A stretch of 64,000 nt of DNA from a candidate division WS6 bacterium OLB20 (GTDB lineage Bacteria > Patescibacteriota > Dojkabacteria > B142 > OLB20): positions 7,477 to 71,476 of the forward strand of contig JYNZ01000002.1 in NCBI GenBank assembly GCA_001567355.1, given 5' to 3'. The first letter of the stretch is position 1; the number at the start of each line of letters is the position of its first letter. The position numbers and the translations under genes were made by a program. The notes beneath the pieces were generated by a model. That model was not told where the DNA came from. It made no database searches and was given only the letters and a program-made list of their open reading frames with translations. This document shows positions 1 to 64,000 of this stretch, one piece after another.

Positions 1-540
1 GCACGCAGTCTGGATGCTCGTCTGGACAGACTGACTGCAGAGCAGCTTGCTGATGAGATTGCCGCTTCTGCTGACGACCATGCGGTATTGCAGCTGGATT
101 ACGAGTCGCTCAGCGAAACCCATACTGAAAACTGGATAAACCTGATGGAACAGCTGCCCCAGGCATTCGAAAAAAGAAATATCAGCTTCAGGTCTCCGTC
201 ACGCCTGATCAGACAGTCGCTGCAGCAAAACACGATCTCCCGTCCGAAACAGAAGTTTCTGGAGAACAGGCTGCAGCAGGAGGCAATTGAGCAGCTGTAT
301 TCGATTGAAAAGCTGATAGCCAGCCTCGAGCAGACATATCGCGATAGAGTTACCAGCAGGCAGATCGCAGGCACATGGCGCAAGCTTCAGACTGCTGACC
401 ATTTCGCCTGGATGGCGACGAGCGGATTTATGGCAGGTGATAGCGGAAACAGCCCGTATGATTCACCTTATGACGCCTATATTAATTACATGAATGTACT
501 GCAGGACTTTACAGCTGAGGTTGAAAAGCTGGCAAAGTGA
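1..540 (+). CDS. hypothetical protein, 5'-truncated at the window edge; paralog of the 4523..5512 product
   Basis: The frame is open from base 1 with no stop until 538-540. It shares the motif LPQAFEKR / FPQALEKR and a FAW-containing block with ORF 4523..5512. Confidence 0.45.
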   Translation, partial: ARSLDARLDRLTAEQLADEIAASADDHAVLQLDYESLSETHTENWINLMEQLPQAFEKRNISFRSPSRLIRQSLQQNTISRPKQKFLENRLQQEAIEQLYSIEKLIASLEQTYRDRVTSRQIAGTWRKLQTADHFAWMATSGFMAGDSGNSPYDSPYDAYINYMNVLQDFTAEVEKLAK

Positions 541-2465
541 GCGTACAACTGCCCATGTACCAGGAGTATCTGATCACCAATGCACGGGGAGCCTATTCTT
601 CAGCAGATCCGCTGTACGGAAACACCCGCAAATACCACGGTCTGCTTGTTGTCCCTGATGCCGGACTTAATCGTTTCTGTGCAGTCAACAGGCTGGAAGA
701 GTGGATAGAGGCCGAAGGAAAACAGTACCCCTTATCGACAAACGTTTATAAAAACGGCGGACTCTATCCGGACGGACGCAAACAGCTGAAACAGTTTGAT
801 CTGGTTACATATCCTGTCTGGACCTATCAGCTGGACGGGATTGAAATCAAAAAGTCGCAGGTCATGCAGCACGGTCACAACAGAGTTGTCGTGCGCTATG
901 GCATCAGCTCCGAGGGAGAGGCAACTCTTAATATCATGCCGTTTGTCACGTGGCGCTCGATGCATGCTGTCCGCAGAATTGAACAGCCAGCTCTGATCCA
1001 GATCCGTGAGGAGGGCAGCATTCTGATCAGGCTTGAAGAAACACATTTTGTCAGAATGCATCTGCATGGTTTCAGATATCTGGAGGATCCTGATGTCTAC
1101 CGGGACTTTTATTACCCGGAAGAGCAGCTGCGAGGATATGATGCGCTTGAGGATCTCATAAAGACAGGACTGTTGCAGGCCAGGGTGCCGGCCGGACATT
1201 CCGAATTCACTCTTGTGTTTGACTACTTCGGAGGTTCTGAAGCACCTGACGAGATGACCCGGCAGCCGTTTACCGACTTCAGCAACCGTCTTCAGCAGCT
1301 GTCTGACAGCTATCACGATGACAACAGTGTTCCCCGGACGCCACTTACCGAGATGCTTGTCAGGCAGACTGATCAGTTTATCCTGTCGACTGCTGCAGGG
1401 CCTTCGGTAATTGCAGGATATCACTGGTTTGAAGACTGGGGGCGCGATACGTTTATCTCCTTTCCGGGACTGTTTATAGCCACGAGACGGTTTGAAGAGG
1501 CACGTGCACTGCTGGTGCGCTGGGCGGGTCTGTTTCGTGAGGGGCTACTGCCCAACAGACCTTTTGTGCAGGATTACAATTCAATTGATGCTGTGTTCTG
1601 GTATGCGGTTGCACTCTGGCGCTACATCCAGGAAACTGATGATCTTAAACTCGTCCGTGAGGTAATGCCGGCACTGGAGAGCGTTATTCATGCAATGGAA
1701 AATGGCACAAACAACATCAGTATTGATGAAGACGGGTTCATTGTGGACCGTAACACGCCGTCAGCTCTCACCTGGATGGATGCCAAAATAGACGGGGTTG
1801 CAGTAACCGACCGGTCAGGCAGGGCGGTTGAGATCCAGGCACTGTGGTACAACTTCCTTAAAATTACCGTACAGCTGAAAGACAGGATAAATGACCAGAC
1901 CCATATGACCCGTGCCAGAGCTCTGACAGCGTCACTTGAGAGGGTTTTTGAAGACACTTTTTTCAACCCGGATACCGGATGTCTCTATGACCGTGTGCTT
2001 GATGACCGGAAAGATCCGGCAATACGCCCAAACCAGGTTATAGCTCTGGCTCTGCCGTTTCTGCTTACCGGCAAGCGCACAGCTAAACGAGTACTTGCAG
2101 TCTGCATGCATGAGTTGCTGACAGACTCCGGCCTGCGAACGCTGTCGCCAAATGACCCTGCCTACAAAGGTGAGTATTCTGGTGACCAGAAGACTCGTGA
2201 CAGTGCCTATCATCAGGGGACCATCTGGCCGTTTCTGCTTGGTCATTACATGACTGCTGTTTTGCAGGTTAATGCCTACTCGAAAAAGTCGCGCAATGAA
2301 GTAGCTGACCTGTTTGACAGGCTTGAGAAAAAGTTGCAGGCGGATGAAGTCCGCTATCTGTCCGAACTCTATGATCCCGCAACAATGAAACCTACGGGTT
2401 GCATTTCGCAGGCCTGGAGTGCAGCAACGATCCTCGACGCGTATCTGATGCTTTACAGCTCATGA
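537..2465 (+). CDS. glycogen debranching enzyme, amylo-alpha-1,6-glucosidase (GDE_C) family
   Basis: 642-aa ORF with a GTG start. It contains GYHWFEDWGRDTFISFPGL and a C-terminal ISQAWSAATILDAY, both characteristic of the archaeal-type GDE catalytic (alpha/alpha)6 domain. Its stop TGA overlaps the next ATG as ATGA. Confidence 0.8.
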   Translation: MSVQLPMYQEYLITNARGAYSSADPLYGNTRKYHGLLVVPDAGLNRFCAVNRLEEWIEAEGKQYPLSTNVYKNGGLYPDGRKQLKQFDLVTYPVWTYQLDGIEIKKSQVMQHGHNRVVVRYGISSEGEATLNIMPFVTWRSMHAVRRIEQPALIQIREEGSILIRLEETHFVRMHLHGFRYLEDPDVYRDFYYPEEQLRGYDALEDLIKTGLLQARVPAGHSEFTLVFDYFGGSEAPDEMTRQPFTDFSNRLQQLSDSYHDDNSVPRTPLTEMLVRQTDQFILSTAAGPSVIAGYHWFEDWGRDTFISFPGLFIATRRFEEARALLVRWAGLFREGLLPNRPFVQDYNSIDAVFWYAVALWRYIQETDDLKLVREVMPALESVIHAMENGTNNISIDEDGFIVDRNTPSALTWMDAKIDGVAVTDRSGRAVEIQALWYNFLKITVQLKDRINDQTHMTRARALTASLERVFEDTFFNPDTGCLYDRVLDDRKDPAIRPNQVIALALPFLLTGKRTAKRVLAVCMHELLTDSGLRTLSPNDPAYKGEYSGDQKTRDSAYHQGTIWPFLLGHYMTAVLQVNAYSKKSRNEVADLFDRLEKKLQADEVRYLSELYDPATMKPTGCISQAWSAATILDAYLMLYSS

Positions 2466-4495
2466 GCACGGCACTTGTTTACGGAAACGGCAGCATGCTT
2501 GTAAATGTAAATAACAGGCTCAACATCGCCGACCTTTACTGGCCGTATGTCGGTCAGGAGAATCACCTGAACGAGGTACCGAATCAGATGTTTCTGCGGA
2601 TTGATGGAACGCTGGATATGCTGACAGACTGGGAGATAAGCCCTGCATATACTGAGGACTCACTTGTCGGTAAAAGTTCGGCTCGCAGCGTTTTTCGCAA
2701 GCTCATGTTTAGTCTTCGCGAGGCAGTGCTTCCTGACAAGCAGGTGTTTCTCAGGGAGTATTCATTTACAAATTCGGCGGATTATACGCGTGAAGTGTAC
2801 CTCTATGTGAAGAATAACTTCCGTCTGATGGAAGGTGACATCGGAGACACCGCACTCTGGTATCCAAAGGCAGGCGCGCTTGTCCACTACAAAAAGAACA
2901 GGTATCTGGCAGTCGGTTCATCAGGTGTTCTGCATCAGTTTACCTGCGCATCGCCGCTTGATAACAGTGGCAGGGGAGCGTTTCCGGATACCGAGGGGCA
3001 GCTTGCTTATAATCCGGTGGCAACCGGAGAAGTCGAATCCTGCCTGTCAGTCAAACTGACGATCGCTCCCGGGGAAAGAGTAACTGCAGACTTTTTTCAT
3101 TGCAGCCGGTTATTGCTTTGACGATGTTGAGCAGGAGGCGGCGGAAGTAAGACATGAAGGTGTCAGCAGCCTTCTTGATTCGGCCGATCTTTACTGGCGC
3201 AACTGGGTACGCAGCAAAATCGGCAGCTATGCAGACAAGACACCACAGATATTTGATGATGATGAGCGCAATCAGAAGCTGTTCTCACTGTTCAAACGTT
3301 CTCTCCTTACAATCAGGACACAGTTTGACAATGATGGAGCAATCATCGCTGCGAACGACTCTTCGTTTGTTAAAGCGGGCGGCAAGGATTCATATTCATA
3401 TTTCTGGCCCCGTGACGGAGCACTTGTTGCCTCGGCACTGATAGATGCCGGCTATGGTGATCTGGTTAAAAAGTTTTTCAGATTCTGCAAGGGCATTATC
3501 AGTTCTGACGGGTATATCCTGCACAAGTATCATCCACGGTTTAAGGACGGACTGGCCTCAAGCTGGCACCCGTGGATAGACAAAGGGGGCAACCTGCAGC
3601 TCCCGATTCAAGAGGACGAGACCGCGCTTATTCTGTTTGCACTCTGGAAACACTACGAACGATTTGGTGATCAGGAGTTTCTGAACGAGCTGTACGATGC
3701 CTTTGTCCTCCCTGCCGCTGATTTTCTCTGCAGCTACCGCTATACGACAGAAGATTCACCGGCCTCAATACTGGAACATGTTGGCGGCTTTGCCAGAGCG
3801 GATCAGACCAATCCAATTGATAAAGACCTTAAGGGCACAGCATTGCCCCGGCCAGGTTTTGATATCTGGGAAGTCGAGCGTGGAGTGCATACCTATACTG
3901 TTGCTGCTGTGTATGCCGGGTTGCTTGCATCTGCCCATCTGGCCAAGCATCACGGGGATACGGATCACTCCAGACTGTACCGTCGCACTGCTCAGGATGT
4001 GGCTCAGGCTGCACGGGATCATCTGATCGATAAAAACACCGGACTTCTTATACGCAGTATCACCTGCGATCCGCTTGAAGAGAACTGCAGTATTGATCTC
4101 ACCATGGATGCCTCGCTTATGTATGTCTGGCGGCTGGGACTGCTGCCGGCAGACGATCCCGTGATGGAAGCTACTGTTAATACGATTGAGGAGCGACTCT
4201 GGATAGATAGCGCTGTCGGTGGAATTGCAAGGAAAGAAAATGACTGGTATCACAGGCTGATCATTCTCTACCAGGAAATCCATGGTTCATATCAACACTC
4301 TGGCTTGCACAATACTGGATCAGCCGCGGGGAGTCACAGAGAGCACAAAAGTACCTGGGCTGGGTACTTGATCATGCTGACGAAACGGGACTCATGGCTG
4401 AACAGGCGGACCCTCATCACGGCACAGCCTTATCGGTAAAGCCGCTGACATGGTCACACGCTGAGCTTGTTTCAACTGTTGCTATGCTTCTCTGA
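2462..4495 (+). CDS. GH15 glucoamylase (glucan 1,4-alpha-glucosidase); reading frame broken twice (frameshifted, so pseudogene or sequencing error)
   Basis: Three collinear frame segments together read as one GH15 protein. Frame 2 (2462-3121) is the N-terminal beta-sandwich domain (GNGSMLVNVNN...). Frame 3 (3084-~4270) gives FFIAAGY, SADLYWRNW, YSYFWPRDGA, FDIWEVERG and ENDWYHRL. Frame 2 (4244-4495) gives GNPWFISTLWLAQYW...PLTWSHAELV. Break 1 lies in a T6 run at 3092-3097; removing one T restores DFFIAAGY. Break 2 lies near 4262-4270. Confidence 0.75.
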
Positions 4496-4522
4496 GGATA
4501 GATGGTGATATAATCACTATCT

Positions 4523-5512
4523 ATGGAACGTCTCTTTACCTACGAATCCAATGTGAGGCTGCTCGGTTTTGCCGAGATGATGGCGCTGTTCCCGCAGGCT
4601 CTGGAAAAACGACCTGACCGGCAGCTTTACGATGGTCCTGCGCGGCCGTATTTCCCGGCAAACGAACCGGGACATGTGTATTCTCCCGATTACTCCGTAA
4701 AAACAAGGTTTAATCCCGAAACCGGTCAGTATCACTGTGTACGCCAGTTGCTTGGAGTGTTCAACGAATCTGTGCTTGCAGCAGACCGTTCAAAAATTGC
4801 TGCATTGTATGAGTCAAATCCATTCGGTCTCGACTCCCAGAAGCGGTTCGGTTTTGCATGGTCCAGGTATCTCTATGACGTGAGTGTTGATTTTGCTTTG
4901 CAGTATCCGCGGATGCTGCCGGGCTACTTTGAAGTAATGCGCCTGTCTGGTGCAAACGGGATGATGACACTTGCAGATGCCGGCTCAAGTTACTTCCGGG
5001 AGGAGTTGAAAGGAGAGGAAGACAGTGTCACAACAGAGTCGATGACCAGTGCAGTTGATGACTACCTGTCTTCATTTTTCCACCAGAGGCGTTACAGGGA
5101 TTTTATCAGGGATAAATCTGGTGTACGTAAATATGAGATCTACTGCCTGGGCAGGGGCACAGCAGCCGATGGTATGCGAATCTCAGGACAGAGTGCACTG
5201 GCAGCAGGTCCCGAAATTGCAGCTGATGCCTACGAAACTTTTAACGAATATTCCCAGATCCATATTGTCAGGGTGCTGGAGCTGCTTCTCGCAGCAGGAG
5301 TTGAATCCTCTGACAAATCAGATGAAACCCTTCTGGGAGTGTATACAGCAAAGCTCGCTTCTGAAGGGACAGCAGCTGCTTCAATACTGGCAGACAAACA
5401 TGCATTTGCAGATCACGTCGTTGCCCGGCGAAAAGACCCGAACTGGTCCGTTGCAGGTCAGCAAAATGCCGAGCTGGTCCATCTGTCCTCTCTGGCGAGG
5501 TATGGTGTCTAA
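4523..5512 (+). CDS. hypothetical protein (paralog of the truncated ORF at 1..540)
   Basis: 329-aa ORF with no recognisable domain. It shares N-terminal FPQALEKR and RFGFAWSRY blocks with ORF 1..540. A TATAAT box at 4509-4514 sits 8 nt upstream of the ATG. Confidence 0.5.
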   Translation: MERLFTYESNVRLLGFAEMMALFPQALEKRPDRQLYDGPARPYFPANEPGHVYSPDYSVKTRFNPETGQYHCVRQLLGVFNESVLAADRSKIAALYESNPFGLDSQKRFGFAWSRYLYDVSVDFALQYPRMLPGYFEVMRLSGANGMMTLADAGSSYFREELKGEEDSVTTESMTSAVDDYLSSFFHQRRYRDFIRDKSGVRKYEIYCLGRGTAADGMRISGQSALAAGPEIAADAYETFNEYSQIHIVRVLELLLAAGVESSDKSDETLLGVYTAKLASEGTAAASILADKHAFADHVVARRKDPNWSVAGQQNAELVHLSSLARYGV

Positions 5513-6953
5513 AGCTTGTGCAGATTTAGTACGGTAAGCTTTCCACGCGTCATCAGTTCCAGGGTCTCAATTGTACCCTGCATCAGCTGACCCGAGTCTT
5601 TGACTCCACCAAACGGAAAATTGTCAGGTCCCCGGTCCGGTCTGCCGTTGATCTGGACCGTCCCTACTTCAAGCTTATCAGCAATACGGAACGCCTCTTC
5701 TATATCCTGAGTGTAAATGCTTGCCTGCAGGCCATACGCAAGATTACTGTGATAGGCTAGCGCCATTTCCTCATCCTTGACGCGTGTTACCGGCAGAACC
5801 GGTCCGAACTGTTCCTCTGAGAAGATGCGCATTTCCGGGGTGACCCTGTCGAGGATATTGGCTGCAATATGGTTGCCATTGCGCTCACCTTTAACTATGT
5901 GTGATGCTCCTTTAGAATTTGCGTCATCCAGAAGCTCTGTGATGTAGTCTGCCGCTTTTGAGTCGATCATCGGATTGAGCTCCAGACCTGCGGCTTTTTC
6001 TTGCAGTTTTTCAACCAGCTGATCAGCGACGCTTTCGTATACAAGGACAAGTTTCTGAGCGGTGCAGCGCTGACCGCAGTACGAAAACCCTCCTGAGATG
6101 ATCTCGCTGGCTGCCATTTCAAGATCGGCATGGCTGGTAACAATGGCGGTATCCTTGCCGCCGAGCTCGAGCAGAAGCGGAATTCCCTGAGAAACTTCTG
6201 CAAGATGTCTGCCGACTGCTGTGCTACCGGTGAATGCGATCAGTTTTACACGCTGGTCACTGGTCATCGGGTCGCCAATCTCGCGAGAGCTGCCGGTAAC
6301 GATGTTAAACACTCCTGCCGGGAAACCTGCATTGGCAAAATGTCTGTAAAATGCTATCGCGCTTACAGAGCCCTGTGTTGCCGGTTTAAATACAACAGTA
6401 TTGCCTGCAAGCAGCGCAGGAGCAATCTTTGTAATCGACAGATTAAGCGGGTAATTAAACGAAGATATGGCAAGAACCACTCCCAGTGGTTCGCGTGAAT
6501 AATATCCGGTTTTCGCCCGCGCTCAAACTGACCGGTGACGTCCCCGGCATAAATGCTTCCTTTCATATGCCTGAGGGCCTCAATGGCAAGTTCCGCATAA
6601 CCGAGTGAACGTTCAAATTCTGACTCTGCTGCATCGTCATGTTTTCCGATCTCCCTGCCAAGCAGTGAAACAATCCTTGGCTTGTCAGCACGGATCAGAT
6701 CTATCGCCTTGCGCATCATCTCTACGCGACCCGCTACGGATGTCCTGCGCCAGGTGGTAAAGGCGTGGTCAGCAGCTTCAATCGCTGACAGCGCCTGTTC
6801 CTTTGTCGCGGCCTGTACTGTACCGCAGACAGTGTCATCCCACGGAGAGTAGATATCAATCGTTTCTCCCGATCCCGAATCGACCCATTCATTATTTATC
6901 AGCAGTCTGCTCTGATCCATAATTACTCTCCTAATATAGCTACATACTAACAA
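5509..6953 (-). CDS. gapN: NADP-dependent non-phosphorylating glyceraldehyde-3-phosphate dehydrogenase (GapN, ALDH superfamily); frameshifted near 6485-6500
   Basis: The two ORFs 6363..6953 and 5509..6480 are collinear halves of one protein. REPLGVVLAISSFNYPLNLSITKIAPALLAGN...ELGGKD closely matches GapN (FNYPVNLAGSKIAPALIAGN). The N-terminal frame ends in HANHWEWFLP while the shifted frame reads REPLGVV, indicating a 1-nt indel. Confidence 0.7.
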
Positions 6954-7032
6954 CTGGCCATGCGAGCAACAAGCAGCACTTATAATGTTGCAGTAATTTT
7001 GCTACAGTTTACCTGTAACAACTCACTGCCTG

Positions 7033-10000
7033 ATGAACACACAAAACGTATTTCATGCATACGACGTCAGAGGAATTGTTCCCGACGAACTGAATGCATC
7101 ACTGGTATACAAAATCGCACATGCGTACTTCTCACTTGTAGACGGGCAACGCTATATCATCGGATATGACATGCGTGAGACTTCTGCTGACCTGTTTACT
7201 GCATTTGTCAGAGCAGCGCATGATCTTGGTAAAGAGATTGAATCTGTCGGTATGGTGACGACAGACATGCTTTACTTTGCGCTTGGCAGATATGAGTACG
7301 ATGGCGGGATCATGATCACTGCTTCGCATAACCCCAAGATTTATAACGGTATTAAGATGATGGCCAGGGGAGTGGTGCCGGTATCGATGCAGGAACTGAA
7401 AGAACGATTTGATTCAGTAAGCGTCGAAGTCCCTCATGATCTGCTTGAGCGTAAGGCCGATATACCCGTAAAGCAAAGCAGCAGTGACTACGTCGATCAT
7501 GTACTTGGATGTGTGGATATCAATGCTATTCCTCCTCTTAAGGTCGTTGTCGACGCAGGCAACGGCATGGGCGGTCTCAATGCCAGAAAGGTGCTGGAAC
7601 GGCTTCCGTCGGTTGAGGTAATCGAAATGTACTTCGAACCGAATGCCAACTTCCCTCATCACGAGGCTAATCCCGTGATACGATCAAACACAAAAGAACT
7701 TGGTCAGATGGTTGTTGCAGAACGTGCTGATCTCGGTATCGCTTATGATGGCGATGGAGACCGCTGTCTGTTTGTTGATTCCAAGGGTGAGTATGTTCCG
7801 GGTCACCTGATGGTTGCTCTGTTTGCCCGCTACTATATGCAAAAGGAACAGGGTGCCAGGATAGCCTACGAGCACCGGAATGTCTATGCGATTCAACATG
7901 AAATCCGCGAAATGGGTGGAGAGGGAGTGCCTGTTCGCGCAGGACATTCGTTTTTCAAAGAGCGAATGCACAACGACGGGATAATCTTCGGCGGCGAGAG
8001 CAGCGCACATTATTATTTCCGGGATACCTATTTTGCAGATAACGGTGTGCTGCCGTTTCTGATTCTGTTTGAGATGCTTGGTAACTACCAGACAACATTG
8101 CGGGAACTATTGAGCTACTACCGCGAAAACTTTTTTGCGAGCGGGGAGCTTAACTTTATGCTCAATGAGGGCACAGACCCGGCTCATGTGAAAGATGCGT
8201 TTCATGCAGAGCTGCATCCGGTCCGCGATGAAGAACCGGACGGACTTGTGATGGAATTTGACAACTGGCGCTTTAATGCCCGCATGTCAAATACAGAGCC
8301 GGTTATGCGCATTAATATTGAGGCGCTTGCCTCTGACCAGCTTGATGAATCAATCCTCACGATCCACGAGATAATGAGTTCATTCGGAACATTTCTGGGT
8401 GATGGATCAGCCAGATCAGCAGATGAACTGAAAATTACAGCCAAGGACAGGTTTGAGATGCTGCTTGATAATCTCTGGTATACATGGAATCCGCATTACA
8501 TCCTGCCGATCGTGGATCTGTATGGTGACGGCTGGCGAAAAAATTCTCCGCCGGGCGAGTTCAGTTCACAGTACGGTATCAAAAAACTGTCACAGGTTCT
8601 TGATGACAAATCGTGGGAAATTGAGCAGAATGTCCGCCTGTTTGAAGCATATATGGATGAATCGCTGCCGACATGGTTCAGCAGATTTATCTCTGAGGAT
8701 CAAAACGGTGTATTTCGCATTCTGAAAGAAAAGCCTGTTGCCTACTTCAGTCTCGAGTACGGGCTTGTCGACTGGCTGCAGATCTATTCTGGCGGACTTG
8801 GGGTACTTGCCGGAGATTTCATCAAGGAGGCAAGTGACATGGGAATTCCGTTTGCCGCAGTAGGTATCTTTTATCACCAGGGCTACTTTCATCAGGATTT
8901 TGACGGGAACGGCCTTCAACAGGAGACGTACATCGAACAGCGACCAGAAGAGTATCCGCTTGAGCTTGTTACAGATGATGAAGGGAAGCCGCTGACCGGA
9001 GAGATTGAGATTATAGATCACCCTGTTTACTTCAGGGCCTGGAAGCTGCATGTCGGCAAAACACCTCTGTACCTTCTCGATACAAATTTTGAGAAAAACG
9101 AACGTCAGGAAGACCGCATGATTACTGCGCATCTCTATGGCGGTGATCAGGACACAAGGATCAGGCAGGAGATACTGCTTGGTATCGGTGGACCCCGTCT
9201 GCTTGAGCGACTTGGTATCAAGCCGGCTCTCTACCATATGAACGAAGGACACTCAGGTTTTCTGGTACTCGAGATTGCCCGCCAGTTCATCGAAGGCGAG
9301 GGCAAAAGTTTTGATGAGGCGATCGCCATGGTTGATGAACGTCTTGTCTTCACCAATCACACGTTAAAACAGGCGGGTAACGATATTTTCAGCTATGAAT
9401 TGATGGAGCGCTACTTCGGTACCTACCTTGATAACCTGCATACCGATATGGGCAGGGTGTTTGAGCTGGGTAAAGACGATCTCTATGCTCATGGCGACTT
9501 CTCAATGACAGTTCTTGGTTTGCGCAACGCTAAAATCTCAAATGCAGTAAGTCTTCTGCATGGTGAGGCGGCAAAACGTCTCTGGCCCGACTTCGGGCTT
9601 GTACCTGTTACAAATGGTGTACACATGCCCACCTGGGTTTCGCCCGAGATACATGCACTGCTGGACAAGTATGTCGGCGAGGACTGGCATTTTCCGGGTC
9701 GAACGGTGGATTATGAAAAAGTGCAGCAGATTCCTGACGACGAATTATGGGAGACGCATCTCGAACGCAAAAATAAACTGATTACCACACTGAATAACGA
9801 ACTTGCACTGGAGCTTGATCCGGAGGCGCTGACTATTGCATGGTCACGCAGGCTTACATCCTACAAACGGCCGGACATGATTGTCTCTGATCTGGAGCGT
9901 CTGAAGCAGCTGGTTCAGACTGCAGGTAAGCCGGTGCAGATCCTGATTGCCGGTAAAGCACATCCCCGTGACGGTATCGGTAAGGATCTGCTGCAGAAGA

Positions 10001-10449
10001 TGAACCAGAGTGTATCTCAGCCGGAGTTCCGCAACCGGGTCGTAGTTGTACCGGGATACAACTGGCAGCTTGCGCGCAGGATGGTCTCAGGAGCCGATGT
10101 CTGGCTTAACACTCCGTACCGCTTTGAAGAGGCATCAGGAACGAGTGGCATGAAAGCGGCAGCAAACGGTGTTCTACAGCTTACAACTAAAGATGGCTGG
10201 ACTGATGAGGTGGACTGGTTCCAGAAAGGCTGGCTGATTTCTGAAGAAAATCCTGTTGACTCGCTGCACGATACGCTGGAATATAAGATTATACCGCTTT
10301 ACTTTGACCATAACGGAAGCGGCTACAACGAAGACTGGCTGCAGATGATGAAAAATACAATGCAGACGGTTCTTGAGCATTACAGTACTGTACGCATGAT
10401 GAAGCAGTATCTGGATCTTATTTATAAACCGGTACTTGATGGACTCTAG
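7033..10449 (+). CDS. fusion protein: phosphoglucomutase/phosphomannomutase (N-terminal ~455 aa) joined to an alpha-glucan (glycogen/maltodextrin) phosphorylase with a DUF3417-type N-terminus (C-terminal ~680 aa)
   Basis: The N-terminal half carries the PGM/PMM active-site loop TASHNPKIYNGIKM and the C-terminal EIMSSFGTF. The C-terminal half carries LLDNLWYTWNP (the DUF3417 start), AYFSLEYGL...YSGGLGVLAGD, and the PLP-site motif EEASGTSGMKAAANG. A single uninterrupted frame of 1138 aa runs through both halves. Confidence 0.8.
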   Translation: MNTQNVFHAYDVRGIVPDELNASLVYKIAHAYFSLVDGQRYIIGYDMRETSADLFTAFVRAAHDLGKEIESVGMVTTDMLYFALGRYEYDGGIMITASHNPKIYNGIKMMARGVVPVSMQELKERFDSVSVEVPHDLLERKADIPVKQSSSDYVDHVLGCVDINAIPPLKVVVDAGNGMGGLNARKVLERLPSVEVIEMYFEPNANFPHHEANPVIRSNTKELGQMVVAERADLGIAYDGDGDRCLFVDSKGEYVPGHLMVALFARYYMQKEQGARIAYEHRNVYAIQHEIREMGGEGVPVRAGHSFFKERMHNDGIIFGGESSAHYYFRDTYFADNGVLPFLILFEMLGNYQTTLRELLSYYRENFFASGELNFMLNEGTDPAHVKDAFHAELHPVRDEEPDGLVMEFDNWRFNARMSNTEPVMRINIEALASDQLDESILTIHEIMSSFGTFLGDGSARSADELKITAKDRFEMLLDNLWYTWNPHYILPIVDLYGDGWRKNSPPGEFSSQYGIKKLSQVLDDKSWEIEQNVRLFEAYMDESLPTWFSRFISEDQNGVFRILKEKPVAYFSLEYGLVDWLQIYSGGLGVLAGDFIKEASDMGIPFAAVGIFYHQGYFHQDFDGNGLQQETYIEQRPEEYPLELVTDDEGKPLTGEIEIIDHPVYFRAWKLHVGKTPLYLLDTNFEKNERQEDRMITAHLYGGDQDTRIRQEILLGIGGPRLLERLGIKPALYHMNEGHSGFLVLEIARQFIEGEGKSFDEAIAMVDERLVFTNHTLKQAGNDIFSYELMERYFGTYLDNLHTDMGRVFELGKDDLYAHGDFSMTVLGLRNAKISNAVSLLHGEAAKRLWPDFGLVPVTNGVHMPTWVSPEIHALLDKYVGEDWHFPGRTVDYEKVQQIPDDELWETHLERKNKLITTLNNELALELDPEALTIAWSRRLTSYKRPDMIVSDLERLKQLVQTAGKPVQILIAGKAHPRDGIGKDLLQKMNQSVSQPEFRNRVVVVPGYNWQLARRMVSGADVWLNTPYRFEEASGTSGMKAAANGVLQLTTKDGWTDEVDWFQKGWLISEENPVDSLHDTLEYKIIPLYFDHNGSGYNEDWLQMMKNTMQTVLEHYSTVRMMKQYLDLIYKPVLDGL

Positions 10450-10777
10450 CATTGAGGACTTTGACCTGGAACCTGAAGTAAGCACACCCTGGAAGCGAGC
10501 GTTGTTTGAAGTCTCACTGGTTCTGGCAGTGGTTGTGCTCTTCGGTCTGATCGGTGTCTCCGCCTATCGCGCTGTTGAGGAGGAGCTGCAGTATCAGAAA
10601 CAGCTTGGTGGTGAGTTGCTTGTCACCTGCCAGAGACTCTACTGGGAAGAAGTCTACGACCCCGATCAGGTGGCAATAAACTCCGAGGCCCTCAATGTGT
10701 ATTACAGCAAACATACTGACTGTAAAATATTCAATGTGACCGAATTAGATCCTCTCTTCTTTGAGTCTGTCCGATAA
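10436..10777 (+). CDS. hypothetical small membrane-anchored protein
   Basis: 113-aa ORF overlapping the upstream stop by 14 nt. It has a single hydrophobic helix (LFEVSLVLAVVVLFGLIGV). Confidence 0.4.
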   Translation: MMDSSIEDFDLEPEVSTPWKRALFEVSLVLAVVVLFGLIGVSAYRAVEEELQYQKQLGGELLVTCQRLYWEEVYDPDQVAINSEALNVYYSKHTDCKIFNVTELDPLFFESVR

Positions 10778-10940
10778 CATCACTACGAGCGAGTAGGCAA
10801 TCGGAAATACGGACACGTCCGGAGATAAGTCCGGATTGTTGTATTATCCAAATGAAACTGCCTTGAAATTCTCAGGTCGAATCTGTTATACCTATTGTCT
10901 GATGGTTAATTTCGACGTCAGACCGAATTGTTTCAGCAAC

Positions 10941-10969
10941 TTGGTTGAATTCGGTCAGAATGATATAAT
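10941..10969 (+). promoter_or_regulatory. sigma70-like promoter (TTGGTT-17-TATAAT) ending 6 nt before the ATG at 10976; implies a leaderless transcript
   Basis: TTGGTT at 10941-46, a 17-nt spacer, TATAAT at 10964-69, and ATG at 10976. Confidence 0.35.
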
Positions 10970-10975
10970 GGGTAT

Positions 10976-12526
10976 ATGAGTAACTCCGGAGAACACATAC
11001 GTTACAGGCATGAATCGGTCAGACAGGAGGAATCCTCGGATACAGAAGGCCGGTTTACTGCAGTTGCAGAACAGCTGTTAGAACTTGAGCCAGCTGGTCA
11101 TCTGAAAACGCCAGATGTGATTAACCCTCCGTTCCGCAGACAAGCCTGGATCAAAGTCGATACCATGCCTCAAGCAGTGTTGTTTGCCGATACGCATCTG
11201 ATGCCTGCAATCAGCTCTCAGGATCCGCGTTCACGAATGTCTTCAACAAAGCGTTATGCGTTCAACTTCTCCGCTGTGCCGGGTGTCGCCTCACTGACGC
11301 GCTGGAATGACCTTGCAACAAGGGTCGGTCTGCATCTCGCACGCAAACAGATGGAGGAGGCTCTGACGACTGCTGACATCATGGGGTCGCTCGGTGATAA
11401 CTTTGACGCCTACGGGGTTGAGGGTTTTCTTGAAACAATGGCTTATACAGAGGACTATGTAACACGCCGTTTTGCCAATGCCGACCGCGATGACCGCCCC
11501 GGATACTTCAGTATTGTGGCAGGCAATCATGATATGGCGACTCGCGTGAATTGTCCGGAGGCTGTTGCTGGCTATATGGGGCTGCGCAAACAGCAGCTTG
11601 CAAAAACTACGTTTGATGCCATGGTTGCACTCGCTGAAAAAGGATACAGCATGCATACGTTACATACTATGTGGAAGGAAGCTGCCGAAGGGGACAGAAC
11701 CGAACCATACAAGCTGCTGCCGGCCGAACGCTGGTTTCTGCAGCGGTTGTATACAGGACCTGAGATCGGGGCCTTTGAAAAAAGAAACAATGATGGTTCT
11801 GCAACTGTAGTTGCTTTTCTTAACTCAGAGTTCGGGCGCGAAGGCTGCACACTGCAGGATCTTTGCGAAACCGTTGAGATGGATCTTGGCAGAGAGGCAG
11901 ACGATGAAACAGGCCGCAAGATGATCGAAACATATGCATCTGACATCGGACGCCAGCGCGCAGTCATTGACGGACTTATGGAGACACTTGTCAGTCATGC
12001 AGATTCACGGGCTGTCGTCTACACACACAATCCAGTCATGATGCAGCAGGAGCTGATCCGTGAATTGATTGCTCACGACGGGGAACGATTTGCGACCTTT
12101 GAGGAGGCAAGAGAATTTGTTACTAAAAGGATTCTGACAATAGGTGGACACTACCATCTTAAAGAGCATCTTCCGTCAGATGCAGAAGGAATATACATGG
12201 TAAACGGATTTTCAAGACAGGTTGTTTCGATGATTGCAGAGGGACCCCGGAGGAGCTGGTATGGCACCAGGTTCAGACTGCGAGCATACTCAGACCCGGA
12301 TGATTATGCCGAGTTCCTCTTTGGAGCGCTTGATGACCCTCAAACCGCCAGGATAACAGGTGCTGAGATTACAGGAAAACTTGATGCTGTGAGGCGTGAT
12401 CTTAAGTCCAGGCTCCTAGGCAAAGCTGCCCGTGCAGTTGCCCGGATGTGGCAGGCTGCCGATTATCAGCAGAGAGAGGGACAATCAGAGCTTGAACTCG
12501 ACCCGCAAAGCTCCGGTCTTGATTAG
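10976..12526 (+). CDS. calcineurin-like metallophosphoesterase domain protein with a long C-terminal extension
   Basis: Metallophosphoesterase motifs occur in order: D-x-H (VLFADTHL), GD-x-x-D (LGDNFDAYG), GNHD (IVAGNHDM). Confidence 0.6.
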   Translation: MSNSGEHIRYRHESVRQEESSDTEGRFTAVAEQLLELEPAGHLKTPDVINPPFRRQAWIKVDTMPQAVLFADTHLMPAISSQDPRSRMSSTKRYAFNFSAVPGVASLTRWNDLATRVGLHLARKQMEEALTTADIMGSLGDNFDAYGVEGFLETMAYTEDYVTRRFANADRDDRPGYFSIVAGNHDMATRVNCPEAVAGYMGLRKQQLAKTTFDAMVALAEKGYSMHTLHTMWKEAAEGDRTEPYKLLPAERWFLQRLYTGPEIGAFEKRNNDGSATVVAFLNSEFGREGCTLQDLCETVEMDLGREADDETGRKMIETYASDIGRQRAVIDGLMETLVSHADSRAVVYTHNPVMMQQELIRELIAHDGERFATFEEAREFVTKRILTIGGHYHLKEHLPSDAEGIYMVNGFSRQVVSMIAEGPRRSWYGTRFRLRAYSDPDDYAEFLFGALDDPQTARITGAEITGKLDAVRRDLKSRLLGKAARAVARMWQAADYQQREGQSELELDPQSSGLD

Positions 12527-12569
12527 GATATGTCATTACAGTGTGATGGAATTATGTCCCTGCTGGAAA

Positions 12570-12656
12570 TGGTGTCGGAGGAGGGACTCGAACCCTCACG
12601 ACTGTTAAGGTCAAAGGATTTTAAGTCCTTCGTGTCTACCATTCCACCACTCCGAC
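12570..12656 (-). tRNA. tRNA-Leu (anticodon TAA), long variable arm, CCA encoded
   Basis: The reverse complement folds as GTCGGAG/CTCCGAC acceptor, D-arm, anticodon loop CTTAAAA, long extra arm, T-arm GGTTCGAGTCC, discriminator A, CCA. Confidence 0.85.
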
Positions 12657-12694
12657 CCTACGGATGTCATAAAGCTGAGTCAGCAGCTATAGTA

Positions 12695-12768
12695 AGGTGA
12701 CGGCGGGATTCGAACCCGCGCGTAAGGGTTTTGCAGACCCTCGCCTTAACCAGCTTGGCTACGTCACC
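12695..12768 (-). tRNA. tRNA-Cys (anticodon GCA), CCA not encoded
   Basis: The reverse complement folds with acceptor GGTGACG/CGTCACC, anticodon loop CTGCAAA, T-arm GCGGGTTCGAATCCCGC, and discriminator U. Confidence 0.85.
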
Positions 12769-13059
12769 GTACGTAGGGCAATTGTATCAGAAATAAAACC
12801 TCTGTCACCACTGTATGTCGGAATGCGGCCGATTTAGGGTAGAATGTTGCATAATTATCGTCAACTGTATGTGTCTTTTCTGCGGAGCCCCTGGTGGTCA
12901 CAATCTGGCGCAGTTAATCCCTTATATCGCAGTAACTGCACCTTTGCTTGTTATGCGTTTGAAGGTCGCACGCAGATCAAAAAAACATTCGAATGGAGAT
13001 CTGATGACGAAGAGCTTAAAGCGCACACCGAGGTAATATACATCTGTTGATGCTCTGTG

Positions 13060-13134
13060 TCGGGGTGACAAGACTCGAACTTGCGACCTCGCGCACCCGA
13101 AGCGCGCGCTCTAAGCCAACTGAGCTACACCCCG
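13060..13134 (-). tRNA. tRNA-Pro (anticodon CGG)
   Basis: The reverse complement folds with acceptor CGGGGTG/CACCCCG, D-arm GCTCAGTTGGCTTAGAGC, anticodon loop TTCGGGT, T-loop TTCGAGT, and discriminator A. Confidence 0.85.
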
Positions 13135-13219
13135 ATACAGCACATCAGTAGTCACATCCCGCTCTTAAGAACCCGTTGTCAATTCTGAAGTATGCAGGTC
13201 TCACAAAGGAATAATAGTC

Positions 13220-13307
13220 TGGTGCCGGAGACAGGACTCGAACCTGCACAGCTGTTAAGGCCACATGCACCTGAAGCATGCGTGTCTACCAATTTCACCA
13301 CTCCGGC
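13220..13307 (-). tRNA. tRNA-Leu (anticodon CAG), long variable arm, CCA encoded
   Basis: The reverse complement folds with acceptor GCCGGAG/CTCCGGC, anticodon loop TTCAGGT, long extra arm, T-loop TTCGAGT, and ACCA. Confidence 0.85.
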
Positions 13308-13431
13308 ATACTGTCAAATAAGGCGTTACTGAACGCTGGAGCTTATTATATACCCTGACGGGCATTTTTTGTACTCCCTGACGCTACTGCTGCTGAACGG
13401 TCATCCTTTTTTTGGACTGTGTCGGGGTGAC

Positions 13432-13506
13432 AAGACTCGAACTTGCGACCTCACGCACCCCATGCGTGCGCTCTAAGCCAACTGAGCTACACCCCGTCAC
13501 AGCACA
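13432..13506 (-). tRNA. tRNA-Pro (anticodon GGG)
   Basis: Near-duplicate of the 13060..13134 tRNA, with the anticodon stem-loop CACGC-ATGGGGT-GCGTG. Confidence 0.85.
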
Positions 13507-13509
13507 AAC

Positions 13510-14508
13510 GTGCACCTGAACTTTATCAGTGCAGACAATTATACAGGTAGCGCCATTCAATTTGAAAGCCGCTTGCAGTTAACGTCTAACAATTTTATAG
13601 TGAGAGAAATGAAGACGGCTACCAGGCAAAGCTTTCTCGAGTCAATCAGTGGCATCACACGCCAGATAGATCTGCGTCTGATGAGCAATCAGTTTGCAGT
13701 GCTTGTCACAATGTTCGCTCTGTTTCTGATTGCAGGTATCATTCTTTTCTTTCCCGGTCATTTCAGCGAGCACATTCTTGCAATCCCGAAGGTGGCAGTC
13801 TACGTGTTTCTCGTCTGGGCACTTGCCCGCGAGTATGATCCTGATAGCGTCTTCACATCATACCTGGCACCTGTCCTGTCGCTGACACTGCTTGTACTGT
13901 TTCCGGTATCGCTGAGTGGTGTTCCTCTCGTCTTTTTGCTTGTTCTGCTGCTTGCGAGGATTGTAAGCCGGTCAACAGGCAGAAAAGTGACGGTTTTTGA
14001 CAGCGGTGCTGTACTAATCCTGACCGCTATGGTTACACTCGCGCTTCAGAACTGGATAGTACCGCTGTTTGCATCGATCTCCTTTCTGTTTGATTTTCTG
14101 CTATCCAGATCCAACAGGATCTCGGGCGTGTTCTCGCTGCTTGCTGCACTTATGAGTCTTGCTTCTATCTGGGTCTACGGCGCGGCACTGGGTGAAAAAT
14201 CTCTGCCGACCCCGTATGTACTTGGTATCTTCATATCCTCGGTTGTATTTGTTCTGCTTTCAATCGGATTTAATGCGGATGTCACATCTGTAACAGACTC
14301 GAGCAATACCCGTCTTGATAAATACAGGATGAAGGCTGCCCGGTTTGTACTGCTATGGGTGGCAGTGACACTGTCATTGCAAAACAACCTGTCCGGCCTT
14401 GTTGGATACTCAGGCCTGTGGATTCTGATTATCATTATTCCTCTATCTGCTGTTGTGAGTGTATTAAACAACTACCGTGAAGGAGAAGAACCAGAAAAAT
14501 CCGGCTGA
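13510..14508 (+). CDS. polytopic membrane protein, function unknown (true start may be the internal ATG at 13612)
   Basis: 332-aa ORF with at least seven hydrophobic segments. The annotated GTG start abuts the tRNA-Pro end, so a downstream start is plausible. Confidence 0.45.
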   Translation: MHLNFISADNYTGSAIQFESRLQLTSNNFIVREMKTATRQSFLESISGITRQIDLRLMSNQFAVLVTMFALFLIAGIILFFPGHFSEHILAIPKVAVYVFLVWALAREYDPDSVFTSYLAPVLSLTLLVLFPVSLSGVPLVFLLVLLLARIVSRSTGRKVTVFDSGAVLILTAMVTLALQNWIVPLFASISFLFDFLLSRSNRISGVFSLLAALMSLASIWVYGAALGEKSLPTPYVLGIFISSVVFVLLSIGFNADVTSVTDSSNTRLDKYRMKAARFVLLWVAVTLSLQNNLSGLVGYSGLWILIIIIPLSAVVSVLNNYREGEEPEKSG

Positions 14509-14683
14509 GTAGACACGCTATTTTGAGGGTGTCGGGGAGTCTGAGTACGAGACAGATCTTTTTCTGCGTGATATCCCGCTGATACTTGAAACAGACTCTG
14601 CAGAGCTTAAACGGAAGAAACGGCGCTACATCAAACGCCGGCTGCTCTCTTTACGCAGCAGTCTGCGTACGCCATAATGAGAT

Positions 14684-15142
14684 ATGGAAAACGGAAAACA
14701 ACTCGCTGCAGAATATCTGCGCTCAAATAAAATCGGTGTTCTGTGTACGGTAACTCCACAGTCAACGCCTCACGCCACCCTTGTGTACTATCTGTATGAA
14801 GATGAGTTTATGATGTACTTTGTGACCAAGGAGCAGACTGCAAAGGCAAGGAACATCGAGGCTAATCCAAATGTAGCTATTGTAGTAGGGATTATTGATG
14901 AACCTGTCACCGCACAATGCTACGGTAAGGCCCAACGGATAAGTGGTGAGGGAGTAATCGAAAAAACAAACCGCATTCTATCAAGAGCTCATGAAGGAAA
15001 CTACCATTGGCCTCCGATACTGGATATCAAGGCAGGTGATCCGGCCGTCTATCAGATTGAGATCAACCGCGTCCAGTTTTATGATGAACGTGAGGTTGAC
15101 CTGCCGGAGAATAACTACGTAGAATTCGAAGTCCAGCGGTAA
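14684..15142 (+). CDS. pyridoxamine 5'-phosphate oxidase-like FMN-binding family protein (general stress protein 26-like)
   Basis: 152-aa protein with the PNPOx-like split-barrel pattern (GVLCTV...PHATLVYYLY...MYFVT...ARNIEANPNVAIVV). A CATAAT box sits 6 nt upstream of the ATG. Confidence 0.55.
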   Translation: MENGKQLAAEYLRSNKIGVLCTVTPQSTPHATLVYYLYEDEFMMYFVTKEQTAKARNIEANPNVAIVVGIIDEPVTAQCYGKAQRISGEGVIEKTNRILSRAHEGNYHWPPILDIKAGDPAVYQIEINRVQFYDEREVDLPENNYVEFEVQR

Positions 15143-15148
15143 AAAAAT

Positions 15149-15463
15149 ATGCAGATAAACAGACGACAACTAGCGGCGGCCGTTGCAGCAGCAACATGGG
15201 CTGGTCTGATCTTGTTTGCTGTCGTTGACGGTACCGGTGCATTCGGCACTGACATCGGCTTTACTGCTTCCTTACAGCAGAGTGGACTGGCAAGGATAAT
15301 GTTTGCAGATATCGGTGTACTCTCAACGCTCTGTGCTGTCTGGATAATCCGTACCGGGCATCGTTTACGGTATCTGTTCGCGGCAGCAGCACTGTTTACC
15401 GGTTCGTTTGCGGTATTGCCGTTTCTGTCTCTGTATCTCTTACAGCCATCAAAAACAACATGA
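15149..15463 (+). CDS. small integral membrane protein
   Basis: 104 aa with three hydrophobic helices. Coupled ATGA overlap with the next ORF. Confidence 0.4.
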   Translation: MQINRRQLAAAVAAATWAGLILFAVVDGTGAFGTDIGFTASLQQSGLARIMFADIGVLSTLCAVWIIRTGHRLRYLFAAAALFTGSFAVLPFLSLYLLQPSKTT

Positions 15464-16047
15464 AGAGAGAGCGTCTTCCAATCCTGGAGAGCATATTACG
15501 GAGCGGCATGTACCTCAAGCCGTCTATGCCTTTATATGCGAAGATCACGTTCTTTAATGTTGTCAGCGCATTCTGCGCAGGGATGTTTCTGATTTTCGGG
15601 TATACCAACTATCAGTTTGGACAGATAACATTTGCGACGTTTGAGTTTTCACTCGCGGGAGGCTTTGCCATATCGATGCTCCTTCTCAGACTTACCTCCA
15701 GGTACAATCCATCAGCTATAGTTAACTCGCTGCTTCTTTATATTGGTGCAGCGGTTCTCATCATTACCGGAGGGACTGTAGGGACCGGTGTCTACTGGCT
15801 TCTGATGTGCCCGCTTCTGTACCTTAATTTCTGGGGCAGAAAGCTCGGACTTGTCTGGATGATGGGCATGATAATCCTTCTTGCAGGGATTGTCATTCTG
15901 AATGCACTCGAAATAGTAAGGATTGCGTATACTCAATATCAGATGCTGATATTTCTTCTGGCCATTGCCGTGTCGACTTTCCTGCTGTGGCTTCACAGCT
16001 ACCTCGACAGTTTGAAACTCAGAAGCCTGACTGATGAAGCAGAATAA
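15460..16047 (+). CDS. membrane protein, stand-alone paralog of the N-terminal transmembrane sensor domain of the downstream histidine kinase
   Basis: GTGVYWLLMCPLLYLNFWGRKLGLVWMMGMIILLAGIVILN aligns with the kinase segment LAGVGLFWLFGFPAMFFLMWERKLGNIWLVVMVIIPAIFIILN. Confidence 0.5.
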   Translation: MKRERLPILESILRSGMYLKPSMPLYAKITFFNVVSAFCAGMFLIFGYTNYQFGQITFATFEFSLAGGFAISMLLLRLTSRYNPSAIVNSLLLYIGAAVLIITGGTVGTGVYWLLMCPLLYLNFWGRKLGLVWMMGMIILLAGIVILNALEIVRIAYTQYQMLIFLLAIAVSTFLLWLHSYLDSLKLRSLTDEAE

Positions 16048-17722
16048 TCAAACCGAGGCGGATCTGCATTCTCAAATAGAGAAGAGCATCGACTCGCTGC
16101 GCAGAAATCTTGTAGTGTCAATGCTTCTGGTCGGTACTCTTGTCAGTACTGTCTTCGCCGTCCTGAATTTTCTCGATAACAGTATTTTGCTGGGAGTAGC
16201 TGAAACAGTTGTTTCGATCCTCCTGCTCAGCATGCTGATGGTGATCCTGATCACAAATTCCATTAGCGGACCCCGCTGGGTTATCAGTGTGATTCTTCTG
16301 GGAATTACAGCACTTCTTGTGGCTCAGGGTGGACTGGCCGGAGTCGGTTTGTTCTGGCTGTTCGGTTTCCCTGCTATGTTCTTCCTCATGTGGGAACGCA
16401 AACTGGGTAATATCTGGCTTGTTGTCATGGTCATTATTCCTGCGATTTTTATCATTCTGAATCTTACAGGAGTTTTCGAGGGTTATTACAAACCGATCAA
16501 TCTGATCCAGTTTATCGGCAGCTTTCTGCTTGCCTGGCTGTTTGCCTATGTCTATCAGATGCTGCAGGACCGGCAGCGAGATCTGCTGGAGAAGAACGCA
16601 AATAAACAGGCAATGCTTGCGGAGTCAGCATTCAAACAGCGCAAGCAACTGCAGGCTGTGCTTAATTCAATCGGGGATGGCGTGATCGTCATGGATGCCA
16701 AGCGTCATATTATTCTTGCAAATCCGGTCGCGCAGACGCTGACCGGATACAGCGAAGAAGAGCTGCTTGAACGCCCTTTTTCTGAAGCGCTTAAGTTTAT
16801 CGATGACAGAACAGGGGCACCTGTTACTGAATTCCTGGAAACGGTTTTTGTGTCCGGAAAGATGACAACGCTTGACTTTCATACGTCGCTGATCCGCAAG
16901 GATGGTTCGCGCATGGCTGTCGGTGACTCGGCGGCGCCAATCCTCAACAATGACGGTATCGTTACTGGAGGTATCATTGTCTTCCGCGACAATACCCGTG
17001 AACGTGAGGTCGATACAATGAAGACAGAATTTGTGTCTCTTGCATCCCACCAGCTTCAGACTCCGATAACAGAACTGCAGTATCTGCTTGAACTCCTGAA
17101 GGACAGAAAACTGCTTGAGGGGGATATGGACGTTGATGAGCTGGTCTCCAAAGCATACGAGGTGTCACAGTCCATGTCACATCTTGTCAGTGACCTGCTG
17201 GACGTATCACGGATTGAGACAGGTCGTAAATTTACAGTCAATATGAAGCCGGTTGTTCTCAATCAGTTTCTTACTGAGACTGCTGAAGGGCTTAAAGGTC
17301 AGGCGGCAAAACGCAATATCCGGATCGAGGTGCTGCTGCCGGCCGAAGAGATTACAGTCAATGCCGATGCGGGCAAGCTCGGGGAGGTTGTGTCAAATCT
17401 GCTTTCAAATGCCCTCAAATACTCTCATCCCGAGAGTGAGGTTCAGTTAAGACTGACACAGCGTGAAGATGTTGCTGTGATAGAAGTGGAGGATCACGGT
17501 ATCGGTATTCCAAGAGAGCAGCAGGGGAGTATTTTTACGAAACTGTTTCGTGCCGAGAATGCGGTTAAATCAGATATCGAAGGTACCGGGCTCGGCTTAT
17601 ATATCGCAAAGGCTATCACAGAGGCGCATGGCGGCAAACTGTTTTTTGAGTCAGTAGAAAATGAGCGGACCGTATTCACACTTGAGCTCCCTGTTCACCA
17701 GGAACCCGCAGCGCACGCGTAG
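16034..17722 (+). CDS. sensor histidine kinase (multi-pass membrane sensor domain, PAS, HisKA, HATPase_c)
   Basis: The PAS-like region reads LQAVLNSIGDGVIVMD. The H-box is ASHQLQTPIT. The N, G1 and G2 boxes are LLSNALKYS, EDHGIGI and GTGLGLYIAKAI. Confidence 0.8.
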   Translation: MKQNNQTEADLHSQIEKSIDSLRRNLVVSMLLVGTLVSTVFAVLNFLDNSILLGVAETVVSILLLSMLMVILITNSISGPRWVISVILLGITALLVAQGGLAGVGLFWLFGFPAMFFLMWERKLGNIWLVVMVIIPAIFIILNLTGVFEGYYKPINLIQFIGSFLLAWLFAYVYQMLQDRQRDLLEKNANKQAMLAESAFKQRKQLQAVLNSIGDGVIVMDAKRHIILANPVAQTLTGYSEEELLERPFSEALKFIDDRTGAPVTEFLETVFVSGKMTTLDFHTSLIRKDGSRMAVGDSAAPILNNDGIVTGGIIVFRDNTREREVDTMKTEFVSLASHQLQTPITELQYLLELLKDRKLLEGDMDVDELVSKAYEVSQSMSHLVSDLLDVSRIETGRKFTVNMKPVVLNQFLTETAEGLKGQAAKRNIRIEVLLPAEEITVNADAGKLGEVVSNLLSNALKYSHPESEVQLRLTQREDVAVIEVEDHGIGIPREQQGSIFTKLFRAENAVKSDIEGTGLGLYIAKAITEAHGGKLFFESVENERTVFTLELPVHQEPAAHA

Positions 17723-17733
17723 TATAATTCCCT

Positions 17734-18383
17734 ATGGGACGAAACAAACAGAAAAAATTTGCCGAATTTGCCGCATTTGAGTTTTCCGCCTCGAACGATG
17801 ATCCCGACTGCCGCACCAGGCTCGCTCGGTTCTTTCATCCCGGCGAACGGGTAATATTAGAACTGGCATGCGGAAAAGGAGCATACACCATGCTCTCGCA
17901 GAAAAATATCCGCAGGCAAAGGTTGCAGGTGTGGATTATCAGGGAGAACGTCTTTGGGTGGGGGCACGTGCCGCAAAGGATGCAGGGATTACCAACTGCT
18001 TTTTCCTGCGCGCACGTGTTGAAATGCTGCCTGAATTACTGCCGGTGAAAGCAGATCAGATCTGGATCACGTTCCCTGACCCTTTTCCGAAAGACCGCCA
18101 CGCCAAACGCAGACTTACATCAGCACAATACCTGAAGATTTACGAACATATCTCAAGCCCGGGAGCAACTGTATGCCTTAAGACCGATGCGCCTGATCTG
18201 TTTGCCTTTACCAGGGATCAGCTCAGAGAAGGCGGTTTCAGAGTCCTAGAAGAGGTTCCGGATGTTGACGCGCTGCCGGCTGATCACGATGCGCTTCTTG
18301 TAGAGACCGACTTTGAGACACGGCACCGTGAGCAGGGAAGGACTATTTCTTTCCTGCGCTGGGAAGCTTCCGCTGCTCAATAA
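17734..18383 (+). CDS. trmB: tRNA (guanine46-N7)-methyltransferase TrmB; frameshifted at an A5 run (17896-17900)
   Basis: The N-terminal frame reads VILELACGKGAYTMLSQ. The second frame reads LAEKYPQAKVAGVDY...FPDPFPKDRHAKRRL, the TrmB signature DPWPKKRHHKRR. Adding one A restores GAYTMLSQKKYPQAKVAGVDY, which is collinear with B. subtilis TrmB. Confidence 0.7.
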
Positions 18384-18987
18384 TCCGTATGCCGTTATCG
18401 TCCACGACGACCGCCTGATAGTCAGTAAATGCTATTACTGGCTGCCAGACTGTCTGCCCGTCACTGAACAAATCCGCAAAAGAGTCGCCGTACTTACTGT
18501 TACCAAGATGGGGAAGAGGCAGAAAATCGATCAGATCAAGTCCGGTAATAGTATTCAACTCAAGGTCTTCGTGGACAGGGTCGATGCTGCGGATCAGTGA
18601 CAGATCACCTGCGGCAAGAACACTGCCTGCACTTGATCCTGCGTAGGGAATGCCGTCCTCAATAAGACCCCGCGCCTGCTGCAGAAAACCACTCGATTCT
18701 GCGGCATGCAGAAGATCAAAAGTATTTCCGCCGGCAACAAAAATCAGGTCTGTTTTACAGAGCTGGTTGTAAAGAAACGCATCATGCGACTCTTTCAGAT
18801 CGATAATTTTTAGCTGAAATCCCAGGCTTTTCATCAGTTCATAATCCTGCTTCATAAACCAGGGATCATCATATCTGTCTGCAGCATTGGGAATAAACGC
18901 AACTCTTGTTTCAACCGGATTCAGGCCGAACTCAAAAATCATGTCGTACATCATACGCGCTGCATGTGATGCGAGAAACAGCTTCAT
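18343..18987 (-). CDS. peptidase S51 family protein (dipeptidase E-like)
   Basis: Carries the VAGGNTF nucleophile-elbow context and the overall S51 pattern. 214 aa. Confidence 0.6.
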   Translation of the reverse strand: MKLFLASHAARMMYDMIFEFGLNPVETRVAFIPNAADRYDDPWFMKQDYELMKSLGFQLKIIDLKESHDAFLYNQLCKTDLIFVAGGNTFDLLHAAESSGFLQQARGLIEDGIPYAGSSAGSVLAAGDLSLIRSIDPVHEDLELNTITGLDLIDFLPLPHLGNSKYGDSFADLFSDGQTVWQPVIAFTDYQAVVVDDNGIRIIEQRKLPSAGKK

Positions 18988-19445
18988 GATGATTCAACTC
19001 CGACCGAAATCCTCACCTGTTTGGCCTGCTGGATCGCACTTAGCAGCTCGGATGGCCTCTGCGTTCCAATCACAAACATGCTTCCGTTTCGCATATGTAT
19101 ATCAATTGCGGCATAGCCAGAAATACTGAACAGCCAGCCATTGCCAAGCGGCCTGATACCCCAGTCAGACATCAGGCTCTCTTCGTGATCTGCGATACCG
19201 GTTACCTCGGCAAGGGGTATCTGCTGTTCAAACACCCAGCCAAGCCTGACAATGATATGGTCATCAGTCACGGTTGTCCGCATGTTTGAATAGACAACGG
19301 TAACTGCAAAAAAGAAGATTGTCAGAAGGATAAACAGAATGTTGTAGCCAAACAGAAAACCAAGGTAAAACATACCTGCCGTGCACAGTCCGAATATGGC
19401 AACGGGAACATAGCCGATCTGTTGCTCCTGATAATGGGTGTTCAT
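18984..19445 (-). CDS. membrane protein with a bacterial PH (bPH/DUF304-like) domain
   Basis: Two N-terminal TM helices followed by a beta-rich ~90-aa domain. ATGA coupling with the S51 gene. Confidence 0.5.
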   Translation of the reverse strand: MNTHYQEQQIGYVPVAIFGLCTAGMFYLGFLFGYNILFILLTIFFFAVTVVYSNMRTTVTDDHIIVRLGWVFEQQIPLAEVTGIADHEESLMSDWGIRPLGNGWLFSISGYAAIDIHMRNGSMFVIGTQRPSELLSAIQQAKQVRISVGVESS

Positions 19446-19520
19446 AATTCATCATACAAACTGGCAATAACTATGGCAATCAGCTTTGACCTGTGGACAC
19501 ATATGACCGTACAATGATTT

Positions 19521-21641
19521 ATGCGTACTATCATTGGTGCTTGTATTCTGCTGCTAGTCATGGGCGTTGTGACGTATGCTTCAGCCCAGTCCACGGCCGC
19601 ATTTATGCGCCTTTTAAGTCAGGAAACGGTATTTGAACAGGGAGATATCATCCCTGTTGCTGTCATGATCGAGTTTCCGGAAACTGCTGACAGATTTCTG
19701 GATGGGGCAGATGCTGTTGTTACGTTTGATGCTGGTGTACTGGAGTTTGTTGGCATCCGCAACGGAGATTTTGATATCTACCCCCCGGCGCAGCAGAACG
19801 AAGGCGAGATCAGAATATCCGGTCTTATGGAAAACCAGCCCGGTGAATCTGTCTCACAGCTTGCCACATTAAACTTTGTTGCCCGCTCGGTCGGCACTAC
19901 AAAGATAGAACTTACAGCACGGGATGATGATACAACAGACAGCAATGTTGCCTGGTCGGGATCAGATATTCTCACTGATACAAGCGATCTCACATTAAAT
20001 ATCCTCCCTGTCACCAGGGATGTTACCCCGGCTGTAGATCCGGTAATCGGGTACTGTCTGATTGTGCTGGCGCTTATCCTGATCATTATTGCCGCAATTA
20101 ATGGCATCCGACTGATAACTGCCAGGGATATGCAGCCTGCAGCAGTGGCCTTATTCAGTATTGCATTTGCAGTTGTTATCGCATTCCAGTTCGTGAGTCT
20201 GAGAGACCGTTCAGTGCTGGGGGCACAAAGCGGGGCATGCCGATTTGACAGCAACCAGGATGAAATCATCAACTCTGTGGATTATTCAATCCTTGTCCAT
20301 GCAGCAAGGACAGATGGTGATAACCATGATCTCACAGAGCAGGTAGCAGCTATGCTCCCCAGTTTCTTCAGTCGCTGTGTAGATCAGGTGGAAGTTGTGA
20401 CGCCGGTCGACTGTACCGGTAAGCAGTGTGGACCGGGCTGTGGTGTCTGTCCATCTGATCAGTACTGTTCAAGTTTTCAGTGTGTTGATCGCGAAACAAT
20501 CGAAGAAGAGATAAAAGAGCTGCCGGACACGGGGGGAAGCCAGACTCCCGTGCCAACCCAGACTGCACAACCAACCGGTACTGCAGGGCCTACACCCTCA
20601 GATCAGCCTACGCCAAGTGCAACGCTCACCAGTACACCGACTCCGACGCTGACAAATACTCCTTCACCGACGCCGACGAGCACGCCGACTCCAACTCCTT
20701 CGCCTACACCAGTCCCTGCAGTTCAGACTGGATCAATTCATACACTCAGGATCATGGAGATCAGGTACTACCCGCATGGAGAAAATGACGTGATTTATCA
20801 TCCGGATGTTCTATCGGCCAATCTGAAGTCCCTGCTCAGCCAGGCATCGCGTTTTAGAGGTCACAGTAACGGATCGGCACCATCTGCGCTTAATTTCCAG
20901 ACTGTTTCAGTTATCAACCGCTACACAGCGCGTCCCAATATCAACGGGTACTGGCAGACTACATATGAGGCTATTCTGGCACAGGATAATCTCTGCAGCA
21001 TTATCAATTCGCAGAACATCGATCAGATCTGGATGTGGGTTGACCCGAGACCTGGATACGATCCTAATCCGGGTGTCGAATACGCGATCTCGGGTGATTA
21101 CTTCGAGGGTGGCGCACAGTATGCAACCTATGCCTCGCCTGCCTTCTGCGGAGGACAGCGTTCGTTTGTGTTTATGGGCTTTGATACAACACGGACAGCA
21201 GACCTTGCTCTGCACAGTTTCGGACACTACATGGAGGGTCTGCTGGGCAATATTCAGTCGGTCAACCTGTTCTGGTACAGGTTCGGAGGAAATAACAGTG
21301 CAGGATATCCGCTCGCACAGCGCTGCGGAAACGTTCATTTTCCGCCGAACGGAACCATTGACTATGATTACGGCAATCAGACAGTCGTTAACAATAATTC
21401 CTGCGAGGACTGGAATCCCAACCTGACCGGACAGACAGAGTCGTTCAACTGCTCAAAATGGGGATGTGATCAGGAGGGATATCTGATCTGGTGGATGCAG
21501 AATATGCCCGGCTACCGCAACCTGATACAGTATAACGGAGACTATCTGCCAAGCTGGTGGGACTTTGTAGGTGACCTTGACGGCAGCGTCCCGTATTATC
21601 TCGGAAACAGCGATTATTACATGAACACAGCTTTCTTCTAA
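19521..21641 (+). CDS. secreted/membrane-anchored multidomain surface protein: cohesin-like N-domain, TM segment(s), dockerin-like Ca-loop, Cys-rich knot, Pro/Thr linker, and C-terminal Trp/Tyr-rich domain with an HSFGH motif
   Basis: Signal peptide MRTIIGACILLLVMGVVTYASA, then a VTFDAGVLEFVGIRNGDFDIY block. FDSNQDEIINSVDYSIL resembles a dockerin Ca-binding repeat. CTGKQCGPGCGVCPSDQYCSSFQC follows, then a (TP)n linker. Confidence 0.5.
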   Translation: MRTIIGACILLLVMGVVTYASAQSTAAFMRLLSQETVFEQGDIIPVAVMIEFPETADRFLDGADAVVTFDAGVLEFVGIRNGDFDIYPPAQQNEGEIRISGLMENQPGESVSQLATLNFVARSVGTTKIELTARDDDTTDSNVAWSGSDILTDTSDLTLNILPVTRDVTPAVDPVIGYCLIVLALILIIIAAINGIRLITARDMQPAAVALFSIAFAVVIAFQFVSLRDRSVLGAQSGACRFDSNQDEIINSVDYSILVHAARTDGDNHDLTEQVAAMLPSFFSRCVDQVEVVTPVDCTGKQCGPGCGVCPSDQYCSSFQCVDRETIEEEIKELPDTGGSQTPVPTQTAQPTGTAGPTPSDQPTPSATLTSTPTPTLTNTPSPTPTSTPTPTPSPTPVPAVQTGSIHTLRIMEIRYYPHGENDVIYHPDVLSANLKSLLSQASRFRGHSNGSAPSALNFQTVSVINRYTARPNINGYWQTTYEAILAQDNLCSIINSQNIDQIWMWVDPRPGYDPNPGVEYAISGDYFEGGAQYATYASPAFCGGQRSFVFMGFDTTRTADLALHSFGHYMEGLLGNIQSVNLFWYRFGGNNSAGYPLAQRCGNVHFPPNGTIDYDYGNQTVVNNNSCEDWNPNLTGQTESFNCSKWGCDQEGYLIWWMQNMPGYRNLIQYNGDYLPSWWDFVGDLDGSVPYYLGNSDYYMNTAFF

Positions 21642-21658
21642 ACGAATCTGACTGCCCG

Positions 21659-23434
21659 ATGAACATATCCGGTTTCATACAACCCGACTCTGACAGAACA
21701 CTTATTCAGAAGCAACATCTGTCTGTAATCATACCTGCGGGTTCCGGTCACGCTGTCACACTTATTAGTCCGCGTGGAAGCATGAAACCGTTGCGACTCA
21801 ATACTCTTGGTGACCGGCTTGAAACAGCAGTTACACTTGACCAGGATGGCGAATACGTCCTGGAGCTGCGTGAGGCATCGGGTGGCAGACTGATTGACAG
21901 GAGAGTCATTCGGGTGCTGCCGTCCTGGACTGTCTCTGCCGTCGTATACAATTTATTCCTGCGCACGAGTGCACAGTCTTCTTATGATGCCACGCTAGAA
22001 GATGTCCTTCGACATATAGACAAGGTAGCGGATGCGGGGGTAAACGTTCTCTACATCAATCCCTTTTATGATACCGGAGCGTATCTGAAAAAGCATAACC
22101 TGCTGGGCAGCATGCCTGATCAGGCTCTCAAGGGGACACCATATGCAGTACGTGACATGACTGAACTTAATGTCGCTGCTGTCGCATCCGATCCAGCATT
22201 GTCATCGTCCTGGCAGGCAGAAGAGGTTCTGCGTACGTTTGTCAGTGCGGCGCATAACCGTGGTATCAGGGTTATCTTTGACCTGATCCTCAACCACACA
22301 TCGCATGACTTTCTTCTGCAACGCTATTATCCCGAATGGTTCTATTATAAAGAGGACATTCTCTCTACCGATTCTCCATACCTGTATTTTACTGACGGCA
22401 AACCGTGGGGGGATCCTGCACATACTGCCGTACCGTTTGAAGACGGAGACTTTTACTGGAGTGACACTGCAAAGCTGAACTGGGAGTTTGACGCTCCACC
22501 CGCACCAAATGATCCTCCCGGAAATCCGTCAATACGTCAGATGTATGAGTACTTTATCACTGTCGCGTCATACTGGGTACGGGAGTTTGGTATTGACGGC
22601 TACCGCTGTGACCTTGCACATCGGATACCACTTTCTTTCTGGAGGGAATGTATAGCAGCGGTAAAAAGTACCGCCCGGGAGAGTCATCCCCACAATGACA
22701 GTATCGACGGCACCGTCGTGTTTGTTGCCGAAGCCCCGCCTGAATCTGTCTCATCGCTGCTCGCGGCGGGATTTGACTTCTGCTATTCCGGTCTTGCACA
22801 GGGTATAGATAATCCGGGTGCATATCTGAAATCACTCTCAGAAAGCAGGGAACGGCTGCACAGTTTTAACTTTGCAGAAGCCTACGATTTTCATGCCAGA
22901 AACCGTGCACCTGAGCCGGTCCATGGTGGAGGTCCGGATCGAAGCGGTATCTGGCAGTGGGCGTTGACTGCAACATTGCCCGGTATGGCACTGTTGTATT
23001 CAGGGTTTGAGAAAATGTCATGGCACGGTATACCTGGCGCTGACCTGGGTCTCATAGGTGATAATGAATACCTTGCTGCAGTCAGAACTGTCTCAGAGAT
23101 ACGGACAAAAGAAAAAGCCCTGCACAGTGAAGCGGTTCAGTATTTAGAGGTGAGCGGCGAAGATGCAGAGGCAATCACTGCGTATTCACGGTATAATGAC
23201 GGCGAGACATTGTTTGTTGTGCTTAACACAGGCAAAACTGCTGTCACGAATGCCATCGTAAGACTTTCGTCACCGGATCTTGATAGCGGACAACCGTTTA
23301 TGCTGAAAGATCTGATGACCGGCAGGATTTACCTAAGAACTGATCCGGAAGTTGTGCTTCTGCTTGATCCCGGTCAGGTACATATATTTAAACTTGAACA
23401 GAAATGGGAGGACTCTTCGTACTCACAAGCCTGA
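21659..23434 (+). CDS. alpha-amylase family glycoside hydrolase (GH13), cytoplasmic
   Basis: GH13 region I is FDLILNHTSHD, region II is GYRCDLAHRIP, and region III is VFVAEAPPE. There is no signal peptide. Confidence 0.7.
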   Translation: MNISGFIQPDSDRTLIQKQHLSVIIPAGSGHAVTLISPRGSMKPLRLNTLGDRLETAVTLDQDGEYVLELREASGGRLIDRRVIRVLPSWTVSAVVYNLFLRTSAQSSYDATLEDVLRHIDKVADAGVNVLYINPFYDTGAYLKKHNLLGSMPDQALKGTPYAVRDMTELNVAAVASDPALSSSWQAEEVLRTFVSAAHNRGIRVIFDLILNHTSHDFLLQRYYPEWFYYKEDILSTDSPYLYFTDGKPWGDPAHTAVPFEDGDFYWSDTAKLNWEFDAPPAPNDPPGNPSIRQMYEYFITVASYWVREFGIDGYRCDLAHRIPLSFWRECIAAVKSTARESHPHNDSIDGTVVFVAEAPPESVSSLLAAGFDFCYSGLAQGIDNPGAYLKSLSESRERLHSFNFAEAYDFHARNRAPEPVHGGGPDRSGIWQWALTATLPGMALLYSGFEKMSWHGIPGADLGLIGDNEYLAAVRTVSEIRTKEKALHSEAVQYLEVSGEDAEAITAYSRYNDGETLFVVLNTGKTAVTNAIVRLSSPDLDSGQPFMLKDLMTGRIYLRTDPEVVLLLDPGQVHIFKLEQKWEDSSYSQA

Positions 23435-23961
23435 AAGAGCAGGGATCATTGAGGATGCTGCGATTCTATCCGTATTTTTTCCTTGCAGTTGCTGCTATCG
23501 GTCTGGTTTTGCTTACAATTGTTTACTCCGGAGCTGCAGGCCAGCCCGAGGCTATCACCGGTAATCGTGATGCCGACGGACAGCGTCTGAGTCTTGAGGA
23601 TCTTGAAGCCGGCACTCCAGAAAGCTTTCCTGTTGAGCCCGATGCTAAGGTCGTCGAGATCACCCGTGAGGGCCGGGATTCAAAAGGGTCGCTCACCATG
23701 GCCGGGTCGGATTCGACAGTAACCATAACAGGGACAATCGCCGGACTGTTTGATACCCAGGGGCTGTTTATCACACTTCGTACAGCATGTGATTCAGACG
23801 AGGTTATCACCGGTCTTGATGTGACTGAAAACATGTCAGTGAGCGGAACGGTCCAGCTGTCGCTTGCTCAACTGCTGGAGAGGACACCACATCTAGTTAT
23901 ACGGTCACAGGAGGAGCAGCTTCTGTGCACAGCACTCAGCAATGAAAACGGCTCTGTTTGA
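23404..23961 (+). CDS. hypothetical exported protein (start probably the internal ATG near 23455)
   Basis: Contains the signal-anchor LRFYPYFFLAVAAIGLVLLTIVYSGAAG. No recognisable domain. Confidence 0.4.
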   Translation: MGGLFVLTSLKEQGSLRMLRFYPYFFLAVAAIGLVLLTIVYSGAAGQPEAITGNRDADGQRLSLEDLEAGTPESFPVEPDAKVVEITREGRDSKGSLTMAGSDSTVTITGTIAGLFDTQGLFITLRTACDSDEVITGLDVTENMSVSGTVQLSLAQLLERTPHLVIRSQEEQLLCTALSNENGSV

Positions 23962-24934
23962 GGTACCCGCTGATGAAGAGGATTTATTCAGGTCAGAACT
24001 GGGAGACTGCATCATCAGTCGCGATCCGCTGTCTGAACATAATCTGCCTCCTGATGATACAGAGATAGTCTGTGTTTTTGTAGGATCCGAACTTAATGAA
24101 CCTGTACTGGCTGATCTCCCGGCACTGAAAGCGATAGTCACCCGTTCAACAGGGTATGACCATATTGATATCGATTATTGCGCTGCCCATGGAATTACTG
24201 TCAGTAACGTGCCGCACTACGGGGAGAAAACAGTTGCCGAGCATACATTTGCGCTGCTTCTGGCCCTGTCCAGAAACATTCACCGCTCACACGTACGTGC
24301 TTTAAAGGATGATTTTGATGCCAGTGATCTGCAGGGGTTTGAACTCGCCGGCAAGGTACTTGGGGTAGTTGGTACGGGCAGTATCGGCAGTCATGTTATC
24401 AGGATTGCTCACGGATTCTCCATGAAGGTGCTTGCATGGTCAAGAACTAAGCGGCATGAACTGGTAAATGCCTACGGAGTCGAATATGTCGATACATTTG
24501 GCGAGCTCCTGCGCAGATCGGACATAGTAACGCTTCATGTACCGCACAGTGCTGAGACACATCATCTGCTCAATACCGACACTATACACGAAATGCGTCC
24601 GGGTGCCTACCTGATCAATACCTCACGGGGCGAGCTTGTAGATACGGATGCCCTCTACAAGGCACTGAAAAACGGCCACCTGGGTGGTGCAGGGCTGGAT
24701 GTGATCGAAGGCGAAGAACTTATCTCGGAAGACTTTGAACTGCTGTATGAACACAGCAACCCGGATGTTATCAGACAGATCTACCGTGACCGGACAATTT
24801 TCAGAATGGAGAATGTCGTCTTTACTCCTCACAGCGGTTTTAACAGTAAAGAAGCCCGAATGCGTCTGCTGCGCGAATCCGTCGCTAATATCAAAGCAGT
24901 CAGGTCGGGTACTGTACTCAATCCGGTGGGCTGA
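23942..24934 (+). CDS. D-isomer-specific 2-hydroxyacid dehydrogenase (D-lactate dehydrogenase / glyoxylate reductase family)
   Basis: NAD-binding motif GKVLGVVGTGSIGSHV, plus the catalytic region INTSRGELVD...FTPH. Confidence 0.75.
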   Translation: MKTALFEVPADEEDLFRSELGDCIISRDPLSEHNLPPDDTEIVCVFVGSELNEPVLADLPALKAIVTRSTGYDHIDIDYCAAHGITVSNVPHYGEKTVAEHTFALLLALSRNIHRSHVRALKDDFDASDLQGFELAGKVLGVVGTGSIGSHVIRIAHGFSMKVLAWSRTKRHELVNAYGVEYVDTFGELLRRSDIVTLHVPHSAETHHLLNTDTIHEMRPGAYLINTSRGELVDTDALYKALKNGHLGGAGLDVIEGEELISEDFELLYEHSNPDVIRQIYRDRTIFRMENVVFTPHSGFNSKEARMRLLRESVANIKAVRSGTVLNPVG

Positions 24935-24989
24935 TTTTGACTGCAGAGGTAAACACTGCTAGACTATTACAAATGTAAGAGTTATCCCC

Positions 24990-25343
24990 ATGTTAGGAGA
25001 TCTTGAGCAGCGTATTATGAATGTCATCTGGGAGAGCGACAGGCCGCTTAAACCGGCCGAAGTGCTCAAACGGATGGAATGCGACCTTGCATACACTACT
25101 ATTATGACTGTCATGAAGCGTCTGGTGGATAAAGACCTGCTTACCAGAAAAAAGCAGGGGAATGTCTACTACTACTCGGTTGCGACTCCCAAGCGTGAAT
25201 ATGCGAAAGACAATCTCGGTGAGCTGTTCTCTTCGCTTGTTGACTCCTACGGAAATCTTGCTATCTCGCAGTTTGTAGAGACCGTTCGTGAAAATCCGCA
25301 GGATCTGAAGCAGCTCAAAGAATACCTCGACAAACAGTTATGA
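24990..25343 (+). CDS. BlaI/MecI/CopY-family transcriptional repressor
   Basis: 117 aa with a winged-helix N-terminus (LGDLEQRIMNVIWESDRPLKPAEVLKRM...TTIMTVMKRLVDKDLLTRKKQGNVYYY). Confidence 0.75.
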   Translation: MLGDLEQRIMNVIWESDRPLKPAEVLKRMECDLAYTTIMTVMKRLVDKDLLTRKKQGNVYYYSVATPKREYAKDNLGELFSSLVDSYGNLAISQFVETVRENPQDLKQLKEYLDKQL

Positions 25344-26170
25344 AACCTGAGACACAGCACAGATTCGCATTTCTTCTTGTTATTCTGCTTGGCGTTCAAA
25401 ATCTTGTAGTAATCGCTCTCCTCACCGATCGTGTTGTTCCGCTTTTCACTGCCAACATTCGTATTCTTACAGCAGCGACACTTGGCGGTGCGCTGACTGA
25501 ACCGCTTATCACTCCGCACTTTGTGCTGGTTACTGTACTTACCATCTACTGGGGGGCCCTGGTAACAGGTCTGATCATGGCTGTCCTGCGGATTGCCTTT
25601 GACGTCGCAAAAACCAGGATGTTCATCAGAGGGCTTAACATCACAGGAAACAAAGATGGAGTATTAATCTTTTCTTCAGACGAACCGGCAGTATTTACAG
25701 CAGGACTTATCAGACCTCGAATATATGTTTCTGAACGTCTGCTGGAGCTGCTGTCACCCGAAGAAGCATCAGCTGTCCTTGCGCACGAAGCGTTTCATGT
25801 CAGGAGCTACGAACCGCTCCGTCAGACAGTTGTCCGCTGCATTATCTATGCTATGCCACTTCTGCCGTATCCGGCCCGGCTTGAGCAGCGTCTGCTTGTT
25901 CTGGGTGAAGTTACTGCGGACACATATGCCGAGCAGCATGTATCATCAAAACTCCCGTTGATCAGTGCAATGATAAAGATTATTGAGTCCGGGCTACCCC
26001 GCAATCTGGCTGTTTCCCAGTTCAGTTCCGGAAGAGTCTCTGCACTGACGGGGGGAAGGATTAACGGTTTTGCTGCGGCATGCACATTGATTGCTACATG
26101 TGCAGTTTCAGTCATGATCGGCTATCTGCTCGTCTCGACAGAGCTGCTTAAGGCTTGTCAGATGGGCTAG
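25340..26170 (+). CDS. M56-family (BlaR1-like) membrane metalloprotease, lacking the extracellular penicillin-binding sensor domain
   Basis: Zinc motif HEAFHV within TM-rich 276 aa. ATGA-coupled to the BlaI gene. Confidence 0.7.
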   Translation: MKPETQHRFAFLLVILLGVQNLVVIALLTDRVVPLFTANIRILTAATLGGALTEPLITPHFVLVTVLTIYWGALVTGLIMAVLRIAFDVAKTRMFIRGLNITGNKDGVLIFSSDEPAVFTAGLIRPRIYVSERLLELLSPEEASAVLAHEAFHVRSYEPLRQTVVRCIIYAMPLLPYPARLEQRLLVLGEVTADTYAEQHVSSKLPLISAMIKIIESGLPRNLAVSQFSSGRVSALTGGRINGFAAACTLIATCAVSVMIGYLLVSTELLKACQMG

Positions 26171-26258
26171 GATTGAAGTAATCTGTGTTTATTCTTGACA
26201 AGTTTCAGTGCTTCTACTACCTTTGTAGAAGTAGCGTTTTATTTTTTACTATAACCAG

Positions 26259-27071
26259 ATGGCTAAGGTTAAAAGTTCCTCGGGAGGAGATCCGATTTCT
26301 TCCGGAGAGACCGTCACCATTGATCTGCAGCAGTTCCTGACACCGCTGTCTATCTTCGTCAGTGGACTGATGATCTCGGCTTCAATTTTCTTTTCATTTA
26401 GCGGAGCATCTATCGGTACAACCAGAACTGGCGGTACAGTGACGACAACTCCTACGGCGGTTGCGGATCCTGGTACCGGAAACACAACGGCAACTGTTAA
26501 TATCGATGATGATCCTGTACTTGGCAACAGGGATTCCGCCAAGGTCGCTATCGTTGAGTTCAGCGATTTTGAATGTCCGTTCTGCCAGAGGTTTCATAAC
26601 GACACGTTCGATGCCCTGATTGAGCAGTATGTAGACAGCGGTGAAGCAATCTTTGTTTATCGCGATTTCCCGCTCAGCTTCCATGAGCCTGCAGCAACCA
26701 AAGCAGCAAATGCAGCTCAGTGTGTATTTGAGCAGAAGGGCAGCAATGCATTCTTCAATTTTGCCCAGCAGTACTATGAGAAGACTGTATCTAACGGTTC
26801 AGGACTTCCAACAGGTACAACGCTTGAGACTCTTGCCCGCTCAATCGAAGGTATGGATATCGGCAAGTTCAACAATTGTGTGACAAGCAACACCTATGCG
26901 GATGAGGTCGCAAAGGATACGGCTGATGGTTCAGCAGCAGGTGTTACAGGTACACCAGGTTTCGTGATCGGCGTACTTGACGGCGACGGTAATGTTGATG
27001 GTGTAATTGTCCCAGGTGCACAGCCCCTGGCGACATTCCAGCAGGTTATTGACGAACAGCTGGCACGCTAA
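26259..27071 (+). CDS. DsbA-like thiol:disulfide oxidoreductase (thioredoxin fold), membrane-anchored
   Basis: N-terminal TM helix, a Gly/Thr linker, the FSDFECPFCQRFH CxxC active site, and the downstream cis-Pro region. Confidence 0.7.
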   Translation: MAKVKSSSGGDPISSGETVTIDLQQFLTPLSIFVSGLMISASIFFSFSGASIGTTRTGGTVTTTPTAVADPGTGNTTATVNIDDDPVLGNRDSAKVAIVEFSDFECPFCQRFHNDTFDALIEQYVDSGEAIFVYRDFPLSFHEPAATKAANAAQCVFEQKGSNAFFNFAQQYYEKTVSNGSGLPTGTTLETLARSIEGMDIGKFNNCVTSNTYADEVAKDTADGSAAGVTGTPGFVIGVLDGDGNVDGVIVPGAQPLATFQQVIDEQLAR

Positions 27072-27087
27072 TCGAATCTATAGGTTT

Positions 27088-27116
27088 AAACAGCCCCGCT
27101 TGACGCGGGGCTGTTT
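27088..27116 (+). terminator. stem-loop terminator downstream of the dsbA-like gene
   Basis: Perfect 12-bp inverted repeat AAACAGCCCCGC-ttgac-GCGGGGCTGTTT. Confidence 0.6.
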
Positions 27117-27163
27117 CTTGACAAAAAGACGTCGGGTGGAGTAAGATTTAGCAGTCAACATAT

Positions 27164-27628
27164 TTGATTGCTAATATTTTACTTATTACAATCATCACAA
27201 TGAGACGAAGAGCAATCACACTTTTTGATCCTTCGCGGATCTTCTCGGACGACTTTATGAATACATTTTTCAGCAGCACGGGGCTGGATTTCCAGTACAC
27301 CAACGAGCTCGAGATGTATGAGGATGAGAATTCCGTCGTCGTCAAGCTTAAAGCCCCGGGTTATTCCGAGGAGGATGTTGAGATTACTATCGAAGACACA
27401 GTCCTTACTATTTCGGGTGAGGTAAAGGAAGAGACGGAAGAGGAGCAGAAGGGCAAAAAATACTACTACAAGGAAATGCGCCACGGCAGCTTCTCAAGGT
27501 CGGTGACACTTCCGGTTAAAGTCCGTGCCGAAGAGGCGTCAGCGTCATTCGGTAATGGTATTATCACCATCACACTACCTAAGAGCGAAGACGTGAAGCC
27601 GAAGAAAATAACGGTTAAGCATTCCTGA
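27164..27628 (+). CDS. Hsp20/alpha-crystallin family small heat-shock protein
   Basis: Alpha-crystallin domain: VVVKLKAPGYSEEDVEITIEDTVLTISGE...GSFSRSVTLP...NGIITITLPK. An upstream TTGACA-18-TAAGAT promoter-like element lies at 27117-27146. Confidence 0.8.
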   Translation: MIANILLITIITMRRRAITLFDPSRIFSDDFMNTFFSSTGLDFQYTNELEMYEDENSVVVKLKAPGYSEEDVEITIEDTVLTISGEVKEETEEEQKGKKYYYKEMRHGSFSRSVTLPVKVRAEEASASFGNGIITITLPKSEDVKPKKITVKHS

Positions 27629-27639
27629 TCTAATCTGTT

Positions 27640-27668
27640 ACGGGGCCAAAATACGGCCCCGTTTTTTT
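27640..27668 (+). terminator. rho-independent terminator after the hsp20 gene
   Basis: ACGGGGCC-aaaatac-GGCCCCGT followed by a TTTTTTT run. Confidence 0.75.
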
Positions 27669-28346
27669 ATGCATCCAGTATCAGTTGTCTCGGTCCCGAT
27701 CGGAAATCTTGCAGATATAACAGAACGTGCCATGCAGGTATTGCGTGAAGCTGATTGTGTTCTTGCAGAAGACACACGCCGTACCGGTAAGTTGCTTGGT
27801 CTGCTGGGGATCCATGTGCCGGAATTGCTGTCCTACCGTGATCAGAATCATGCAAGGGTGTTTCCTGCAGTCCTTCAGCGGGTGCAGTCGGGACAGCGGC
27901 TGGTTCTTGTCAGCGACAGCGGCACGCCTGTGCTTTCTGATCCCGGTTTTCTCCTTGTGCGTGATCTTGTGGATGAGGGGGTGCCGGTTACTCCTGTCCC
28001 CGGTGCCAGCGCACTGCTGTCAGCACTTGTTGTCTCTGCGCTTCCTCCTGACAGGTTTATGTTCCTCGGATTCTTCCCGAAAAAGGGCAACGAGAGATTT
28101 CAGGCGCTTGATTCAGCGCGAGACCTGAAAATGACAGCGGTTCTGTACGAGTCCCCAAACAGGATTGATAAAACGCTGAAGCTGCTGGCTGACAGATACG
28201 GAGAAACAGTCGAACTGGCGCTTTGTAAAGAGCTTACCAAGCTGCATGAAACGGTTCTGCGCGGCACACCAGACCAGCTGCTGTCTGCTTTAGAGACAGT
28301 GAGTACAAAAGGTGAGTGGGTAATTGTTGCCTCGTTTAGGCAATAA
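27669..28346 (+). CDS. rsmI: 16S rRNA (cytidine1402-2'-O)-methyltransferase RsmI (tetrapyrrole-methylase fold)
   Basis: VSVPIGNLADIT...VLAEDTRRTGKLL...LVSDSGTPVLSDPGF...VPGASALLSAL. Confidence 0.75.
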   Translation: MHPVSVVSVPIGNLADITERAMQVLREADCVLAEDTRRTGKLLGLLGIHVPELLSYRDQNHARVFPAVLQRVQSGQRLVLVSDSGTPVLSDPGFLLVRDLVDEGVPVTPVPGASALLSALVVSALPPDRFMFLGFFPKKGNERFQALDSARDLKMTAVLYESPNRIDKTLKLLADRYGETVELALCKELTKLHETVLRGTPDQLLSALETVSTKGEWVIVASFRQ

Positions 28347-28593
28347 GGGTAGCTCCCATGAAAGAGCCCTTGCTGCGAAGCGTTTTATAGGCCTTCATGG
28401 ATACTGTGATTGTCTGGACTTTGCCGTCCATCTCAACACGTACCTTACGGAGGTTTGGCTTCCAGGTGCGTTTTACCTTCTGAGATTTATACGCCCAGAC
28501 TCCTCCTCCTCCAGAGGATCCGCGTCTGTGTTTTTTGTGATGACCGGTTGAAGTGCGTCTTCCGGTCAGGTCGCATGTACGTGCCATAATCAA
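28336..28593 (-). CDS. rpmB: 50S ribosomal protein L28 (bL28)
   Basis: MARTCDLTGRR...TWKPNLRKVRVEMDGK...VSMKAYKTL matches the bL28 pattern MAR-C-LTGK...PNL...V. Convergent 11-nt overlap with rsmI. Confidence 0.7.
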   Translation of the reverse strand: MIMARTCDLTGRRTSTGHHKKHRRGSSGGGGVWAYKSQKVKRTWKPNLRKVRVEMDGKVQTITVSMKAYKTLRSKGSFMGATLIA

Positions 28594-28660
28594 AACTTCT
28601 GAATACCTGCTAATGATACACCAGGCCTGAGTATTTTGTCAAAGAGTTACCTGTATCTGT

Positions 28661-28688
28661 TTGATCGTATGCCAAACTACGATATAAT
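28661..28688 (+). promoter_or_regulatory. sigma70-like promoter TTGATC-16-TATAAT, 14 nt upstream of the ATG at 28703
   Basis: TTGATC at 28661-66 and TATAAT at 28683-88. Confidence 0.35.
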
Positions 28689-28702
28689 CGGTATTCATTC
28701 TG

Positions 28703-29113
28703 ATGTCAAACAAGGATACTGATCAACAAGAACTCCCGGACAGCCCCGTAACAGGTCACCCGGGATTTACCGGGACTCTTGCGTATCTCCGTCATTACGA
28801 AGACTATTCATCACGGCCGGCTGTCAGCACAACCCGCTCTGGCAGAGACATTGCTTACTATGCAGCTGTTGCGGAATTCAGACGTGAGCGTGGCGTAACT
28901 CCCCCGGAAATTTCGGATCCTGAGCTTTCAGGGGCGATAGGTTCGATAGATGACTGGTGGGGTACGGATGAGTATGTAACAGCGTCAGAGATTGCTGATA
29001 CATACATGACAGAGCTGCCACATGAGAATGCCAGACCTGATTTGCTGTTTGAGCTTGCCAGAAAGGGTTTTGAAGATCCTCTGTTTCTTCCCGTGTTTAC
29101 AGTACGTACTTGA
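28703..29113 (+). CDS. hypothetical protein (first gene of the ORFan island)
   Basis: 136-aa ORF with no recognisable motifs. Confidence 0.45.
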   Translation: MSNKDTDQQELPDSPVTGHPGFTGTLAYLRHYEDYSSRPAVSTTRSGRDIAYYAAVAEFRRERGVTPPEISDPELSGAIGSIDDWWGTDEYVTASEIADTYMTELPHENARPDLLFELARKGFEDPLFLPVFTVRT

Positions 29114-29131
29114 GAATGCAGGTGAGGCCTG

Positions 29132-30094
29132 GATGGAAGAAAACAGATATGACGTACACCTTCATGCTGCTTCGCTTCTGACGCGCAACAGGGATGCATT
29201 CGAGTTGTTTATCAGTGAATATCAGGAGACTGCTGACAGGGTTTATGCGTCCATCGACTTTCAGCGATTAAGCGACCTGCCTGCACGGATGACAGATAAT
29301 TCTCCTGACTGGCGCAAATCTAACCAGCAGATAACTCGTCTGCAGAAAGCATATGAAGACCTGGTGACCTCAGCCAGGACCGGGGAACAGGAACGCATCG
29401 TAAATGATACGGGTGAATTTATTGCGCAAAGACTGCCGCAATGGCTGACTGAGAATGCATCGCTTGTTGCGTATCTTGACCGGGTTGCGGGATATGCTGA
29501 TATCGGTTATCCGGAATTATACGTGACTACCGTTAACCTGTTAAATAATGTCCCCGTCCGCGATGAGCACTATCTGGAAGACCTGCTGGCAGTGATCCGC
29601 AGGAACATATTACCCAGTCCTTGCAGATGGTGCTTGCTCTCAGTATGGAGCCGGATATGTTCGATATTCTGCAGGTTAATCCTGTTGCATACGGATTTGA
29701 AGATAAAGACCATCTGCTTGAAACAGCAACACTGTTCGGACGGTTACTGAGAATGAATGTCAGATCTGGCGGCAGGGATGTGCTTGAGCAGATAATGATG
29801 CATATGCCAAAAGAGCAGTTTGTCCATCCGAATATCGAGCTTGAGTCACGTAATGCAGTTATGCATTTTCTGATGTTTAATGCGGCAGTGACTGATCCTC
29901 AAAAACGATCGGAAGTAAGGGCACTGCTTAACATACCTGAGCCGGACGAAGACAGTGTCATCAGCAGACAAATGATTAGAGAGCAACTACACCAGAGCGA
30001 GACATCTGGTATAATTGAACTGAACATAGACCCTGAACACGTAGGCAGATTCTGGTCTTACTTTAATTATACGCACGAACTGTGCAAACGGTAA
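29132..30094 (+). CDS. hypothetical protein; frame break near 29598-29603
   Basis: ATG at 29132 is preceded by AGGTGAGG. The frame 3 product decays into Cys/Trp-rich junk after AVIRR. The sensible continuation (EHITQSLQMVLALSMEPD...) lies in frame 2 through 30094. Confidence 0.45.
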
Positions 30095-30098
30095 CAAA

Positions 30099-30320
30099 AT
30101 GGCAGGAGAAGCACCAACATTTCTGCAGATGATGTCAGAGAAGGGGTTAAGGTTGACCGGGAGACCGCACTACCTCGATAAATCTCTTGAGGCTCCCGCC
30201 GTTGATATAGCCAGTATTCTGACAGCCGAGCAACTCCGAGAGGAGGGGCTCTATGATTTAGATGCCGAAGTTCAAAACAGCAGTGCAGAAGTACCTGGTA
30301 CGAAATACCAGGAACCCTGA
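30099..30320 (+). CDS. hypothetical small acidic protein
   Basis: 73-aa ORF starting 5 nt after the upstream stop. Confidence 0.3.
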   Translation: MAGEAPTFLQMMSEKGLRLTGRPHYLDKSLEAPAVDIASILTAEQLREEGLYDLDAEVQNSSAEVPGTKYQEP

Positions 30321-30415
30321 AATCTGTAACAGGAGTTGACGTATTTACAACCTCGCAGGAGGTTGTTTTTATGCCTGTTGTTGTGATATATAATAAGTCT
30401 ATATGATAACTGATC

Positions 30416-31303
30416 ATGACTGGAGAGATCCCGGGAGATCATATCCCAGAAATTCCTGTATTTGCTGCTGATAACACTGTCCTGGCTGCAGAGACTGCAA
30501 AAAAATTTTCATCAGGTCTGATCGGTGTTGACCCTGAACGTGAGTCTGAGGCAGCGCAGATTCATGCATCAGCAGTCCTGTCCGAAGATTTCAGTCCGCG
30601 TTTTGAGGCTGTAACAAAAGAAACAGCACATCAGCTGCTGACATGGCTTGACGGTGTGCATGGCATCTCTCTTCATGCAAAGAACCACCTGCATGCTTTG
30701 GACAAACAATACAGACTCGAGTTCCTGATGCAGATGGCGCTGCGTGACTTTCTGGTGCAGCGCGTTACGAACGGAGTCGCACGTTCAAATTTTGCTCTTG
30801 AAATGGCTGCGGTGGATCGGTCACTGCCGCTTGCAGCGCAGGCATCGAAGCTCGTCTCTGAATTTGAATCCGATACCGGTTACTACAGCTCTGTTAGCAG
30901 GTCGGCAGGATCGTTCGAACGTGGAGCGGCAGCAGCTGTTGCCCTGGACTGGTATAAAAGAAACAAGGGTGATCTGGCCGAGATTGATACTGCCGTCAGC
31001 AAGGGAGCTGCTGACGCAAACATTGTTATCGGTGGTGGCGATGGAGGACCTGTCCGTAATGCAGACATTATAGTACTTGGAACTCTGTTCACGCTGAATG
31101 CTGCTCTTCCGTCAGCAAATGAAGAAGAACAAGCAAGAAGGACTCATGTTCTCAGCAGACTGGGAATCAATCCTGATCTGGTCTCGTTCTCTCCTTTAAG
31201 TGTAGATGCAGTGTATGGTACAATTCATCAGCAAAGATGGTATCAGGCCGGTTATAACCTGATCATGATGAATAATACACCACGTACATTGCTGGATAAA
31301 TGA
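30416..31303 (+). CDS. hypothetical protein, member D of a four-gene paralog array
   Basis: Shares YRLEFLMQMALRD and a C-terminal LSRLGINPD block with ORFs 31569, 32530 and 33478. Confidence 0.5.
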   Translation: MTGEIPGDHIPEIPVFAADNTVLAAETAKKFSSGLIGVDPERESEAAQIHASAVLSEDFSPRFEAVTKETAHQLLTWLDGVHGISLHAKNHLHALDKQYRLEFLMQMALRDFLVQRVTNGVARSNFALEMAAVDRSLPLAAQASKLVSEFESDTGYYSSVSRSAGSFERGAAAAVALDWYKRNKGDLAEIDTAVSKGAADANIVIGGGDGGPVRNADIIVLGTLFTLNAALPSANEEEQARRTHVLSRLGINPDLVSFSPLSVDAVYGTIHQQRWYQAGYNLIMMNNTPRTLLDK

Positions 31304-31488
31304 ACGAAACATTAGGATTTACAGGACAGATGATGACAGAACCGCTCCCGCAGGAACTGTTCCCCTTGTTTGCGACCGAGAATCGTCCTGATTACGATTA
31401 TGTCTGGAACCGGATTGCAGGCGAGCCAAAGCCAGACGCGCAAACCGAGACTCCCCCGTCCACAGAGAAATCTTCCCGCGAACCCTGA
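31300..31488 (+). CDS. hypothetical small protein (ATGA-coupled)
   Basis: 62-aa ORF overlapping the upstream stop. Confidence 0.3.
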   Translation: MNETLGFTGQMMTEPLPQELFPLFATENRPDYDYVWNRIAGEPKPDAQTETPPSTEKSSREP

Positions 31489-31568
31489 ACGCTGTTACAA
31501 ATATTACTCCGCTGCGTAATACCTGCTGTATGACTTCGGTGTGATTTTCTGTTTATTACACTGCCATT

Positions 31569-32420
31569 GTGGCCGAATACAGCGGTATGGAAGAACACGT
31601 CCTCAATCAGTCCGCATCGCCGGATGAACTGCGGTTGCGATTCTGTTCGCTTGGATACAGTTTTTCACCCACTCCGGACTTTCTTCGTCAGGCTGCGGGA
31701 TTGAATATGGTACAGCAGGGCTGTGCTGACAGGTTTTATGAATTTGCCGGTGCAGTCCTGCGCGGGTATACGGATATTCCTGCAGACAATGAACATACTG
31801 CCGGGCTTTCTGTCTGCCTCAGACTGCTGGACGAGAGAGATACACCTCTGTTCCGGCAGATGCAACCGCACGCAATGGTGGAGTATGCCGCCACAGCAGG
31901 AAGACGTCGCTGGTTTGACGGTATGGCTGCTGATCTGTTTGATTATGCAGACAGGTTCTATGATTTCAGACGAAAGAATAATCCCTATCCCGATCTGGGG
32001 CTGCAGCCAGCCGACTTCGGGATTATGGCTGCAGACCGATACCAGAGCTGGGGTTTTGCTGATGTGAACTCTGCGGTCCGGCTGATGGATACCGTGGCTG
32101 ATATATACGCCAATCCGGATTTCGTTGATCGTACAGCATACGAAATAGCAATGAGCAGCCCGATGCTGATAGAGCACGTCAACGGGTCTGTTACAAAACA
32201 TGGCCAAGCAGAGGCAATGGCAGGGTTGTTCAGGTTCCTGTACCTCAAGTCTGTTCTACCTGAGGATGCTGAAGCGTTTACACCATTTCTCGGGCTTCCA
32301 CGCAGACTTGCAGCGACCGACTATGGACTTCCTGTCGGTCAGATCGGTAAATATTTCACAGACTGGGACAGATCGTTTCTGAGAGATACTATTGTCCGGC
32401 GCACGCTCGTAAGTATTTAA
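31569..32420 (+). CDS. hypothetical protein, paralog array member A
   Basis: IPADNEHTAGLSVCLRLL and the C-terminal LGLPRR...GKYFTDWDRSFLRD are paralogous to the blocks in 32530..33441. Confidence 0.5.
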   Translation: MAEYSGMEEHVLNQSASPDELRLRFCSLGYSFSPTPDFLRQAAGLNMVQQGCADRFYEFAGAVLRGYTDIPADNEHTAGLSVCLRLLDERDTPLFRQMQPHAMVEYAATAGRRRWFDGMAADLFDYADRFYDFRRKNNPYPDLGLQPADFGIMAADRYQSWGFADVNSAVRLMDTVADIYANPDFVDRTAYEIAMSSPMLIEHVNGSVTKHGQAEAMAGLFRFLYLKSVLPEDAEAFTPFLGLPRRLAATDYGLPVGQIGKYFTDWDRSFLRDTIVRRTLVSI

Positions 32421-32529
32421 GAACGCTTTCAGATTTTTATGCAAAAGTTGATACAAACAATGGCACAGATTCGTAGAACTAAATACTGAACTTCGCTGTT
32501 GTATTTCATTTCTTAATACACCTGTTTTC

Positions 32530-33441
32530 ATGGTAACTGCCACGGTAACACCGCACGTCGATCACGATACAAGCCCGTTTACTGAGATAGTCTGTCGCAC
32601 TAAAGGTGTCGACAGTCCGCACTTTATCCTCCCACGGTCAGAATTTTTGAGCAGAACTGTACACAAGTATGAAGGCGTAGCAGGGCGGCACAGCAGGCAG
32701 GCTGCAGAATCCCTATATGCTGCACACCACAGTCCTCTTGACGGTGAGCCGGTTGTACCTGACGAGCATACTGTCGCCGCGCTGGCTTACTGGGAGAGCT
32801 GGCTGCTTGGAGGAACTCCGGTTCAGGGTGAGCTAAGCAGTATACTACCTGACAGGTATGCCGAGTACATTACAAAAATGGCTGCTCGAGATATGTTTGC
32901 TCAGCAGTCTGTTCGGCTGCAACAGCTTTTTTCGGCACTCGAGATGGGTAATGATATGCCCGAAATGGCACAGGATGCAATCGCGACGCTCAAACAGGAT
33001 TATGACGCATACGGGTTTGACAGTTTTAAGGACGCAATAGCTTTTGCGCGCCAGATGCGCTCTCTCAGAAACGCACCTGACTATGTCAATATTGTACGTC
33101 CTGCAGCAAAAAAGCAGATGCTTGCTGCTTATGACCCTGCGATTGTAGAACGTTATGGCCTGTCGGTATCCGATTCCGAAGTGGATGCCGGTTTCTTTGA
33201 CTTCTTTTATCTCAATGAGCTGTTCAAGCCGTATGCATTAAATGAGGATGGCGAGTTCGGCTGGGACGTTGCCATGCACAGACTTGGCATCCCGGTTGGT
33301 GCATCCAGACAGCTTCGGGCACAGGATGGTCAGATCCCCGATGTCTCACTTATCACCAGATATTTCACCGGCTGGAATAAGTCATTTATTCGCAATGAGC
33401 GCCAGTCGCAAGCGTTTCTGCGGCAGCAGGCCGTTGCCTGA
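32530..33441 (+). CDS. hypothetical protein, paralog array member B
   Basis: VPDEHTVAALAYWESWLL, YAEYITKMAARD, and the C-terminal LGIPVG...TRYFTGWNKSFIRN. Confidence 0.5.
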   Translation: MVTATVTPHVDHDTSPFTEIVCRTKGVDSPHFILPRSEFLSRTVHKYEGVAGRHSRQAAESLYAAHHSPLDGEPVVPDEHTVAALAYWESWLLGGTPVQGELSSILPDRYAEYITKMAARDMFAQQSVRLQQLFSALEMGNDMPEMAQDAIATLKQDYDAYGFDSFKDAIAFARQMRSLRNAPDYVNIVRPAAKKQMLAAYDPAIVERYGLSVSDSEVDAGFFDFFYLNELFKPYALNEDGEFGWDVAMHRLGIPVGASRQLRAQDGQIPDVSLITRYFTGWNKSFIRNERQSQAFLRQQAVA

Positions 33442-33477
33442 TTGTAACAATATGCCCCGGGATGAGTATTACTAACA

Positions 33478-34734
33478 ATGACAGAGGCGCTTGAGTTTAA
33501 CAATCTGCCTGAGGTTGTGATTCATCCTGACAGCATTTACGGGTGTTCATCACTCGATTTTTATAACAGGGTGGCGCTTGAGCGGGCTTCGCGGACTACG
33601 GTATGTACCGACGTTCAGCTGCAGGAGGCGCAACGGATGTATCTGATCGCCGATGACAGCACACTTCATCAGGGTGCCGGTGTTCCTGAAGACTACCACA
33701 AAGCACCTGCTGCTGATGATACAGGGGTTTATATGCAGCACCGGGGAACGTACGCAGGCATAGCACTGCTCAAAGACTGGTGGGCACGTGCGCCTGAGGA
33801 TGCAGAGCGTTTCAGTCGCGTCAGACCAGAGTTTCAGTTGAGCTATCTTGAGACGATGGCACGGCGTGACAAGCACATTCAGAATGTGACCATGGTATAT
33901 GCATACGGTGACATGCTGCGGATGGATAGTGCAGGAAGGGATCTGCAGGATGTGATCGATGAGGCCGATGCACTGAAACAAGAGTATCCTGCAGCTGCAT
34001 GGGTGCAGTCAAAGTATGCAGGACTTGGATTTACCGACGCTCTAACTGCAGGCAGGCTGTTTTCCGAATACAACGGAGTATATGGTCAGGATGCTCAGGT
34101 TCAGGCGGGTCTTGTTGTCCGGGATCTTCTTGGCCGCGGTGTCCTGGACAGCAATGATCATGATTTTATTGTCTCTGTCATGAACGGCTATACCGAGGAG
34201 CAACTTGCAGATCATGTTGATGCCATGAACGCCAGAAGCATGAGTGCAGTGACACTGCTGGCAATTGAGTCCGGTCTTCACGAGTGGGGGTTTGATTCTG
34301 TGTACGACTTCGCCGAGTTTACCGATGGAGCGTTCAGGCTGGAGCAGGATTCCTCCGCTGCGGCCAGGGGACAGATAGAACACTGGATGGCAGCATTTTC
34401 AGATACTCAGAGCGAAGATCCGCTGACATCGTTTCGCACCTATCAGTACCTGGCTTTTCTCGCTTCTAAACAGCCTGCACCGGATAATGCATGGGCTGAG
34501 ATGCTCAGGCGTCTGGGGATACCTACAGATACTCCCCGTGAACGGCCGCTTTCGATGTCCGGACGTATAACACAAAGAAGAATCGGAATGTTCTTTTCTC
34601 ATATGAACGAGACCTATTCACGTTTCGGCTACAAACGCAGTCATATGGAGCTGTTTTCAGAGATGCCACGGCTGTTCACGCGCAGAGGTCTGAAAAACGT
34701 TCTTACTGTACTCGCTGACAAGGCAATAGCCTAG
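33478..34734 (+). CDS. hypothetical protein, paralog array member C
   Basis: VPEDYHKA, QLSYLETMARRD, and the C-terminal RRLGIPTD block. Confidence 0.5.
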   Translation: MTEALEFNNLPEVVIHPDSIYGCSSLDFYNRVALERASRTTVCTDVQLQEAQRMYLIADDSTLHQGAGVPEDYHKAPAADDTGVYMQHRGTYAGIALLKDWWARAPEDAERFSRVRPEFQLSYLETMARRDKHIQNVTMVYAYGDMLRMDSAGRDLQDVIDEADALKQEYPAAAWVQSKYAGLGFTDALTAGRLFSEYNGVYGQDAQVQAGLVVRDLLGRGVLDSNDHDFIVSVMNGYTEEQLADHVDAMNARSMSAVTLLAIESGLHEWGFDSVYDFAEFTDGAFRLEQDSSAAARGQIEHWMAAFSDTQSEDPLTSFRTYQYLAFLASKQPAPDNAWAEMLRRLGIPTDTPRERPLSMSGRITQRRIGMFFSHMNETYSRFGYKRSHMELFSEMPRLFTRRGLKNVLTVLADKAIA

Positions 34735-34792
34735 TCTTGTATTTAATCCGTTGCCTGCTATAATTACCTACGCCGGACCTCGTCCGGATCAT

Positions 34793-34866
34793 TGCCGGGT
34801 CGTCTAAAGGTAGGACATTGGTTTCTGGCACCAAGAATCGGGGTTCGAATCCCTGCCCGGCAACCA
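34793..34866 (+). tRNA. tRNA-Gln (anticodon CTG), CCA encoded
   Basis: Acceptor TGCCGGG/CCCGGCA with the U1-A72 pair typical of tRNA-Gln, anticodon loop TTCTGGC, T-arm CGGGGTTCGAATCCCTG, discriminator A, CCA. A TATAAT box at 34759-64 and a short hairpin at 34773-87 lie upstream. Confidence 0.85.
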
Positions 34867-34942
34867 GACTGAAGCCACAGGCTCTGTTTTCCCTCCGTGT
34901 CTGAGATCGCGCTGCTAACGGGGATGGATTGATTCCAGGATG

Positions 34943-35926
34943 CTACCGTTGTTTGCGAAATGCATGCTCAAGGTAACCCGACAGCACCCGTTTATACGCT
35001 GCAGCCTGAGAAGCATCGCCTTCGGGACTTTCTGATACCCAGCGTCCGTATCCTGACAGGATGGATTTCGTTAATTGTGCCGCAGGACAGTGTCGTTCCA
35101 TCTTGCCACGGGTGACACTGAAACCTGATCTGTAAGTTACTTCGGTTACATCGCCGTCACCAAGCATGATTGATATTGCTCTGAGCAGAGGCTGCCTTGA
35201 GTGTGTACTATGTCTCAGTGACAGAATTGCATGGTACAGACTTGATTCACTGCTTCTGTCGGGAGCAGGAAATACCATCCGTAAGCGTGACATAAGATCA
35301 TCGAATGACTGTACAGGCCCGGAAAAACTCTTCGCAACCGACCTTCCAAGTTCAACAGGCATTGCCAGACCTGTTTCCAGGGGCAGTACAGGATTATCAT
35401 CTTCTTCAAAGAGCTCTTCATATCGTGGTCCGAGTGCTATGGCATAGCCGGTAAAATGCATTACTGCAGAGAAGAACCCATCATTCGCCCGTTCCAGATG
35501 CTCTGCAAACACATGTGTGGGATTCTCAGTCTGATAGCCATGCAATTGCGGTTTCAGCGTCTCGGCCAGTTTTACAGCCTCTTCGCGCTCCGGTTCATAT
35601 AACTCTAAATTGAGATGAAAGAATATGCTCTCCAGCAGGGAGGCATCTCCAAGCAGCTTGAGTTCCTGCGGCAGGAGATGAACAACCTGACCAACTTCAT
35701 TTGCAAGTGTATTCAGTCGTCTTGTGTTGACGTACGAGCAGTATGGATTATTGATGCTCTGATATCGGTCCGTATCCAGAAGTGCAGAAACGAGTCCGAT
35801 ATCGGTTACCTCAGGATCGGATTCTAATCCCGCACGTTTAAGATATTCAGCACGGGCCTCCCGATAACTCTGGGCTAATTTTCTCCCCGAAATGATTTTA
35901 TGAATCAGATACTCAAATGTATGCAT
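34943..35926 (-). CDS. hypothetical protein
   Basis: 327-aa ORF with no recognisable domain. Confidence 0.45.
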   Translation of the reverse strand: MHTFEYLIHKIISGRKLAQSYREARAEYLKRAGLESDPEVTDIGLVSALLDTDRYQSINNPYCSYVNTRRLNTLANEVGQVVHLLPQELKLLGDASLLESIFFHLNLELYEPEREEAVKLAETLKPQLHGYQTENPTHVFAEHLERANDGFFSAVMHFTGYAIALGPRYEELFEEDDNPVLPLETGLAMPVELGRSVAKSFSGPVQSFDDLMSRLRMVFPAPDRSSESSLYHAILSLRHSTHSRQPLLRAISIMLGDGDVTEVTYRSGFSVTRGKMERHCPAAQLTKSILSGYGRWVSESPEGDASQAAAYKRVLSGYLEHAFRKQR

Positions 35927-36006
35927 AGATACATTATATCATGTAGATATAATTGGACATACAGGGCTGCTGTGGTAGTATGATACGAATTATTTAACAA
36001 CTTCGT

Positions 36007-37074
36007 ATGGAAATCCTTGTCTCACTTATTGTCCTGGCTATCTGCTTTATCTATCTTGCGTGTATTGTTGATAATTACTTTCTGAAAAGTCTGGACAATA
36101 TTGCGGACTGGCTGAAACTGTCACCAAGTGTAGCGGGCGCGACACTGATGGCTATTGGTACGAGCGCCCCCGAACTCTCAACAGCTATGTTTGCGCTGTT
36201 TCTGCCGAACACAAATCCTGCTACCGGACTTGGAACCATTGTCGGATCTGCTCTGTTTCAGATACTGGTCGTCATCGGTTTTGCAAGTCTGGTGAAAACC
36301 AGTTACCTTAACTGGAAGCCCGTTGTGCGAGACGGGGTGTTCTATACCTTTTCAATAATTGCACTGGTGCTTGTACTGCTTGACGGCAATATCAGTGTTG
36401 TAGAAGGCGGAATCTTTCTTTCTCTGTACGTTCTGTACCTGCTTGTTCTGATTCTGTGGACAAAATATGTAAAAGAAAGCGATCCTGATCCGATTGAGCT
36501 GTTTGAAGAGGGTCTGGAAGAAGAGTCAAAAGGCAGTCCTGTCGCTGCTGTGATCGATCTGATGACGTTTCCGCTCAGACTGCTGCCTGATCCCTCTAAA
36601 AAAGAGAGAGCGACCATCCCCGTGTTTATTCTGTCTCTGGTCGGCATAGCCGGCATCAGTTACGTGCTTGTTATTTCTGCAGAAACGCTGGCTTCAGGGC
36701 TGGGTGTTCCTGCAGCAATCATTGCGTTGACAATCCTTGCGGGTGGAACAAGTGTACCCGAGCTGATCAGTTCTGCGATAGTAGCAAAACAGGGGCGGGG
36801 AGATATGGCGATCAGCAATGCAATCGGCAGTAACATCTTTGATATTCTTATCAGTCTCGGTCTACCCGTATTTATCTACACACTGATTAATGGTGATCTG
36901 GCAGCAACAGATACCGAAAATATCAACACATCCATCCTTCTTCTGTTTGCAACGATGATCATGGTTCTGCTGCTGCTTGCTTCGCAGCGTTTTAAGGCCG
37001 GCCGGCTCTTCGGACTGATACTGTGCGGTCTGTACGTTGTCTATGTGATTGCGGCATATGCCGGTCTGCTTTAG
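36007..37074 (+). CDS. Ca2+/Na+ antiporter (CaCA family, YrbG-like)
   Basis: Two alpha-repeat signatures, GTSAPELSTAM and GGTSVPELISSAIVAKQG, within 10 TM segments. Confidence 0.75.
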   Translation: MEILVSLIVLAICFIYLACIVDNYFLKSLDNIADWLKLSPSVAGATLMAIGTSAPELSTAMFALFLPNTNPATGLGTIVGSALFQILVVIGFASLVKTSYLNWKPVVRDGVFYTFSIIALVLVLLDGNISVVEGGIFLSLYVLYLLVLILWTKYVKESDPDPIELFEEGLEEESKGSPVAAVIDLMTFPLRLLPDPSKKERATIPVFILSLVGIAGISYVLVISAETLASGLGVPAAIIALTILAGGTSVPELISSAIVAKQGRGDMAISNAIGSNIFDILISLGLPVFIYTLINGDLAATDTENINTSILLLFATMIMVLLLLASQRFKAGRLFGLILCGLYVVYVIAAYAGLL

Positions 37075-37150
37075 CAGCTGACTTTCGACCTGTCAGGGCA
37101 GGAAAACGGGCTGGGGCAGAAAGACTCATATGTAGTGGGATCTCCGTTTT

Positions 37151-38362
37151 TTACCTTGAAACACCAGCCGCAACTGGGACATTCCGCTTCATCATCAAAG
37201 CCGGTCGCAGTGAGATCTCCATCCCCGGGCTGAATCCTGCATTACTGCCGTTCTGGCGGTTTGCGGCATATGAGAAGCCGCAACCCTTAAGCACAAAGTT
37301 AGCCTGCCGCATCATTGTGTCCTGATCGTCTCTGGATAATGAATCAAAAGAGTCAAGTGTGCAGGTCTCACCTTGCAGGGCTTTGATGTACTGTTCTATT
37401 CTGAACTGCTGGCGCATTATCGCTGCTGCAATCTCTTCCAGGGTTTCGATTTCGATCCATCCTTCGCGCGAAGAGGAGAGTCTGGCGGCTTCGGATTCAG
37501 CAATCGGCAGAATAGAATCGTAAACCTGTGACTGAACATCAAGTAGCATAAAATCCTGCAGCAGAGAGACTTTTTCAGGCGGCAGTGTCTTCAGTCTCTG
37601 TGTCGAAGCAAACTGACGCAGGCTGTCGATAAAGTCTTCGCTGACCCGACCCGAGGTACTCATTATCGCAATATCATCGAGGATCCCGGGCATGTTCTGC
37701 AGCGGGTCAGGCTCGCTACTGTATTCACAAACAGCGCTGCGTACAGGATCGGAAGCCAACTGCTGCAGAAGAGGACGGTAAGCCTCATAGCTGGCTGCAC
37801 CCTTGAACCAGAGCTGTTCAACATGTTCAGTGCCATTCTCAGACCGGTAAATAAGGATTGTATCGTTACCTTCGTAGCCTCTTGCATACGCCTGCTGTGT
37901 CATTTCGGGGCGCGGACTGAATTCAGCCATAGGGCCATTGTAGCCTGCTGCGCGGGCACGCTTGAGACGTTCGTAAAAGAGCCGGTTTTGTGTATTGCGC
38001 GGCTGCTCAAACTCAAAACCTTCCAGCTGTGCAGAAGAGTCGGTTTCTGCGAACAGGTCGTCAAGCAGACCGAACTGTGACTTCAGCGCCGGGCCGAGTG
38101 GAGTGTCGGTCCAGTGCAGACAATAGCTGTCTTTTCCGGTTGCTGAAGCGGTGTGGTGCTCCCGGACTGCACGAAACAGGTTACTGTGCGCCTCGGCACG
38201 CGCTGCTGCAATGGCCTCTGGTGTGCTGATGAGATATCCTTCTAGAAGTGTCGCCACATAATTGACGGCATTTGCAGCAATACCCGCATAACGGTCTTTT
38301 ACTGAACGGACGTAGTCACGTTCATAAATGGATATTGTTTCTGGAATGACTGCTTCGGTCAT
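37151..38362 (-). CDS. hypothetical protein
   Basis: 403-aa ORF with no recognisable domain. Confidence 0.45.
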   Translation of the reverse strand: MTEAVIPETISIYERDYVRSVKDRYAGIAANAVNYVATLLEGYLISTPEAIAAARAEAHSNLFRAVREHHTASATGKDSYCLHWTDTPLGPALKSQFGLLDDLFAETDSSAQLEGFEFEQPRNTQNRLFYERLKRARAAGYNGPMAEFSPRPEMTQQAYARGYEGNDTILIYRSENGTEHVEQLWFKGAASYEAYRPLLQQLASDPVRSAVCEYSSEPDPLQNMPGILDDIAIMSTSGRVSEDFIDSLRQFASTQRLKTLPPEKVSLLQDFMLLDVQSQVYDSILPIAESEAARLSSSREGWIEIETLEEIAAAIMRQQFRIEQYIKALQGETCTLDSFDSLSRDDQDTMMRQANFVLKGCGFSYAANRQNGSNAGFSPGMEISLRPALMMKRNVPVAAGVSR

Positions 38363-38547
38363 ACATCGCCCGAGTGTGGCGATGTACCTTTGTGGTGCAT
38401 GCCCTCTGCTCGGAGGTTAACAAATATGACTGCATGGTATCCGGACTTACCGGCACAAAATGTGCAGGATTACCGTTGCGGCACAGTGGAGGATTTTCAC
38501 CCCCTTCCCCATGCAATGCTGCCACTATACGGTAATTACTGTCAGAC

Positions 38548-39408
38548 GTGCAAGTGGTTGAGTATCGGCTGAAAACTATATACAATTACTGCAGTATGAA
38601 GGACGGACCATTCTCTAAATTTGTAGGTGCTGTAAAACATCAGGCTGCCAAAGTCAGCACAGCCGGGCTGCATCCTCGCTACATGTGGGATGCGTCAAGC
38701 GAAAGAATCCGGTACTGGATGCTCAACAGCATCTTCCCCGAGAACACACGGGGACACAATCTGCACAAAGCGATTGATCATGCACTTGAAAACGGAGAAT
38801 TTATCATGCAGATCGGTTGCGGGCGACATGGACAGGCGCTGCTTGACCTGAAAAAACTCGGAGCAGGTAATCTTATCGGAATGGATTTTCGGGTTCCGGC
38901 TGAAGATTACGAAGATATTGCATTTGTTGCAGCTGATCTCACAAAACGACTGCCGGTTGAGGATGATACATTCACGGGGCTGGTATTCGGTTCGTACCAT
39001 TTTCACTATATGAGTCCCGGCGAGCAGCTGCATCTGCTTACTGAGATTGACAGGATTACAGGTCCAGGCTCTCTCGGATTTCTGGGGCCGTTCTTCCCGC
39101 AGCATCTGCTTGAGGGACCCTTTGCTGATGCGTTTTCTGATTATAAAAATCCTGTGTACGGTTTTGTTAAGTCAAGAAGTGTCGGCGGACAGCGCTGGCG
39201 TCTATACCGCAGCCGTATCGCAAGTCTGTCAACATTTTCAGGAATAAAGACCAGTTCGCGGACGCGAAAAGGAGTGCGTATACCGCTTCTCAGTTTTTAC
39301 GATATGGGATTCCGTTCGCTGACAGGCAGGATGCTGGGTAATGCACGCATCAAACGTGATTATCGTCCGATCATCCCTAACGAGTACTTCATCACCTTTG
39401 AGAAGTAA
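38548..39408 (+). CDS. putative class I SAM-dependent methyltransferase-like protein
   Basis: Motif I-like IMQIGCGRHGQAL, plus an acidic motif II-like AADLTKRL...GLVFG. Confidence 0.4.
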   Translation: MQVVEYRLKTIYNYCSMKDGPFSKFVGAVKHQAAKVSTAGLHPRYMWDASSERIRYWMLNSIFPENTRGHNLHKAIDHALENGEFIMQIGCGRHGQALLDLKKLGAGNLIGMDFRVPAEDYEDIAFVAADLTKRLPVEDDTFTGLVFGSYHFHYMSPGEQLHLLTEIDRITGPGSLGFLGPFFPQHLLEGPFADAFSDYKNPVYGFVKSRSVGGQRWRLYRSRIASLSTFSGIKTSSRTRKGVRIPLLSFYDMGFRSLTGRMLGNARIKRDYRPIIPNEYFITFEK

Positions 39409-40816
39409 GGTACGTTTTAATATCAACGTACTCAAAGATATTCGGAAAGTACGCCTTGTCTATAAGAGACCGGGCACCCTTGCCGACGATCAGCAGTGTA
39501 TCCGTTGATTTGATCAGTTTGTTTTCCAGGGCATACGTGATGATACCGTTGACTGCGCTGTCACGGTCTTTATATCTGCGCGGAAACACATGGGCCTGAA
39601 CTCCCTTGGTAAGTGCAAGCTGGCGTTTGTAGACCGGTGTGCTTACAAAGGCGATGATCTCGTGATTGATATTGTGACGTGCGAGCAGTCGGGCTGTCAT
39701 GCCCTGTTCGCTCACGACAATGATTTTTGCGGGTGCCAGATGCGCTATGACTTCAAAGGCTGCATTCGCCATTGCAACTCCAATGCTGTGCTCATCGAGC
39801 TGGAATGAGTTCATGATCTCGGGAATAAGATACTGTTCGTTTTCCTGCGTGATTTTGATCATGGTCTCTACGGTTTCAACCGGGTATTTACCGGCTGTCG
39901 TCTCGCCTGATGTCATGACAGCGTCAGTGCCATCCAGCACAGCATTTGCAACATCGGTAATCTCTGCACGGGTGGGCAGGGGTTTGTCAATCATGGATTC
40001 AAGCATGTTGGTCGCTGTAATGACCGGCTTTGCAGCTTCGTTGCACTTGTAGATGAACTCCTTCTGCAGGATAGGCAGCCGTTCCAGCGGTACCTCCGCA
40101 CCAAGATCACCCCTGGCGATCATAATACCGTCAGACTCCGCGAGAATCTCGTCAAAATTTTCGATTCCCTGCTGATCTTCGATCTTGGCAATCAGCTTGA
40201 CTGGAGAGTCGCCGATGTGTCGCCTGATTGTCTTCATATCCTTTGCGTTGCGGATAAACGAACAGGCGATAAACTCCCAGCCATCCTGGACAGCAAATTT
40301 TATCTGTTCGATATCACGCTTGGTGACAGGAGGATTTGACAGCTGTGTACCTGGTACGTTCATACCTTTGCCGCCTTTAATCTGTGTTCCGTTAATTACT
40401 TTTGTGTAGATTTTCCCGCCCGAGACACGTTCGACCTCAAGCTTTGCCTCGCCTTTGTCAATGTAAATCATCCGTCCCTTCCTGATCTCTTTGTAGAGTT
40501 CGGGATAGGTAACCGGATAGATCAGATGCTCCGGTTTTGAACCGATGACAACCTTATCACCGGGCTTAATTTTGATAACTTCTTCAAATTTATTGAGTCT
40601 CAGTTCATGTCCCTTGATATCAAGCATCATTGCCACATCGTCAGATATGGAACGCACAAGGTCTGCGACACGCTTAAGCTCGGGGACATCAGCAAAGGCT
40701 CCGTTGATGCGGGCAACAGTCATGCCGCCGGCAATCATTTTTTTCAGCACTGACGGAGGCCAGCTGGATGGTCCGATTGTGCATACTAGCTTGGTATTAC
40801 GATACTGGGCAGACAT
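39392..40816 (-). CDS. pyk: pyruvate kinase
   Basis: KLVCTIGPSS, MLDIKGHELR, MIARGDLGAEVPLERLP, and the C-terminal allosteric domain. Confidence 0.9.
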   Translation of the reverse strand: MSAQYRNTKLVCTIGPSSWPPSVLKKMIAGGMTVARINGAFADVPELKRVADLVRSISDDVAMMLDIKGHELRLNKFEEVIKIKPGDKVVIGSKPEHLIYPVTYPELYKEIRKGRMIYIDKGEAKLEVERVSGGKIYTKVINGTQIKGGKGMNVPGTQLSNPPVTKRDIEQIKFAVQDGWEFIACSFIRNAKDMKTIRRHIGDSPVKLIAKIEDQQGIENFDEILAESDGIMIARGDLGAEVPLERLPILQKEFIYKCNEAAKPVITATNMLESMIDKPLPTRAEITDVANAVLDGTDAVMTSGETTAGKYPVETVETMIKITQENEQYLIPEIMNSFQLDEHSIGVAMANAAFEVIAHLAPAKIIVVSEQGMTARLLARHNINHEIIAFVSTPVYKRQLALTKGVQAHVFPRRYKDRDSAVNGIITYALENKLIKSTDTLLIVGKGARSLIDKAYFPNIFEYVDIKTYLTSQR

Positions 40817-40822
40817 GAGCAG

Positions 40823-41350
40823 TTATTTCAGAAGTAAGGTATAGATTGCGATTGCTGCAGAGATTGTTACGTTCAGGGATGCACCCTTGCCGAACATGGG
40901 GATGTAGATTGACTCATCAGAACGTTCGAGTGTTTTTTTACTGACTCCCTGTGCTTCATTGCCCACTACAAGCGCGACTTTGCTGAGTCCCGGGAGACGG
41001 GTCTCTGCAAATTGGTCGGCACTCATGCCCTCATCAGTGATCTCAAGTGCCACGATTGTGAATCCTTTGTTCCTTAGTGTCTGCAGGACCTTACCAGTGG
41101 TTTTTCCGGCTGTCCAGGGTACACTCTGCTCCTTGCTGCGTGAGACTTTGCGAAGTTCTTTACCGAATGGTGGAGCAGGGGTAATACCGGTCAGGTAAAG
41201 CTGTCTGATTCCAGCAGCATCAGCCGTACGGAACATACTGGCGACATTGCGCGCATATTGTATGTTTTCGAGCACGAGAACAATCTCGGCCTCAGGCCGG
41301 TCCAGTTTTCTCTTGAACCGTTTTAGTTCTGCTCCGCGTAGTTGCTTCAT
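40823..41350 (-). CDS. SpoU-family RNA 2'-O-methyltransferase (TrmH/TrmL-like)
   Basis: SPOUT motifs: LVVGNEAQGVS and GASLNVTISAAIAIY. Confidence 0.7.
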   Translation of the reverse strand: MKQLRGAELKRFKRKLDRPEAEIVLVLENIQYARNVASMFRTADAAGIRQLYLTGITPAPPFGKELRKVSRSKEQSVPWTAGKTTGKVLQTLRNKGFTIVALEITDEGMSADQFAETRLPGLSKVALVVGNEAQGVSKKTLERSDESIYIPMFGKGASLNVTISAAIAIYTLLLK

Positions 41351-41458
41351 GATTTACACACGTATAGTAGCATAAACAGGCAAGGATTAAACCCGGTCGC
41401 CTCTATTGAAACGGATCACGTTTTTACATACAGTGTAGTAACTTGTAACTGTCCAGTA

Positions 41459-43000
41459 ATGTTTACGCGTCCGAAACCTGTACTCATGCTGTTCATGGAC
41501 GGGGTAGGCGTGGCGCCGCCCAGTCCGGGGAACGCAGTCAGTCTAGCCAAAACACCGAATCTTGATTATCTGTGGCCGACATTTCCGCATACGTATCTGC
41601 ATGCAGCGGGTCTTAATGTAGGGCTCCCTCATGGTGTTGACGGCAACAGCGAAGTCGGACATATGAACCTCGGAGCGGGTAAGGTGATCTTCCAGGAACT
41701 GCCCCGTATCGATAACGCCATCAGTTCGGAAACATTCTTTAAGAACCAGGTACTGATTGATGCGTTCAACCGATCACATGACCACAATGTCCATATTATG
41801 GGACTGGTCGGAACCGGACAGGTGCATTCCAGCTTCGGGCATCTGATTGCACTCCTTGAAATGGCACAGCGCGTGCAGGCTAACGGTGATAACGTGTATG
41901 TTCATATCTTCACTGACGGCCGTGACTCCAAGCCGCAGGGTGTTAAAAAGCTGCTGGAGCGACTTGAGGTCGAGATGAAGCGCACCGGAACAGGCCAGAT
42001 AGCAAGTCTTATCGGCCGCTACTATGCCATGGACCGTGATGAGCGCTGGGAGCGCACACGCAAGGCTTACGAGCTCATAGCCGAAGGCAAGGGGACAATG
42101 GTTAAAAACTGGAAGGAGGCGCTTGATAATTCGTACAAGCAGGAGAAATTTGATGAATATGTGGAGCCGTATGTGATTGCCCGCGGAGGTGAACCGATGG
42201 CAACAGTTAAACCCGGCGATGCTGTAATATTCTACAACTACCGCCCTGACCGTGCAGTACAGATAACACGTGCATTTGAAGATGCCAATTTTCCCGGCTG
42301 GGAACGGCTCCCGGTCAAGGATTTATTCTTCGTCGGTCTGTCAAACTATGAAAAAGGCTTTCCGAAAAATCAGGCATTCCCTCCGGAACGCATCACCAGC
42401 CATTGGGTAAAGTGCTGTCAGACAACCGGCTTCATCAGTTACGCATCTCTGAGTCTGAAAAAGTTTCCGCATGTGACCTATTTTCTGAACGGTGGAAACC
42501 AGATCCAGTATCCCGGTGAAGACCGGATAGAGGTGCCGTCACCCAGAGATGTTGCCACATATGATCAGAAGCCCGAGATGAGTACTTATATTGTGACCGA
42601 GCTGATCATCAATAAGATCAAGACCGGCAAATACGATCTGATTATGACCAACTTTGCCAATCCTGACATGGTCGGACATACCGGCGTACTGGATGGAACG
42701 ATCAAGGCCATGGAAGTAGTGGATGAATGTATAGGCAAACTTATGAACGTCATTCTGCCGATGGGAGGAGCAATTGTGATCACTGCCGACCATGGTAACG
42801 CAGAGGAACTGATTGATCTTCAGTCCGGCAATGTCGATACTAAGCACTCCACCAATCCGGTGCCGCTGATTGTTGCCAAGCAGGGGCTGGACGGTCGCGA
42901 ACTCAGTTTCGGAATACTAGCGGATGTCGCTCCAACTGTGCTGGGATTACTTGGTATCCAAAAACCCCCCGAGATGACCGGCAGAAACCTCCTCGTCTGA
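41459..43000 (+). CDS. gpmI: 2,3-bisphosphoglycerate-independent phosphoglycerate mutase (iPGM)
   Basis: PVLMLFMDGVGVAP...NSEVGHMNLGAG...ADHGNAE. The ATG at 41459 is chosen over the upstream GTG because of the divergent overlap with the SpoU gene. Confidence 0.85.
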   Translation: MFTRPKPVLMLFMDGVGVAPPSPGNAVSLAKTPNLDYLWPTFPHTYLHAAGLNVGLPHGVDGNSEVGHMNLGAGKVIFQELPRIDNAISSETFFKNQVLIDAFNRSHDHNVHIMGLVGTGQVHSSFGHLIALLEMAQRVQANGDNVYVHIFTDGRDSKPQGVKKLLERLEVEMKRTGTGQIASLIGRYYAMDRDERWERTRKAYELIAEGKGTMVKNWKEALDNSYKQEKFDEYVEPYVIARGGEPMATVKPGDAVIFYNYRPDRAVQITRAFEDANFPGWERLPVKDLFFVGLSNYEKGFPKNQAFPPERITSHWVKCCQTTGFISYASLSLKKFPHVTYFLNGGNQIQYPGEDRIEVPSPRDVATYDQKPEMSTYIVTELIINKIKTGKYDLIMTNFANPDMVGHTGVLDGTIKAMEVVDECIGKLMNVILPMGGAIVITADHGNAEELIDLQSGNVDTKHSTNPVPLIVAKQGLDGRELSFGILADVAPTVLGLLGIQKPPEMTGRNLLV

Positions 43001-43068
43001 TATACATCTTGTATTATAGGGTATCCTCGTGGTATACTATTCGAGTTATATCTTGAATATATACCAGA

Positions 43069-44631
43069 ATGAGTCCCGAGCATCTATCACAATTTCCTGA
43101 GCGATTAATGCTTGCTGATGCTGATCTTGATATTCTTGCAGCAGAACGTGCGCGTGAAATCTATCGTGCGTCAGCAGATCATGTAACCCACCGTGTGATG
43201 GAGAATTTTCAGCATGACTTCAGAACTCCACTTACCATTGTGAACTCTTCTGCGTATCTGCTTTCCAGAAGCATTCAGATGGCGGAGAGAGATAACGGTC
43301 TTGTCATCAACCCCGAGCAGATGGTTGCTAATACAGAAGCAGCGGAAAGAATAGAGGCTGGAGTCTCGAGACTTAACAGCTTCTCTTTGCTGTATACAGA
43401 GACACATCCCCTGTTCAATGTCGACGCAGAAAACGAAGTAATCACACGAGCCATGAATGATCCGCAGACGCGTTCAATACTGGTCTCCGAAGTGTTTTCT
43501 GATCTGCAGCGGGGATTTGCAGTTATTGACACTGATGGCGGACTTGCAGCAGACAGAACATTTATGACTTTAGCTGGTAAGTCGGACGTGCAGACAGCAT
43601 ATGAACAGGCGGTAGGTGACTTTCAGCATACTGCACTTGACCGCCAGCGTATGGTTCTGCGTTCGGAAAACGGTGAGTCGACCGGTTATCTGCTCACTCT
43701 GACCAAAACAGAGGACGGTAAGATGATTGCAATGCTTCTTCCTGAGTCTGCTGAACGTGCAGGTGAGGGCGGACCTGTTCAAAACCACATGTCTGAGTAT
43801 GTCGCTGCTTCAATAGCAACTGCGGTCTTTACCGAAGATTTATATACTTTTCAGTTTGAACTGTCTGTAAATGACACAGCGGCGATGAGGACGCAGAGAT
43901 CAGGAATTCTGCCAGCTGACAGCAATTACCCTGAAGCCGTTGCAGCAGAGAAACAACGGCTCGTGAAGCTGTTTAATGACGAAAAAGCAGACAGATTGCA
44001 CAGTCTTCGCGAGGTCGCACAGCTTATTAGCGCTATGGAAAAAGATTTTTTCGGTATGGCGACATACGATGTTCAAAGAGCAAAAGAAAAAGTACAGACA
44101 GCAACGATGAAACTTGGTGTGCTGAGAAATACAATTAACAAGTACCTGCGGTTTGCGGATGCATACTGGAACAGGACTGCTGAAGCAGGATCAGTTGCGC
44201 TGCGCGATCTGGTCGAGGAGATGTCTGCTGGATGCACAGGTGTCAGTGATGAATTTAAGGTGCATGCATCAGCAGATGAAGGTGTTGAGATCAGTGCTTC
44301 GAAGGATGATATCGTGGCGATGGTGACAGAGCTGGCAGAAAATGCTCAGCAGGTCCTTGACGGTGCTGCACCAAATCATGAACTTGCATTAACAGTAGAT
44401 CATGATGAGGAATACGTGTACATTACGGTATCTGACAACGGGATGTCGCTCAGCACGGATCAGCTATCACACATTCTGTTTGCAACGTATGATGTCGATC
44501 AGGCTGGAGGATCTCTGCGCCCGGGTCTTGGACTGAATATCGTTCGCGCACTTGCCAGGCGGAACGGTATCAGACTGGATGTCTCAGCAGATGAGTCATA
44601 CAAGTACTTCACACTGATACTTGCCCGCTAG
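43069..44631 (+). CDS. atypical soluble histidine kinase-like protein (N-terminal HisKA H-box, ~330-aa insert, C-terminal HATPase_c)
   Basis: H-box FQHDFRTPLTIVNSSAYLL at residues ~47-65, and a C-terminal GHKL region (ITVSDNGMSLS...GLGLNIVRALARRNG). No TM segments. Confidence 0.55.
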   Translation: MSPEHLSQFPERLMLADADLDILAAERAREIYRASADHVTHRVMENFQHDFRTPLTIVNSSAYLLSRSIQMAERDNGLVINPEQMVANTEAAERIEAGVSRLNSFSLLYTETHPLFNVDAENEVITRAMNDPQTRSILVSEVFSDLQRGFAVIDTDGGLAADRTFMTLAGKSDVQTAYEQAVGDFQHTALDRQRMVLRSENGESTGYLLTLTKTEDGKMIAMLLPESAERAGEGGPVQNHMSEYVAASIATAVFTEDLYTFQFELSVNDTAAMRTQRSGILPADSNYPEAVAAEKQRLVKLFNDEKADRLHSLREVAQLISAMEKDFFGMATYDVQRAKEKVQTATMKLGVLRNTINKYLRFADAYWNRTAEAGSVALRDLVEEMSAGCTGVSDEFKVHASADEGVEISASKDDIVAMVTELAENAQQVLDGAAPNHELALTVDHDEEYVYITVSDNGMSLSTDQLSHILFATYDVDQAGGSLRPGLGLNIVRALARRNGIRLDVSADESYKYFTLILAR

Positions 44632-44664
44632 TACTTGCTTTGACTGCTTCATCTGACGTAAGCT

Positions 44665-45240
44665 GTGAGTATGAAGCAGCTCACGTCGTTTTTCAACTAC
44701 TCCACGGATATGGTTCTGGCTACCTTTCTGCTGCTTCTGATTATGTTCTCTTTTATTGTTGTGGCTTCTCTGACACCGATTACGTACCCTGAGACCGTCT
44801 CTGATCTGAGTGTTCTTGGCGCAGCCACAGATTCGCAGGTCCGCTATACCGGAACAGATGACAGCAGCTATGAGCTGCAGGAGATACGCCAGTCTGACAG
44901 CACTACATCCGTTCAGTTTACACTTACACCTGCATCGGAGACGTATGTTCAGGAGCTGTTTGTTCTTGAGGCACCGCAGGACGGAACAGGATTGTTCAGA
45001 GTCGAGATTGAGCTACCGGATCAGGCCAGGTATGGTGCCCGTTATGCGATCAGAGTTGCAGGGCAGGAGTATGAACTATACAACGACACAGGTGATGCAC
45101 TGCAGAGAGACTATGAGCTGAATGTCGCTGCGGGTGAAACAGTTCCCGTCAGCTTTATGTTCTCATCTGAAGAATTAATAAACTATCCGCTTGATCTGCT
45201 GCTTTCGGTTGAGTTCACAGGACTCAGTACGCTTCCCTAA
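44665..45240 (+). CDS. hypothetical membrane-anchored exported protein
   Basis: The N-terminal helix LATFLLLLIMFSFIVVASL is the only feature. Confidence 0.4.
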   Translation: MSMKQLTSFFNYSTDMVLATFLLLLIMFSFIVVASLTPITYPETVSDLSVLGAATDSQVRYTGTDDSSYELQEIRQSDSTTSVQFTLTPASETYVQELFVLEAPQDGTGLFRVEIELPDQARYGARYAIRVAGQEYELYNDTGDALQRDYELNVAAGETVPVSFMFSSEELINYPLDLLLSVEFTGLSTLP

Positions 45241-47133
45241 TCGTTTTTCAGTGCCTTGATAAACACATCTTTCGGAAGCTCCACACGCCCGAACATCTTC
45301 ATCCGCTTTTTACCTTTCTTCTGTTTGTTGAGCAGCTTCATTTTTCGCGTGATATCTCCGCCGTAGAGTTTGGCAGTGACATCCTTGCGATAGGCAGGTA
45401 TTGTCTCGCGAGCGATGACTCTTGACCCGATGCTTGCCTGGATGGGGATCTTAAACTGCTGTCTCGGTATGAGTTCCTTCAGTTTGGATACGGTGTCGCG
45501 GGCGCGAAACTCGGCCTTGTCCCGGTGAGCAAGAAACGAAAGTGCCTCAACCGGTTCGTAGTTGACCAGAATGGAAACCTTTTCGATCTTTGAAACCCGG
45601 TACTCAAGGAATGTATAGTCCATTGAGGCATAACCCTGGGACAGCGATTTAAGCTTGTCAAAGAAGTCGATGATGATTTCTGCTGTCGGGAGTTCGTATT
45701 TGAGCATTACATGTTTTTGGCCGGCGATATGCTGGCTGCCGAGATAGTTCATGGTTTTGTAGATCCCGCGGCGCTCCTGTGTAAGGTCCATAATGCTGCC
45801 GATATACTGTTCGGGAGAGAGAATCTCCAGTTCAACCCACGGTTCTTCAATTTCATCAATCAGTGTCGGATCGGGAAACTCGGCCGCGTTTTTTTATATG
45901 CAGCTTTTTTTCCGAGTCGATATTGGCGATATTTATTGTTTCAAACTTGCTGTAATCATGTGTGGCAAGTTTCAGTTTGTATTCAACACTCGGGGAGGTT
46001 GTTATCAGGTCTATATCAAACTCACGCTCCAGCCGTTCCTGTGTAATCTCCATGTGCAGCAGCCCGAGGAATCCGCAGTTAAAACCTGATCCCAGAGCCT
46101 GGGAGTTTTCCTTCTGAAAGGTGATTGCAGGGTCATTCAGCGCAAGTTTCTCGAGTGCTTCCTGAAACTGTGGAAAATCATCGGCATCAATCGGATAAAG
46201 TGAGGCATACACCATCGGTTTAGGCGGCATATATCCCGGGAGTGGCTCGGTTTTTTGTGCCATGCCTGCCAGAGCTACAGTGTCTCCAGCATGTACATTG
46301 CGAATATCTTTGAGTCCTGTAGCGATATATCCGATAGCACCGGTCAGCAGCTCATTCTGCGGGACAAGATGTGGCAATACAAAACCGATCTCCACCGGTT
46401 CTATCTCTGTATCGGTTCCAAGCATGACGATGGTATCCTTCTGGCTGAAACTGCCGTCAACAACTTTGACAAGCGCCACAACTCCTTTATGCTCGTGGTA
46501 AAACGAGTCGTAGACAAGCGCTCTGGGTACTTCGTTGTTGCCGGTTTTAGGAGCCGGTACACGTTCGATAATGGCATTGAGAAGATCAGTAACACCTGCA
46601 CCGGTTTTGCCGGATGTCAGAACGATCTCATCCTCATCAAAGCCGAATGTCTCACTGAGGCTCCTGATGACCATGGGCACATTGGCACTGGGCAGGTCAA
46701 TTTTGTTGATTACCGGGATGATGTCCAGGTTGTACTCAAATGCCTTATAGACCGTGGTAAGTGTCTGCGCTTGAATACCTTGTGTTGCATCTACAAGCAG
46801 GACAGCTCCTTCAGCTGCTGCCAGTGAACGCGATACCTCATACGAAAAATCGACATGGCCGGGTGTGTCAACAAGATTGATAATGTACGGATCATCTGAT
46901 ACAAACCGCTCATCGCTGCCGCTGTAGGTAAACTGCATCCGCGCAGTCTGCATTTTGATTGTAATGCCGCGTTCCTGCTCCAACTCAAGCGTATCAAGCA
47001 TTCTGTCTTTTGACTCGCGTTCTGTGACATTGCCGGTGATCTCCATCATGCGGTCAGCAAGTGTTGACTTGCCGTGGTCAATATGGGCTATGATCGCGAA
47101 GTTTCTGATTTTCTGTATTCGTTCGGACTGCAT
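45237..47133 (-). CDS. lepA: elongation factor 4 (LepA); frameshifted at a T7/A7 run (45889-45895)
   Basis: ORF 45856..47133 covers the GTPase through domain IV (AHIDHGKST, DTPGH, NKID). ORF 45237..45791 is the LepA C-terminal domain. The connecting segment (FPDPTLIDEIEEPWVELEILSPEQYIGSIMDLTQERRG) reads in a third frame. Deleting one A from the A7 run joins the frames. Confidence 0.8.
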
Positions 47134-47218
47134 GACTTGGATTATACTGTATCACGACACGGCATCCAACTGGCATCTGTTCAACTCCTGAAACGCTGAT
47201 GGTATAGTAGACTATTCA

Positions 47219-48004
47219 ATGAAGAACATACTTACGATACCGGTTACACTTGCAGCAGGGTTGCTGACAGCGGTTGTTGTTTCGCTGCTGCTCTTCGGGA
47301 CGGCAAAAACTACAACCACTGTAATGTATATGTTTAACAGTATTTTCCCCGGAGCTGCACCAGAGCGGACATACAGCGCAGCACGACCGGAAGCTGAAAT
47401 AGGTCAGGCATCGGTTCTGGGTGACAGTGACAGCAGCTTTGCTGACTTCAAGATTCCTCAGGTCCGTGAGGTTGCATTTCATAAAAAGCCTTCACCGCTG
47501 ATAGTACCGACTGACGGGATAGCAGCGCACAAAAACTTTCTCTATGATCCTGTCAGCCATGGTGGTGTTGATATCTGGACAAATGTTAATGGTAAAGGAC
47601 TTGAGGCGGGATCAAGCAGAGGGTATCTTGTATATGCGGCATGCACAGGGACTGTGATCCGGGTCTATCAGCCGAATGAAGAGATTGAGATCAAATGTGA
47701 CCGGCTGCCGGAGGAGTTTGCATCAGAAGTGCCGTCGCTTGATATTAAGATCCTGTATGCGCACATGGGAGACGCAGTTACGAAAGAACGCTACCACAGT
47801 CTCTATGTCGGTCAGCGGGTGTCCAAAGGTCAGCAGGTCGGCTGGCAGGGCAATGTCAGTTCAATTGCTCCGGTAAACAGGGTGACGCATCTGCATTTTG
47901 GAATTTATGACCTGAGCAGATCCGGCAGACCGACAGTTAATCCGGAAAGCTATATTGGAGTTCCGGCAACAGTCGTGGGACAGATATTTAAAACACAACA
48001 ATAA
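47219..48004 (+). CDS. M23-family (LytM-type) metallopeptidase, membrane-anchored
   Basis: HGGVDI, ILYAHMGD, and the GNVSSIAPVNRVTHLHFGIYD His motif. Confidence 0.7.
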   Translation: MKNILTIPVTLAAGLLTAVVVSLLLFGTAKTTTTVMYMFNSIFPGAAPERTYSAARPEAEIGQASVLGDSDSSFADFKIPQVREVAFHKKPSPLIVPTDGIAAHKNFLYDPVSHGGVDIWTNVNGKGLEAGSSRGYLVYAACTGTVIRVYQPNEEIEIKCDRLPEEFASEVPSLDIKILYAHMGDAVTKERYHSLYVGQRVSKGQQVGWQGNVSSIAPVNRVTHLHFGIYDLSRSGRPTVNPESYIGVPATVVGQIFKTQQ

Positions 48005-49371
48005 TGAAAAAAACATTTCTGGCTGCGCTACTATGCATCGTTCTTGTTTCCGCTTGCACCGGAGCGCCGGCAGAGAGTCAGTATCTGGTGGAGGGCAGGG
48101 AGGCATTTACCAATCAGGAGTATTCGCTCGCCCTGCAACAGTTCAAACTTGCGATTGAAGAACATCCCGATAGCGTCGAAGCGTACTCTCTTGCAGCGGA
48201 TATACTTCTGCGCAAACATGATTATGAGGGTACGATCCAGCTTCTGCAGGAGGGACTGCAGCGGACAGGGAATGATGTGACACTCAGGCTGCTGATAGCC
48301 GAGGCATTCAGAAACAAGGGTGAGTATGAAAGTGCACTTGAGCACTACCGTGCCGCATGGGAGGCTGACAAAAGCAGTGTCCGCGCCTGGGAGGGACTTG
48401 TCAGATCACTTGCCGCCACAGGCAGAACTGATGAGTTAAAGGAAGTAGTACGAACACTTCCGGACAATGCTCCTGCGCACATCATGGTACAGGTTTACGT
48501 GCTGCGCGGTGAAGAAAATGCTGCTGCTGCACTAGATGCAGTGGATGCAGGTGAATATGAGAACCTGGTTACACTGATGAAGGAGAGCGTGCAGGGACTG
48601 GATGGTGAACAGAGCAACCTTGCAAAGACACGTCTGGCATATGTCATGCTGCAGACAGGGTATCACGAGCTTGTGATTCCACTGATGGAAGAAGTGATAG
48701 CTGATAATGCGTTTTACGAGACGCCATACCTGTACAGAGGAATTGCACTGCTTGAAAGAAATAATCTGACCGGAGCTGAGGCTGACTTCCGCAAAGTGCT
48801 TGAGCTTGAACCGTCAACCCGGGATGCGCGGCTGCTCTTGATAAGGTCACTGTTCGAGCAGGGTGTTACAGAAGAACCGATGGGTATTGCTGCTGGCATG
48901 CCTGTTGAACAGTTTACTCCTGAGCAGCGGGAGTTTCTGCTGGATCTGCTGATCCGCTACGAGGCCTACGAAACAGCACAGGGAATCCTGGATAAACTGA
49001 CTGCCGCCTCTGTCGAATTTGACAACGAAATGCGACTGGCGGCTCTCCGAATTTCGATTGAGGCCGGAAAGTTTGATGCGGCAGACCAGTACGCTGCTGC
49101 TCTGCTGGATACTGAGGAATCGGATGCCCGCTATCTTGCCTGGGCAGGATATGCAAAGTTCAAAGGCGGAGATAAAAATGCTGCCGTAGAACAGTTTACG
49201 CTTGCCAAAGCAGCAGACAGGACCAACCCCTGGATCTATCTGTTTGAAGGAGAGCTCGCCATTTCTAATGAGGATTACGGTGCCGCTCAGGAGCTTCTTG
49301 ACCGCGCCATTGACCTTGATCTTGGCGGCGAGGTAACTGAAAGGGCCAAACAGTTACGTTCACAACTGTAA
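48004..49371 (+). CDS. TPR-repeat lipoprotein
   Basis: Lipobox LVSAC after a signal peptide, followed by multiple 34-aa TPR-like repeats. Confidence 0.65.
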   Translation: MKKTFLAALLCIVLVSACTGAPAESQYLVEGREAFTNQEYSLALQQFKLAIEEHPDSVEAYSLAADILLRKHDYEGTIQLLQEGLQRTGNDVTLRLLIAEAFRNKGEYESALEHYRAAWEADKSSVRAWEGLVRSLAATGRTDELKEVVRTLPDNAPAHIMVQVYVLRGEENAAAALDAVDAGEYENLVTLMKESVQGLDGEQSNLAKTRLAYVMLQTGYHELVIPLMEEVIADNAFYETPYLYRGIALLERNNLTGAEADFRKVLELEPSTRDARLLLIRSLFEQGVTEEPMGIAAGMPVEQFTPEQREFLLDLLIRYEAYETAQGILDKLTAASVEFDNEMRLAALRISIEAGKFDAADQYAAALLDTEESDARYLAWAGYAKFKGGDKNAAVEQFTLAKAADRTNPWIYLFEGELAISNEDYGAAQELLDRAIDLDLGGEVTERAKQLRSQL

Positions 49372-50069
49372 TGAAACTTTATGTTCTTGCACACAGTTTT
49401 ATGCGTCGCTATTTCAGCGGACTGCTGTGGTACTGTGTTGTGCCAGGGGCTGTATTTCTGCTGACGCTGCCGTTTGTTGTCCCTGCTATTTATTATCTTG
49501 AAAAACAGGCAACGGTGCGTGCGGACCATCAGACGTATGAGGCGCAGCAGTTTACGTTTGGCCGTGCCACACAAATCCCCCAGGAGGTACAGAAGAACAG
49601 ACTGACGGCTGTTGGTGGCGGGAACATAGCTGATACTGATTACCGGGCTATTGTGCTTGATGAGTTCTTCCGCCGCAACGACTCACCACTATACGGATAC
49701 GGCAAGGTTTTTGTTGAGAAGTGTGATCAGTATGGAGCTCCGTTTGACTGCACAACACTGCCTGCAATCGCATGGGTCGAGACACGTCTGTGCGGTTACA
49801 GTTTCTCACATGATCAAAGAAACTGCTGGGGGTTTGGCGGATCAGGACCCAACCGGATCTGGTTTGATGATTATGAAGATGCAATTGACCTGATAACCGA
49901 CCGGCTCGTAAACGCGTATGGCCCTCAGTACATGACAAATCCGGAGAGTATGCAGCATGTATATTGCGGTCCGCACTGCAACTCCTGGGGACCGGGTGTG
50001 CAGTCAATGCGGTATACAATCAGTAATCTTGCTGTCGAGATGGGATATCCGCCTCTTATTCGTGACTAG
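49371..50069 (+). CDS. hypothetical membrane-anchored protein
   Basis: TAATG coupling with the upstream gene, and one N-terminal TM helix. Confidence 0.4.
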   Translation: MKLYVLAHSFMRRYFSGLLWYCVVPGAVFLLTLPFVVPAIYYLEKQATVRADHQTYEAQQFTFGRATQIPQEVQKNRLTAVGGGNIADTDYRAIVLDEFFRRNDSPLYGYGKVFVEKCDQYGAPFDCTTLPAIAWVETRLCGYSFSHDQRNCWGFGGSGPNRIWFDDYEDAIDLITDRLVNAYGPQYMTNPESMQHVYCGPHCNSWGPGVQSMRYTISNLAVEMGYPPLIRD

Positions 50070-50619
50070 ACTCCTCTGCGAGAATCCGGAAGTACTCTTT
50101 TTCTGTGACCAGATCCTTCATTGATTCCATTCTGTCGGGGAAGAGAATACCTTCAAGATGATCATACTCATGCTGAAATATCCGTGCCGGAAATCCGCTG
50201 AGTGACATAGATGACTTTTTGCCCTGCGCATCGGTGTATGTGAATGAAACACCTTCAGATCTGAGCACACGACCCCGTATTCCCGGGATGCTGAGGCATC
50301 CCTCCCATCCGGTAACAGTTTCTTTACTGAGCACGATGTCTTCCGGATTAATTACTGCAACAGGGTCCATTTCCGGAGCATCCGGGTATCTGCTGTTTGG
50401 TCGTGAGGCAATGATCATTATACGTAAAGGATTGTATACCTGCGGCGCTGCAATCCCAACTCCGTCAGCATCTTTGAGAGTGGCAAACAGATCTGCAATC
50501 AGATCCTGTGTGTCCTGCTGTTGAAGATCTGAAATGCACACCGCGGATGCCTTGGTTCTCAGGACCGGGTGACCGAGTTGTGCGACCTGCAGAATACGTG
50601 CCATAGATGATTGTACCAA
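50056..50619 (-). CDS. def: peptide deformylase
   Basis: The three PDF motifs: GVGIAAPQV, EGCLSIPG and HEYDHLEG. Confidence 0.9.
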   Translation of the reverse strand: MVQSSMARILQVAQLGHPVLRTKASAVCISDLQQQDTQDLIADLFATLKDADGVGIAAPQVYNPLRIMIIASRPNSRYPDAPEMDPVAVINPEDIVLSKETVTGWEGCLSIPGIRGRVLRSEGVSFTYTDAQGKKSSMSLSGFPARIFQHEYDHLEGILFPDRMESMKDLVTEKEYFRILAEESSHE

Positions 50620-50647
50620 AAAGCCCTCCGCATGGCAGAGGGCTTTT
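50616..50647 (-). terminator. rho-independent terminator of the 50665..51756 gene (minus strand)
   Basis: AAAAGCCCTC-tgccatgcg-GAGGGCTTTT followed by TT on the minus strand. Confidence 0.6.
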
Positions 50648-50664
50648 ACCGGGTTTACGTCAGA

Positions 50665-51756
50665 CTACTTCTTCTTGCCTTTGCCTGCGCGATGCTTGCG
50701 AATGCGATATCCTACGTAAAGAATCAGCAATACTGCAATAGCGAGCAGCAGTTTCCAGGGGATAACCCAGAATGTGAACTCCTGAGCATCAACAATCTTT
50801 TTGCTGCCGGCATCATCATACCCGACAGCCAGCTTTGCTGTGTACTGTCCAAATGGAAGGCTGAAGTTTGAGGGATCGACTGCAAACCTCGTCTGTACTG
50901 TGCCGTTTTCGTCTGTTATCTCGTTTCCGTTTTCGTCCAGAACAGGTTTCAGTTCTAGTAAGGCACCTGTCCAGCGGTCAACAAACACACGTGCGCTGTC
51001 TTTAAGGATGCTGCCGTTTGCAGGATTGAAATCCAGCTCGGCAATCTTCGAGTCTCCGCTGTAGATGAAGATGTGGCCAAGAGGAACTGTGTGGCTGTTA
51101 CCGACGTTTCGAAGTTCGGTAACGAAACCGACCGGCATCCACTCAAAGACATTAACAAGCGGCTTCTGGCGGGTAAACGGATCTGTAGCGTAGAACTTGT
51201 CCACGGTAAGTGTCCTGACGACATCGCCCTTAACATTCAGGAGGATAATTGCAGCTCGCTCGTCTTTAAAGGCAATGTTGTTGTTGCCTGTATCAAGAGA
51301 CTGGCCCGGTTTTACAAGTGAAGCGATAATACCTGCATAGTGACCTCCGGGTTCTGCGTCAACCGGTACTTCGATAGTAAAGTCAATAACTTTGGTATTG
51401 GGATTATCCGGCTCGACCTGCTTAACGATAAACTCGGATTCAGAGAGGCTGATCCACTCTTTTAAAGAAGCCGAGTATGGCAGTTCTTCGTTATGAAAGA
51501 GCGGAGTGCCCGACTGACCGTCAGATTTGAAGTTAAGTGTATACAGATACAACGTCTTGTCAGAGAACGTTGAGTTAATCAGCTTCAGCTGACCGGTGAC
51601 AGTCTCTCCCGGGTCAACGTCATACTCAAACCTTACTGGTGAAACTGTAATACCTTTGTCATCCACAACATTATCCTGTGCAAATGACTGTGACAACATA
51701 CCTCCCAGAAACAGCGCAGTCAGTGCAGCTGTCAGGAGTAGCGACTTCTTAAACAT
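50665..51756 (-). CDS. cell-surface protein with N-terminal signal peptide and C-terminal TM anchor plus a basic tail (DUF916/DUF3324-like architecture)
   Basis: Signal peptide MFKKSLLLTAALTALFLGGMLSQSFAQD, and a C-terminal WKLLLAIAVLLILYVGY followed by RIRKHRAGKGKKK. Confidence 0.5.
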   Translation of the reverse strand: MFKKSLLLTAALTALFLGGMLSQSFAQDNVVDDKGITVSPVRFEYDVDPGETVTGQLKLINSTFSDKTLYLYTLNFKSDGQSGTPLFHNEELPYSASLKEWISLSESEFIVKQVEPDNPNTKVIDFTIEVPVDAEPGGHYAGIIASLVKPGQSLDTGNNNIAFKDERAAIILLNVKGDVVRTLTVDKFYATDPFTRQKPLVNVFEWMPVGFVTELRNVGNSHTVPLGHIFIYSGDSKIAELDFNPANGSILKDSARVFVDRWTGALLELKPVLDENGNEITDENGTVQTRFAVDPSNFSLPFGQYTAKLAVGYDDAGSKKIVDAQEFTFWVIPWKLLLAIAVLLILYVGYRIRKHRAGKGKKK

Positions 51757-52262
51757 CAGTCTGTCCTAACAAATAAAGAGGAAAATAATAAGAGCTTGAT
51801 GGGCATTAGGCTCAAGACTAAATTAATAGGCTGGTTCTGTCAATTGTATGTAATCAAGTGCAGAAATGCGCTATTCAGGTGTGTTCAACCTGTGTACGTC
51901 GGGGAGGCTTACAGCTCTAGGACTCACGGATCGCCCTGCCAGTCTGTGTTTTTTGTGGATTTTCTTTCCATCATTTCTTACGTTTATCCTTGACATCGGT
52001 TTCAAATATTTCTACAGTAGCTATGAAGTCTTGCACACTTCTTTGCTATCTGAATTTTACGACTGCCTTGAATATTAGCTGTTTCAGTCACAACCAATCT
52101 TTGCTGATAAAGCCAGGACGCGATGTTGTATTTCGCATTCCTGGCTTTTATTATTTTCGGTTTCGTTATCTGCCTCTGGCAGAGAGCAAATTCAATCGAA
52201 AGGGGGTGAGCATGGAACAATAAGCTTTAGAAACCGGCTTACTAAATTTTATCCATATTGCT
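51757..52262 (+). promoter_or_regulatory. 506-bp AT-rich divergent control region containing a promoter-like TTGACA-17-TACAGT (~51982-52010), a 10-bp-arm hairpin (52111-52150), and a strong SD (AAAGGGGGTGAG) driving a 3-codon mini-ORF (ATG GAA CAA TAA, 52212-52223)
   Basis: Read directly from the sequence. No protein-coding frame of convincing composition spans this region. Confidence 0.3.
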
Positions 52263-53516
52263 ATGACGCAATTATTTGTCAAAAGAAACTTTAAAGCAGT
52301 TTCACTATTAACTATTTTTACGTTTGCATTCTACATGGTCGCTGCTGTTGTCCTCGTTAACGGGGTCAGTGCTGCAACTATTACGTCTGCAAGCGACACA
52401 ATGTCACGACTTCAGGTGAGTGTCGTCGATGTCGAACACACTATCGTGTTTACACCGGTGACAGCAATCAACCAGGATGACGGTGTCCAGTATACACTGG
52501 CCTCCGCATTCGGTGATACCGATCTTGATGTCGCTGACTACTCAATCTCTCAGGGTACAGGCGGCACTGCCTGTGCATCCTGGACAGAGGTTACCTATGT
52601 GCCAGCAAACGATGTCATTCAGTTTGAATGCGACACTGTTGGCGCTGCCGGTACAGGTCCGATCACTCTGACCATCACTACCGATCTTGACAACCCGGCA
52701 ACAGCCGCCAGTTACGAAATCGGTATTACAACATACGACCTCGGTGCTGACACTAACTTCGGTGGTGTTGATGATGTTGTAGAGGATACCGGAGAGGTTG
52801 AGGTCTCAATCCTAGACGATGACACTGTTAATATTACAGGCTTCATCGATACGTTCATCACCTTTGACATCGACACATCTGAGGTAGACGAGGACTGTGA
52901 TGCTGCAGGCGGTACAACCCCCTGTGACAGCCATGGTGGCTCATCTGATAACTCAGGGTATGTCGTTGACCTCGGTGAGTTGAACACATCATCAGTTAAC
53001 GACTCTGGAGACTCAGTAGTACATGCTGACAGTCTCGCAGGAAGCATCAACTACATCTGGTTCGATACATCAACAAACGCCGATGGTGGCGTAGTTGTGA
53101 CCGTGCTCAGTCTTGTAGGAGAGAACGATGTTGACGGTACCCCCGATAACACGATCTCGGCTCTTGAGGGTCCCGGAACAAACGAGATCCGCTCAGTAGC
53201 TGCTGGAGCTGCAACCGCCATTGCTGCAGGTGACGGTCTGTACGGTCTGGCATTTGCTGCTGATGACACCGGTGTAAACACAGTTGTATCCGGATCAGCC
53301 GCAACGATCGCAGCTTTCTACGATCAGTCTGCTGCCGGTGAGTTTGGACCGATCCCGAGTGATCCTGGAGGAGGAACACCTGCTACTATTTTCAGCAGCA
53401 CGGGTCCTCTTGACCAGTCACGCACACAGTTTGAAGTCGCTGCATCACCTGATGCCACAGACGGTACAGGTACATACACCGACGAACTGACGTTTATCGC
53501 TACAGCAACCTTCTAG
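52263..53516 (+). CDS. secreted surface protein sharing its ~230-aa C-terminal module with the downstream giant protein
   Basis: N-terminal signal-anchor. The C-terminal block ILDDDTVNITGFIDTFITFDIDTSEVDEDCDAAGGTTPCDSHGGSSDNSGYVVD...GTYTDELTFIATATF parallels the C-terminus of ORF 53595..61097. Confidence 0.55.
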   Translation: MTQLFVKRNFKAVSLLTIFTFAFYMVAAVVLVNGVSAATITSASDTMSRLQVSVVDVEHTIVFTPVTAINQDDGVQYTLASAFGDTDLDVADYSISQGTGGTACASWTEVTYVPANDVIQFECDTVGAAGTGPITLTITTDLDNPATAASYEIGITTYDLGADTNFGGVDDVVEDTGEVEVSILDDDTVNITGFIDTFITFDIDTSEVDEDCDAAGGTTPCDSHGGSSDNSGYVVDLGELNTSSVNDSGDSVVHADSLAGSINYIWFDTSTNADGGVVVTVLSLVGENDVDGTPDNTISALEGPGTNEIRSVAAGAATAIAAGDGLYGLAFAADDTGVNTVVSGSAATIAAFYDQSAAGEFGPIPSDPGGGTPATIFSSTGPLDQSRTQFEVAASPDATDGTGTYTDELTFIATATF

Positions 53517-53594
53517 GGTTGGCTAATGCACCGCTCTCTACCGCGATGTAGAGAGCGGACATGAGCTAATCGCTCAAGTGCACTTCTTACTTGT

Positions 53595-56500
53595 TTGATC
53601 GAACTTATGCAACACGTCACCAGCAAGGGGACGGCGTTAGTCAGTAGGGTGCGAACCCTTCCCCGCAGAGCTGTCTATTTTTCAGCTGCATTGATTGCAG
53701 TTTTTCTGGTTGCAAGCGCAGGTATTCTGTATAGCGGCATTATCAACGCTGCTCCGCCTGCTCTTGAGAAAATTGATGACTATAACAGCGCTGGAGCTGA
53801 TAACGACTTTGGCGACGCCATTTATGACCACGGAGACGGTACATTCTCAACAGTAGCATTCTCTGACACAGAGTTCAGAATTGCTCACTATGAGGCAGAC
53901 GGTAATCTGCTTGCTGCGGATACAGCATCTACATCAGCGGGTTCTCCGCCCGTACCGCTTGCCTATGTGTCTTCAGGTTCGGCGGACAAGGGCACTGCTT
54001 CAAGTGGCAGTCATCTTGCCTCAACCGGAACAGGTGAAAAACGCTATCTTGTTGTGTTTCTGCAGTACAGAGCAACATCGCCTGCAGGCAGCGCGGTCGA
54101 TTATAACGGAACAGCCATGAACCGTCTCTGTTATGACAATAACAGTGACTACGGTACAGAGCTGTGGGTACTTGCTAATCCAGACAGCGGAACAAACAGC
54201 ATCGGGTTTACCATGACAGGCTCAACGCCTGATATCAGGATCGGGTATGTATCAGCCGAGGGAGTGGAACAGTCGTCACCGTACCGTGATTTTGACTGCG
54301 CAAACGGACACAGTACAAATCCAACAATTACCGTAACATCTGCAGACGGCGATCTTGTCATTGGAGCTAATGCCCAGTATTCAGGCGGTAACAGTCAGTC
54401 ACTTGATACAGTCGGAGCGACATCAAACTGGATCAACCAGCTGGGCGGTCCAAATGTTCTCTCATCATCTGCGAGGATAAGTGCAACAGGAGCATCAACC
54501 AACCTTTCCTGGACGTCAACCGTTTCGTGGCATTGGAGTACAGCGGCCCTATCTCTTAAACCCGATACGGGTACTGGCGGAGGTGCATCAGAAACAGTCA
54601 CGGTAGATGACACATCTAATTTTGGTGACTCGAATACCGATTACCTTTCGGGCAGCCACACCGTAAGCGGCCTTAACAGATTTATGCTGACACAGATTTC
54701 ATGGCAGGACAACGACAGTACGTCAGCAACTGTCAGTTATGTTGACTCTTACACTGGTGACTACACATCATTCAGCGAGCTGTGTACAACCAATAATGGC
54801 AAGTATTATACGTCGCTGTGGTACCTTGAGGATCCCGCAGCTGCAGAGCATAATATTGAAGTTTCATTCTCAAACTATGTATATGCAATTGATGTCAGGA
54901 CAACCTCGTTTAATGGAGTCTCCCCGGATAATCCGATTGACAACTACAACTGTAATGCAGGTAGCGATACAACGCCTACTGTGACTGTCACCTCGGCTGA
55001 GGGGAAATACACATACGGAGGAGCAGCAACGAATGAAAACAACTCGCTCTCACTTGGTGCCGGTATGAGCGGTGTTAACATAGGGTCAAACTATGGAACA
55101 CTTGTATCAGGTGCAACCAAGGTGGCTACACCATCCACTGATTTTTCCTGGACCCTGTCGGGTGGAGGAGGTGGAGGCACTGTCTATATGCTTGCACGCA
55201 GTTCTGCTGATCTCTACGATATAGATCCCGACACAGGAAGCACCAACGGGACACTTTCGCTGTATAAAAGCGGTGGGGATGTTTACGGAGGCACAGGTCT
55301 TGCGGTAGATCCGACTGATGACAGTATGTATGCAATCCTTGATACGGATACAAACTCATTTGTACTTTCAACCATCGATTACAGCACTGGAGAGATTACC
55401 GAGATCGGCTACCTTGGTGACAATTTTGCGGGTATCGCTATCGATGATAACGGCATCATGTATGGTGTTACAGGTCACGGAGCTGTAAATCCCGAGGAGA
55501 TTTACACAATCGACAAATCTACAGCGGCAACTTCTTTCTTTATGTCTTTAAGCTCAACAGGTTCAGGCCAGGGCATTGCTTTTAACACAAGTGACGGATT
55601 TCTTTACCGCACGGGAGGTGAGGACAGCTATGACGGGCTGATGGACAGGATCAATGTGAACACAGCGTCTGTAGCCGCAACATACTATCCAAGCGGAGAT
55701 TACTATGACCGCTTCAAGGCACTTGGTTACTGGGGAGGATCGTATGATTTTCTTGGTTTTGGTACAGGATACCTCTATGGTGTCAGTGATACCGGAAGCG
55801 TTACTGAAATCGGCTTTAACGGTTATGACAATAAAAAGGGTATAGCAGTCGTGCAGGATAGTTCAACGCCCTGGGCCGCAGCTGCAGTTTCGATTAATCC
55901 GATAGAGTCCTCTCCAATTACTGTGGCTACATCGGGTAATAGCTACGACAGTTTCTCGCCTGTTACGTATCTCTCGACAAACTATATGGAATCTACAGGG
56001 GGACAGCGTGCAGCCTATATTACATTACAGTATGAGTACGATAGCCCCGCGTCCTCTCCAGTTGATACTGTTGAGTTCTATGACGATAGCACAAGTGAGA
56101 CAATAGCCGCCACGTTTCTATGCAGGAGTTATGAGGGCAATTTCGTATTTGAACAGTACTATGTATCAGACCCTGCTTTGAGTGATTCAGTCTACGCTCA
56201 AGCATCGTTTAGCACCGGTGTTGACGAGGCTCACATTCATATGTCTATCCTTAACGGTGTTGATAATTCTGATCCGGTAGGAACTGGAGTCTGCAACAAT
56301 GGAACGTCTATTGATCCACAGGTATCTGTCTCGACCGGCTCGACTAACGAATTTCTAATGGCGGGAATCACAGCTTACAGAGATTCAGGCAGTCAGGTTG
56401 TTTATTCCGGACTGGATGCAAACGAGGAAAGCCAACTTTCGGGAGACAGTATTATTTCTGCTGTTGAATCCCAGACCGCTGATGCTGGCTCAACGCTTAT

Positions 56501-59500
56501 GGAATTTGATCTTAACCAGAGTGGCGACTGGGCAATGGGAGCTGTTCCATTCAAGAATATTGAAGCAAATGTCGTACCGGAAGGAGGACTCTCGGGTGCC
56601 TACAGGATTGCAGGAGGCAGGGGAGCATTCATTGCTGACAGTTCTGGCAATTTCTATGCTGCGGCAAACAACACTAACTCGGTTACAAACAGACAGTTCA
56701 GAATTTCTAAACATGGCACAGACGCATCTGAGACATGGTTCTTTACTAAATCGATTGAAGAAGGTGATGCACTTAATTATGCCAATGACCTTGCAGTTGA
56801 CAGCTCAGGCAATGTCTATATTGCTGCCGATATGGATGTATCAGGCATCAATGAAGGAAAGATCATTAAGCTTGATTCGTCTGGCGCAGAGGTTACCACG
56901 TTCGACTTTGAAGACACTGTGTCCGAAGGGTCAGGTATCTGGGATATATTCATAGATGGCAGTGATAACATATATGCCTGCGGATACAACAAGTACGACT
57001 CCAGCAGTCAGTATCAGGATATGTATGTCCAGAAACTTACTACTTCCGGAACAGTAACATGGGACTATAATTTCAGCACCACACCCAAAAACACTAACGA
57101 AAGCTGCCGCTCACTCGTTAAAAGCGGCTCTGATATTTACATCTGGGGTATGAGCAGCAGCGGAACAGCAGGAGCAAGCGGTCTGAAGAGAACACTTGTA
57201 CGACTTGACGACGCGTCAGGTTCGCAGCAGTACGCGCAGGTTGCAGGTTCGGAGATTGATTCCTCATCCTACACGGCTGACGAGGTTAACCTGATTGCTT
57301 CAAAGGGCTTACTTGTTCTTTCAGGAACAGAACTCTATGCGGTCAGCTGGAATCCGGGGAGCGGATCGTCACTGTTCCAGTTTACTGCTGCAACAGGATC
57401 GCTGCTTGAATCGGGATTATACAGCGGTTCCGGTATCGCAAACCCGCTCATCACATCTGTTGGAGTATATGAAGGCTATGATGGTGATACATGGGTGGCA
57501 GTCGGAGGCTATGACTACGATGCAACTGAACAGGGCTTCATCGGTCTGACCAATGCAGATGAAATTTCCATGGGTGTACCTGGTGAACATGACACAGTAG
57601 GGTCAAACGGTACCGAGGTCAGAGTCACCGGTCTGGTTATCGATGATAATACAATCTACGCATCGGGCTATGATATGGATGGAGGCAACGGAGCAGACTC
57701 GTATCTGGGACGCTTTGGATGGTCAGTACTGACAGTGACCTCATCAAACAATGTGTTTGCAAAGGATAGAGGACTCAACCTTGAGGACCACAAATACATG
57801 GGTGGCAACGAGTTTACTGCTCAGGTCAGGACCTCAGGGGGCACCACTTTTGCCGAAGTGCCGTTTGAATTTGCAAATGATGACATCAGTTCGATGGATC
57901 TTAACGGAGGATATGATGCCGTTTCATACAAGACCTACTATGAAGGTGAGTCACCTGCGACTGGAGCAGAATATACACTTATAGTCGCCCGTGACAGTGG
58001 ACACAATGCCGTTAGAATCTGCCCGGATGCAGACAGTTTTGTCAGCATTGCTGAGAGCTGTGTGGGTGAGGAGATTCTGCCCGACACTGATGCCAGGGTT
58101 ACAAATGATGGTGCAACATTTACAGTTACCGGATTTGAAGTTGACAGTGCGTATGGAGTTGCAAGTATTACTGTTGACGCATCAGTCGATGTAACAGAGT
58201 TTCCTATCTATGATTTTGACAGCGGTGTGGATGAATCACGACCGACAGTTAAAGCGTTAAACGGGCACATCATCTATGCTTCAGGAAACGGCGCAGGCCA
58301 GATAAACCTTTCCAAGATTCGCATCTATGACAATGAGACAATCTGGGAAAGAACATTTGAAAATCCGGGTGGGTACGTTCTGTTTGATCAGCTGAAGATC
58401 GAACTGGATTCAACCGGAAACATATTTGTAGGTGCTGATATGGCGATCCCCGGGGAAGGAAACAATCATGACTACTTCCTGATTAAATTTGACAGCAATG
58501 GTAACGCACTGTGGCATAAGGCATACGATGGCGGCAGCACAGCACATGATTCCTTTGATCTGTTTCAGGATATGCATGTTGACAGTAATGGCAATGCCAT
58601 TCTAACAGGCATCCTGGAGGTCGCATGGCCAACAAGTCCATTCTGGAAACAGGTTGCAGGGACTATAAAGGTCAATGCACAGGGAATAGAGGTCTGGCGC
58701 TATGTTGAGGACGAAGGCCCTCAACACAGTTACTCATACGACATCATCTCTGATTCGACAGGTAATATTTATGTCTGCGGTGGTGCGGACATGGATACGA
58801 CAGGACCTTCATACCGAGACTTCTATGTAAGCAAGATTGATAACAGCACCGGAAATAATGTCTGGACGTATCGCAACGCGACGACAACTACCGGCTCATT
58901 TGCACTTGAGAATTGTGAAGCATTACAGATCGGAAATGGAGGCAGCACGATTGTAGCCGCCGGTACGATAAAAGCTGTCAGCGATAACGGAACATTGCGC
59001 TGGTTTGTGGCTGGACTGAGCACTACAACAGGAGCGCTGCAGTGGAGTGATACAGATAACTTTGCTGATAACCCGGGATTTGCCCCGATATACACTCTGG
59101 CAAGTGCATACAACTCAGACAGTGACAGGGTGCTTTTTGCAGGCAGAGACTTATATTCTGGTCCGGGTGATGCATTCGCAAAACTCTATAATCCTGCAAC
59201 CGGAGCAAAGATATGGGAGAAAAGCATAAACGTAACCGGTAACAATGACTTCTTTAACTCTGCTGCTACCTATTCCGACTTCCAGGGCAATCCGCACTAT
59301 CTGGTGCTGGGAGGATACAGTAACGGCAGCAAGAACATCTTCATGCTGAGAAGCTACACCTCCTCAGGTCTGGAAGAGTTCAACAAAACGTATGATGCCG
59401 GTACAAACGCTTATGGTACGTCTCTTGTTGTGGACTCCAGAGGAATTGTATATACAGGGCTCATTGCAGATACGGGATCCGGTGCTGATGGAGCCGTTCA

Positions 59501-61097
59501 TAAGTACGCCTTCAAAGTAAATAATCTCGACCCGACGCTTGGACTTAAAGTTGATGCGATTCCCGGTGTGGAGGTTGACCTCGAAACTGACGGGTATGGT
59601 GGAGCATTTGAAGCGACGCTGACAAACGGCAACGACGTGCCGATTGCCCAGTTTGATATGGGCCTTAGCGGAGACGTTGACTGGTCAACAGTAACAGCAC
59701 AACGCGAAGGACTTAAGGCGTTTGTACACTTTGGATTAGGATTCAGCAGCACTCCCGGTGTCAATGCATCGACCTTCAGCCTGCTTGTGCCGAGACCTGC
59801 AAATGCATCTCAGGTCATCATCTGCCCGGGTGCTATTCAGCTCGAGGATATTTCCGACAGCTGCCCCGGCAAGGAGGTCAAGCAGCTCAGCGACATGGAT
59901 GTGGACATTACAACATTCCACGGTCAGGAGTACTTTAAGATCTCAGGACTGACAGGTACCGGCGGAATCCCGATCAATGATGCATCGGCTGTACGTGATA
60001 CGCTTACCCGTGAACAGATCAGTATTGACAGTGATCACAATGTTGAATTCGGAACAACACTTGGTATCGACTCATCCGGTGACACGATTGAGCTCGACTT
60101 TGCTGACGAGTTCGACTTCAGTGCTATTACAGTCGATGATATCGACCTGGAGGTAAACACAGCTGATGAGGACCTCTGCACAGGTTCATTCCCGTGTGCA
60201 GCAGCAGCAGGTGTCTGGGGTGTGGATCTGGATGCTGTTAATAACATTCTTACCTTTACAGCACCGACGGATGCCAATGCCGCTACAATTACAATCAGCG
60301 ACGTTATCAACGTGCACATCGGTCTGATTGCAGACCATCAGGCAACTGGTGCCAACCAGGTGACAAATCCTGCAGCTATCGGATCGTACGAGGTACATAT
60401 CCAGATTACCAACGGCGGTGTCGAGGTCGGAGAGCTTGAGATCCCGATTATCGACGATGACACGGTAAATGTCAGCGGTTACATAGATACGTTTATCACG
60501 TTTGACATCGATACATCAGAGATCGATGAGGACTGCGATGCGGCAGGTGGATCAACTCCTTGCGACTCACACGCCGGGTCATCAGATAATTCCGGATATG
60601 TTGTAGACATCGGAGAAATGACAATATCCAGTGTCAATGTAAGCGGAAACAGCGTTGCCCATCAGGATGGTAATACAGGTCTGATCAACTTTATCTGGAT
60701 GGATCTGTCTACTAACGCAAATGGAGGAGCAGCAGTATCTGTCTTCTCACTTAACGATGCCCTGACAGGACCCGGTTCTTCAGAGATCCCGTCAGTTGGT
60801 GCAGGCGAGGTGGAGATCACTGCAGGCGACGGTCTGTACGGTCTGCAGAACAGATTCCTTGACCTTAAAAACGCAGTCAGTGGAGACATCATCATCAATG
60901 ATGACTGTGATACTGACGGCGGCAATACATACTTCTGCAGTGTTGGAGGAGCGCTCGGAAGAGAGCTTTTCAATACCAATAACGATGTAGTGGATCAGGG
61001 AAGAATACAGTTCCGGGTTGGTGCATCCCCCGATGCGCTTGACCAGACTGGAATATACACAGATGAGCTGACCTTTATCGCAACAGCCACCTTCTAG
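53595..61097 (+). CDS. giant (2500-aa) cell-surface protein with SBBP-type beta-propeller repeats and a conserved C-terminal module
   Basis: Signal-anchor, then an internally duplicated ~170-aa N-terminal domain. At least five repeats fit the SBBP pattern D(S)xGNxYxxG...DxFxxKxDxxGxxxW, for example DSTGNIYVCGGADMDTTGPSYRDFYVSKIDNSTGNNVW. The C-terminus is identical to the 52263 product (YTDELTFIATATF). Confidence 0.65.
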   Translation: MIELMQHVTSKGTALVSRVRTLPRRAVYFSAALIAVFLVASAGILYSGIINAAPPALEKIDDYNSAGADNDFGDAIYDHGDGTFSTVAFSDTEFRIAHYEADGNLLAADTASTSAGSPPVPLAYVSSGSADKGTASSGSHLASTGTGEKRYLVVFLQYRATSPAGSAVDYNGTAMNRLCYDNNSDYGTELWVLANPDSGTNSIGFTMTGSTPDIRIGYVSAEGVEQSSPYRDFDCANGHSTNPTITVTSADGDLVIGANAQYSGGNSQSLDTVGATSNWINQLGGPNVLSSSARISATGASTNLSWTSTVSWHWSTAALSLKPDTGTGGGASETVTVDDTSNFGDSNTDYLSGSHTVSGLNRFMLTQISWQDNDSTSATVSYVDSYTGDYTSFSELCTTNNGKYYTSLWYLEDPAAAEHNIEVSFSNYVYAIDVRTTSFNGVSPDNPIDNYNCNAGSDTTPTVTVTSAEGKYTYGGAATNENNSLSLGAGMSGVNIGSNYGTLVSGATKVATPSTDFSWTLSGGGGGGTVYMLARSSADLYDIDPDTGSTNGTLSLYKSGGDVYGGTGLAVDPTDDSMYAILDTDTNSFVLSTIDYSTGEITEIGYLGDNFAGIAIDDNGIMYGVTGHGAVNPEEIYTIDKSTAATSFFMSLSSTGSGQGIAFNTSDGFLYRTGGEDSYDGLMDRINVNTASVAATYYPSGDYYDRFKALGYWGGSYDFLGFGTGYLYGVSDTGSVTEIGFNGYDNKKGIAVVQDSSTPWAAAAVSINPIESSPITVATSGNSYDSFSPVTYLSTNYMESTGGQRAAYITLQYEYDSPASSPVDTVEFYDDSTSETIAATFLCRSYEGNFVFEQYYVSDPALSDSVYAQASFSTGVDEAHIHMSILNGVDNSDPVGTGVCNNGTSIDPQVSVSTGSTNEFLMAGITAYRDSGSQVVYSGLDANEESQLSGDSIISAVESQTADAGSTLMEFDLNQSGDWAMGAVPFKNIEANVVPEGGLSGAYRIAGGRGAFIADSSGNFYAAANNTNSVTNRQFRISKHGTDASETWFFTKSIEEGDALNYANDLAVDSSGNVYIAADMDVSGINEGKIIKLDSSGAEVTTFDFEDTVSEGSGIWDIFIDGSDNIYACGYNKYDSSSQYQDMYVQKLTTSGTVTWDYNFSTTPKNTNESCRSLVKSGSDIYIWGMSSSGTAGASGLKRTLVRLDDASGSQQYAQVAGSEIDSSSYTADEVNLIASKGLLVLSGTELYAVSWNPGSGSSLFQFTAATGSLLESGLYSGSGIANPLITSVGVYEGYDGDTWVAVGGYDYDATEQGFIGLTNADEISMGVPGEHDTVGSNGTEVRVTGLVIDDNTIYASGYDMDGGNGADSYLGRFGWSVLTVTSSNNVFAKDRGLNLEDHKYMGGNEFTAQVRTSGGTTFAEVPFEFANDDISSMDLNGGYDAVSYKTYYEGESPATGAEYTLIVARDSGHNAVRICPDADSFVSIAESCVGEEILPDTDARVTNDGATFTVTGFEVDSAYGVASITVDASVDVTEFPIYDFDSGVDESRPTVKALNGHIIYASGNGAGQINLSKIRIYDNETIWERTFENPGGYVLFDQLKIELDSTGNIFVGADMAIPGEGNNHDYFLIKFDSNGNALWHKAYDGGSTAHDSFDLFQDMHVDSNGNAILTGILEVAWPTSPFWKQVAGTIKVNAQGIEVWRYVEDEGPQHSYSYDIISDSTGNIYVCGGADMDTTGPSYRDFYVSKIDNSTGNNVWTYRNATTTTGSFALENCEALQIGNGGSTIVAAGTIKAVSDNGTLRWFVAGLSTTTGALQWSDTDNFADNPGFAPIYTLASAYNSDSDRVLFAGRDLYSGPGDAFAKLYNPATGAKIWEKSINVTGNNDFFNSAATYSDFQGNPHYLVLGGYSNGSKNIFMLRSYTSSGLEEFNKTYDAGTNAYGTSLVVDSRGIVYTGLIADTGSGADGAVHKYAFKVNNLDPTLGLKVDAIPGVEVDLETDGYGGAFEATLTNGNDVPIAQFDMGLSGDVDWSTVTAQREGLKAFVHFGLGFSSTPGVNASTFSLLVPRPANASQVIICPGAIQLEDISDSCPGKEVKQLSDMDVDITTFHGQEYFKISGLTGTGGIPINDASAVRDTLTREQISIDSDHNVEFGTTLGIDSSGDTIELDFADEFDFSAITVDDIDLEVNTADEDLCTGSFPCAAAAGVWGVDLDAVNNILTFTAPTDANAATITISDVINVHIGLIADHQATGANQVTNPAAIGSYEVHIQITNGGVEVGELEIPIIDDDTVNVSGYIDTFITFDIDTSEIDEDCDAAGGSTPCDSHAGSSDNSGYVVDIGEMTISSVNVSGNSVAHQDGNTGLINFIWMDLSTNANGGAAVSVFSLNDALTGPGSSEIPSVGAGEVEITAGDGLYGLQNRFLDLKNAVSGDIIINDDCDTDGGNTYFCSVGGALGRELFNTNNDVVDQGRIQFRVGASPDALDQTGIYTDELTFIATATF

Positions 61098-61105
61098 AGT
61101 TTTGC

Positions 61106-61136
61106 AAGGCCGCCAGCCCTTAGGGCTGGCGGCTTC
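61106..61136 (+). terminator. stem-loop terminator after the giant surface-protein gene
   Basis: AAGGCCGCCAGCCC-tta-GGGCTGGCGGCTT, a 14-bp stem. Confidence 0.55.
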
Positions 61137-61162
61137 ATGTAATCAAAACCCCGCTGCAACGT

Positions 61163-61564
61163 TTGAATAAGTACATGGACGCTTCAGTTGAGATTGCAAA
61201 CGCAGCTCAAGATGAGACCCTCACTATCCGGGCAGGTGCCCATACTGTGCTTCACTATCTCGAAGTCGCAACACTGTTGCAGGTAACTGCTGTAAAAGTC
61301 TACGCAAGCCGCGTCTCGATCGAGCACCGCTCCCGCCTTGGATTGTGGGAGTATCGTATGACTTATCCTATAGCCGATTTTGGTGATATCTATATTACAA
61401 AGGGCAGGAGGCTAGCTGCAGTCGGTGTGCATACGCGGTCAGGACAGCGCATTCTGTTTGAGATTGAGCGACTGACTCACCGTCAGGCAGAACTTCTGAA
61501 GGACGTGCTGGATATACTTATGGATGCGCGTCAGAACAGCTTTAACGCTGTTCGAGCACAATAA
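61163..61564 (+). CDS. hypothetical protein
   Basis: 133-aa ORF with no recognisable domain. Confidence 0.4.
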   Translation: MNKYMDASVEIANAAQDETLTIRAGAHTVLHYLEVATLLQVTAVKVYASRVSIEHRSRLGLWEYRMTYPIADFGDIYITKGRRLAAVGVHTRSGQRILFEIERLTHRQAELLKDVLDILMDARQNSFNAVRAQ

Positions 61565-62825
61565 GTGACTCAGTATGAGGCGTTCCGGGAAAAAAATTTA
61601 ACAGCTCAGCACTGATGATCCGATACCTCTCCTGCAGTTGAGTTACATCCCTGATCTGCGTGTCAGGGTTGCATGACAGGTACATCACAAGTCCCGGCCC
61701 GTCACGGAGAATTTTGTTGATGACGTCCTGATGCAGACCCGCACGCGGGGGGTCAAGAATAAGTGTTCTGTCGGGAGTTATAAGCTCTGTGATCTTTTCT
61801 GCCGGTGAACACACTGCGCTGTACGCGGTAAGACCTGCTGCGCTGATGTTTCTGCTGGCATACTCAATTGATTCTTCACTGATGTCTGCCAGAACCGCTT
61901 CCGAGATCGAATCATTTACCGGGATCGAGATGGCACCTGTACCGCTGTAAAAGTCTGTGACTGCACCTCCGGAGAGAAACGGTTGCATTTTCTGCAGTGC
62001 AAGTTCAAACACACCGGTGTTGACCTGAAAGAAACTGTGCAGACCATACTCAAGATTCGTGCCGAGTATATTCTCGGTAAGCCGGAGGGCCCCCGCTGTT
62101 GAGATATGATCTGTAACAACTGATGCAGGGCTGCGGGGATCTGACAGGTACACCGCTGTTCCTGCGATTCCGGCAGAAAGCTCTGCTGTGTTGATCGCTA
62201 CTGACTGTTTTGCAAATATTCCCGCGATCGTAGAGCCTTCTCTGTTGCTGCGAACAATCATTGTTTTAAGAGTTCTTGGAGGTAGTCCTGCATCGTTAAT
62301 CCGCTGCAGAAGTTCTGCAGCTGTAGAATTAATTGCATCTGAAGCAAGACTGCTGCCTGTTACTGTAACCTTGCCTTTACGACCTCGTTTAAAAAACGAC
62401 AGACTGTATCTGCCGTTATCCTCAAACAGCCCAAATTCCATCTTGTTGCGGTATCCATATCGTTTTCCGTCCCCTGTGATACCGGAAAACTGAGTGCCAA
62501 GTTCTGCTGCTGATTCTTGCAGCAGTTCAAGCTTGATACGGTCCTCATATTCCGCTGACATGATCTGCCAGGGCGCTGTACTGATAAATGCCTCATCAAC
62601 AGGCTCTATACGATGTTCTGAAGGTTCGAGTATTTCCGATGCTTCGCCAATATGTACTCCGCGTTTGCGACGGAATATTTCTGCCCGGACGGTCTCGCCA
62701 GGTAATGCATTCCAGATATGAAAATCACGTCCGTCAGCATGAGCCCTGCCGTATCCCTTGGGACTGAGTGAACTGATTGTCAGAGTGATCGAATACTGTC
62801 GCATGGTATAGTAGAGTACCGGCAT
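61542..62825 (-). CDS. RNA (uracil-C5)-methyltransferase, RlmD/TrmA family
   Basis: FFQVN and LILDPPRAGL motifs, with the SAM site DFYSGTGAISIP. Confidence 0.7.
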   Translation of the reverse strand: MPVLYYTMRQYSITLTISSLSPKGYGRAHADGRDFHIWNALPGETVRAEIFRRKRGVHIGEASEILEPSEHRIEPVDEAFISTAPWQIMSAEYEDRIKLELLQESAAELGTQFSGITGDGKRYGYRNKMEFGLFEDNGRYSLSFFKRGRKGKVTVTGSSLASDAINSTAAELLQRINDAGLPPRTLKTMIVRSNREGSTIAGIFAKQSVAINTAELSAGIAGTAVYLSDPRSPASVVTDHISTAGALRLTENILGTNLEYGLHSFFQVNTGVFELALQKMQPFLSGGAVTDFYSGTGAISIPVNDSISEAVLADISEESIEYASRNISAAGLTAYSAVCSPAEKITELITPDRTLILDPPRAGLHQDVINKILRDGPGLVMYLSCNPDTQIRDVTQLQERYRIISAELLNFFPGTPHTESLIVLEQR

Positions 62826-62859
62826 ACTACCATATCTGCCGGCGCATTTGAGTTATTAA

Positions 62860-63177
62860 TTGTTGTATGTGAGTAACGCAGAACGTGTGTTTGAGCTTCT
62901 GAGAACTGTCCCCGAGGGCAGAGTTGTCACGTACGGGCAGCTTGCCGCTGCCGCAGGGATCAGATCTCCGCGTGCTGTAGGCAGAATACTGCATCATAAT
63001 CCTGACGAAGGACTCAATCCGTGTCACCGTGTTGTGTTTGCAGATGGATCACTCTCTCCGGCATTTGCATTTGGCGGGACAGAAGAGCACAGGGCCCGAC
63101 TTGCAGCTGAGGGGGTTGCATTTAAGGGATCAAAGGTTGATCTGCGGGCGCATCAGTTTGAGTTCCTGCGAGTCTGA
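62860..63177 (+). CDS. MGMT-family protein (methylated-DNA-protein-cysteine methyltransferase DNA-binding/active-site domain only)
   Basis: 105 aa with VVTYGQLAAAAG...PCHRVV (the PCHR active-site motif). There is no N-terminal Ogt domain. Confidence 0.6.
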   Translation: MLYVSNAERVFELLRTVPEGRVVTYGQLAAAAGIRSPRAVGRILHHNPDEGLNPCHRVVFADGSLSPAFAFGGTEEHRARLAAEGVAFKGSKVDLRAHQFEFLRV

Positions 63178-64000
63178 AGCCCCTGGTGCGGATAGTTTCA
63201 ATGATGTATGGACTGTTTCTGTCCTGCAATTTTTTGCGGACACGGGAAACCAGCCGGTCGATAGTCCAGTCAGATACTCCGAAGGCCCTGTATTCAGGCC
63301 ATACCTGACTGGCGACTGTTTCGCGGGTGACTATCTCCGGCATTGCATCTTTTAAAAGGTTAAAGAGATCATTCTCTTTTCTGGTGAACGGTTTACTGCT
63401 TCTTTCACTTCCGGATTCAAGCAGACGGGGCAGATGCAGAGCCAGTAGAGGACTGAAGATCATATCAGTTTGCGTGAGGATGCCTGACTCCCACAGGTAT
63501 GATCCCTGCGATCGTTCTTCGTCACTTACGGTTTCTTCTTCAAGAATCTTTTTCAGAATACCTGTTTCAATTCGGTTCAGATGCCGTGTCAGCTCTTCTG
63601 ACTGCAGCAGAATACGTTCGTCATTCGAGTAAACCGACCTCGTCAGCCCGCCGTGTTCTGTATACAGTATGAATAGCAGCCGCAGGTACATAATATGCCC
63701 TCCCGAAAGCTGCATGATCTGACTGCGGGTGCGGGGACTCAGCGCAAGACCGGTCCGGGCTGATAACGAGTCAAGCACAATGCCTGCGCTTGTCACGTCA
63801 GCCGGTTTGATGAACTGAGTTTTCATAAAGGGCAGAAAGTCTGTCGCCGTGTAGGTCTCGCTGGAAAGATGGGATAATCTGCGGTGACCGGTCAGCACGA
63901 ACACCAGCTCGTTGTCACAGACACCATTCAGCGCTGCCAGATTGTTCTGAAAATCCGGGGTAAACAGATGGTCCATCCTGTCAAAACGCAGAAAGAACAG
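63122..64000 (-). CDS. transcriptional regulator with a C-terminal OmpR/PhoB-type winged-helix DNA-binding domain; N-terminus lies beyond the window end
   Basis: Trans_reg_C pattern: TRKENDLFNLL...SDWTIDRLVSRVRKKL...IETIRTRGFRL. The ORF is open to position 64000. Confidence 0.55.
   Translation of the reverse strand: MFFLRFDRMDHLFTPDFQNNLAALNGVCDNELVFVLTGHRRLSHLSSETYTATDFLPFMKTQFIKPADVTSAGIVLDSLSARTGLALSPRTRSQIMQLSGGHIMYLRLLFILYTEHGGLTRSVYSNDERILLQSEELTRHLNRIETGILKKILEEETVSDEERSQGSYLWESGILTQTDMIFSPLLALHLPRLLESGSERSSKPFTRKENDLFNLLKDAMPEIVTRETVASQVWPEYRAFGVSDWTIDRLVSRVRKKLQDRNSPYIIETIRTRGFRLAGTQTDAPADQPLIP

Follow-up and report, generated by a model that had tools for sequence, protein, structure and literature searches.

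The window analyzed here comprises 64,000 nucleotides of contig JYNZ01000002.1 (assembly GCA_001567355.1) from the WS6/Dojkabacteria bacterium OLB20, and all positions refer to this window. Among its approximately 58 genes there are six frame breaks, located in five genes, and each break fits an insertion or deletion (indel) of a single nucleotide. All six had been claimed in a sequence-only reading of the same DNA. The genes and their breaks are as follows.

2462 to 4495, plus strand: GH15-family glucoamylase-like gene, in three frame segments (2462-3097, 3098-4256 and 4257-4495)
3092 to 3097, plus strand: break 1, a T6 run with one extra T (+1)
4254 to 4257, plus strand: break 2, one nucleotide missing at AG/GC
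5509 to 6920, minus strand: aldehyde dehydrogenase ("gapN"-like) gene, split in two, with the Aldedh profile divided between the fragments
6510 to 6513, minus strand: break 3, a coding-strand A4 (plus-strand T4) without one A (-1)
17734 to 18383, plus strand: trmB, tRNA (guanine46-N7)-methyltransferase, split in two, with Pfam Methyltransf_4 on the second fragment
17887 to 17894, plus strand: break 4, one nucleotide missing inside ACCATGCT
29133 to 30094, plus strand: ORFan gene with one frame switch, from its codon-usage profile and Viterbi path
29567 to 29620, plus strand: break 5, where one nucleotide must be added (+1) to restore the frame
45237 to 47133, minus strand: lepA (elongation factor 4), split between an N-terminal part of 425 aa and an open C-terminal frame of 218 aa
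45889 to 45895, minus strand: break 6, a coding-strand A7 (plus-strand T7) with one extra A (+1)

Conserved genes are split by single-nucleotide breaks

Homology supports five of the six breaks; break 5, in the ORFan, is backed by codon statistics alone. The Pfam profile coordinates adjoin across fragments, as with Aldedh positions 1-114 and then 118-459, and the split fragments are therefore not a product of chance. Four of the broken genes (GH15, dehydrogenase, trmB and lepA) have uninterrupted orthologs in relatives, and adding or removing one base yields end-to-end matches for LepA and TrmB.

In relatives L004, L005 and L009, one uninterrupted ORF encodes the GH15 protein; in the window, Pfam Glyco_hydro_15 matches the gene's middle and last fragments. 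Because the repaired protein (677 aa) scores 294 bits against TIGR01577, far under the cutoff of 820.7 bits, the assignment is made at the family level only. The T6 run of break 1 lies directly between the codons GAC (D) and ATT (I), which are read in different frames, where homologs read D-[YF]-F-I, and the Viterbi switch falls at 3097/3098. The run holds one T too many, exactly as proposed earlier. At break 2, homologs read DWYLRVDNELPGNPW and the window encodes DWYHR plus ADHSLPGNPW, a pattern that probably reflects a GGG read as GG. This second break is real, and the position first given for it (4262-4270) is off by 6 to 8 nt. The frame changes seen in the GH15 gene of relative L006 were considered as independent decay and rejected, as their cause is a 10-N scaffold gap.

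A single frame encodes the whole dehydrogenase in each of L004, L005 and L006, whose C-terminal part is 63 to 72% identical. Homologs read RKTGLY[ST]R.PLGV across break 3, where the window has ERGRK in one frame and TGYYSREPLGV in the other, and the Viterbi switch falls at 6516/6517. This comparison upholds the break and moves it from 6485-6500, where it had been placed, to the T4 run. The repaired protein (470 aa) falls under every NCBIfam equivalog cutoff; the nearest models are lactaldehyde dehydrogenase, with 335 bits where 650 are required, and archaeal G3PDH, with 302 bits where the cutoff is 780. From the Pfam match, membership in the Aldedh family alone is established, and identity as GapN (non-phosphorylating GAPDH) is not reached at the equivalog level.

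Repaired TrmB (216 aa) scores 155 bits against NF001080, above the cutoff of 132, and spans profile positions 2-222 of 224. At break 4, the nearest homolog (TrmB of L004) reads GKGAYTIALAEK straight through the site at which the window switches from GKGAYTM to ALAEKYPQ in a second frame. A single nucleotide is missing here, as had been claimed, and the loss does not lie in an A5 run; that run is found at 17902-17906 rather than at 17896-17900.

The Pfam domains of LepA are likewise divided, with GTP_EFTU, D2 and EFG_III on one fragment and EFG_C and LepA_C on the other. Repaired LepA (631 aa) scores 825 bits against TIGR01393 (cutoff 533.9) over profile positions 2-595 of 595, the gene lies in one frame in L058, L059 and L060, and the full-length homologs, which make up 119 of the best 120 matches, are all 606 to 652 aa long. 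At break 6, a homolog with 86% identity reads LLHIKNAAEFPDP, an exact match to the repaired gene. The extra base in the T7 run thus stands, and the repair joins two frames, not the three described earlier. Lineage-specific changes in LepA number 17 versus 19 in the N-terminal part and 9 versus 3 in the C-terminal part, which is no clear excess. As it stands, domain V and the C-terminal domain would be missing from the N-terminal fragment, and the sole called restart in the C-terminal frame, M35, would cut into domain V.

The ORFan begins with an ATG at 29133 that is preceded by an SD-like AGGTGAGG. A homolog search with the repaired protein found none, its own fragments included, and comparison with the neighboring tandem hypothetical genes gave no useful similarity. 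Break 5 is defined from the coding statistics and the overlap of two open frames alone: both frames are open over 29567-29750, a region enclosing the codon-usage Viterbi switch at 29593/29594, and no run above 3 nt occurs in the vicinity. A frame switch in this hypothetical gene, as predicted, is therefore present by codon statistics.

The displaced frames carry no internal stops, and the codon-usage Viterbi scan of the whole window gives no other same-strand frame switch except ordinary gene boundaries. A candidate seventh break at 29102/29103 proved to be such a boundary, in which a stop codon precedes an SD sequence and an ATG. Elsewhere in the window, ORFs of 417 and 2496 aa share a frame over 52263-61097 and might form a single gene interrupted by an in-frame stop. 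Gene calling gives one intact gene each for the housekeeping products L28, pyruvate kinase, iPGM and peptide deformylase.

The breaks occur in T6, T7, T4 and GG contexts and at two sites without a run. Half of them (T6, T4 and T7) thus lie in runs of at least 4 nt. The sequence-only reading had given the same fraction on the basis of a list of sites that differs from this one. That list, sound as to the existence of the breaks, misplaced those in gapN and trmB. Runs of at least 6 nt hold two breaks, four of the six breaks lie outside runs of at least 5 nt, and 43 other runs of at least 6 nt are without a frame break. The longest mononucleotide run in the window is 7 nt.

The same breaks recur in assemblies of other sequencing runs

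The OLB20 metagenome-assembled genome (MAG) was built with CLC from 400-bp Ion Torrent PGM reads only (Speth 2016), and the suspicion that flow-type data underlie this DNA was correct. Its authors describe "persistent frameshifts, common in IonTorrent data", which they corrected with a script and manually, and the breaks left after this correction may be what their reads supported. In the original study, the OLB20 bin comprised 85,159 reads, with a total coverage of ~18x and at most 5.5x per library.

Logan reference-free assemblies of runs SRR29904084 (a contig of 63,297 bp) and SRR29904086 (contigs of 32,653 and 19,945 bp) match the window at 100.000% identity, without gaps, over ~61 kb. The matches cover 976-12641, 17669-38346 and 35856-57133, and between them the two runs include all six breaks. 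A third run, SRR29904083, encodes the same proteins on a 2.2-kb contig. Could these runs be the original libraries, single or pooled? Contigs of 32 to 63 kb rule this out, given the coverage stated above for each library and for all of them together, and the runs therefore represent a different, deeper data set. We infer that the Logan assemblies come from accurate, independent reads. If SRR29904083, SRR29904084 and SRR29904086 derive from the MAG, for example as simulated reads, then the recurrence carries no weight.

A collection of 15 billion proteins contains no other strain or sample with this species, and no truly unrelated population confirms the breaks. Each of the seven protein clusters looked up there, among them those of the LepA, GH15 and dehydrogenase fragments, has a single member. 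No full-length LepA between 86% and 100% identity matched in this collection, and a scan of JGI metagenomes for the lepA site with A6 or A7 gave no match.

Discussion

We consider it fairly probable that the breaks are real, fixed 1-nt indels and that the affected genes are young pseudogenes, a reading that is more likely than sequencing error. It is favored because separate assemblies of other runs carry the same breaks. The existence of the breaks, the intact state of the genes in relatives and the recurrence of the same sequence in separate reference-free assemblies are direct observations. From these, the following sequence of events is proposed. Replication slippage or misincorporation would have produced insertions (T5 to T6 and A6 to A7) and deletions (in A5, in GGG and in two non-repetitive contexts), which would then have become fixed in the clonal population of OLB20. 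Each break would truncate a gene, the GH15 gene twice and the aldehyde dehydrogenase, trmB and lepA genes once, all of them intact in relatives, in addition to the ORFan. The broken genes would presumably have lost their function, yielding truncated products at best, with no further decay as yet. The location of four breaks outside longer runs and the many unbroken runs speak for real breaks as well. Gene function speaks for them too: GH15, the dehydrogenase, trmB and lepA, whose functions are known, are dispensable in model bacteria, and the housekeeping genes named above are called intact. Counting against real breaks, every lesion is a 1-nt indel, and nonsense mutations, deletions and internal stops are absent; the indel types match the high-frequency indel pattern of the PGM, in which A/T is inserted and G is lost from a 2- to 3-mer; and five broken genes among ~58 is an unusually high pseudogene load.

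The attribution to sequencing error made from the sequence is weakened by the recurrence and now seems doubtful, although it retains some plausibility. Recurrence in independent assemblies was a check put forward with that attribution, and its outcome goes against it. According to this explanation, the genes are intact and the breaks are residual consensus indels of the PGM, whether from miscalled homopolymers or from high-frequency indel errors, that survived correction. The PGM-only reads, the CLC assembly, the frameshifts acknowledged by the authors and the low coverage all fit this account, as do the uniform 1-nt lesions, the end-to-end matches of LepA and TrmB after one-base repair and the lack of other decay. 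At approximately nine breaks per 100 kb, the density is also near the rate of consensus indels that PGM assemblies are reported to have. High-frequency indel errors of the PGM occur outside homopolymers too, favor A/T insertions and C/G deletions and cause assembly frameshifts (Bragg et al. 2013, PMC3623719). However, 82 to 87% of these errors, which arise at one per 1 to 2 kb per run, are run-specific (PMC3623719), and a second PGM data set would therefore not repeat exactly these six breaks and no others in 61 kb. The two SRR runs, which cannot be the original low-coverage libraries, have the same sequence at all six sites and zero differences over ~61 kb. Moreover, the PGM undercalls long runs (PMC3623719), but both long-run breaks are overcalls. 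The OLB20 lesions thus resemble PGM consensus indels in source, size and base preference, and differ in recurring in other, deeper runs and in the direction of the long-run miscalls. If the breaks were artifacts, gene counts, metabolic reconstruction and protein databases would all be distorted by the split genes in the GenBank annotation of OLB20. The fragments are already present in UniRef.

Intact and broken alleles could coexist with assemblers reporting the majority path, given that a metagenome consensus conceals minor alleles and that run indels are the commonest polymorphisms. This is improbable, since the intact allele was assembled in no sample, every cluster looked up is a singleton, the protein collection lacks a full-length LepA between the 86% homolog and identity, and two runs give the identical path. 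Programmed recoding, in which ribosomal frameshifting or transcriptional slippage would bypass the breaks to make full-length proteins, is more improbable still. Two sites are A/T runs of 6 to 7 nt at which slippage is possible, and the downstream frames are fully open and conserved. As in the programmed +1/-1 frameshifts of prfB and dnaX and in the poly(A) slippage rescue of endosymbionts, the frame changes inside a conserved gene, twice at an A/T run. In contrast to those systems, no break in OLB20 is shared by any relative: nearly all of the best LepA matches are full-length, L058 to L060 carry lepA in a single frame, and the GH15 and dehydrogenase genes are single-frame in L004, L005 and L009. 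The six sites have no common motif and need shifts in both directions, and four have no slippery run. Thus, the conservation of the shift site among homologs that marks programmed ribosomal frameshifting is lacking, as is the long A/T tract of transcriptional slippage, for which the described tracts are ~9 nt or longer and the maximum in the window is 7 nt.

Frameshift pseudogenes, often in short mononucleotide runs, are known from Salmonella Typhi, Shigella and Mycobacterium leprae. The OLB20 genes, if they are young pseudogenes, would be similar to those of such bottlenecked or host-restricted bacteria in having conserved genes split by single-base indels, intact orthologs and little further decay. 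They would differ in the kind of lesion, since every one is an indel and neither nonsense mutations nor IS insertions were seen. OLB20 is, moreover, a free-standing CPR metagenome bin, whose load of five genes in ~58 comes from one 64-kb window. Were the breaks both real and genome-wide (1.4 Mb), approximately one gene in ten would be broken and OLB20 would be a CPR bacterium in the midst of a burst of inactivation by single-base indels, with lepA and trmB among the genes hit, possibly through weak mismatch repair and a small population; low-level slippage at A/T runs might still yield some products. We regard this broader scenario as rather unlikely.

If the breaks are real, then a CPR bacterium of a widely used anammox seed sludge would be living without lepA, trmB and part of its glycogen/glucan cluster. 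The window would then offer a snapshot of genome reduction under way, and would counsel caution toward the automatic "repair" of frameshifts in Ion Torrent MAGs.

Six single-base frame breaks in five genes

Three-frame translations and Pfam scans, supplemented by codon statistics for one ORFan, bear out the claim of the sequence-only reading that six frame breaks are present; they lie in five of about 58 genes. The indels were placed by comparison with syntenic loci of related Dojkabacteria (L004, L005, L006, and L009) and with close LepA homologs.

Broken genes and positions of the frame breaks
2462-4495, + strand: GH15 glucoamylase-like gene, frame order a to b to a. Break 1, T6 at 3092-3097, surplus of one T; break 2, AG|GC at 4254-4257, one nt short.
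5509-6920, - strand: aldehyde dehydrogenase, Pfam Aldedh positions 1-114 and 118-459 on separate fragments. Break 3, T4 at 6510-6513 (coding-strand A4 run), one A short.
17734-18383, + strand: trmB, two fragments. Break 4, inside ACCATGCT at 17887-17894, one nt short.
29133-30094, + strand: fifth gene, an ORFan, frame switch seen from codon usage. Break 5, near 29594, one nt short, no run close by.
45237-47133, - strand: lepA, one fragment with GTP_EFTU, D2, and EFG_III, the second with EFG_C and LepA_C. Break 6, T7 at 45889-45895, surplus of one base.

Break 3 had earlier been misplaced at 6485-6500, and the trmB break is not at the A5 run to which it had been assigned, which occupies 17902-17906. 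At the actual trmB site the homolog has GKGAYTIALAEK, where the window encodes GKGAYTM and ALAEKYPQ in two frames. Mononucleotide runs in the 64 kb reach at most 7 nt (eleven 7-mers and 34 6-mers, nearly all A/T).

A homolog search with the fifth gene (29133-30094) returned zero homologs. Its frame switch was assigned to 29593/29594, within an interval where both frames are open, from a codon-usage profile and the path of a seven-state Viterbi model trained on 23 confident genes. Scanning the window with this model revealed no further same-strand frame switches save ordinary start and stop boundaries. Searched against 5.8 billion proteins, the repaired 28703-30094 region yielded no homolog and did not recover even its own deposited fragments.

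One-base repairs restore a LepA of 631 amino acids, equal in length to an 86%-identical homolog and scoring 825 bits against TIGR01393 (cutoff 534), and a TrmB scoring 155 bits against NF001080 (cutoff 132). The GH15 protein and the aldehyde dehydrogenase likewise become full length (677 and 470 amino acids), and the name gapN proposed for the latter is not established because all equivalog scores are far under their cutoffs.

Other features of the window and its relatives

A 1138-aa fusion of PGM_PMM_I-III (phosphoglucomutase/phosphomannomutase) with an alpha-glucan phosphorylase domain (7033-10449, +) is kept whole in Dojkabacteria (65% identity over residues 6-1135 in L004); Dormibacterota loci match the phosphorylase half only and Gammaproteobacteria loci the PGM half only. 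Five tRNA genes (Leu-TAA, Cys, Pro-CGG, Leu-CAG, and Pro-GGG) cluster at 12570-13496 (-); SRR29904086 contigs break off within the two outermost, at 12641 and 13423. A BlaI/BlaR-like pair in this CPR genome (24990-26170, +) comprises a Penicillinase_R repressor and a Peptidase_M56/M48 sensor.

The hypothetical genes in series at 28703-35926 have zero Pfam matches, and the similar terminal motifs that several share (e.g. YFTGWNKSFIRNE and YFTDWDRSFLRD) suggest a tandem paralog family. Zero Pfam matches were likewise obtained for a giant 2496-aa ORF (53607-61097, +) and for a 417-aa ORF (52263-53516, +) lying 90 nt upstream in the same frame; the two may be one gene with an in-frame stop. In L060, a relative from ERR15087790, the counterpart (12542-14059, -) of the 507-aa HATPase_c protein of the window (43108-44631) is interrupted by an in-frame stop (...KEALA*LMENAW...) and was called in two parts, of 385 and 119 aa. 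Possible explanations are a nonsense pseudogene and a recoded stop in this member of the Dojkabacteria.

Origin of the assembly and recurrence of the breaks

Exact-sequence matching assigns the window fragments to candidate division WS6 bacterium OLB20, as KXK27226-KXK27270 on a contig of 267,420 bp. This MAG derives from the Olburgen partial-nitritation/anammox reactor and was built with the CLC assembler from Ion Torrent PGM 400-bp reads only (Speth et al. 2016, PMC4821891), confirming the suspicion of flow-type data. The authors of that study describe having corrected persistent frameshifts, which they call common in Ion Torrent data. The WS6-1 bin received 85,159 reads in all, a depth of ~18x to which individual libraries contributed 0.5-5.5x.

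Logan, a set of reference-free assemblies of SRA runs, has contigs from other runs that likewise encode the frameshifted LepA fragment, along with further proteins of the window: 63,297 bp in SRR29904084, 32,653 and 19,945 bp in SRR29904086, and 2,253 bp in SRR29904083. The stretches compared from SRR29904084 and SRR29904086 (~61 kb of contig sequence, spanning 976-12641, 17669-38346, and 35856-57133) are 100.000% identical to the window with zero gaps. All six breaks lie inside them with identical bases, which weakens the proposal that the breaks are sequencing errors. By our estimate, contigs of 32-63 kb are beyond the reach of a k=31 graph in which each k-mer is needed twice, given PGM reads at ≤5.5x; this sets the SRR runs apart from the original libraries.

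Among relatives, L004, L005, and L009 have the GH15 gene and the dehydrogenase each as a single ORF, and L058, L059, and L060 have lepA in a single frame. The best 120 LepA matches include 119 full-length homologs, every one of them 606-652 aa long. Apparent GH15 frame changes by tblastn in L006, a related MAG, are mimicry by a 10-N scaffold gap within the gene (L006:5838-5847).

Real indels versus artefact

We consider it probable that the breaks are real, recently fixed single-base indels, that is, young pseudogenes. A residual Ion Torrent artefact is an unlikely reading of appreciable weight. Consistent with it, every lesion is a 1-nt indel, with zero nonsense mutations and zero larger lesions, frames downstream of the breaks are still open, and lineage-specific substitutions in LepA show no clear excess (17 versus 19 in the N part; 9 versus 3 in the C part). 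The indel types also resemble the PGM high-frequency indel spectrum, in which just 29% fall within homopolymers (PMC3623719), and since the protein collection holds no other strain of this species, confirmation comes from a single run series with an identical clone. Set against this reading is the identity of both Logan assemblies at all six breaks. PGM high-frequency indels occur at one per 1-2 kb per run, and 82-87% are unique to one run (Bragg et al., PMC3623719); a second PGM data set is thus expected to differ at many positions and would not coincide at precisely these six sites. The sole remaining rescue of an artefact, that the SRR runs depend on the MAG (e.g. as simulated reads), is unlikely in view of contig indices above 260,000, the very large size of one sample file, and the differing abundance between runs.

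A mixed population seems very improbable, and programmed recoding even more so. The uninterrupted genes of the relatives confine the breaks to the OLB20 lineage, contrary to what a conserved programmed frameshift would predict.

If the indels are real, slippage or misincorporation would have generated them, and drift in a clonal CPR population may then have fixed them, leaving truncated products. The N-terminal LepA fragment would have neither domain V nor the C-terminal domain, and the restart that was called would cut into domain V. Frame breaks are an ordinary kind of feature; these are noteworthy chiefly in that lepA and trmB are among the broken genes, and they caution against both trusting and automatically repairing Ion Torrent MAGs.

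What the first reader, a model, noticed from the sequence alone, without database searches (positions are those of the whole stretch)
7033..10449. Single-ORF fusion of phosphoglucomutase/phosphomannomutase to alpha-glucan phosphorylase
One uninterrupted 1138-aa frame carries a complete PGM/PMM (TASHNP active-site loop, ending EIMSSFGTF). A ~20-aa linker follows, then a complete GT35 alpha-glucan phosphorylase beginning at its DUF3417 motif (LLDNLWYTWNP) and including the PLP-lysine motif EASGTSGMK. The two enzymes are consecutive steps, glycogen to Glc-1-P to Glc-6-P. A covalent fusion would channel Glc-1-P. I do not recognise this architecture as a described one. The gene sits immediately downstream of the debranching enzyme and glucoamylase, and divergent from gapN.
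Basis: partly seen in the sequence, partly recalled or inferred. Interest (0 to 1): 0.7.

Follow-up and report, generated by a model that had tools for sequence, protein, structure and literature searches.

The report
Phosphoglucomutase fused to glycogen phosphorylase
One gene in an uncultured WS6/Dojkabacteria bacterium really does join two consecutive glycogen-breakdown enzymes into a single protein, a fusion conserved across that lineage but apparently never described, although some relatives keep the first enzyme only as a catalytically dead domain.

Summary
Window 7033-10449 (+) is one 1138-codon ORF. It encodes a complete PMM/PGM-type phosphohexomutase (aa 1-454, all four catalytic loops intact), a ~20-aa linker, and a complete DUF3417/TIGR02094 PLP-dependent alpha-glucan phosphorylase (aa 474-1138).

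It is not an assembly artefact:
- An independent assembly of another sequencing run encodes the identical protein.
- 16 further full-length homologues (43-66% identity) from other metagenomes keep the same in-frame junction and a near-constant linker length.

The gene closes a conserved glycogen cluster: GlgA-GH57-GDE-GH15-gapN-[PGM-]phosphorylase. Trees indicate one ancestral fusion in a Dojkabacteria clade. The architecture is rare, with about six clusters at 50% identity among 1.84 billion representative proteins. I found no paper describing it, and databases name it after one half only.

The most likely function is glucan + Pi -> Glc-1-P -> Glc-6-P on one polypeptide. True channelling is untested.

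There is an unexpected twist. Several relatives have lost every PGM catalytic motif yet keep the full-length domain, and others have lost the domain entirely. Coupled catalysis is therefore not the only thing keeping the N-domain.

Verdict: a real new domain architecture of known enzymes, of moderate interest.

The parts
7033..10449 (+). Complete fusion ORF, 1138 aa plus stop: PMM/PGM - linker - DUF3417 - alpha-glucan phosphorylase.
   Evidence: It is 100% identical to P0001, 'candidate division WS6 bacterium OLB20'. The identical protein is encoded on an independent Logan contig.
7033..8394 (+). PMM/PGM-type phosphohexomutase half (aa 1-454), with four domains.
   Evidence: Pfam PF02878/PF02879/PF02880/PF00408. 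NF007088 aligns aa 3-445. X. citri PGM 5kl0/6nn2/5bmn scores E 7e-86. Foldseek gives TMt 0.92 to 5bmp.
7318..7335 (+). TASHNP, the catalytic phosphoserine loop (Ser98).
   Evidence: Conserved as TASHN[PSRA] in all motif-intact fused homologues. The role of the loop comes from established knowledge of the alpha-D-phosphohexomutase family.
7747..7764 (+). DGDGDR metal-binding loop (aa 239-244).
7990..8010 (+). GGESSAH sugar-binding loop (aa 320-326).
8281..8301 (+). RMSNTEP phosphate-binding loop of domain IV (aa 417-423).
8395..8451 (+). Inter-enzyme linker (aa 455-473). It is variable in sequence and near-constant in length across homologues.
   Evidence: Alignment A1. Linker identity to homologues is 4-33%. 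AF2 pLDDT is 70-78 and never below 50. The longest homopolymer in 8350-8500 is A4.
8452..8772 (+). DUF3417 alpha-helical N-terminal domain of the phosphorylase (aa 474-580).
   Evidence: Pfam PF11897, 33.7 bits against a cut-off of 25. The standalone orthologue in L009 starts exactly here.
8737..10431 (+). Alpha-glucan phosphorylase catalytic body (TIGR02094, aa 569-1133).
   Evidence: 645 bits. S. copri glycogen phosphorylase 9l6i scores E 4e-120 and TMt 0.69.
9847..9852 (+). Arg939-Arg940. Arg940 aligns with the phosphate-binding R508 of S. copri GP.
   Evidence: Alignment, the role of R508, and invariance in A1.
10129..10155 (+). EASGTSGMK. Lys1041 is the PLP-binding lysine.
   Evidence: It aligns with K609 of S. 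copri GP, which carries PLP. It is invariant in all fused and unfused homologues.
5509..6953 (-). gapN-type aldehyde dehydrogenase, divergent from the fusion. It is split by a frameshift near 6501-6513.
   Evidence: Pfam Aldedh on both pieces. tblastn with the intact 466-aa L009 orthologue. The same split appears in the independent Logan contig.
4523..5512 (+). 329-aa ORF of unknown function lying between GH15 and gapN.
   Evidence: No Pfam hit. No counterpart in the related loci. Also called on the independent Logan contig.
2462..4489 (+). GH15 glucoamylase in three frame pieces, with breaks near 3093-3097 and 4250-4259.
   Evidence: The intact orthologue is 658 aa.
537..2465 (+). Glycogen debranching enzyme (GDE_N + GDE_C), 642 aa.
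31..540 (+). C-terminal end of a GH57 enzyme that runs off the window start.
   Evidence: tblastn with L082 GH57, 38% identity over aa 243-421.

Best explanation
The ORF encodes a genuine, lineage-conserved bifunctional protein of a WS6/Dojkabacteria (CPR) bacterium.

**Anatomy (shown)**
- The N-terminal module is a PMM/PGM-type alpha-D-phosphohexomutase. Its phosphoserine, metal, sugar and phosphate loops are all intact.
- A ~20-aa linker of near-constant length ties it to a DUF3417/TIGR02094 PLP-dependent alpha-glucan phosphorylase. The nearest characterised relative of that half is Segatella copri 'clade 2' glycogen phosphorylase, but this protein lacks that enzyme's C-terminal beta-domain.
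- The gene is the last member of a conserved glycogen cluster: GlgA, GH57, GDE debranching enzyme, GH15 glucoamylase, gapN.

**Proposed working (inferred)**
- The phosphorylase half releases Glc-1-P phosphorolytically from glycogen or maltodextrin ends.
- The mutase half on the same chain converts it to Glc-6-P for glycolysis.
- The PGM equilibrium favours Glc-6-P, which pulls phosphorolysis forward. The fusion guarantees 1:1 expression and proximity.
- Real substrate channelling is possible but unproven.

**Evolution (shown comparatively)**
- The fusion arose once at the base of a Dojkabacteria clade.
- Later, some lineages kept the N-domain as a full-length but catalytically dead module, and others deleted it.
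- The N-domain therefore probably also contributes something non-catalytic, such as packing, oligomerisation or regulation.
For: **Both halves complete**
- ORF and domains.
- All four PGM loops are intact, and the PLP-Lys1041 and Arg940 equivalents are present and invariant.
- Closest solved structures are X. citri PGM (E 7e-86, TMt 0.92) and S. copri GP (E 4e-120, TMt 0.69).

**Junction is real**
- The identical 1138-aa protein is on an independent Logan contig from run SRR29904083.
- 16 further full-length homologues at 43-66% identity have the same in-frame junction and a near-constant linker length.
- Six GTDB species representatives carry the full-length two-part protein, three of them with intact PGM motifs.

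**Defined packing**
- AF2 gives pLDDT 90.5 and pTM 0.86 for the whole chain, with an ordered linker.

**Pathway context**
- The cluster GlgA-GH57-GDE-GH15-gapN-[PGM-]phosphorylase recurs in L001, L007, L009, L010, L006, L042 and L082.

**Single origin**
- In the phosphorylase tree the whole clade has 100% support, and PGM-intact members sit in both deep subclades.
- Intact PGM halves group apart from 11 other standalone PGMs at 100%.

**Rarity**
- About 6 fused representatives among 1.84e9 proteins, against 4109 hits at E<=1e-30.

**Precedent**
- TreS-Mak is a functional fusion of consecutive alpha-glucan enzymes.
Against: - There are no biochemical data for any member.
- The PGM half stays below every NCBIfam equivalog cut-off (384.6 against 618 bits for NF007088). 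Glucose versus mannose or glucosamine phosphate specificity is therefore not assigned.
- Relatives with dead PGM motifs (P0011, P0018, P0116, P0118, P0119, L005, L010), a partly deleted PGM half (P0015, P0115) or none at all (L008, L009, L042) show the phosphorylase does not need coupled mutase catalysis.
- In this very organism the neighbouring gapN, and probably GH15, are frameshifted. The catabolic cluster may be decaying.
- The AF2 inter-domain packing could not be inspected, because no coordinates or PAE were available. It rests on a shallow alignment of 38 sequences.
- Channelling would require facing active sites, which was not examined.
Confidence: 0.7

Rival explanations
1. The N-terminal PGM module is mainly a structural or regulatory appendage of the phosphorylase. 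It might serve as a sugar-phosphate sensor, an oligomerisation module or a glycogen-particle docking module. Its mutase catalysis, where still present as in this window, would then be incidental or secondary.
For: - At least two separate groups of relatives have lost all four PGM catalytic loops yet keep a full-length (469-479 aa), open, alignable N-domain.
- One such protein cluster has ten 1136-aa members without a single indel, drawn from NCBI, JGI, ENA and Logan.
- The dead-domain protein P0011 is still predicted to fold and pack (pLDDT 87, pTM 0.81).
- In S. copri GP the N-terminal alpha-helical domain, to which the PGM is attached here, governs oligomerisation.
Against: - In the window protein and 15 other full-length homologues every catalytic loop is conserved. 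Those PGM halves also evolve almost as slowly as the phosphorylase, with an identity ratio of about 0.8 against about 0.45 for dead ones. That is what an active enzyme predicts.
- Some lineages lost the domain entirely (L008, L009, L042), so it is not structurally indispensable.
- The AF2 result for P0011 is driven by an alignment dominated by intact homologues.
Confidence: 0.17
2. Both halves are active but not functionally coupled. The mutase would chiefly serve the opposite direction or another sugar, for example Glc-6-P to Glc-1-P for glycogen or nucleotide-sugar synthesis, or Man/GlcN phosphates for the envelope. On this view the fusion only provides co-expression in a small genome.
For: - The PGM half matches dual-specificity PMM/PGM and archaeal GlmM models without reaching any equivalog cut-off.
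- The cluster also holds the synthesis genes GlgA and GH57.
- PGM domains are fused to many unrelated partners in other organisms, including nucleotidyl transferases, GT2, hydrolases and alpha-amylase. This suggests the family fuses promiscuously.
Against: - The partner is specifically the enzyme that produces the mutase's substrate.
- The fusion has been retained with a near-constant linker length and predicted tight packing over deep divergence.
- L008, which lacks the fusion, has an intact standalone PGM right next to its phosphorylase. That points to a functional link between the two activities.
Confidence: 0.1
3. The fusion is an artefact. On this view there are really two adjacent genes, joined by an assembly or sequencing indel that removed a stop, or the region is a chimeric join.
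For: Neighbouring genes in the same window carry frame breaks, two of the three at homopolymer runs.
Against: - An independent assembly of a different run gives the identical 1138-aa protein.
- 16 other full-length homologues from unrelated metagenomes, at 43-66% identity, keep the junction in frame with a near-constant linker length.
- The junction DNA has no homopolymer longer than 4.
- The gapN frameshift is itself reproduced independently, so it is probably real and not a sign of a sloppy assembly.
Confidence: 0.02

Closest known systems
Segatella copri glycogen phosphorylase ScGP ('clade 2' GP; PDB 9L6I; PNAS 2026, PMC12912991)
   Same: - It is the best solved relative of the C-half (E 4e-120, TMt 0.69).
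- It has the same DUF3417-type alpha-helical N-domain plus phosphorylase body.
- The equivalents of its PLP lysine (K609 = K1041), phosphate arginine (R508 = R940) and distal AMP-site arginine (R583 = R1015) are all present and invariant.
   Different: - ScGP is a standalone 852-aa enzyme with an extra C-terminal beta-sheet domain and a short N-terminal loop.
- The window protein lacks that beta-domain: the alignment ends near ScGP residue 711 and there is no PF28476 hit.
- It carries a 454-aa PGM on its N-terminus instead.
- Its oligomeric state is unknown, whereas ScGP is a pentamer/decamer.
Xanthomonas citri PGM (XanA; PDB 5BMN/5BMP) and Pseudomonas aeruginosa PMM/PGM (AlgC; PDB 1K35)
   Same: - They share the four-domain alpha-D-phosphohexomutase fold, with TMt 0.92 and 0.88.
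- The sequence E-values are 7e-86 and 2e-57.
- All four catalytic loops are conserved.
   Different: Those are standalone ~450-460-aa enzymes that feed exopolysaccharide or LPS synthesis. Here the module is covalently attached upstream of a phosphorylase and sits in a glycogen cluster.
TreS-Mak (TreS-Pep2) bifunctional fusion of the GlgE alpha-glucan pathway
   Same: It is a natural single-chain fusion of two consecutive alpha-glucan pathway enzymes, shown biochemically to be bifunctional. It is the best described analogue of the logic proposed here.
   Different: The enzyme families are unrelated (GH13 trehalose synthase plus maltokinase). It acts on the synthetic route, it is widespread, and it has been experimentally characterised.
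Glycogen synthase-phosphorylase fusions (GT5/GT3 - DUF3417 - PF00343, 1000-1425 aa; e.g. P0026, P0142, P0255)
   Same: The same DUF3417-type phosphorylase carries another glycogen enzyme fused to the same N-terminal position. This shows the position tolerates fusions.
   Different: The partner is a glycogen synthase, which acts in the opposing direction and is not the next catabolic step. These fusions are much commoner among the database hits, and their phosphorylase halves are only 38-43% identical to this one.
GlgA-GlgB fusion of Waddlia chondrophila / Estrella lausannensis (PMC7935935)
   Same: It is a fusion of glycogen enzymes in which one half has become non-functional while the other stays active. 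This is a precedent for the dead-PGM relatives found here.
   Different: The enzymes and the lineage differ. In the window protein both halves look intact.

Membership tests
alpha-D-phosphohexomutase superfamily (PMM/PGM type) | Four-domain architecture (PGM_PMM I-IV) | tested here: met
   Pfam domains I, II and III are above cut-off. Domain IV scores 21.0 bits against 23.1. NF007088 aligns 3-445 of 456 positions. Foldseek gives TMt 0.92 to 5bmp.
alpha-D-phosphohexomutase superfamily (PMM/PGM type) | Catalytic phosphoserine loop T-A-S-H-N | tested here: met
   TASHNP at aa 96-101. It aligns with TASHNP of X. citri PGM.
alpha-D-phosphohexomutase superfamily (PMM/PGM type) | Metal-binding loop D-x-D-x-D-R, sugar loop G-E-x-S-x-H, and phosphate loop R-x-S-x-T-E-P | tested here: met
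   DGDGDR at 239-244, GGESSAH at 320-326 and RMSNTEP at 417-423.
alpha-D-phosphohexomutase superfamily (PMM/PGM type) | Assignment to a specific equivalog (PGM vs PMM vs GlmM) by curated score | tested here: not met
   The best model is NF007088 at 384.6 bits against a cut-off of 618. TIGR03990 scores 287.7 against 439. The superfamily is certain, but substrate preference is not assigned.
alpha-D-phosphohexomutase superfamily (PMM/PGM type) | Glc-1-P <-> Glc-6-P mutase activity dependent on Glc-1,6-bisP and Mg2+ | not testable with these tools
   This needs an enzyme assay.
GT35 alpha-glucan phosphorylase, TIGR02094 / DUF3417 subfamily | Score above the curated subfamily cut-off over the full model | tested here: met
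   TIGR02094 scores 645 bits against 191.7, covering model positions 1-600/600. PF00343 scores 104.7 against 27 and PF11897 scores 33.7 against 25.
GT35 alpha-glucan phosphorylase, TIGR02094 / DUF3417 subfamily | PLP-binding lysine in the E-A-S-G-T-S-G-x-K motif | tested here: met
   K1041 aligns with ScGP K609, which carries PLP. It is invariant in A1.
GT35 alpha-glucan phosphorylase, TIGR02094 / DUF3417 subfamily | Phosphate-binding arginine (ScGP R508) | tested here: met
   R940 aligns with R508. It is invariant.
'Clade 2' glycogen phosphorylases as defined for S. copri GP | [quoted passage not shown] | tested here: not met
   The protein ends at the position aligned with about residue 711 of the 852-aa ScGP. 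There is no PF28476 hit, whereas standalone relatives P0021-P0028 have one. It is related to clade 2 but is not a typical member.
'Clade 2' glycogen phosphorylases as defined for S. copri GP | Pentameric assembly and AMP-induced decamer | not testable with these tools
   Only the distal-site arginine equivalent (R1015 = ScGP R583) could be checked, and it is conserved.
Natural bifunctional fusion of consecutive pathway enzymes | Both modules complete, in one frame, with the junction conserved across species and independent assemblies | tested here: met
Natural bifunctional fusion of consecutive pathway enzymes | Kinetic coupling or channelling of the intermediate | not testable with these tools
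   This needs transient-time or competition kinetics, or an experimental structure.

The most novel reading that the evidence does not exclude
The PGM module is more than a tethered next-step enzyme. On this reading it is an integral regulatory or architectural subunit of a new kind of glycogen phosphorylase. It could sense hexose phosphates (Glc-1-P, Glc-6-P, Glc-1,6-bisP) or set the oligomeric or glycogen-docking state. That would explain why several Dojkabacteria lineages keep it as a full-length pseudoenzyme after losing every catalytic residue. The family would then document an enzyme-to-allosteric-domain transition captured at all stages: active, dead and deleted.
Probability: 0.2. Interest if true: 0.65.

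Novelty: new variant of a known kind. Interest (0 to 1): 0.45.

Why it matters
- **A compact route in a reduced genome.** CPR bacteria such as Dojkabacteria have tiny genomes and minimal metabolism. A single polypeptide that takes stored or scavenged alpha-glucan straight to Glc-6-P would be a compact entry into their fermentative glycolysis.
- **A new fusion type.** It would add an undescribed architecture to prokaryotic glycogen metabolism. The comprehensive 2024 review lists TreS-Mak, GlgB-MalQ and GlgA-GlgB, and no PGM-phosphorylase fusion turned up in the part of the text that is held.
- **A natural template for engineering.** Starch-to-sugar-phosphate cascades pair exactly these two activities (stated from my own knowledge; no paper was checked for this).
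- **A natural series for evolutionary study.** The active, dead and deleted forms within one clade allow study of how a fused enzyme domain is repurposed or lost.
- **An annotation problem.** Every public name covers only one half ('phosphomannomutase/phosphoglucomutase', 'alpha-glucan family phosphorylase' or 'starch phosphorylase'). Pathway reconstructions will therefore miss an activity, or wrongly credit a PGM to genomes whose copy is dead.

Tried and rejected
- **Assembly artefact: rejected.** The independent Logan contig and the 16 further full-length homologues rule it out.
- **Internal translation start giving a separate phosphorylase: no support.** ATG at aa 476 (nt 8458) has an AAGGA upstream, but the Met is not conserved in the homologues. 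The promoter and terminator scan of 6800-11000 found nothing above shuffled expectation.
- **Independent PGM-phosphorylase fusions in other phyla: none found.** Every other long hit checked was a glycogen synthase-phosphorylase fusion or had no PGM domain.
- **L013, sister to the fused clade: uninformative about the pre-fusion state.** The 302-aa ORF upstream of its phosphorylase has no Pfam hit.
- **Literature: no description found.** Searches for the fusion, for Dojkabacteria/CPR glycogen metabolism and for 'OLB20' returned nothing relevant, and the OLB20 hits were unrelated lab codes.
- **AFDB comparison: not possible.** The afdb50 fold library was unavailable, so I could not list UniProt entries with this architecture.
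- **Active-site geometry: not possible.** Model coordinates and PAE are not exposed, so the distance between the two active sites could not be measured.
- **Second PGM: only partly checked.** There is no second PGM in the 64-kb window, but whole genomes could not be searched.

Full report
**1. The observation**

Window 7033-10449 (+) is a single ORF of 1138 codons plus stop. At the window's base composition, 1138 stop-free codons have a probability of about 5e-25.
- TASHNP at aa 96-101
- EIMSSFGTF at aa 446-454
- LLDNLWYTWNP at aa 477-487
- EASGTSGMK at aa 1033-1041

Pfam delimits these domains:
- PGM_PMM domains I (aa 5-118), II (152-252), III (257-361) and IV (373-436, just under cut-off)
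- DUF3417 (474-580)
- Phosphorylase PF00343 (734-1056)

NCBIfam gives TIGR02094 'alpha-glucan family phosphorylase' at 645 bits (cut-off 191.7) over aa 569-1133. The PMM/PGM model NF007088 aligns aa 3-445, below its equivalog cut-off.

**2. Is the junction real?**

The protein is 100% identical to a database entry from 'candidate division WS6 bacterium OLB20'. The neighbouring genes gave reason for suspicion:
- The GH15 glucoamylase is in three frame pieces.
- gapN is in two pieces.
- Two of the three breaks sit at T-runs.

Three lines of evidence remove the doubt for the fusion:
- The junction DNA has no homopolymer longer than four bases.
- An independent Logan assembly of a different run (SRR29904083, a 6.9-kb contig) encodes the identical 1138-aa protein.
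- 16 further full-length proteins from unrelated metagenomes, 43-66% identical, carry the same architecture. Their junction is in frame, and their linker varies in sequence but is nearly constant in length.

The Logan contig also reproduces the split gapN. That frameshift is therefore probably a real property of this organism and not an assembly error.

**3. Catalytic competence**

In the window protein all four phosphohexomutase loops are intact:
- phosphoserine loop TASHNP
- metal loop DGDGDR
- sugar loop GGESSAH
- phosphate loop RMSNTEP

The closest solved relatives of the N-half are Xanthomonas citri PGM (E 7e-86; Foldseek TMt 0.92) and P. aeruginosa PMM/PGM.

The closest solved relative of the C-half is Segatella copri glycogen phosphorylase, PDB 9L6I (E 4e-120, TMt 0.69). 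Three of its functional residues align with residues of the window protein:
- PLP-carrying K609 aligns with K1041.
- Phosphate-binding R508 aligns with R940.
- Distal AMP-site R583 aligns with R1015.

All three are invariant in the fused family.

[quoted passage not shown] No solved chain covers both halves; the best TMq is 0.54.

AlphaFold2 on a 38-sequence alignment gives pLDDT 90.5 and pTM 0.86 for the whole chain. The linker region scores pLDDT 70-78. This suggests the halves pack in a defined way, although I could not inspect the interface.

**4. Genomic context**

A conserved cluster recurs in the related loci: GlgA, GH57, GDE debranching enzyme, GH15 glucoamylase, gapN on the opposite strand, then the [PGM-]phosphorylase.

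The window holds the same cluster:
- tail of GH57 at 31-540
- GDE at 537-2465
- GH15 at 2462-4489
- an unknown 329-aa ORF at 4523-5512
- gapN at 5509-6953 (-)
- the fusion

'Divergent from gapN' is correct.

**5. Distribution and evolution**

An exhaustive HMMER scan of 1.84 billion representatives found only about six full-length PGM-phosphorylase representatives at 50% clustering, against 4109 hits at E<=1e-30. The other long hits I checked are glycogen synthase-phosphorylase fusions. Named members are labelled Candidatus Dojkabacteria or are loosely labelled Patescibacteria MAGs.

The motif table shows three states of the N-half:
- **Intact:** the window protein, P0002-P0010, P0012-P0014, P0016, P0017, P0117 and L006.
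- **Catalytically dead but full length:** P0011, P0018, P0116, P0118, P0119, L005 and L010. P0015 and P0115 have a partly deleted PGM half.
- **Absent:** L008, L009 and L042.

In L009 and L042 the synteny is unchanged, and the L009 standalone phosphorylase starts exactly where the linker ends. In L008 an intact standalone PGM lies divergently next to the phosphorylase.

In an NJ tree of the phosphorylase halves the whole clade has 100% support. PGM-intact members occur in both deep subclades, and the dead and absent forms nest within one of them. The intact PGM halves group together, with one standalone 458-aa protein weakly placed among them. They are separated at 100% from eleven other standalone PGMs. 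The parsimonious reading is one ancestral fusion followed by repeated decay or loss of the PGM module.

**6. Are the dead domains just decaying?**

| Measure | Intact PGM | Dead PGM |
|---|---|---|
| PGM/phosphorylase identity ratio between pairs | 0.78-0.86 | 0.44-0.59 |
| Length of the region before DUF3417 | 470-496 aa | 469-479 aa |

The dead domains evolve roughly twice as fast relative to the phosphorylase half. They nevertheless stay full length and open.

One dead-domain cluster has ten 1136-aa members from four data sources. It shows no indels, and substitutions per site are 2.9 times more frequent in the N-domain than in the C-domain. P0011 is still predicted to fold and pack (pLDDT 87, pTM 0.81), though that prediction leans on intact homologues in the alignment.

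This looks like relaxed but persisting constraint. It hints at a non-catalytic contribution from the N-domain. A literature precedent for a half-dead glycogen-enzyme fusion is GlgA-GlgB of Waddlia.

**7. Mechanism**

Shown:
- The anatomy of both halves and their intact catalytic residues.
- The conserved junction and the conserved glycogen-cluster context.

Inferred from established enzymology of GT35 phosphorylases and phosphohexomutases:
- The C-half phosphorolyses alpha-1,4-glucan ends to Glc-1-P.
- The N-half isomerises this to Glc-6-P, with an equilibrium favouring Glc-6-P. That feeds glycolysis and pulls phosphorolysis forward.
- The fusion enforces stoichiometry and proximity.

Not shown:
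- Channelling.
- Sugar specificity of the mutase.
- Oligomeric state.
- AMP regulation.

**8. Novelty**

I found no paper describing this architecture. The 2024 Chemical Reviews survey of prokaryotic alpha-glucan enzymes mentions the TreS-Mak, GlgB-MalQ and GlgA-GlgB fusions, but no PGM-phosphorylase fusion appears in the part of the text that is held. The sequences are public, but each is named after one half only.

It is a new domain architecture built from two well-known enzyme families, so it counts as a new variant of a known kind (natural fusions of consecutive pathway enzymes). It is confined to a small CPR clade. Interest is moderate. The fusion itself would not astonish a specialist, but the active, dead and deleted series within one clade is a neat, testable system.

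Noticed in passing
window 6501-6513 (gapN, minus strand, 5509-6953): gapN-type aldehyde dehydrogenase is split into two overlapping ORFs by a frameshift at a T4 run. The same split (267 + 185 aa) appears on an independent Logan contig from run SRR29904083. It is therefore probably a real pseudogene or frameshift in this organism and not an assembly error. Intact orthologues are 466-470 aa.
   Followed up: partly
window 2462-4489 (breaks near 3093-3097 and 4250-4259): The GH15 glucoamylase is in three frame pieces, and the first break is in a T7 homopolymer. Intact orthologues are 658 aa. No independent contig covers the breaks, so I cannot tell a real pseudogene from a sequencing error.
   Followed up: partly
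P0011, P0018, P0116, P0118, P0119; L005 9765-13157; L010 5507-8863; L002 7631-10528 (= P0015): These relatives of the fusion have lost all four PGM catalytic loops (for example SPGNGD for TASHNP and NQDGSS for DGDGDR), or have a partly deleted PGM half. They still keep the N-domain fused to an intact phosphorylase, which makes it a PGM-derived pseudoenzyme domain.
   Followed up: yes
L009 9989-12010; L042 5423-6709; L008 961-2976 and 9-809 (-): In close relatives (55-56% identity) the phosphorylase is standalone and starts at DUF3417. Synteny is otherwise unchanged in L009 and L042. L008 has an intact standalone PGM divergently adjacent to its phosphorylase.
   Followed up: yes
P0026, P0142, P0176, P0220, P0231, P0255 and many 1400-1425-aa hits: A different and much commoner N-terminal fusion to the same DUF3417 phosphorylase has a glycogen synthase (GT5 or GT3) in front of the phosphorylase. 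It joins opposing activities in one chain.
   Followed up: partly
L081 731-2659 and 2587-4197 (P0020): One fused homologue is broken by a frameshift inside the phosphorylase half, while the PGM-DUF3417 junction stays intact.
   Followed up: partly
window 4523-5512 (+): This 329-aa ORF between GH15 and gapN has no Pfam hit and no counterpart in any related locus. It is reproduced on the independent Logan contig.
   Followed up: partly
window 38415-38557 (-) and 37151-38362 (-): A cobalamin riboswitch (44.8 bits against a gathering score of 31.5) lies directly upstream of a 403-aa ORF with no Pfam hit. This might be an unrecognised B12-related transporter or enzyme in a CPR bacterium.
   Followed up: partly
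window 12570-13496 (-): A cluster of five tRNA genes (Leu-TAA, Cys-GCA, Pro-CGG, Leu-CAG, Pro-GGG) lies about 2 kb downstream of the fusion.
   Followed up: no
window aa 1015 of the fusion (nt 10075-10077): Arg1015 aligns with R583 of S. copri GP, the distal AMP-site residue needed for AMP-induced decamer formation. It is invariant in the fused family, which hints that AMP regulation may be retained.
   Followed up: partly
L011 (LNGD01000243.1, 1690 bp): A 1.7-kb contig binned to the archaeon 'Candidatus Methanofastidiosum methylothiophilum' encodes a Dojkabacteria-type phosphorylase fragment that is 56% identical to the window protein. This is probably a binning contaminant.
   Followed up: no

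Follow-up and report, generated by a model that had tools for sequence, protein, structure and literature searches.

A row of tandem genes that ends at a tRNA gene raises the question whether these genes are cargo gathered at that tRNA or belong to the lineage's own chromosome, and what their products do. We addressed this question for such an array in the window, the whole 64-kb stretch of DNA analysed, which derives from the candidate division WS6 (Dojkabacteria) bacterium OLB20. Despite the small size of CPR/Patescibacteria genomes, many of the genes in them have no known function. The preliminary description had interpreted the locus as an accessory, variable island with effector/immunity-like or surface cassettes.

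The four ORFs on which that description was based were recovered at the same positions and with the same lengths, all on the forward strand: paralog C (30416..31303, 295 aa), A (31569..32420, 283 aa; the start annotated at NCBI is 31587, giving 277 aa), B (32530..33441, 303 aa, B-type) and D (33478..34734, 418 aa, D-type), the latter with an insert of ~85 aa and a C-terminal extension. As described, the tandem array ends at a tRNA-Gln(CTG) gene (34793..34866, +), located directly after D. The genes had also been called consecutive, which is not strictly the case, as a 62-aa ORF (31300..31488, +) that overlaps the stop codon of C lies between C and A; it shows weak conservation (32% identity) upstream of A', the ortholog of A (49% identity) in relative L001. 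Upstream of C, an ORF analysis yielded a 136-aa ORFan (28703..29113, +; KXK27252.1) with coding potential in its frame and a 73-aa ORFan (30099..30320, +; KXK27254.1) for which no relative was found. A terminator-like hairpin with a T-run (30347..30366, +), detected in a consensus scan only, separates these upstream ORFs from C and may divide the region into two transcription units.

The claim that the four genes are clearly paralogous held beyond chance for A, B and D, whereas C was not clearly so in the pairwise tests and could be joined only via the family profile. A and B matched each other with an E-value of 2e-9 in BLASTP and of 4e-7 across 188 columns in hhalign, and the profile of these two matched that of D with an E-value of 3.1e-8 (probability 95%, 194 collinear columns). 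For C the pairwise values were 0.34 (BLASTP) and 3e-3 (hhalign, against D). Against the 17-sequence family HMM, in a search of 555 six-frame segments of the window, C scored 23.9 bits (E 7.5e-7), while the next-best segment beyond the members reached 6.8 bits; hhalign against the family profile gave a probability of 93.6% and an E-value of 2e-7. A, B and D scored 252, 280 and 267 bits, respectively, and carry the motifs that define the family. The motif blocks quoted earlier, EY..(T)MA(R)RD, RLG(I/L)P and YFTxW(N/D)xSFxR, are present and aligned, and across the family the collinear motifs read P-E-x-R-x-E-Y-x-x-T-M-A-R-R-D, W-G-F, F-x-F-x-Y-L-N-x-L-F-P, R-L-G-L-P and I-G-x-x-F-x-x-x-N-x-x-Y-x-R. 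C is the most divergent member, retaining only the MARRD and RLG blocks, as LEFLMQMALRD and RLGINP, and it had no close homologue besides itself among 5.8 billion proteins.

The segment 29133..30094 (+) is probably a fifth member that has been split or frameshifted, as judged from coding potential, HMM and hhalign. It runs in frame 0 from an ATG at 29133, preceded by the ribosome binding site AGGTGAGG, to ~29610 and from there in frame 2 to 30094; the coding potential changes frame near 29550-29620, and the tail of frame 0 is rich in Cys and does not look coding. Only 29627-30094 (155 aa, KXK27253.1) is annotated at NCBI. The frame-2 part (29567-30091) matched HMM positions 169-256 (WGF..FYLN..LGLP) with 16.1 bits and a window-wide E-value of 1.9e-4, and hhalign against the family gave a probability of 89% (E 2e-6). 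When the two parts were fused by a -1 shift at ~29610 the collinear match grew to positions 104-254 (19.7 bits), with VRDEHYLEDLLAVIRRN aligned against the MARRD block. The sequence of this copy is identical in a second assembly. The 136-aa ORFan resembles the N-terminus of the family in a collinear way, but only at the level of noise, too weakly to establish membership: it scored 6.8 bits (E 0.13), the same as the best unrelated segment of the window, and 6% probability (E 0.006) in hhalign.

The family had been put forward as a candidate previously undescribed one, and the profile searches and the Foldseek search that had been suggested as checks bear this out. None of the 11 ORFans of the region belongs to a family in Pfam, PHROG, NCBIfam or PADLOC, and for the 18 family members Pfam-A, NCBIfam, PHROGs and PADLOC contained no match with an E-value below 0.006 and no family matched by more than one member; likewise, no PDB sequence matched any member. 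HMMER, run exhaustively against 1.84 billion representative proteins, returned 17 matches, of which ~16 are genuine, and a search of 5.8 billion proteins returned 2-3 matches, whereas scans of genomes, metagenomes and viral contigs, as well as of phages and plasmids, revealed no member. The AlphaFold model of B is confident (pLDDT 88.6, pTM 0.86) and consists entirely of alpha-helices, 13 in number; Foldseek recovered no neighbour for it in PDB or BFVD, the best entries being at chance level (E>=1.3, TM<=0.17, rmsd 15-40 Å). The earlier conclusion that the proteins are cytoplasmic, lacking signal peptides and TM segments, agrees with their hydropathy (maximum 19-residue Kyte-Doolittle mean 0.57-1.43), and they are acidic (pI 5.0-5.4). 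The family thus consists of all-helical, soluble, acidic proteins of ~300 aa, is very rare and was seen only in a few metagenomic contigs, which share the gene order of the OLB20 genome; it is found in one branch of WS6/Dojkabacteria and is previously undescribed and apparently cytoplasmic.

The lack of any annotation and the splitting or frameshifting of two copies (29133-30094 in the window and the second copy in L004) might suggest that the ORFs are spurious or decaying and have no function. We consider this extremely improbable, since open frames, collinearity and motifs have been preserved even between lineages whose synonymous sites are saturated, the coding potential is positive in the correct frames and the model of B is confident. 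For the four intact paralogs this reading is already contradicted; only the split copy may be decaying.

The relatives with which the array was compared (L001, L003, L004, the 162-kb contig L005, L006/L007 (NCBI GCA_023246075.1) and L008-L014) were recovered through the family itself, a route that samples carriers of the array only. The array is present in all of them, and its slot is the same wherever the contig shows it. In all related contigs found, the gene after the B-type one is of D-type or, on the shortest contigs, a further gene of which only the start is present, and the gaps from the B-type to the D-type genes measure 2-37 nt. Wherever a related contig extends far enough, its last family member is followed by tRNA-Gln(CTG). 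The longer contigs display the same chromosomal slot, flanked by rsmI/rpmB and by methyltransferase/SpoU/iPGM, even though the housekeeping proteins around it share no more than 47-80% identity. In a neighbour-joining tree the B-type and D-type subtypes are older than the split of these lineages, so that the paralog types are ancient rather than recent diversifying copies. The array is chromosomal and vertically inherited, with at least two ancient subtypes maintained at close spacing in the order B-type then D-type directly before tRNA-Gln(CTG). Around this core the content varies: copy number ranges from 2 to 5 across lineages, the OLB20 lineage having A, C and the split copy as extra members, and the variable material comprises C/A and the ORFs before them on one side and, past the tRNA, ORFan R and the Na+/Ca2+ exchanger described below. 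The family also diverges faster than all of its syntenic neighbours, as illustrated by the identities between the window and L005 (17-29% for the family orthologs, 47-80% for the neighbours) and between L007 and L010 (43% for B-type, 39% for D-type, 52-67% for the neighbours).

Downstream of the tRNA, the window contains ORFan R (34943..35926, -, 327 aa), unrelated to the paralog family and with an ortholog (37% identity) at the same place in L001, followed by a membrane protein of the Na+/Ca2+ exchanger family (36007..37074, +; PF01699, 4e-56), which is missing from the slot in L005, L007 and L010. This exchanger and the methyltransferase-like gene at 38548-39408 contradict the statement that the around ten ORFs of the region lack recognisable domains.

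Several of these features could be read as those of an accessory, strain-variable island at tRNA-Gln with diversifying effector/immunity-like or surface-interaction cassettes: diverged tandem paralogs adjoin a tRNA, their sequences diverge rapidly, lineages differ in copy number with some copies split, and the content downstream of the tRNA differs among lineages. In addition, the tRNA-Gln 3' end occurs three times in L003, at a spacing of 127 nt, so that insertions or duplications may have taken place on the 3' side of this tRNA. Integrative elements insert at the 3' side of a tRNA, however, and the array lies on its 5' side. Within the 64 kb of the window the 25-nt and 19-nt 3' ends of the tRNA each occur once, with up to 3 mismatches allowed, so that no att-like repeat is present; GC content is flat at ~0.49, without a step between the region (0.47-0.52) and its surroundings (0.46-0.52); none of the ORFs from 25 to 41 kb matches an integrase or recombinase family in Pfam; PHROG gave no significant match (two matches only, E 0.03-0.08); and the region yielded no signature of toxins, defence systems or phages. 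Moreover, the proteins are without signal peptide or TM segment, the subtypes predate the lineage splits, and the gene order, on longer contigs also the slot, recurs in every related contig found, although the flanking proteins have diverged to 47-80% identity. Conservation of synteny in distant relatives, named beforehand as an argument against an island, was thus observed for the array core. For the array the island interpretation is largely refuted and we regard it as very improbable; diverged tandem paralogs beside a tRNA are insufficient ground for calling an island. Given the fixed chromosomal position, the family more likely serves the lineage's own cell biology than that it is mobile cargo.

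A few polar residues are conserved in the family despite a pairwise identity of ~20%. In the numbering of B these include E112, R119/R120 in the MARRD helix, Y227/N229, G253/P255 in RLGLP and N283/R288, of which R120 is retained in 18/18, R288 in 17/18, N283 in 14/18 and E112 in 13/18 members across the subtypes. Our best guess, made with low confidence, is that the paralogs are co-expressed in the cytoplasm, share a conserved polar site of Arg, Asn and Glu and act as a hetero-oligomer. They would be co-transcribed and act together in the cytoplasm, B-type and D-type subunits would assemble, and each subunit would have a putative Arg-rich polar pocket for an anionic ligand or partner, tentatively placed from the positions of the conserved residues relative to predicted secondary-structure elements. 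The function would be a lineage-specific core function, not an accessory, mobile or defence-related one, as far as can be judged from relatives sampled via the family itself. As a whole, this explanation of a rare, vertically inherited family with a B-type/D-type hetero-oligomer is one we hold at somewhat less than an even chance, and an accessory or conflict-related role would also fit the rapid divergence of the family and its variation between 2 and 5 copies, some of them split.

Alternatively, the paralogs may be independent enzymes or ligand-binders without an obligate complex, in which the E/R/R/Y/N/N/R site of each paralog handles a related small molecule and thereby serves a metabolic or salvage step specific to the lineage. 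The retention of the polar residues in all subtypes, the location among metabolic and housekeeping genes and the lack of repeats and coiled-coil-like periodicity in the sequences agree with this. Nevertheless, we consider it unlikely, as the family resembles no enzyme family or fold (best Foldseek E>1), lacks the kind of conserved His/Cys/Asp cluster on which metal or acid-base catalysis typically relies and evolves unusually fast for enzymes. In L005 and L009/L010/L011, the array includes, between the upstream-type and B-type genes, a gene for a FecR-domain protein anchored by an N-terminal TM helix, which hints at an envelope-linked function. The proteins could then be envelope or host-interaction proteins exported by a non-classical route, or cytoplasmic partners of the membrane-anchored FecR-domain protein, with a rapid evolution driven by interaction with host or phage. 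CPR bacteria typically live as episymbionts and have many lineage-specific proteins that evolve fast, and the rapid divergence relative to the neighbours would suit such a role. Considering that tblastn detected no FecR homologue at the array of the OLB20 lineage and that the family is devoid of signal peptides, TM segments and cell-surface repeats, this is more doubtful still.

In the last part of the region, ORFan S (37151..38362, -, 403 aa) directly follows a cobalamin riboswitch aptamer (RF00174, clan CL00101; 38415..38557, -). The match covers the full-length model, scores 44.8 bits where the gathering score is 31.5, and lies on the same strand as S, 52 nt before its ATG; a hairpin (38362-38386) adjoins this start codon. 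The positional counterparts of S in two relatives, L005 and L010, likewise follow a cobalamin riboswitch, RF01689 scoring above threshold at the equivalent place. The riboswitch-linked protein in that slot belongs to a Cys-rich family of ~404 aa, to which S has no detectable homology.

The boldest combination, in which the family represents a new all-alpha fold and a Dojkabacteria-specific B-type/D-type hetero-oligomeric machine with an Arg-rich site and the riboswitch-linked ORFans a new B12-responsive class, seems unlikely to hold in full; if true, it would amount to a lineage-defining cellular component without counterpart in other bacteria. With its confident structure model, the lack of a detectable sequence or fold relative, the ancient paralogous subunits and the fixed position, the family lends itself to expression studies, ligand screens and tests of complex formation, and it may help explain what sets this Dojkabacteria branch apart. 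The adjacent riboswitch ORFans offer a testable lead to uncharacterised B12-related proteins in cofactor-scavenging organisms. The interest is nevertheless moderate, because CPR genomes commonly contain hypothetical families restricted to one lineage and the roles proposed here are tentative.

Compared with known systems, the array resembles tRNA-linked genomic islands and integrative elements in that genes of unknown function adjoin a tRNA with some variation around them, but differs in its lack of an integrase, a tRNA 3' repeat and a compositional shift, in its 5' position and in being kept in every related contig found, on the longer ones in the same slot. With polymorphic toxin/immunity and anti-phage cassettes it shares tandem, fast-diverging paralogs, but it has no toxin, immunity, defence (Pfam, PADLOC) or secretion-associated domains, and its subtypes are ancient and conserved in order, not recently shuffled. 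The top Foldseek entries, which include RNR R2/ferritin-like proteins, isoprenoid and terpene synthases, bestrophin and alpha-pore-forming toxins, are alike only in being large and all-helical; these folds were rejected, as the matches are at chance level and the family lacks DDxxD, NSE and ExxH motifs. Finally, S and the ~404-aa family match no known family of B12 transport, B12 biosynthesis or B12-independent isozymes, but as in cobalamin-riboswitch regulons an aptamer that passes the Rfam threshold lies directly 5' of S and of its counterparts in L005 and L010, and L005 also has an adjoining ATP:corrinoid adenosyltransferase.

The four tandem genes singled out in the preliminary description, in the order C-A-B-D and 5' of tRNA-Gln(CTG), were recovered with the coordinates, lengths and motif blocks reported there: C (30416-31303, 295 aa), A (31569-32420, 283 aa), B (32530-33441, 303 aa) and D (33478-34734, 418 aa). 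In pairwise BLASTP among all ORFs of the island, A and B formed the sole significant pair (2e-9). Profiles of {A,B} and of D, both built with orthologs from two relatives, aligned over 194 collinear columns (E 3.1e-8, probability 95%), with an insert of ~85 residues in D. C was marginal (3e-3) before distant members were added; against the resulting 17-sequence HMM, with which all 555 six-frame segments of the window of 50 aa or more were scanned and for which the background peaked at 6-7 bits, it scored 23.9 bits (E 7.5e-7). For C, hhalign gave a probability of 93.6%. The earlier reading of four clear paralogs thus holds for A, B and D, whereas C reaches significance solely through the 17-sequence HMM. 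Neither internal repeats within the family proteins nor DNA-level repeats among the paralogs, as a sign of gene conversion, were found. Pairwise BLASTP and hhalign revealed no relation of R and S, the minus-strand ORFans beyond the tRNA, or of the small ORFs o28703, o30099 and o31300 to the family or to one another.

The left flank of the array consists of rsmI (plus strand) and rpmB (minus strand), followed by o28703 (136 aa), the stretch 29133-30094, o30099 (73 aa) and a terminator-like hairpin (30347-30366) 5' of C; o31300 (62 aa) lies between C and A. Within 29133-30094 the coding potential leaves frame 0 for frame 2 at about 29610, just 5' of the point where a frame-2 ORF (29567-30091) starts to match the C-terminal half of the family (16.1 bits, E 1.9e-4 against the 17-sequence HMM; hhalign probability 89%). 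A -1 fusion of both frames near 29610 raises the score to 19.7 bits and lengthens the collinear match, which then takes in a MARRD-like block, VRDEHYLEDLLAVIRRN. This stretch is therefore probably a fifth copy of the family, split or frameshifted. The NCBI annotation leaves 29114-29626 empty and lists hypothetical proteins throughout (TR69_WS6001000125-136; B is identical, at 100%, to 'hypothetical protein TR69_WS6001000131' of candidate division WS6 bacterium OLB20). The stretch is identical in a second public assembly (Logan contig, SRR29904086), which matches the window at 100% over 20.9 kb; being the only other assembly of OLB20, it offers no usable population variation. In the related metagenomic contig L004, the second family gene after P0008 is likewise broken across two frames (2058-2686; HMM positions 103-183 and 213-299), and is either a frameshifted copy or the product of an assembly error.

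A word-indexed search of 5.8 billion proteins yielded one relative for B (47% identity), two for D (36-37%) and none for C. When 1.84 billion cluster representatives were scanned exhaustively with the HMMER profile, 17 matches emerged, of which one, a eukaryotic repeat artefact, was rejected; ten of the 16 real ones, 249-304 aa long, added new distant members to the family. The gene order was compared in relatives recovered through these family matches themselves, and their flanking proteins share 47-80% identity with the window counterparts, so these are not close strains. L001 reads small ORF, A', B', D', tRNA-Gln and R' (minus strand), and L003 reads B'', D'' and tRNA-Gln. In the 162-kb contig L005, amylase, 2-hydroxyacid dehydrogenase, BlaI, M56 peptidase, DsbA, HSP20, RsmI and L28 (minus strand) precede an array of P0017, a FecR-domain transmembrane protein, P0010, P0016 and tRNA-Gln, after which come corrinoid adenosyltransferase, a 404-aa gene (minus strand), methyltransferase, SpoU (minus strand), a 205-aa gene and iPGM; gene identity and order in both flanks are those of the window. 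L007 (GCA_023246075.1) and L010 carry a B-type gene, a D-type gene, an inverted tRNA-Gln, a ~403-411-aa gene (minus strand), methyltransferase, SpoU and iPGM, with pyk between methyltransferase and SpoU/iPGM in L010, and in L004 and L008 RsmI is followed by a family member. A neighbour-joining tree divides the members into three sets, a B-type clade (B, B', P0008, P0010-12/14), a D-type clade (D, D', D'', P0013/15/16) and an upstream type (P0017, P0019), with A and C on long branches. These sets indicate that the subtype duplications arose before these lineages separated. The order B-type, D-type, tRNA-Gln has been kept, with 2-37 nt between the B-type and D-type genes.

This conservation among the relatives found through the family bears on the earlier proposal of a variable, accessory island of effector/immunity-like cassettes at tRNA-Gln, which we consider very unlikely for the array core. 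The tRNA 3' end has no att-like repeat in the window, the locus showed neither an integrase nor any other signature of mobile elements, phages or defence, GC stays at ~0.49 without a compositional step, and the array sits 5' of the tRNA. Variability is seen around the core: A and C, like the upstream ORFs, are confined to the OLB20 lineage, in which R (34943-35926, minus strand, directly beyond the tRNA) and a plus-strand Na+/Ca2+ exchanger (PF01699, between R and S) were inserted 3' of the tRNA. L003 has three copies of the 20-nt tRNA-Gln 3' end (GAATCCCTGCCCGGCAACCA), spaced 127 nt apart directly after the tRNA (1671-1944), as a 127-nt tandem duplication that has no equivalent in the window and could stem from integration/excision or from replication slippage.

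The tRNA gene itself (34793-34866, 3' of D) probably has its own promoter, as suggested by the extended -10-like TGCTATAAT conserved 5' of it (window 34750-34792; L003 1590-1616). It is inverted relative to the array in L006/L007 (2106-2179), L010 (3272-3345) and L011-L013; there it lies 1-13 nt past the D-type stop codon, so that the adjacency is kept despite the inversion, and it closely follows, in the same orientation, the ~403-411-aa minus-strand gene, which in L010 has a riboswitch in front of it. In the window, S (37151-38362, minus strand, 403 aa) lies 52 nt 3' of a cobalamin riboswitch (38415-38557, minus strand; RF00174, 44.8 bits, above the Rfam threshold). An AdoCbl-II riboswitch precedes the ~404-aa minus-strand gene in the equivalent slot of L005 (14254-14357) and L010 (4744-4835), and in L005 this gene adjoins ATP:corrinoid adenosyltransferase. 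No homology between S and the Cys-rich ~404-aa family could be detected (hhalign probability <1%, the collinear part being limited to a short GCG motif), and neither shows detectable homology to anything known, B12-related families included. The long plus-strand ORF of a methyltransferase-like gene (38548-39408) overlaps the oppositely oriented riboswitch; the true start of the gene is probably near 38596, matching the call in the second assembly. Its product, 51-53% identical between lineages, is encoded divergently from the riboswitch-linked gene in all of them, and pyk (minus strand), SpoU (minus strand) and iPGM follow in the right flank.

An AlphaFold2 model of B from an 18-sequence alignment is all-alpha, with 13 helices (pLDDT 88.6, pTM 0.86); D, modelled earlier from 6 sequences, gave a mediocre result (pLDDT 64). 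Numbered as in B, the conserved residues of the long central helix are P107, E112, M117, R119 and R120 (18/18), and a helix junction carries W161-G162-F163; Y227, N229, L252, G253 (18/18) and P255 are conserved as well, as are N283 and R288 (17/18) in the loop-rich C-terminal part. With a confident model and orthologs in distant relatives, it is scarcely conceivable that these are junk ORFs. Within the syntenic block, the family orthologs have consistently diverged more than any other gene (for instance, 39-43% identity between L007 and L010, against 52-67% for neighbours). NG86 on ortholog pairs of the window, L001 and L003 gave dN 0.33-0.73 with dS undefined through saturation in every pair, so that dN/dS is not computable.

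As the best explanation of the whole, which we put forward tentatively, the paralogs would be co-transcribed and cytoplasmic and would act together in a lineage-specific yet chromosomally fixed function. The B-type and D-type proteins would probably form a hetero-oligomer, each paralog keeping a polar Arg/Asn/Glu site for an anionic ligand or partner. Such a site would also suit independent enzymes or binding proteins, a less likely reading. The array of the other clade includes, between the upstream-type and B-type genes, a gene for a 490-aa FecR-domain protein with an N-terminal TM helix (L005 8433-9905; L009 2-1348; L010 1-1299; L011 1-1290); versions of this protein from different lineages share 44% identity. 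A role at the envelope or host interface tied to this membrane protein, or non-classical export, seems rather improbable: the gene occurs only in that clade (tblastn was negative in the window), and every family protein is acidic and devoid of hydrophobic segments. The latter agrees with the absence of signal peptides and TM segments reported earlier.

No member matched a model of Pfam, NCBIfam, PHROG or PADLOC, no sub-threshold family recurred in the 18 members, and PDB sequence profile searches were empty. The earlier view of an undescribed cytoplasmic family stands. Two resemblances were rejected: a ferritin-like/RNR-R2 relationship (o29621, Pfam E 0.1; B, top Foldseek E 1.9) is at chance level and lacks conserved ExxH motifs, and the match of o29022 to a scaffolding protein (E 0.069 in Pfam and 0.08 in PHROG, both over one stretch) is sub-threshold. 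Literature searches on OLB20/WS6 returned nothing relevant. Scans with family patterns of 185,579 species genomes, JGI metagenomes, IMG/VR, phage records and plasmid records were empty; a JGI contig that does carry P0006 was missed as well, so the reach of these collections and patterns is limited. Given the few relatives in the word-indexed, HMMER and pattern searches, the family is extremely rare in public data. The original observation is confirmed, and extended by a probable fifth copy (read as split or frameshifted), further family members and a structure model of good confidence. OLB20 is classed in Candidatus Dojkabacteria, within the CPR, and families without detectable relatives are common in CPR genomes.

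What the first reader, a model, noticed from the sequence alone, without database searches (positions are those of the whole stretch)
50665..61136. Cell-surface locus: giant SBBP beta-propeller protein and a small sibling share a C-terminal module ending in an identical peptide, next to a DUF916-like anchored protein
ORFs 52263 (417 aa) and 53595 (2500 aa) both start with signal-anchors. They end with a homologous ~230-aa module (…DDDTVN(I/V)(T/S)G(F/Y)IDTFITFDIDTSE(V/I)DEDCDAAGG(T/S)TPCDSH(G/A)GSSDNSGYVVD…(I/L)N(Y/F)IW(F/M)D…) that terminates in exactly the same 13 residues, YTDELTFIATATF. The giant protein inserts an internally duplicated domain and at least five SBBP beta-propeller repeats between the anchor and the module. 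The spacing of an upstream W-x-(F/M) motif and the terminal LTFIA peptide loosely parallels the two-motif WxL peptidoglycan-binding domain of Firmicutes. The divergent neighbour (50665) has the signal-peptide, C-terminal TM and basic-tail architecture of the DUF916/DUF3324 proteins found alongside WxL loci. An alternative reading is that the terminal alternating-hydrophobic peptide ending in Phe acts as a beta-signal-like sorting element. Either way this looks like an uncharacterised surface-attachment module. The nucleotide identity between the two copies is only ~75%, so the sharing is ancient and under selection, not a recent repeat.
Basis: partly seen in the sequence, partly recalled or inferred. 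Interest (0 to 1): 0.7.

Follow-up and report, generated by a model that had tools for sequence, protein, structure and literature searches.

The report
Chaperone-assembled pilus locus with giant adhesin
This locus of an uncultured ultra-small (CPR/Dojkabacteria) bacterium most likely builds a surface fibre from a small subunit, a giant beta-propeller adhesin carrying the same subunit module, and a membrane-anchored chaperone; it is a distant relative of the Pam pili described in 2026, and its chaperone is clearly related to the WxL-interacting proteins of Gram-positive bacteria.

Summary
ORFs 52263-53516 (417 aa) and 53595-61097 (2500 aa) share a C-terminal module and the same last 13 residues. 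Homology covers about 380 aa, not 230 (BLASTP E=4e-73). It is not an assembly artefact: the 13 shared codons differ at six synonymous sites. The window is from candidate division WS6 bacterium OLB20 (Dojkabacteria).

The module defines a large family, named as Patescibacteria where named: 1619 clusters, nearly always at the extreme C-terminus, often fused to large N-terminal parts. It has a beta-sandwich domain, a highly conserved linker (DDDTVNxTGxIDTxxTFDIDT) that AlphaFold cannot place, and a C-terminal domain with significant but sub-threshold similarity to NCBIfam CPR_Pam_pilin_C.

No similarity to the WxL domain itself was detectable. The beta-signal reading is rejected.

Best reading: a Pam-type pilus or surface assembly built by donor-strand exchange, a new variant of a known kind. 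The chaperone-WxLIP link may tie CPR Pam pili to Firmicute WxL clusters.

The parts
50665..51756 (-). Membrane-anchored two-domain PapD-like chaperone, a WxLIP homologue (363 aa). It has a signal peptide, two Ig-like domains, a C-terminal TM helix and a basic tail.
51259..51318 (-). Low-confidence loop of the chaperone (aa 147-166). It is the candidate donor hairpin that would complement the subunit groove.
   Evidence: pLDDT is 56-67, and below 50 at residues 156-160, in an otherwise >90 model. [quoted passage not shown] The role is inferred.
50689..50757 (-). C-terminal transmembrane helix of the chaperone (aa 334-356), followed by the basic tail RKHRAGKGKKK.
   Evidence: The model has a helix at 334-362. 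The WVIPWK...hydrophobic segment is conserved in 29 homologues. It aligns with the WxLIP TM helix.
51757..52262 (.). Divergent intergenic region between the chaperone and pilin genes. It contains one sigma-70-like match at 51990-52018 (+).
   Evidence: The number of matches is no more than expected by chance, so this is only a candidate.
52263..53516 (+). Small subunit (417 aa), the putative major pilin. It consists of a signal peptide, an N-terminal beta-sandwich domain, a linker and a C-terminal domain.
   Evidence: The AF2 model has pLDDT 80. It is 100% identical to TR69_WS6001000150 of candidate division WS6 bacterium OLB20.
52815..52877 (+). Linker, the putative donor strand, aa 185-205: DDDTVNITGFIDTFITFDIDT.
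   Evidence: This is the most conserved block of the family, with invariant D185, V189, F201, D202, D204 and T205. It is conserved CPR-wide as I.D.DQV.VT.......TFD.DT. AF2 places residues 187-231 at pLDDT<50. In PamA/PamB the inter-domain linker is the donated strand and is among the most conserved parts.
52956..53513 (+). C-terminal domain (aa 232-417), the putative acceptor domain with an incomplete Ig fold. It ends in YTDELTFIATATF (53475-53513).
   Evidence: With the linker plus C-terminal domain scanned alone, NCBIfam CPR_Pam_pilin_C gives E=1.3e-6 and 28.5 bits. The match covers profile positions 22-148 of 148 and runs to the last residue. 30 of 39 diverse family C-terminal domains hit the same model. 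The terminal motif is family-wide.
53517..53571 (+). Strong RNA hairpin immediately after the small-subunit stop codon.
   Evidence: dG is -35.4 kcal/mol, z=-5.4, and 0 of 200 shuffles fold as well. Equivalent hairpins with different stem sequences lie at the same place in Dojkabacteria loci L005 and L001. There is no T-run. A role in differential expression is inferred.
53595..61097 (+). Giant protein (2500 aa): a signal peptide, adhesin-like N-terminal domains, and a C-terminal pilin module.
   Evidence: Orthologues of 2098-2510 aa sit in the same position in other Dojkabacteria (L001, L005). The representative search also returns related proteins of 2501, 2485 and 2407 aa.
54003..56474 (+). 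Three copies of an unassigned ~190-aa domain (aa 137-330, 350-520, 760-960). They flank a 240-aa region (aa 520-760) with a weak DUF4394 match.
   Evidence: Self-BLAST E-values are 5e-13 to 4e-5. DUF4394 scores 2.6e-5, below its cut-off.
56562..59924 (+). Two SBBP-type beta-propeller regions (aa ~990-1380 and ~1540-1980). Each is followed by a related ~125-aa domain with a C...C motif.
   Evidence: NCBIfam Lepto_SBBP_lipo gives E=3.3e-23 in 4 stretches. Pfam SBBP/NHL is sub-threshold.
59976..61094 (+). Pilin module of the giant (aa 2128-2500). It comprises an N-terminal-domain-like part, the linker aa 2287-2307 (60453-60515), and a C-terminal domain ending in YTDELTFIATATF (61056-61094).
   Evidence: The A1 HMM gives E=8e-117 over HMM positions 25-390. 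The giant's C-terminal domain hits CPR_Pam_pilin_C at E=6e-4.

Best explanation
This is a three-gene locus for a chaperone-assisted surface fibre of the Pam type, assembled by donor-strand exchange, in a monoderm CPR bacterium (Dojkabacteria OLB20).

All three products are exported by Sec. The 363-aa protein stays in the membrane through its C-terminal helix. It acts as a PapD/WxLIP-like chaperone: a strand from its flexible loop fills the open groove of the C-terminal domain of a newly exported subunit, next to that subunit's conserved C-terminal strand (...LTFIATATF-COOH).

The 417-aa protein is the major subunit. Its conserved inter-domain linker (DDDTVNITGFIDTFITFDIDT) then displaces the chaperone strand in the groove of the neighbouring subunit, giving a head-to-tail polymer.

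The 2500-aa protein carries the same module at its C-terminus. It is therefore joined to the same fibre and presents two SBBP beta-propellers and other domains as the adhesive or host-binding part. The hairpin after the small gene would favour excess of the small subunit over the giant.

Shown here:
- the homology of the two modules;
- the family-wide C-terminal position of the module;
- the PapD-like/WxLIP identity of the neighbour;
- the conserved synteny;
- the sub-threshold but significant match to the Pam pilin C-terminal domain.

Inferred, not shown:
- strand donation by the linker;
- polymerisation;
- the position of the giant in the fibre;
- the role of the hairpin.
For: 1. Module and family. 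BLASTP of small against giant gives E=4e-73. There are 1619 representative clusters at E<=1e-3, and in nearly all listed hits the match ends at the last residue. Many are 600-3362-aa fusions.

2. Pam link. The window protein's fragment comprising linker and C-terminal domain hits NCBIfam NF058581 CPR_Pam_pilin_C at E=1.3e-6. The giant's C-terminal domain hits it at 6e-4. 30 of 39 diverse fragments of the same kind hit it, best 8.4e-10, always aligned to the end of the profile. No other family recurs.

3. Architecture matches PamA/PamB as published: signal peptide, N-terminal beta-sandwich, single linker strand, C-terminal open Ig-like domain, paired cysteines. In those proteins the linker and the acceptor site are the most conserved parts (bioRxiv 10.64898/2026.03.03.709456). 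Here the linker is the most conserved block and is the segment AF2 cannot place in a monomer, pLDDT<50 at 187-231.

5. Synteny. In 50 of 62 loci from named Patescibacteria genomes, a module gene lies within 3 kb of a chaperone-like gene. In 47 it lies directly upstream on the same strand. 23 loci also have a protein with the C-terminal domain only, comparable to PamT. The same trio is found in other Dojkabacteria (L001, L005).

6. A conserved hairpin follows the small gene.
Against: - The match to CPR_Pam_pilin_C is below NCBI's cut-off (28.5 against 55 bits).
- Nine Saccharibacteria/Paceibacteria C-terminal domains of the same HMM-defined family do not hit the model at all. Orthology to a particular Pam pilin is therefore unknown.
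- I could not obtain PamA-D sequences or structures for a direct comparison.
- Fold searches of the subunit model returned only generic Ig-like hits: YweA/BslA, Gram-positive pilins, and SafDAA at rank 11.
- No multimer prediction could be run, so strand exchange is not demonstrated.
- The window has no PamT-like tip gene (C-terminal domain only) and no PamR-like anchor gene.
- The giant keeps a full linker, which a tip subunit would not need.
Confidence: 0.6

Rival explanations
1. A non-polymeric, WxL-cluster-like surface complex. The membrane-anchored WxLIP homologue permanently holds one small and one giant module-bearing protein at the cell surface by strand complementation. It acts as a platform displaying the beta-propeller adhesin, and no fibre forms.
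For: The neighbour is a clear WxLIP homologue. One WxLIP plus one small and one large partner is the commonest WxL cluster: 98 of 179 clusters (PMC10599100). Gene order in Firmicute plasmid clusters is small WxL, WxLIP, large WxL. This parallels the CPR order. The window lacks PamT-like and PamR-like genes.
Against: The module has the N-terminal domain plus conserved linker plus C-terminal domain layout of polymerising Pam pilins, and it hits the Pam pilin model, not WxL. The linker is the most conserved element in both the small and giant proteins. A static 1:1:1 complex would not obviously require that. Many related loci carry 2-4 tandem pilin paralogues, as pilus operons do (L015, L046).
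Confidence: 0.25
2. The module is a divergent WxL peptidoglycan-binding domain. It attaches both proteins non-covalently to the cell wall through the W-x-F/M and LTFIA motifs.
For: One homologue is named 'WxL domain-containing protein' in UniRef. At low stringency the conserved motifs of the two families line up in the same order: YtVdLG with ldFG, IxxDLsTNAxGGaxVTV with vxDxRGxxxGWxLxV, and YTDxLTF with YxxtLtW. The partner is WxLIP-like.
Confidence: 0.08
3. The terminal alternating-hydrophobic peptide ending in Phe is a beta-signal-like sorting element for an outer-membrane insertion machinery.
For: Only the superficial resemblance: a C-terminal aromatic residue and an alternating pattern.
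Against: The organism is a Dojkabacteria/CPR bacterium. [quoted passage not shown] The proteins are predicted as soluble Ig-like beta-sandwiches, not barrels. The motif is accounted for by the C-terminal strand of a chaperone-dependent subunit.
Confidence: 0.01
4. The shared end is an assembly or recent-duplication artefact.
For: None beyond the identical 13 residues.
Against: There are six synonymous differences in the 13 codons. The longest exact nucleotide match is 18 nt, and overall codon-aligned nucleotide identity is 54%. The same pair of genes is present in independent assemblies. The motif is family-wide.
Confidence: 0.01

Closest known systems
Pam pili of CPR bacteria: PamA/PamB pilins, PamC/PamD membrane-anchored chaperones, from Ca. 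Mycosynbacter amalyticus (bioRxiv 10.64898/2026.03.03.709456, 2026)
   Same: - Found in a CPR host, with Sec signal peptides.
[quoted passage not shown]
- The adjacent PapD-like chaperone has a C-terminal TM helix, and there is no usher.
- There is significant similarity to the NCBIfam Pam pilin C-terminal domain model.
- Proteins carrying only the C-terminal domain occur in related loci, like PamT.
   Different: - The score is below the family cut-off.
- The lineage is Dojkabacteria. The Pam paper reports mainly Saccharimonadia and Microgenomatia and never mentions Dojkabacteria.
- The locus is a minimal three-gene one with a divergent chaperone gene, and the window has no PamT, PamE or PamR counterparts.
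- One 'pilin' is a 2500-aa fusion with beta-propellers. Such cargo-pilin fusions are not described in the paper ('propeller' occurs 0 times).
- Assembly here is inferred, not observed.
WxL clusters of Lactobacillales/Bacillales (csc clusters): small WxL, large WxL and WxLIP (DUF916-DUF3324-TM). Sources: Siezen 2006, PMC1534035; Hassan 2023, PMC10599100; PDB 9i1y/9i25
   Same: - The chaperone-like protein is homologous over its full length, including the TM helix.
- It is partnered with one small and one large secreted protein sharing a C-terminal domain.
- The gene order is the same.
- Binding is predicted to occur by a strand that completes the partner's sandwich.
   Different: - The shared C-terminal module is not detectably a WxL domain.
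- It has an extra N-terminal domain and linker, and it ends exactly at the C-terminus.
- There is no small LPXTG protein.
- The host phylum is Patescibacteria rather than Firmicutes.
- WxL proteins are described as peptidoglycan-bound platforms, not polymers.
Classical and archaic chaperone-usher pili of Gram-negative bacteria (Pap, Fim, Saf, Csu, CFA/I)
   Different: There is no outer membrane and no usher. The chaperone is membrane-tethered. The donor strand is an internal linker between two domains rather than an N-terminal extension. No sequence similarity to these systems is detectable.

Membership tests
Pam pilus system (CPR) | Pilin C-terminal domain matches NCBIfam NF058581 CPR_Pam_pilin_C at or above the curated cut-off (55 bits) | tested here: not met
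   The small subunit's linker-plus-C-terminal-domain fragment scores 28.5 bits, E=1.3e-6. The giant's C-terminal domain scores 19.9 bits, E=6e-4. 30 of 39 family fragments hit the model, best 8.4e-10. The similarity is significant but below the cut-off. This indicates a distant relative, not a member by NCBI's rule.
Pam pilus system (CPR) | [quoted passage not shown] | tested here: inconclusive
   AF2 gives two beta-rich domains (38-184 and 232-417) joined by a segment at pLDDT<50 that contains the most conserved motif. This is compatible with the feature, but I could not inspect the groove or superpose the model on PamA/PamB.
Pam pilus system (CPR) | Adjacent PapD/FimC-like chaperone with a C-terminal transmembrane helix | tested here: met
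Pam pilus system (CPR) | Accessory tip protein (PamT, C-terminal domain only) and membrane anchor or terminator (PamR, RbmA-like with TM) in the operon | tested here: not met
   HMM scans of all window ORFs find only the three genes. ORFs with the C-terminal domain only occur in 23 of 62 related loci. No PamR counterpart was identified; there was no model to search with.
Pam pilus system (CPR) | Subunits polymerise into filaments by donor-strand exchange | not testable with these tools
   This needs multimer prediction, cryo-EM or biochemistry.
WxL cluster (Firmicutes) | WxLIP protein: DUF916 (PF06030) plus DUF3324 (PF11797) plus a C-terminal TM helix | tested here: met
WxL cluster (Firmicutes) | At least two proteins with a WxL domain (PF13731, dual Trp-x-Leu motifs) | tested here: not met
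   PF13731 hits 0/24 and 0/39 sequences at E<=10. Controls score 1e-27 to 1e-49. hhalign is not significant. The Trp is not conserved.
WxL cluster (Firmicutes) | One small protein and one large protein share the C-terminal domain, encoded with the WxLIP gene | tested here: met
   Compare Firmicute loci L066, L068, L071 and L075.
WxL cluster (Firmicutes) | Non-covalent binding to peptidoglycan | not testable with these tools
   A binding assay is needed.
Chaperone-usher pili | Outer-membrane usher | tested here: not met
   No further conserved gene is present in the locus. The host is monoderm (established knowledge).
Outer-membrane beta-barrel proteins with a C-terminal beta-signal | Beta-barrel fold and a BAM machinery in the host | tested here: not met
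   The model is made of beta-sandwich domains. The absence of BAM and an outer membrane in CPR rests on established knowledge and was not tested on the whole genome.
SBBP beta-propeller repeat (PF06739), giant protein only | Repeat matches above the Pfam gathering score | tested here: not met
   Pfam gives 14.3-17.1 bits against a 20.5 cut-off. NCBIfam Lepto_SBBP_lipo gives E=3.3e-23 in 4 stretches. The regions are SBBP-like propellers, divergent from the Pfam model.

The most novel reading that the evidence does not exclude
The Pam-type pili of CPR bacteria and the WxL clusters of Firmicutes are two branches of one ancient, usher-less, chaperone-assisted donor-strand system of monoderm bacteria.

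Under this reading, WxLIP (DUF916-DUF3324-TM) is a membrane-tethered PapD-like chaperone. The 'small' and 'large' partners are the fibre subunit and the adhesin-fused subunit. WxL domains are incomplete Ig-like acceptor domains.

This Dojkabacteria locus is the bridge. Its chaperone is demonstrably WxLIP-like, while its subunits are Pam-like. If true, WxL proteins of Enterococcus, Listeria and Lactobacillus may also form strand-exchanged oligomers or fibres rather than simple peptidoglycan-bound platforms.
Probability: 0.3. Interest if true: 0.8.

Novelty: new variant of a known kind. Interest (0 to 1): 0.58.

Why it matters
CPR bacteria are thought to live attached to host cells, and how they attach is largely unknown. 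This locus matters for four reasons.

1. The Pam-like, chaperone-dependent subunit module is far more widespread than reported. I found 1619 clusters at 50% identity. Loci in named genomes come from Dojkabacteria, Paceibacteria, Uhrbacteria, Nomurabacteria and Saccharibacteria.

2. The module serves as a general C-terminal handle. It couples very large adhesins, up to 3362 aa and here carrying two beta-propellers, to a fibre or surface complex. This points to candidate host-binding proteins.

3. The chaperone of these systems is homologous to WxLIP of Gram-positive pathogens and probiotic bacteria. Neither the Pam paper nor the WxLIP paper makes this link.

4. If the link extends to the subunits, it would change how WxL virulence and adhesion clusters are understood. 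It would also give the chaperone-usher principle a monoderm, usher-less counterpart.

Tried and rejected
- **Pfam and NCBIfam on the intact proteins.** These gave nothing useful for the 363-aa and 417-aa proteins. Hits emerged only from family-wide scans and from the isolated fragment holding the linker and C-terminal domain.
- **AFDB fold search.** The library was not available.
- **Profile searches of the PDB with the module.** Nothing was found. The Pam structures (25PZ, 25QA) are not in the copy, or are too distant.
- **Attempt to reach Ca. Mycosynbacter amalyticus PamA-D.** A profile search of 5.8 billion proteins returned only unnamed CPR hypotheticals in the 120 listed hits. The preprint's supplement has no sequences.
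- **WxL relationship of the module.** I built a WxL alignment from annotated plasmid clusters. I ran hhalign in several modes and with a 206-sequence C-terminal-domain alignment. None of the runs gave a significant score.
- **NCBIfam on Saccharibacteria/Paceibacteria relatives.** There were no hits.
- **NCBIfam model for the chaperone.** None exists.
- **Promoter and terminator scans.** These gave no more than chance.
- **Readings rejected.** Assembly artefact, beta-signal, and LPXTG/sortase anchoring (no such motif; the proteins end in ...TATF).


Full report
**What is in the sequence**

The three ORFs are as described:
- 50665-51756(-), 363 aa;
- 52263-53516(+), 417 aa;
- 53595-61097(+), 2500 aa, with a TTG start.

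The small protein is 100% identical to TR69_WS6001000150 of 'candidate division WS6 bacterium OLB20'. This is a Dojkabacteria member of the Candidate Phyla Radiation. The 363-aa protein is TR69_WS6001000149.

BLASTP aligns residues 13-417 of the small protein with 2103-2500 of the giant (E=4e-73, 42% identity). The last 13 residues are identical. The shared part is therefore the whole mature small protein, not only about 230 aa.

At the DNA level the aligned codons are 54% identical overall and 67-70% identical in the conserved blocks. The 13 identical terminal codons differ at six synonymous positions, and the longest exact match is 18 nt. This excludes an assembly or recent-duplication artefact.

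The giant's layout, from self-comparison and family scans, is:
- a signal peptide;
- three copies of an unassigned ~190-aa domain, with a 240-aa region (weak DUF4394 match) between the second and third;
- two SBBP-type propeller regions, each followed by a related ~125-aa domain;
- the module, at residues 2128-2500.

**The module defines a large CPR family and nearly always sits at the very C-terminus**

All named sources among the homologues of the small protein are CPR bacteria. In 24 aligned homologues the two most conserved blocks are the linker DDDTVN(I/V)TG(Y/F)IDTxxTFDIDT (residues 185-205) and the terminal G(T/V/S)YxDxLT(F/Y)(I/V)ATx(T/I)(F/Y)-COOH.

An exhaustive HMM search of 1.84 billion representatives finds 1619 clusters at E<=1e-3 and 834 at E<=1e-10. 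Nearly every one of the 150 best hits aligns through to its last residue. Many are fusions of 600 to 3362 aa.

A scan of GTDB species genomes gives 62 loci. They come from Dojkabacteria, Paceibacterota, Uhrbacteria, Nomurabacteria, Saccharibacteria and unclassified Patescibacteria. A few bins are labelled otherwise. All of the near-full-length ~335-450-aa proteins from these loci end in ...DYxDTLTF(I/V)ATxTF or a close variant. Part of that uniformity comes from the search pattern. One search is free of that bias.

**The neighbour is a membrane-anchored PapD-like chaperone homologous to WxLIP**

Pfam finds nothing on the 363-aa protein itself. The family-level evidence is nevertheless strong:
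- 17 of 29 aligned relatives give weak PF06030 (WxLIP_PGBD, formerly DUF916) hits, best 2.2e-6.
- The family profile hits the solved E. faecium WxLIP1 (9i1y, 9i25) at E=2e-5.
- I built an alignment of nine annotated 'DUF916 and DUF3324 domain-containing' proteins from Firmicute plasmid WxL clusters. hhalign against it gives 99.1% probability, E=4.9e-19, over 303 columns from signal peptide to TM helix.

The AlphaFold model is confident (pLDDT 89.4, pTM 0.77). It has two beta-sandwich domains, a C-terminal helix at 334-362, and one poorly defined loop at 147-166.

[quoted passage not shown] That is donor-strand complementation in all but name. A WxL-WxLIP complex is now in the PDB as 9i25, with chain A the WxL protein and chain C WxLIP1.

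**The module resembles Pam pilins, not WxL domains**

The only family that recurs for the module is NCBIfam NF058581, 'CPR_Pam_pilin_C, Pam pilus system pilin subunit':
- On full-length proteins, 15 of 24 hit, best 1.1e-5.
- On fragments holding the linker and C-terminal domain, the window protein gives E=1.3e-6 (28.5 bits), covering profile positions 22-148 of 148 and running to its last residue.
- On a diverse set of such fragments, 30 of 39 hit, best 8.4e-10.
- The giant's C-terminal domain gives E=6e-4.

All of these are below the curated 55-bit cut-off. This is a distant relative rather than a member.

Pam pili were described in a 2026 preprint (10.64898/2026.03.03.709456). In that work:
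- PamA and PamB of Ca. [quoted passage not shown]
- The linker is donated into the C-terminal domain of the adjacent subunit.
- The linker and the acceptor site are the most conserved parts.
- PamC and PamD are FimC/PapD-like chaperones with a C-terminal TM helix, and there is no usher.

The window protein fits this layout. AF2 gives domains at 38-184 and 232-417. The intervening conserved segment 187-231 is at pLDDT<50, as expected for a strand that only folds in another subunit.

By contrast, the tests for a WxL domain are negative:
- Pfam WxL (PF13731) hits none of 24 full-length or 39 C-terminal-domain sequences at E<=10. Firmicute controls score 1e-27 to 1e-49.
- hhalign against a 15-sequence WxL alignment is not significant in any mode, even with a 206-sequence C-terminal-domain alignment (probability <1%, P 0.1-0.26).
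- At low stringency the conserved motifs of the two families fall in the same order. I regard that as a lead, not evidence.

Fold searches of the subunit model gave only generic Ig-like matches.

**Conserved gene neighbourhood**

I made HMMs from the two family alignments and ran them on all ORFs of the 62 genome loci.
- A module gene lies within 3 kb of a chaperone-like gene in 50 loci.
- It lies directly upstream on the same strand in 47 loci.
- The usual order is [protein with the C-terminal domain only] - [~385-aa subunit] - [~345-aa chaperone].
- 23 loci have such a protein, comparable to PamT.
- Several loci have 2-4 tandem subunit paralogues (L015, L046).
- Of the 12 loci without a chaperone gene, L004, L032, L040 and L055 are short contigs or have the gene near a contig end. 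The other eight carry large module fusions.

In Dojkabacteria the arrangement seen in the window recurs in L001 and L005: chaperone divergent, then small subunit, then a 2100-2500-aa fusion. Firmicute WxL clusters on plasmids show the parallel order LPXTG protein - small WxL - WxLIP - large WxL.

**Proposed mechanism**

The following is inference from the points above and from established chaperone-usher biology.
- All three proteins are exported by Sec.
- The chaperone remains membrane-tethered. It caps the open groove of a subunit's C-terminal domain with a strand from its flexible loop.
- The subunit's invariant, strictly C-terminal strand (...LTFIATATF-COOH) lines that groove. This would explain why the module is never followed by anything. 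In classical systems the pilin's C-terminal strand and carboxylate are held in the chaperone cleft.
- The linker of an incoming subunit then replaces the chaperone strand, giving a polymer of the 417-aa protein.
- The giant, carrying the same module, is coupled to the fibre and displays its propellers.

A strong hairpin directly after the small gene (dG -35.4, z -5.4) is conserved in position but not in stem sequence in L005 and L001. It could raise the ratio of small to giant product, as in other pilus operons.

Three points are unresolved:
- where the giant sits, since it keeps a full linker, which a tip subunit would not need;
- what anchors or terminates the fibre, since the window has no PamT-like or PamR-like genes;
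- whether polymerisation occurs at all, as opposed to a static WxL-like complex. That is the main rival, to which I give 0.25.

**Comparison with known systems, and novelty**

The locus works like a Pam pilus, and more remotely like chaperone-usher pili. It fails the curated sequence threshold for the Pam pilin family. It lies in a lineage the Pam paper does not mention. It lacks the accessory genes. It features a giant cargo-pilin fusion that the paper does not describe. I therefore class it as a new variant of a known kind.

The chaperone's homology to WxLIP is robust. In the literature I could search it is not connected to Pam pili or to donor-strand exchange.

The most novel reading not excluded is that CPR Pam-type pili and Firmicute WxL clusters are one ancient monoderm chaperone/donor-strand system. 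I give this about 0.3. The chaperone half is shown only for this family, not for PamC/PamD themselves. The subunit half (WxL homologous to the Pam C-terminal domain) has no statistical support here.

**Limits**

- No multimer prediction was available.
- No AFDB search was available.
- I had no access to Pam sequences or structures.
- NF058581 does not hit nine Saccharibacteria/Paceibacteria C-terminal domains of the same HMM-defined family. Orthology to a specific Pam pilin is therefore unknown.
- E-values quoted for family scans are per protein against one library.

Noticed in passing
window 53517-53571: A very stable RNA hairpin (dG -35.4 kcal/mol, z -5.4) lies directly after the small-subunit stop codon, with no T-run. 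Hairpins with different stem sequences occupy the same position in Dojkabacteria loci L005 (about 11262-11306) and L001 (about 11341-11380). This may be a differential-expression or mRNA-stability element between the major subunit gene and the giant gene.
   Followed up: partly
window 45237-47133 (-): lepA is split into two ORFs. The first is 425 aa (GTP_EFTU, D2, EFG_III). The second is 184 aa (EFG_C from profile position 24, then LepA_C). They are separated by 64 nt. In the related locus L001, lepA is also called as two genes but is cut at a different place (157 + 484 aa). This may reflect frameshifts or assembly errors, or a real feature.
   Followed up: no
window 38415-38557 (-): A cobalamin riboswitch (Rfam RF00174, 44.8 bits) lies upstream of the 403-aa ORF at 37151-38362(-). 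This is notable in a reduced CPR genome.
   Followed up: no
window 12573-13496 (-): A cluster of five tRNA genes on the minus strand.
   Followed up: no
window 54003-56474 (giant aa 137-960): An unassigned ~190-aa domain is present three times in the giant protein, with no Pfam match. The region between copies 2 and 3 (aa 520-760) gives a sub-threshold DUF4394 hit (2.6e-5).
   Followed up: partly
loci L003 7451-9634 and L008 7549-9690: Other Dojkabacteria carry a second, divergent pair upstream of the main subunit gene: a ~310-aa chaperone-like gene plus a ~406-aa protein matching only the C-terminal part of the module. This gives two chaperones, as with PamC/PamD. The window genome lacks this pair at this locus.
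   Followed up: partly
loci L066-L075 (Firmicute plasmids): WxL clusters on Lactococcus, Enterococcus, Listeria, Lactiplantibacillus and Vagococcus plasmids share the order LPXTG protein - small WxL - WxLIP - large WxL. This parallels the CPR order of protein with the C-terminal domain only - subunit - chaperone - (large protein). Small WxL proteins start, after the signal peptide, with a short strand-like motif (for example TGDVAFSSG or EGKIEFRP) that resembles the CPR linker in pattern.
   Followed up: partly
same genome, outside the window (P0029, TR69_WS6001000271, 697 aa): A further module-bearing paralogue is encoded elsewhere on the same 267-kb contig, apparently without its own chaperone. 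Loci with only large module fusions and no chaperone gene also occur in other genomes (L007, L009-L012, L029, L052, L064). One chaperone may therefore serve several cargo proteins.
   Followed up: no
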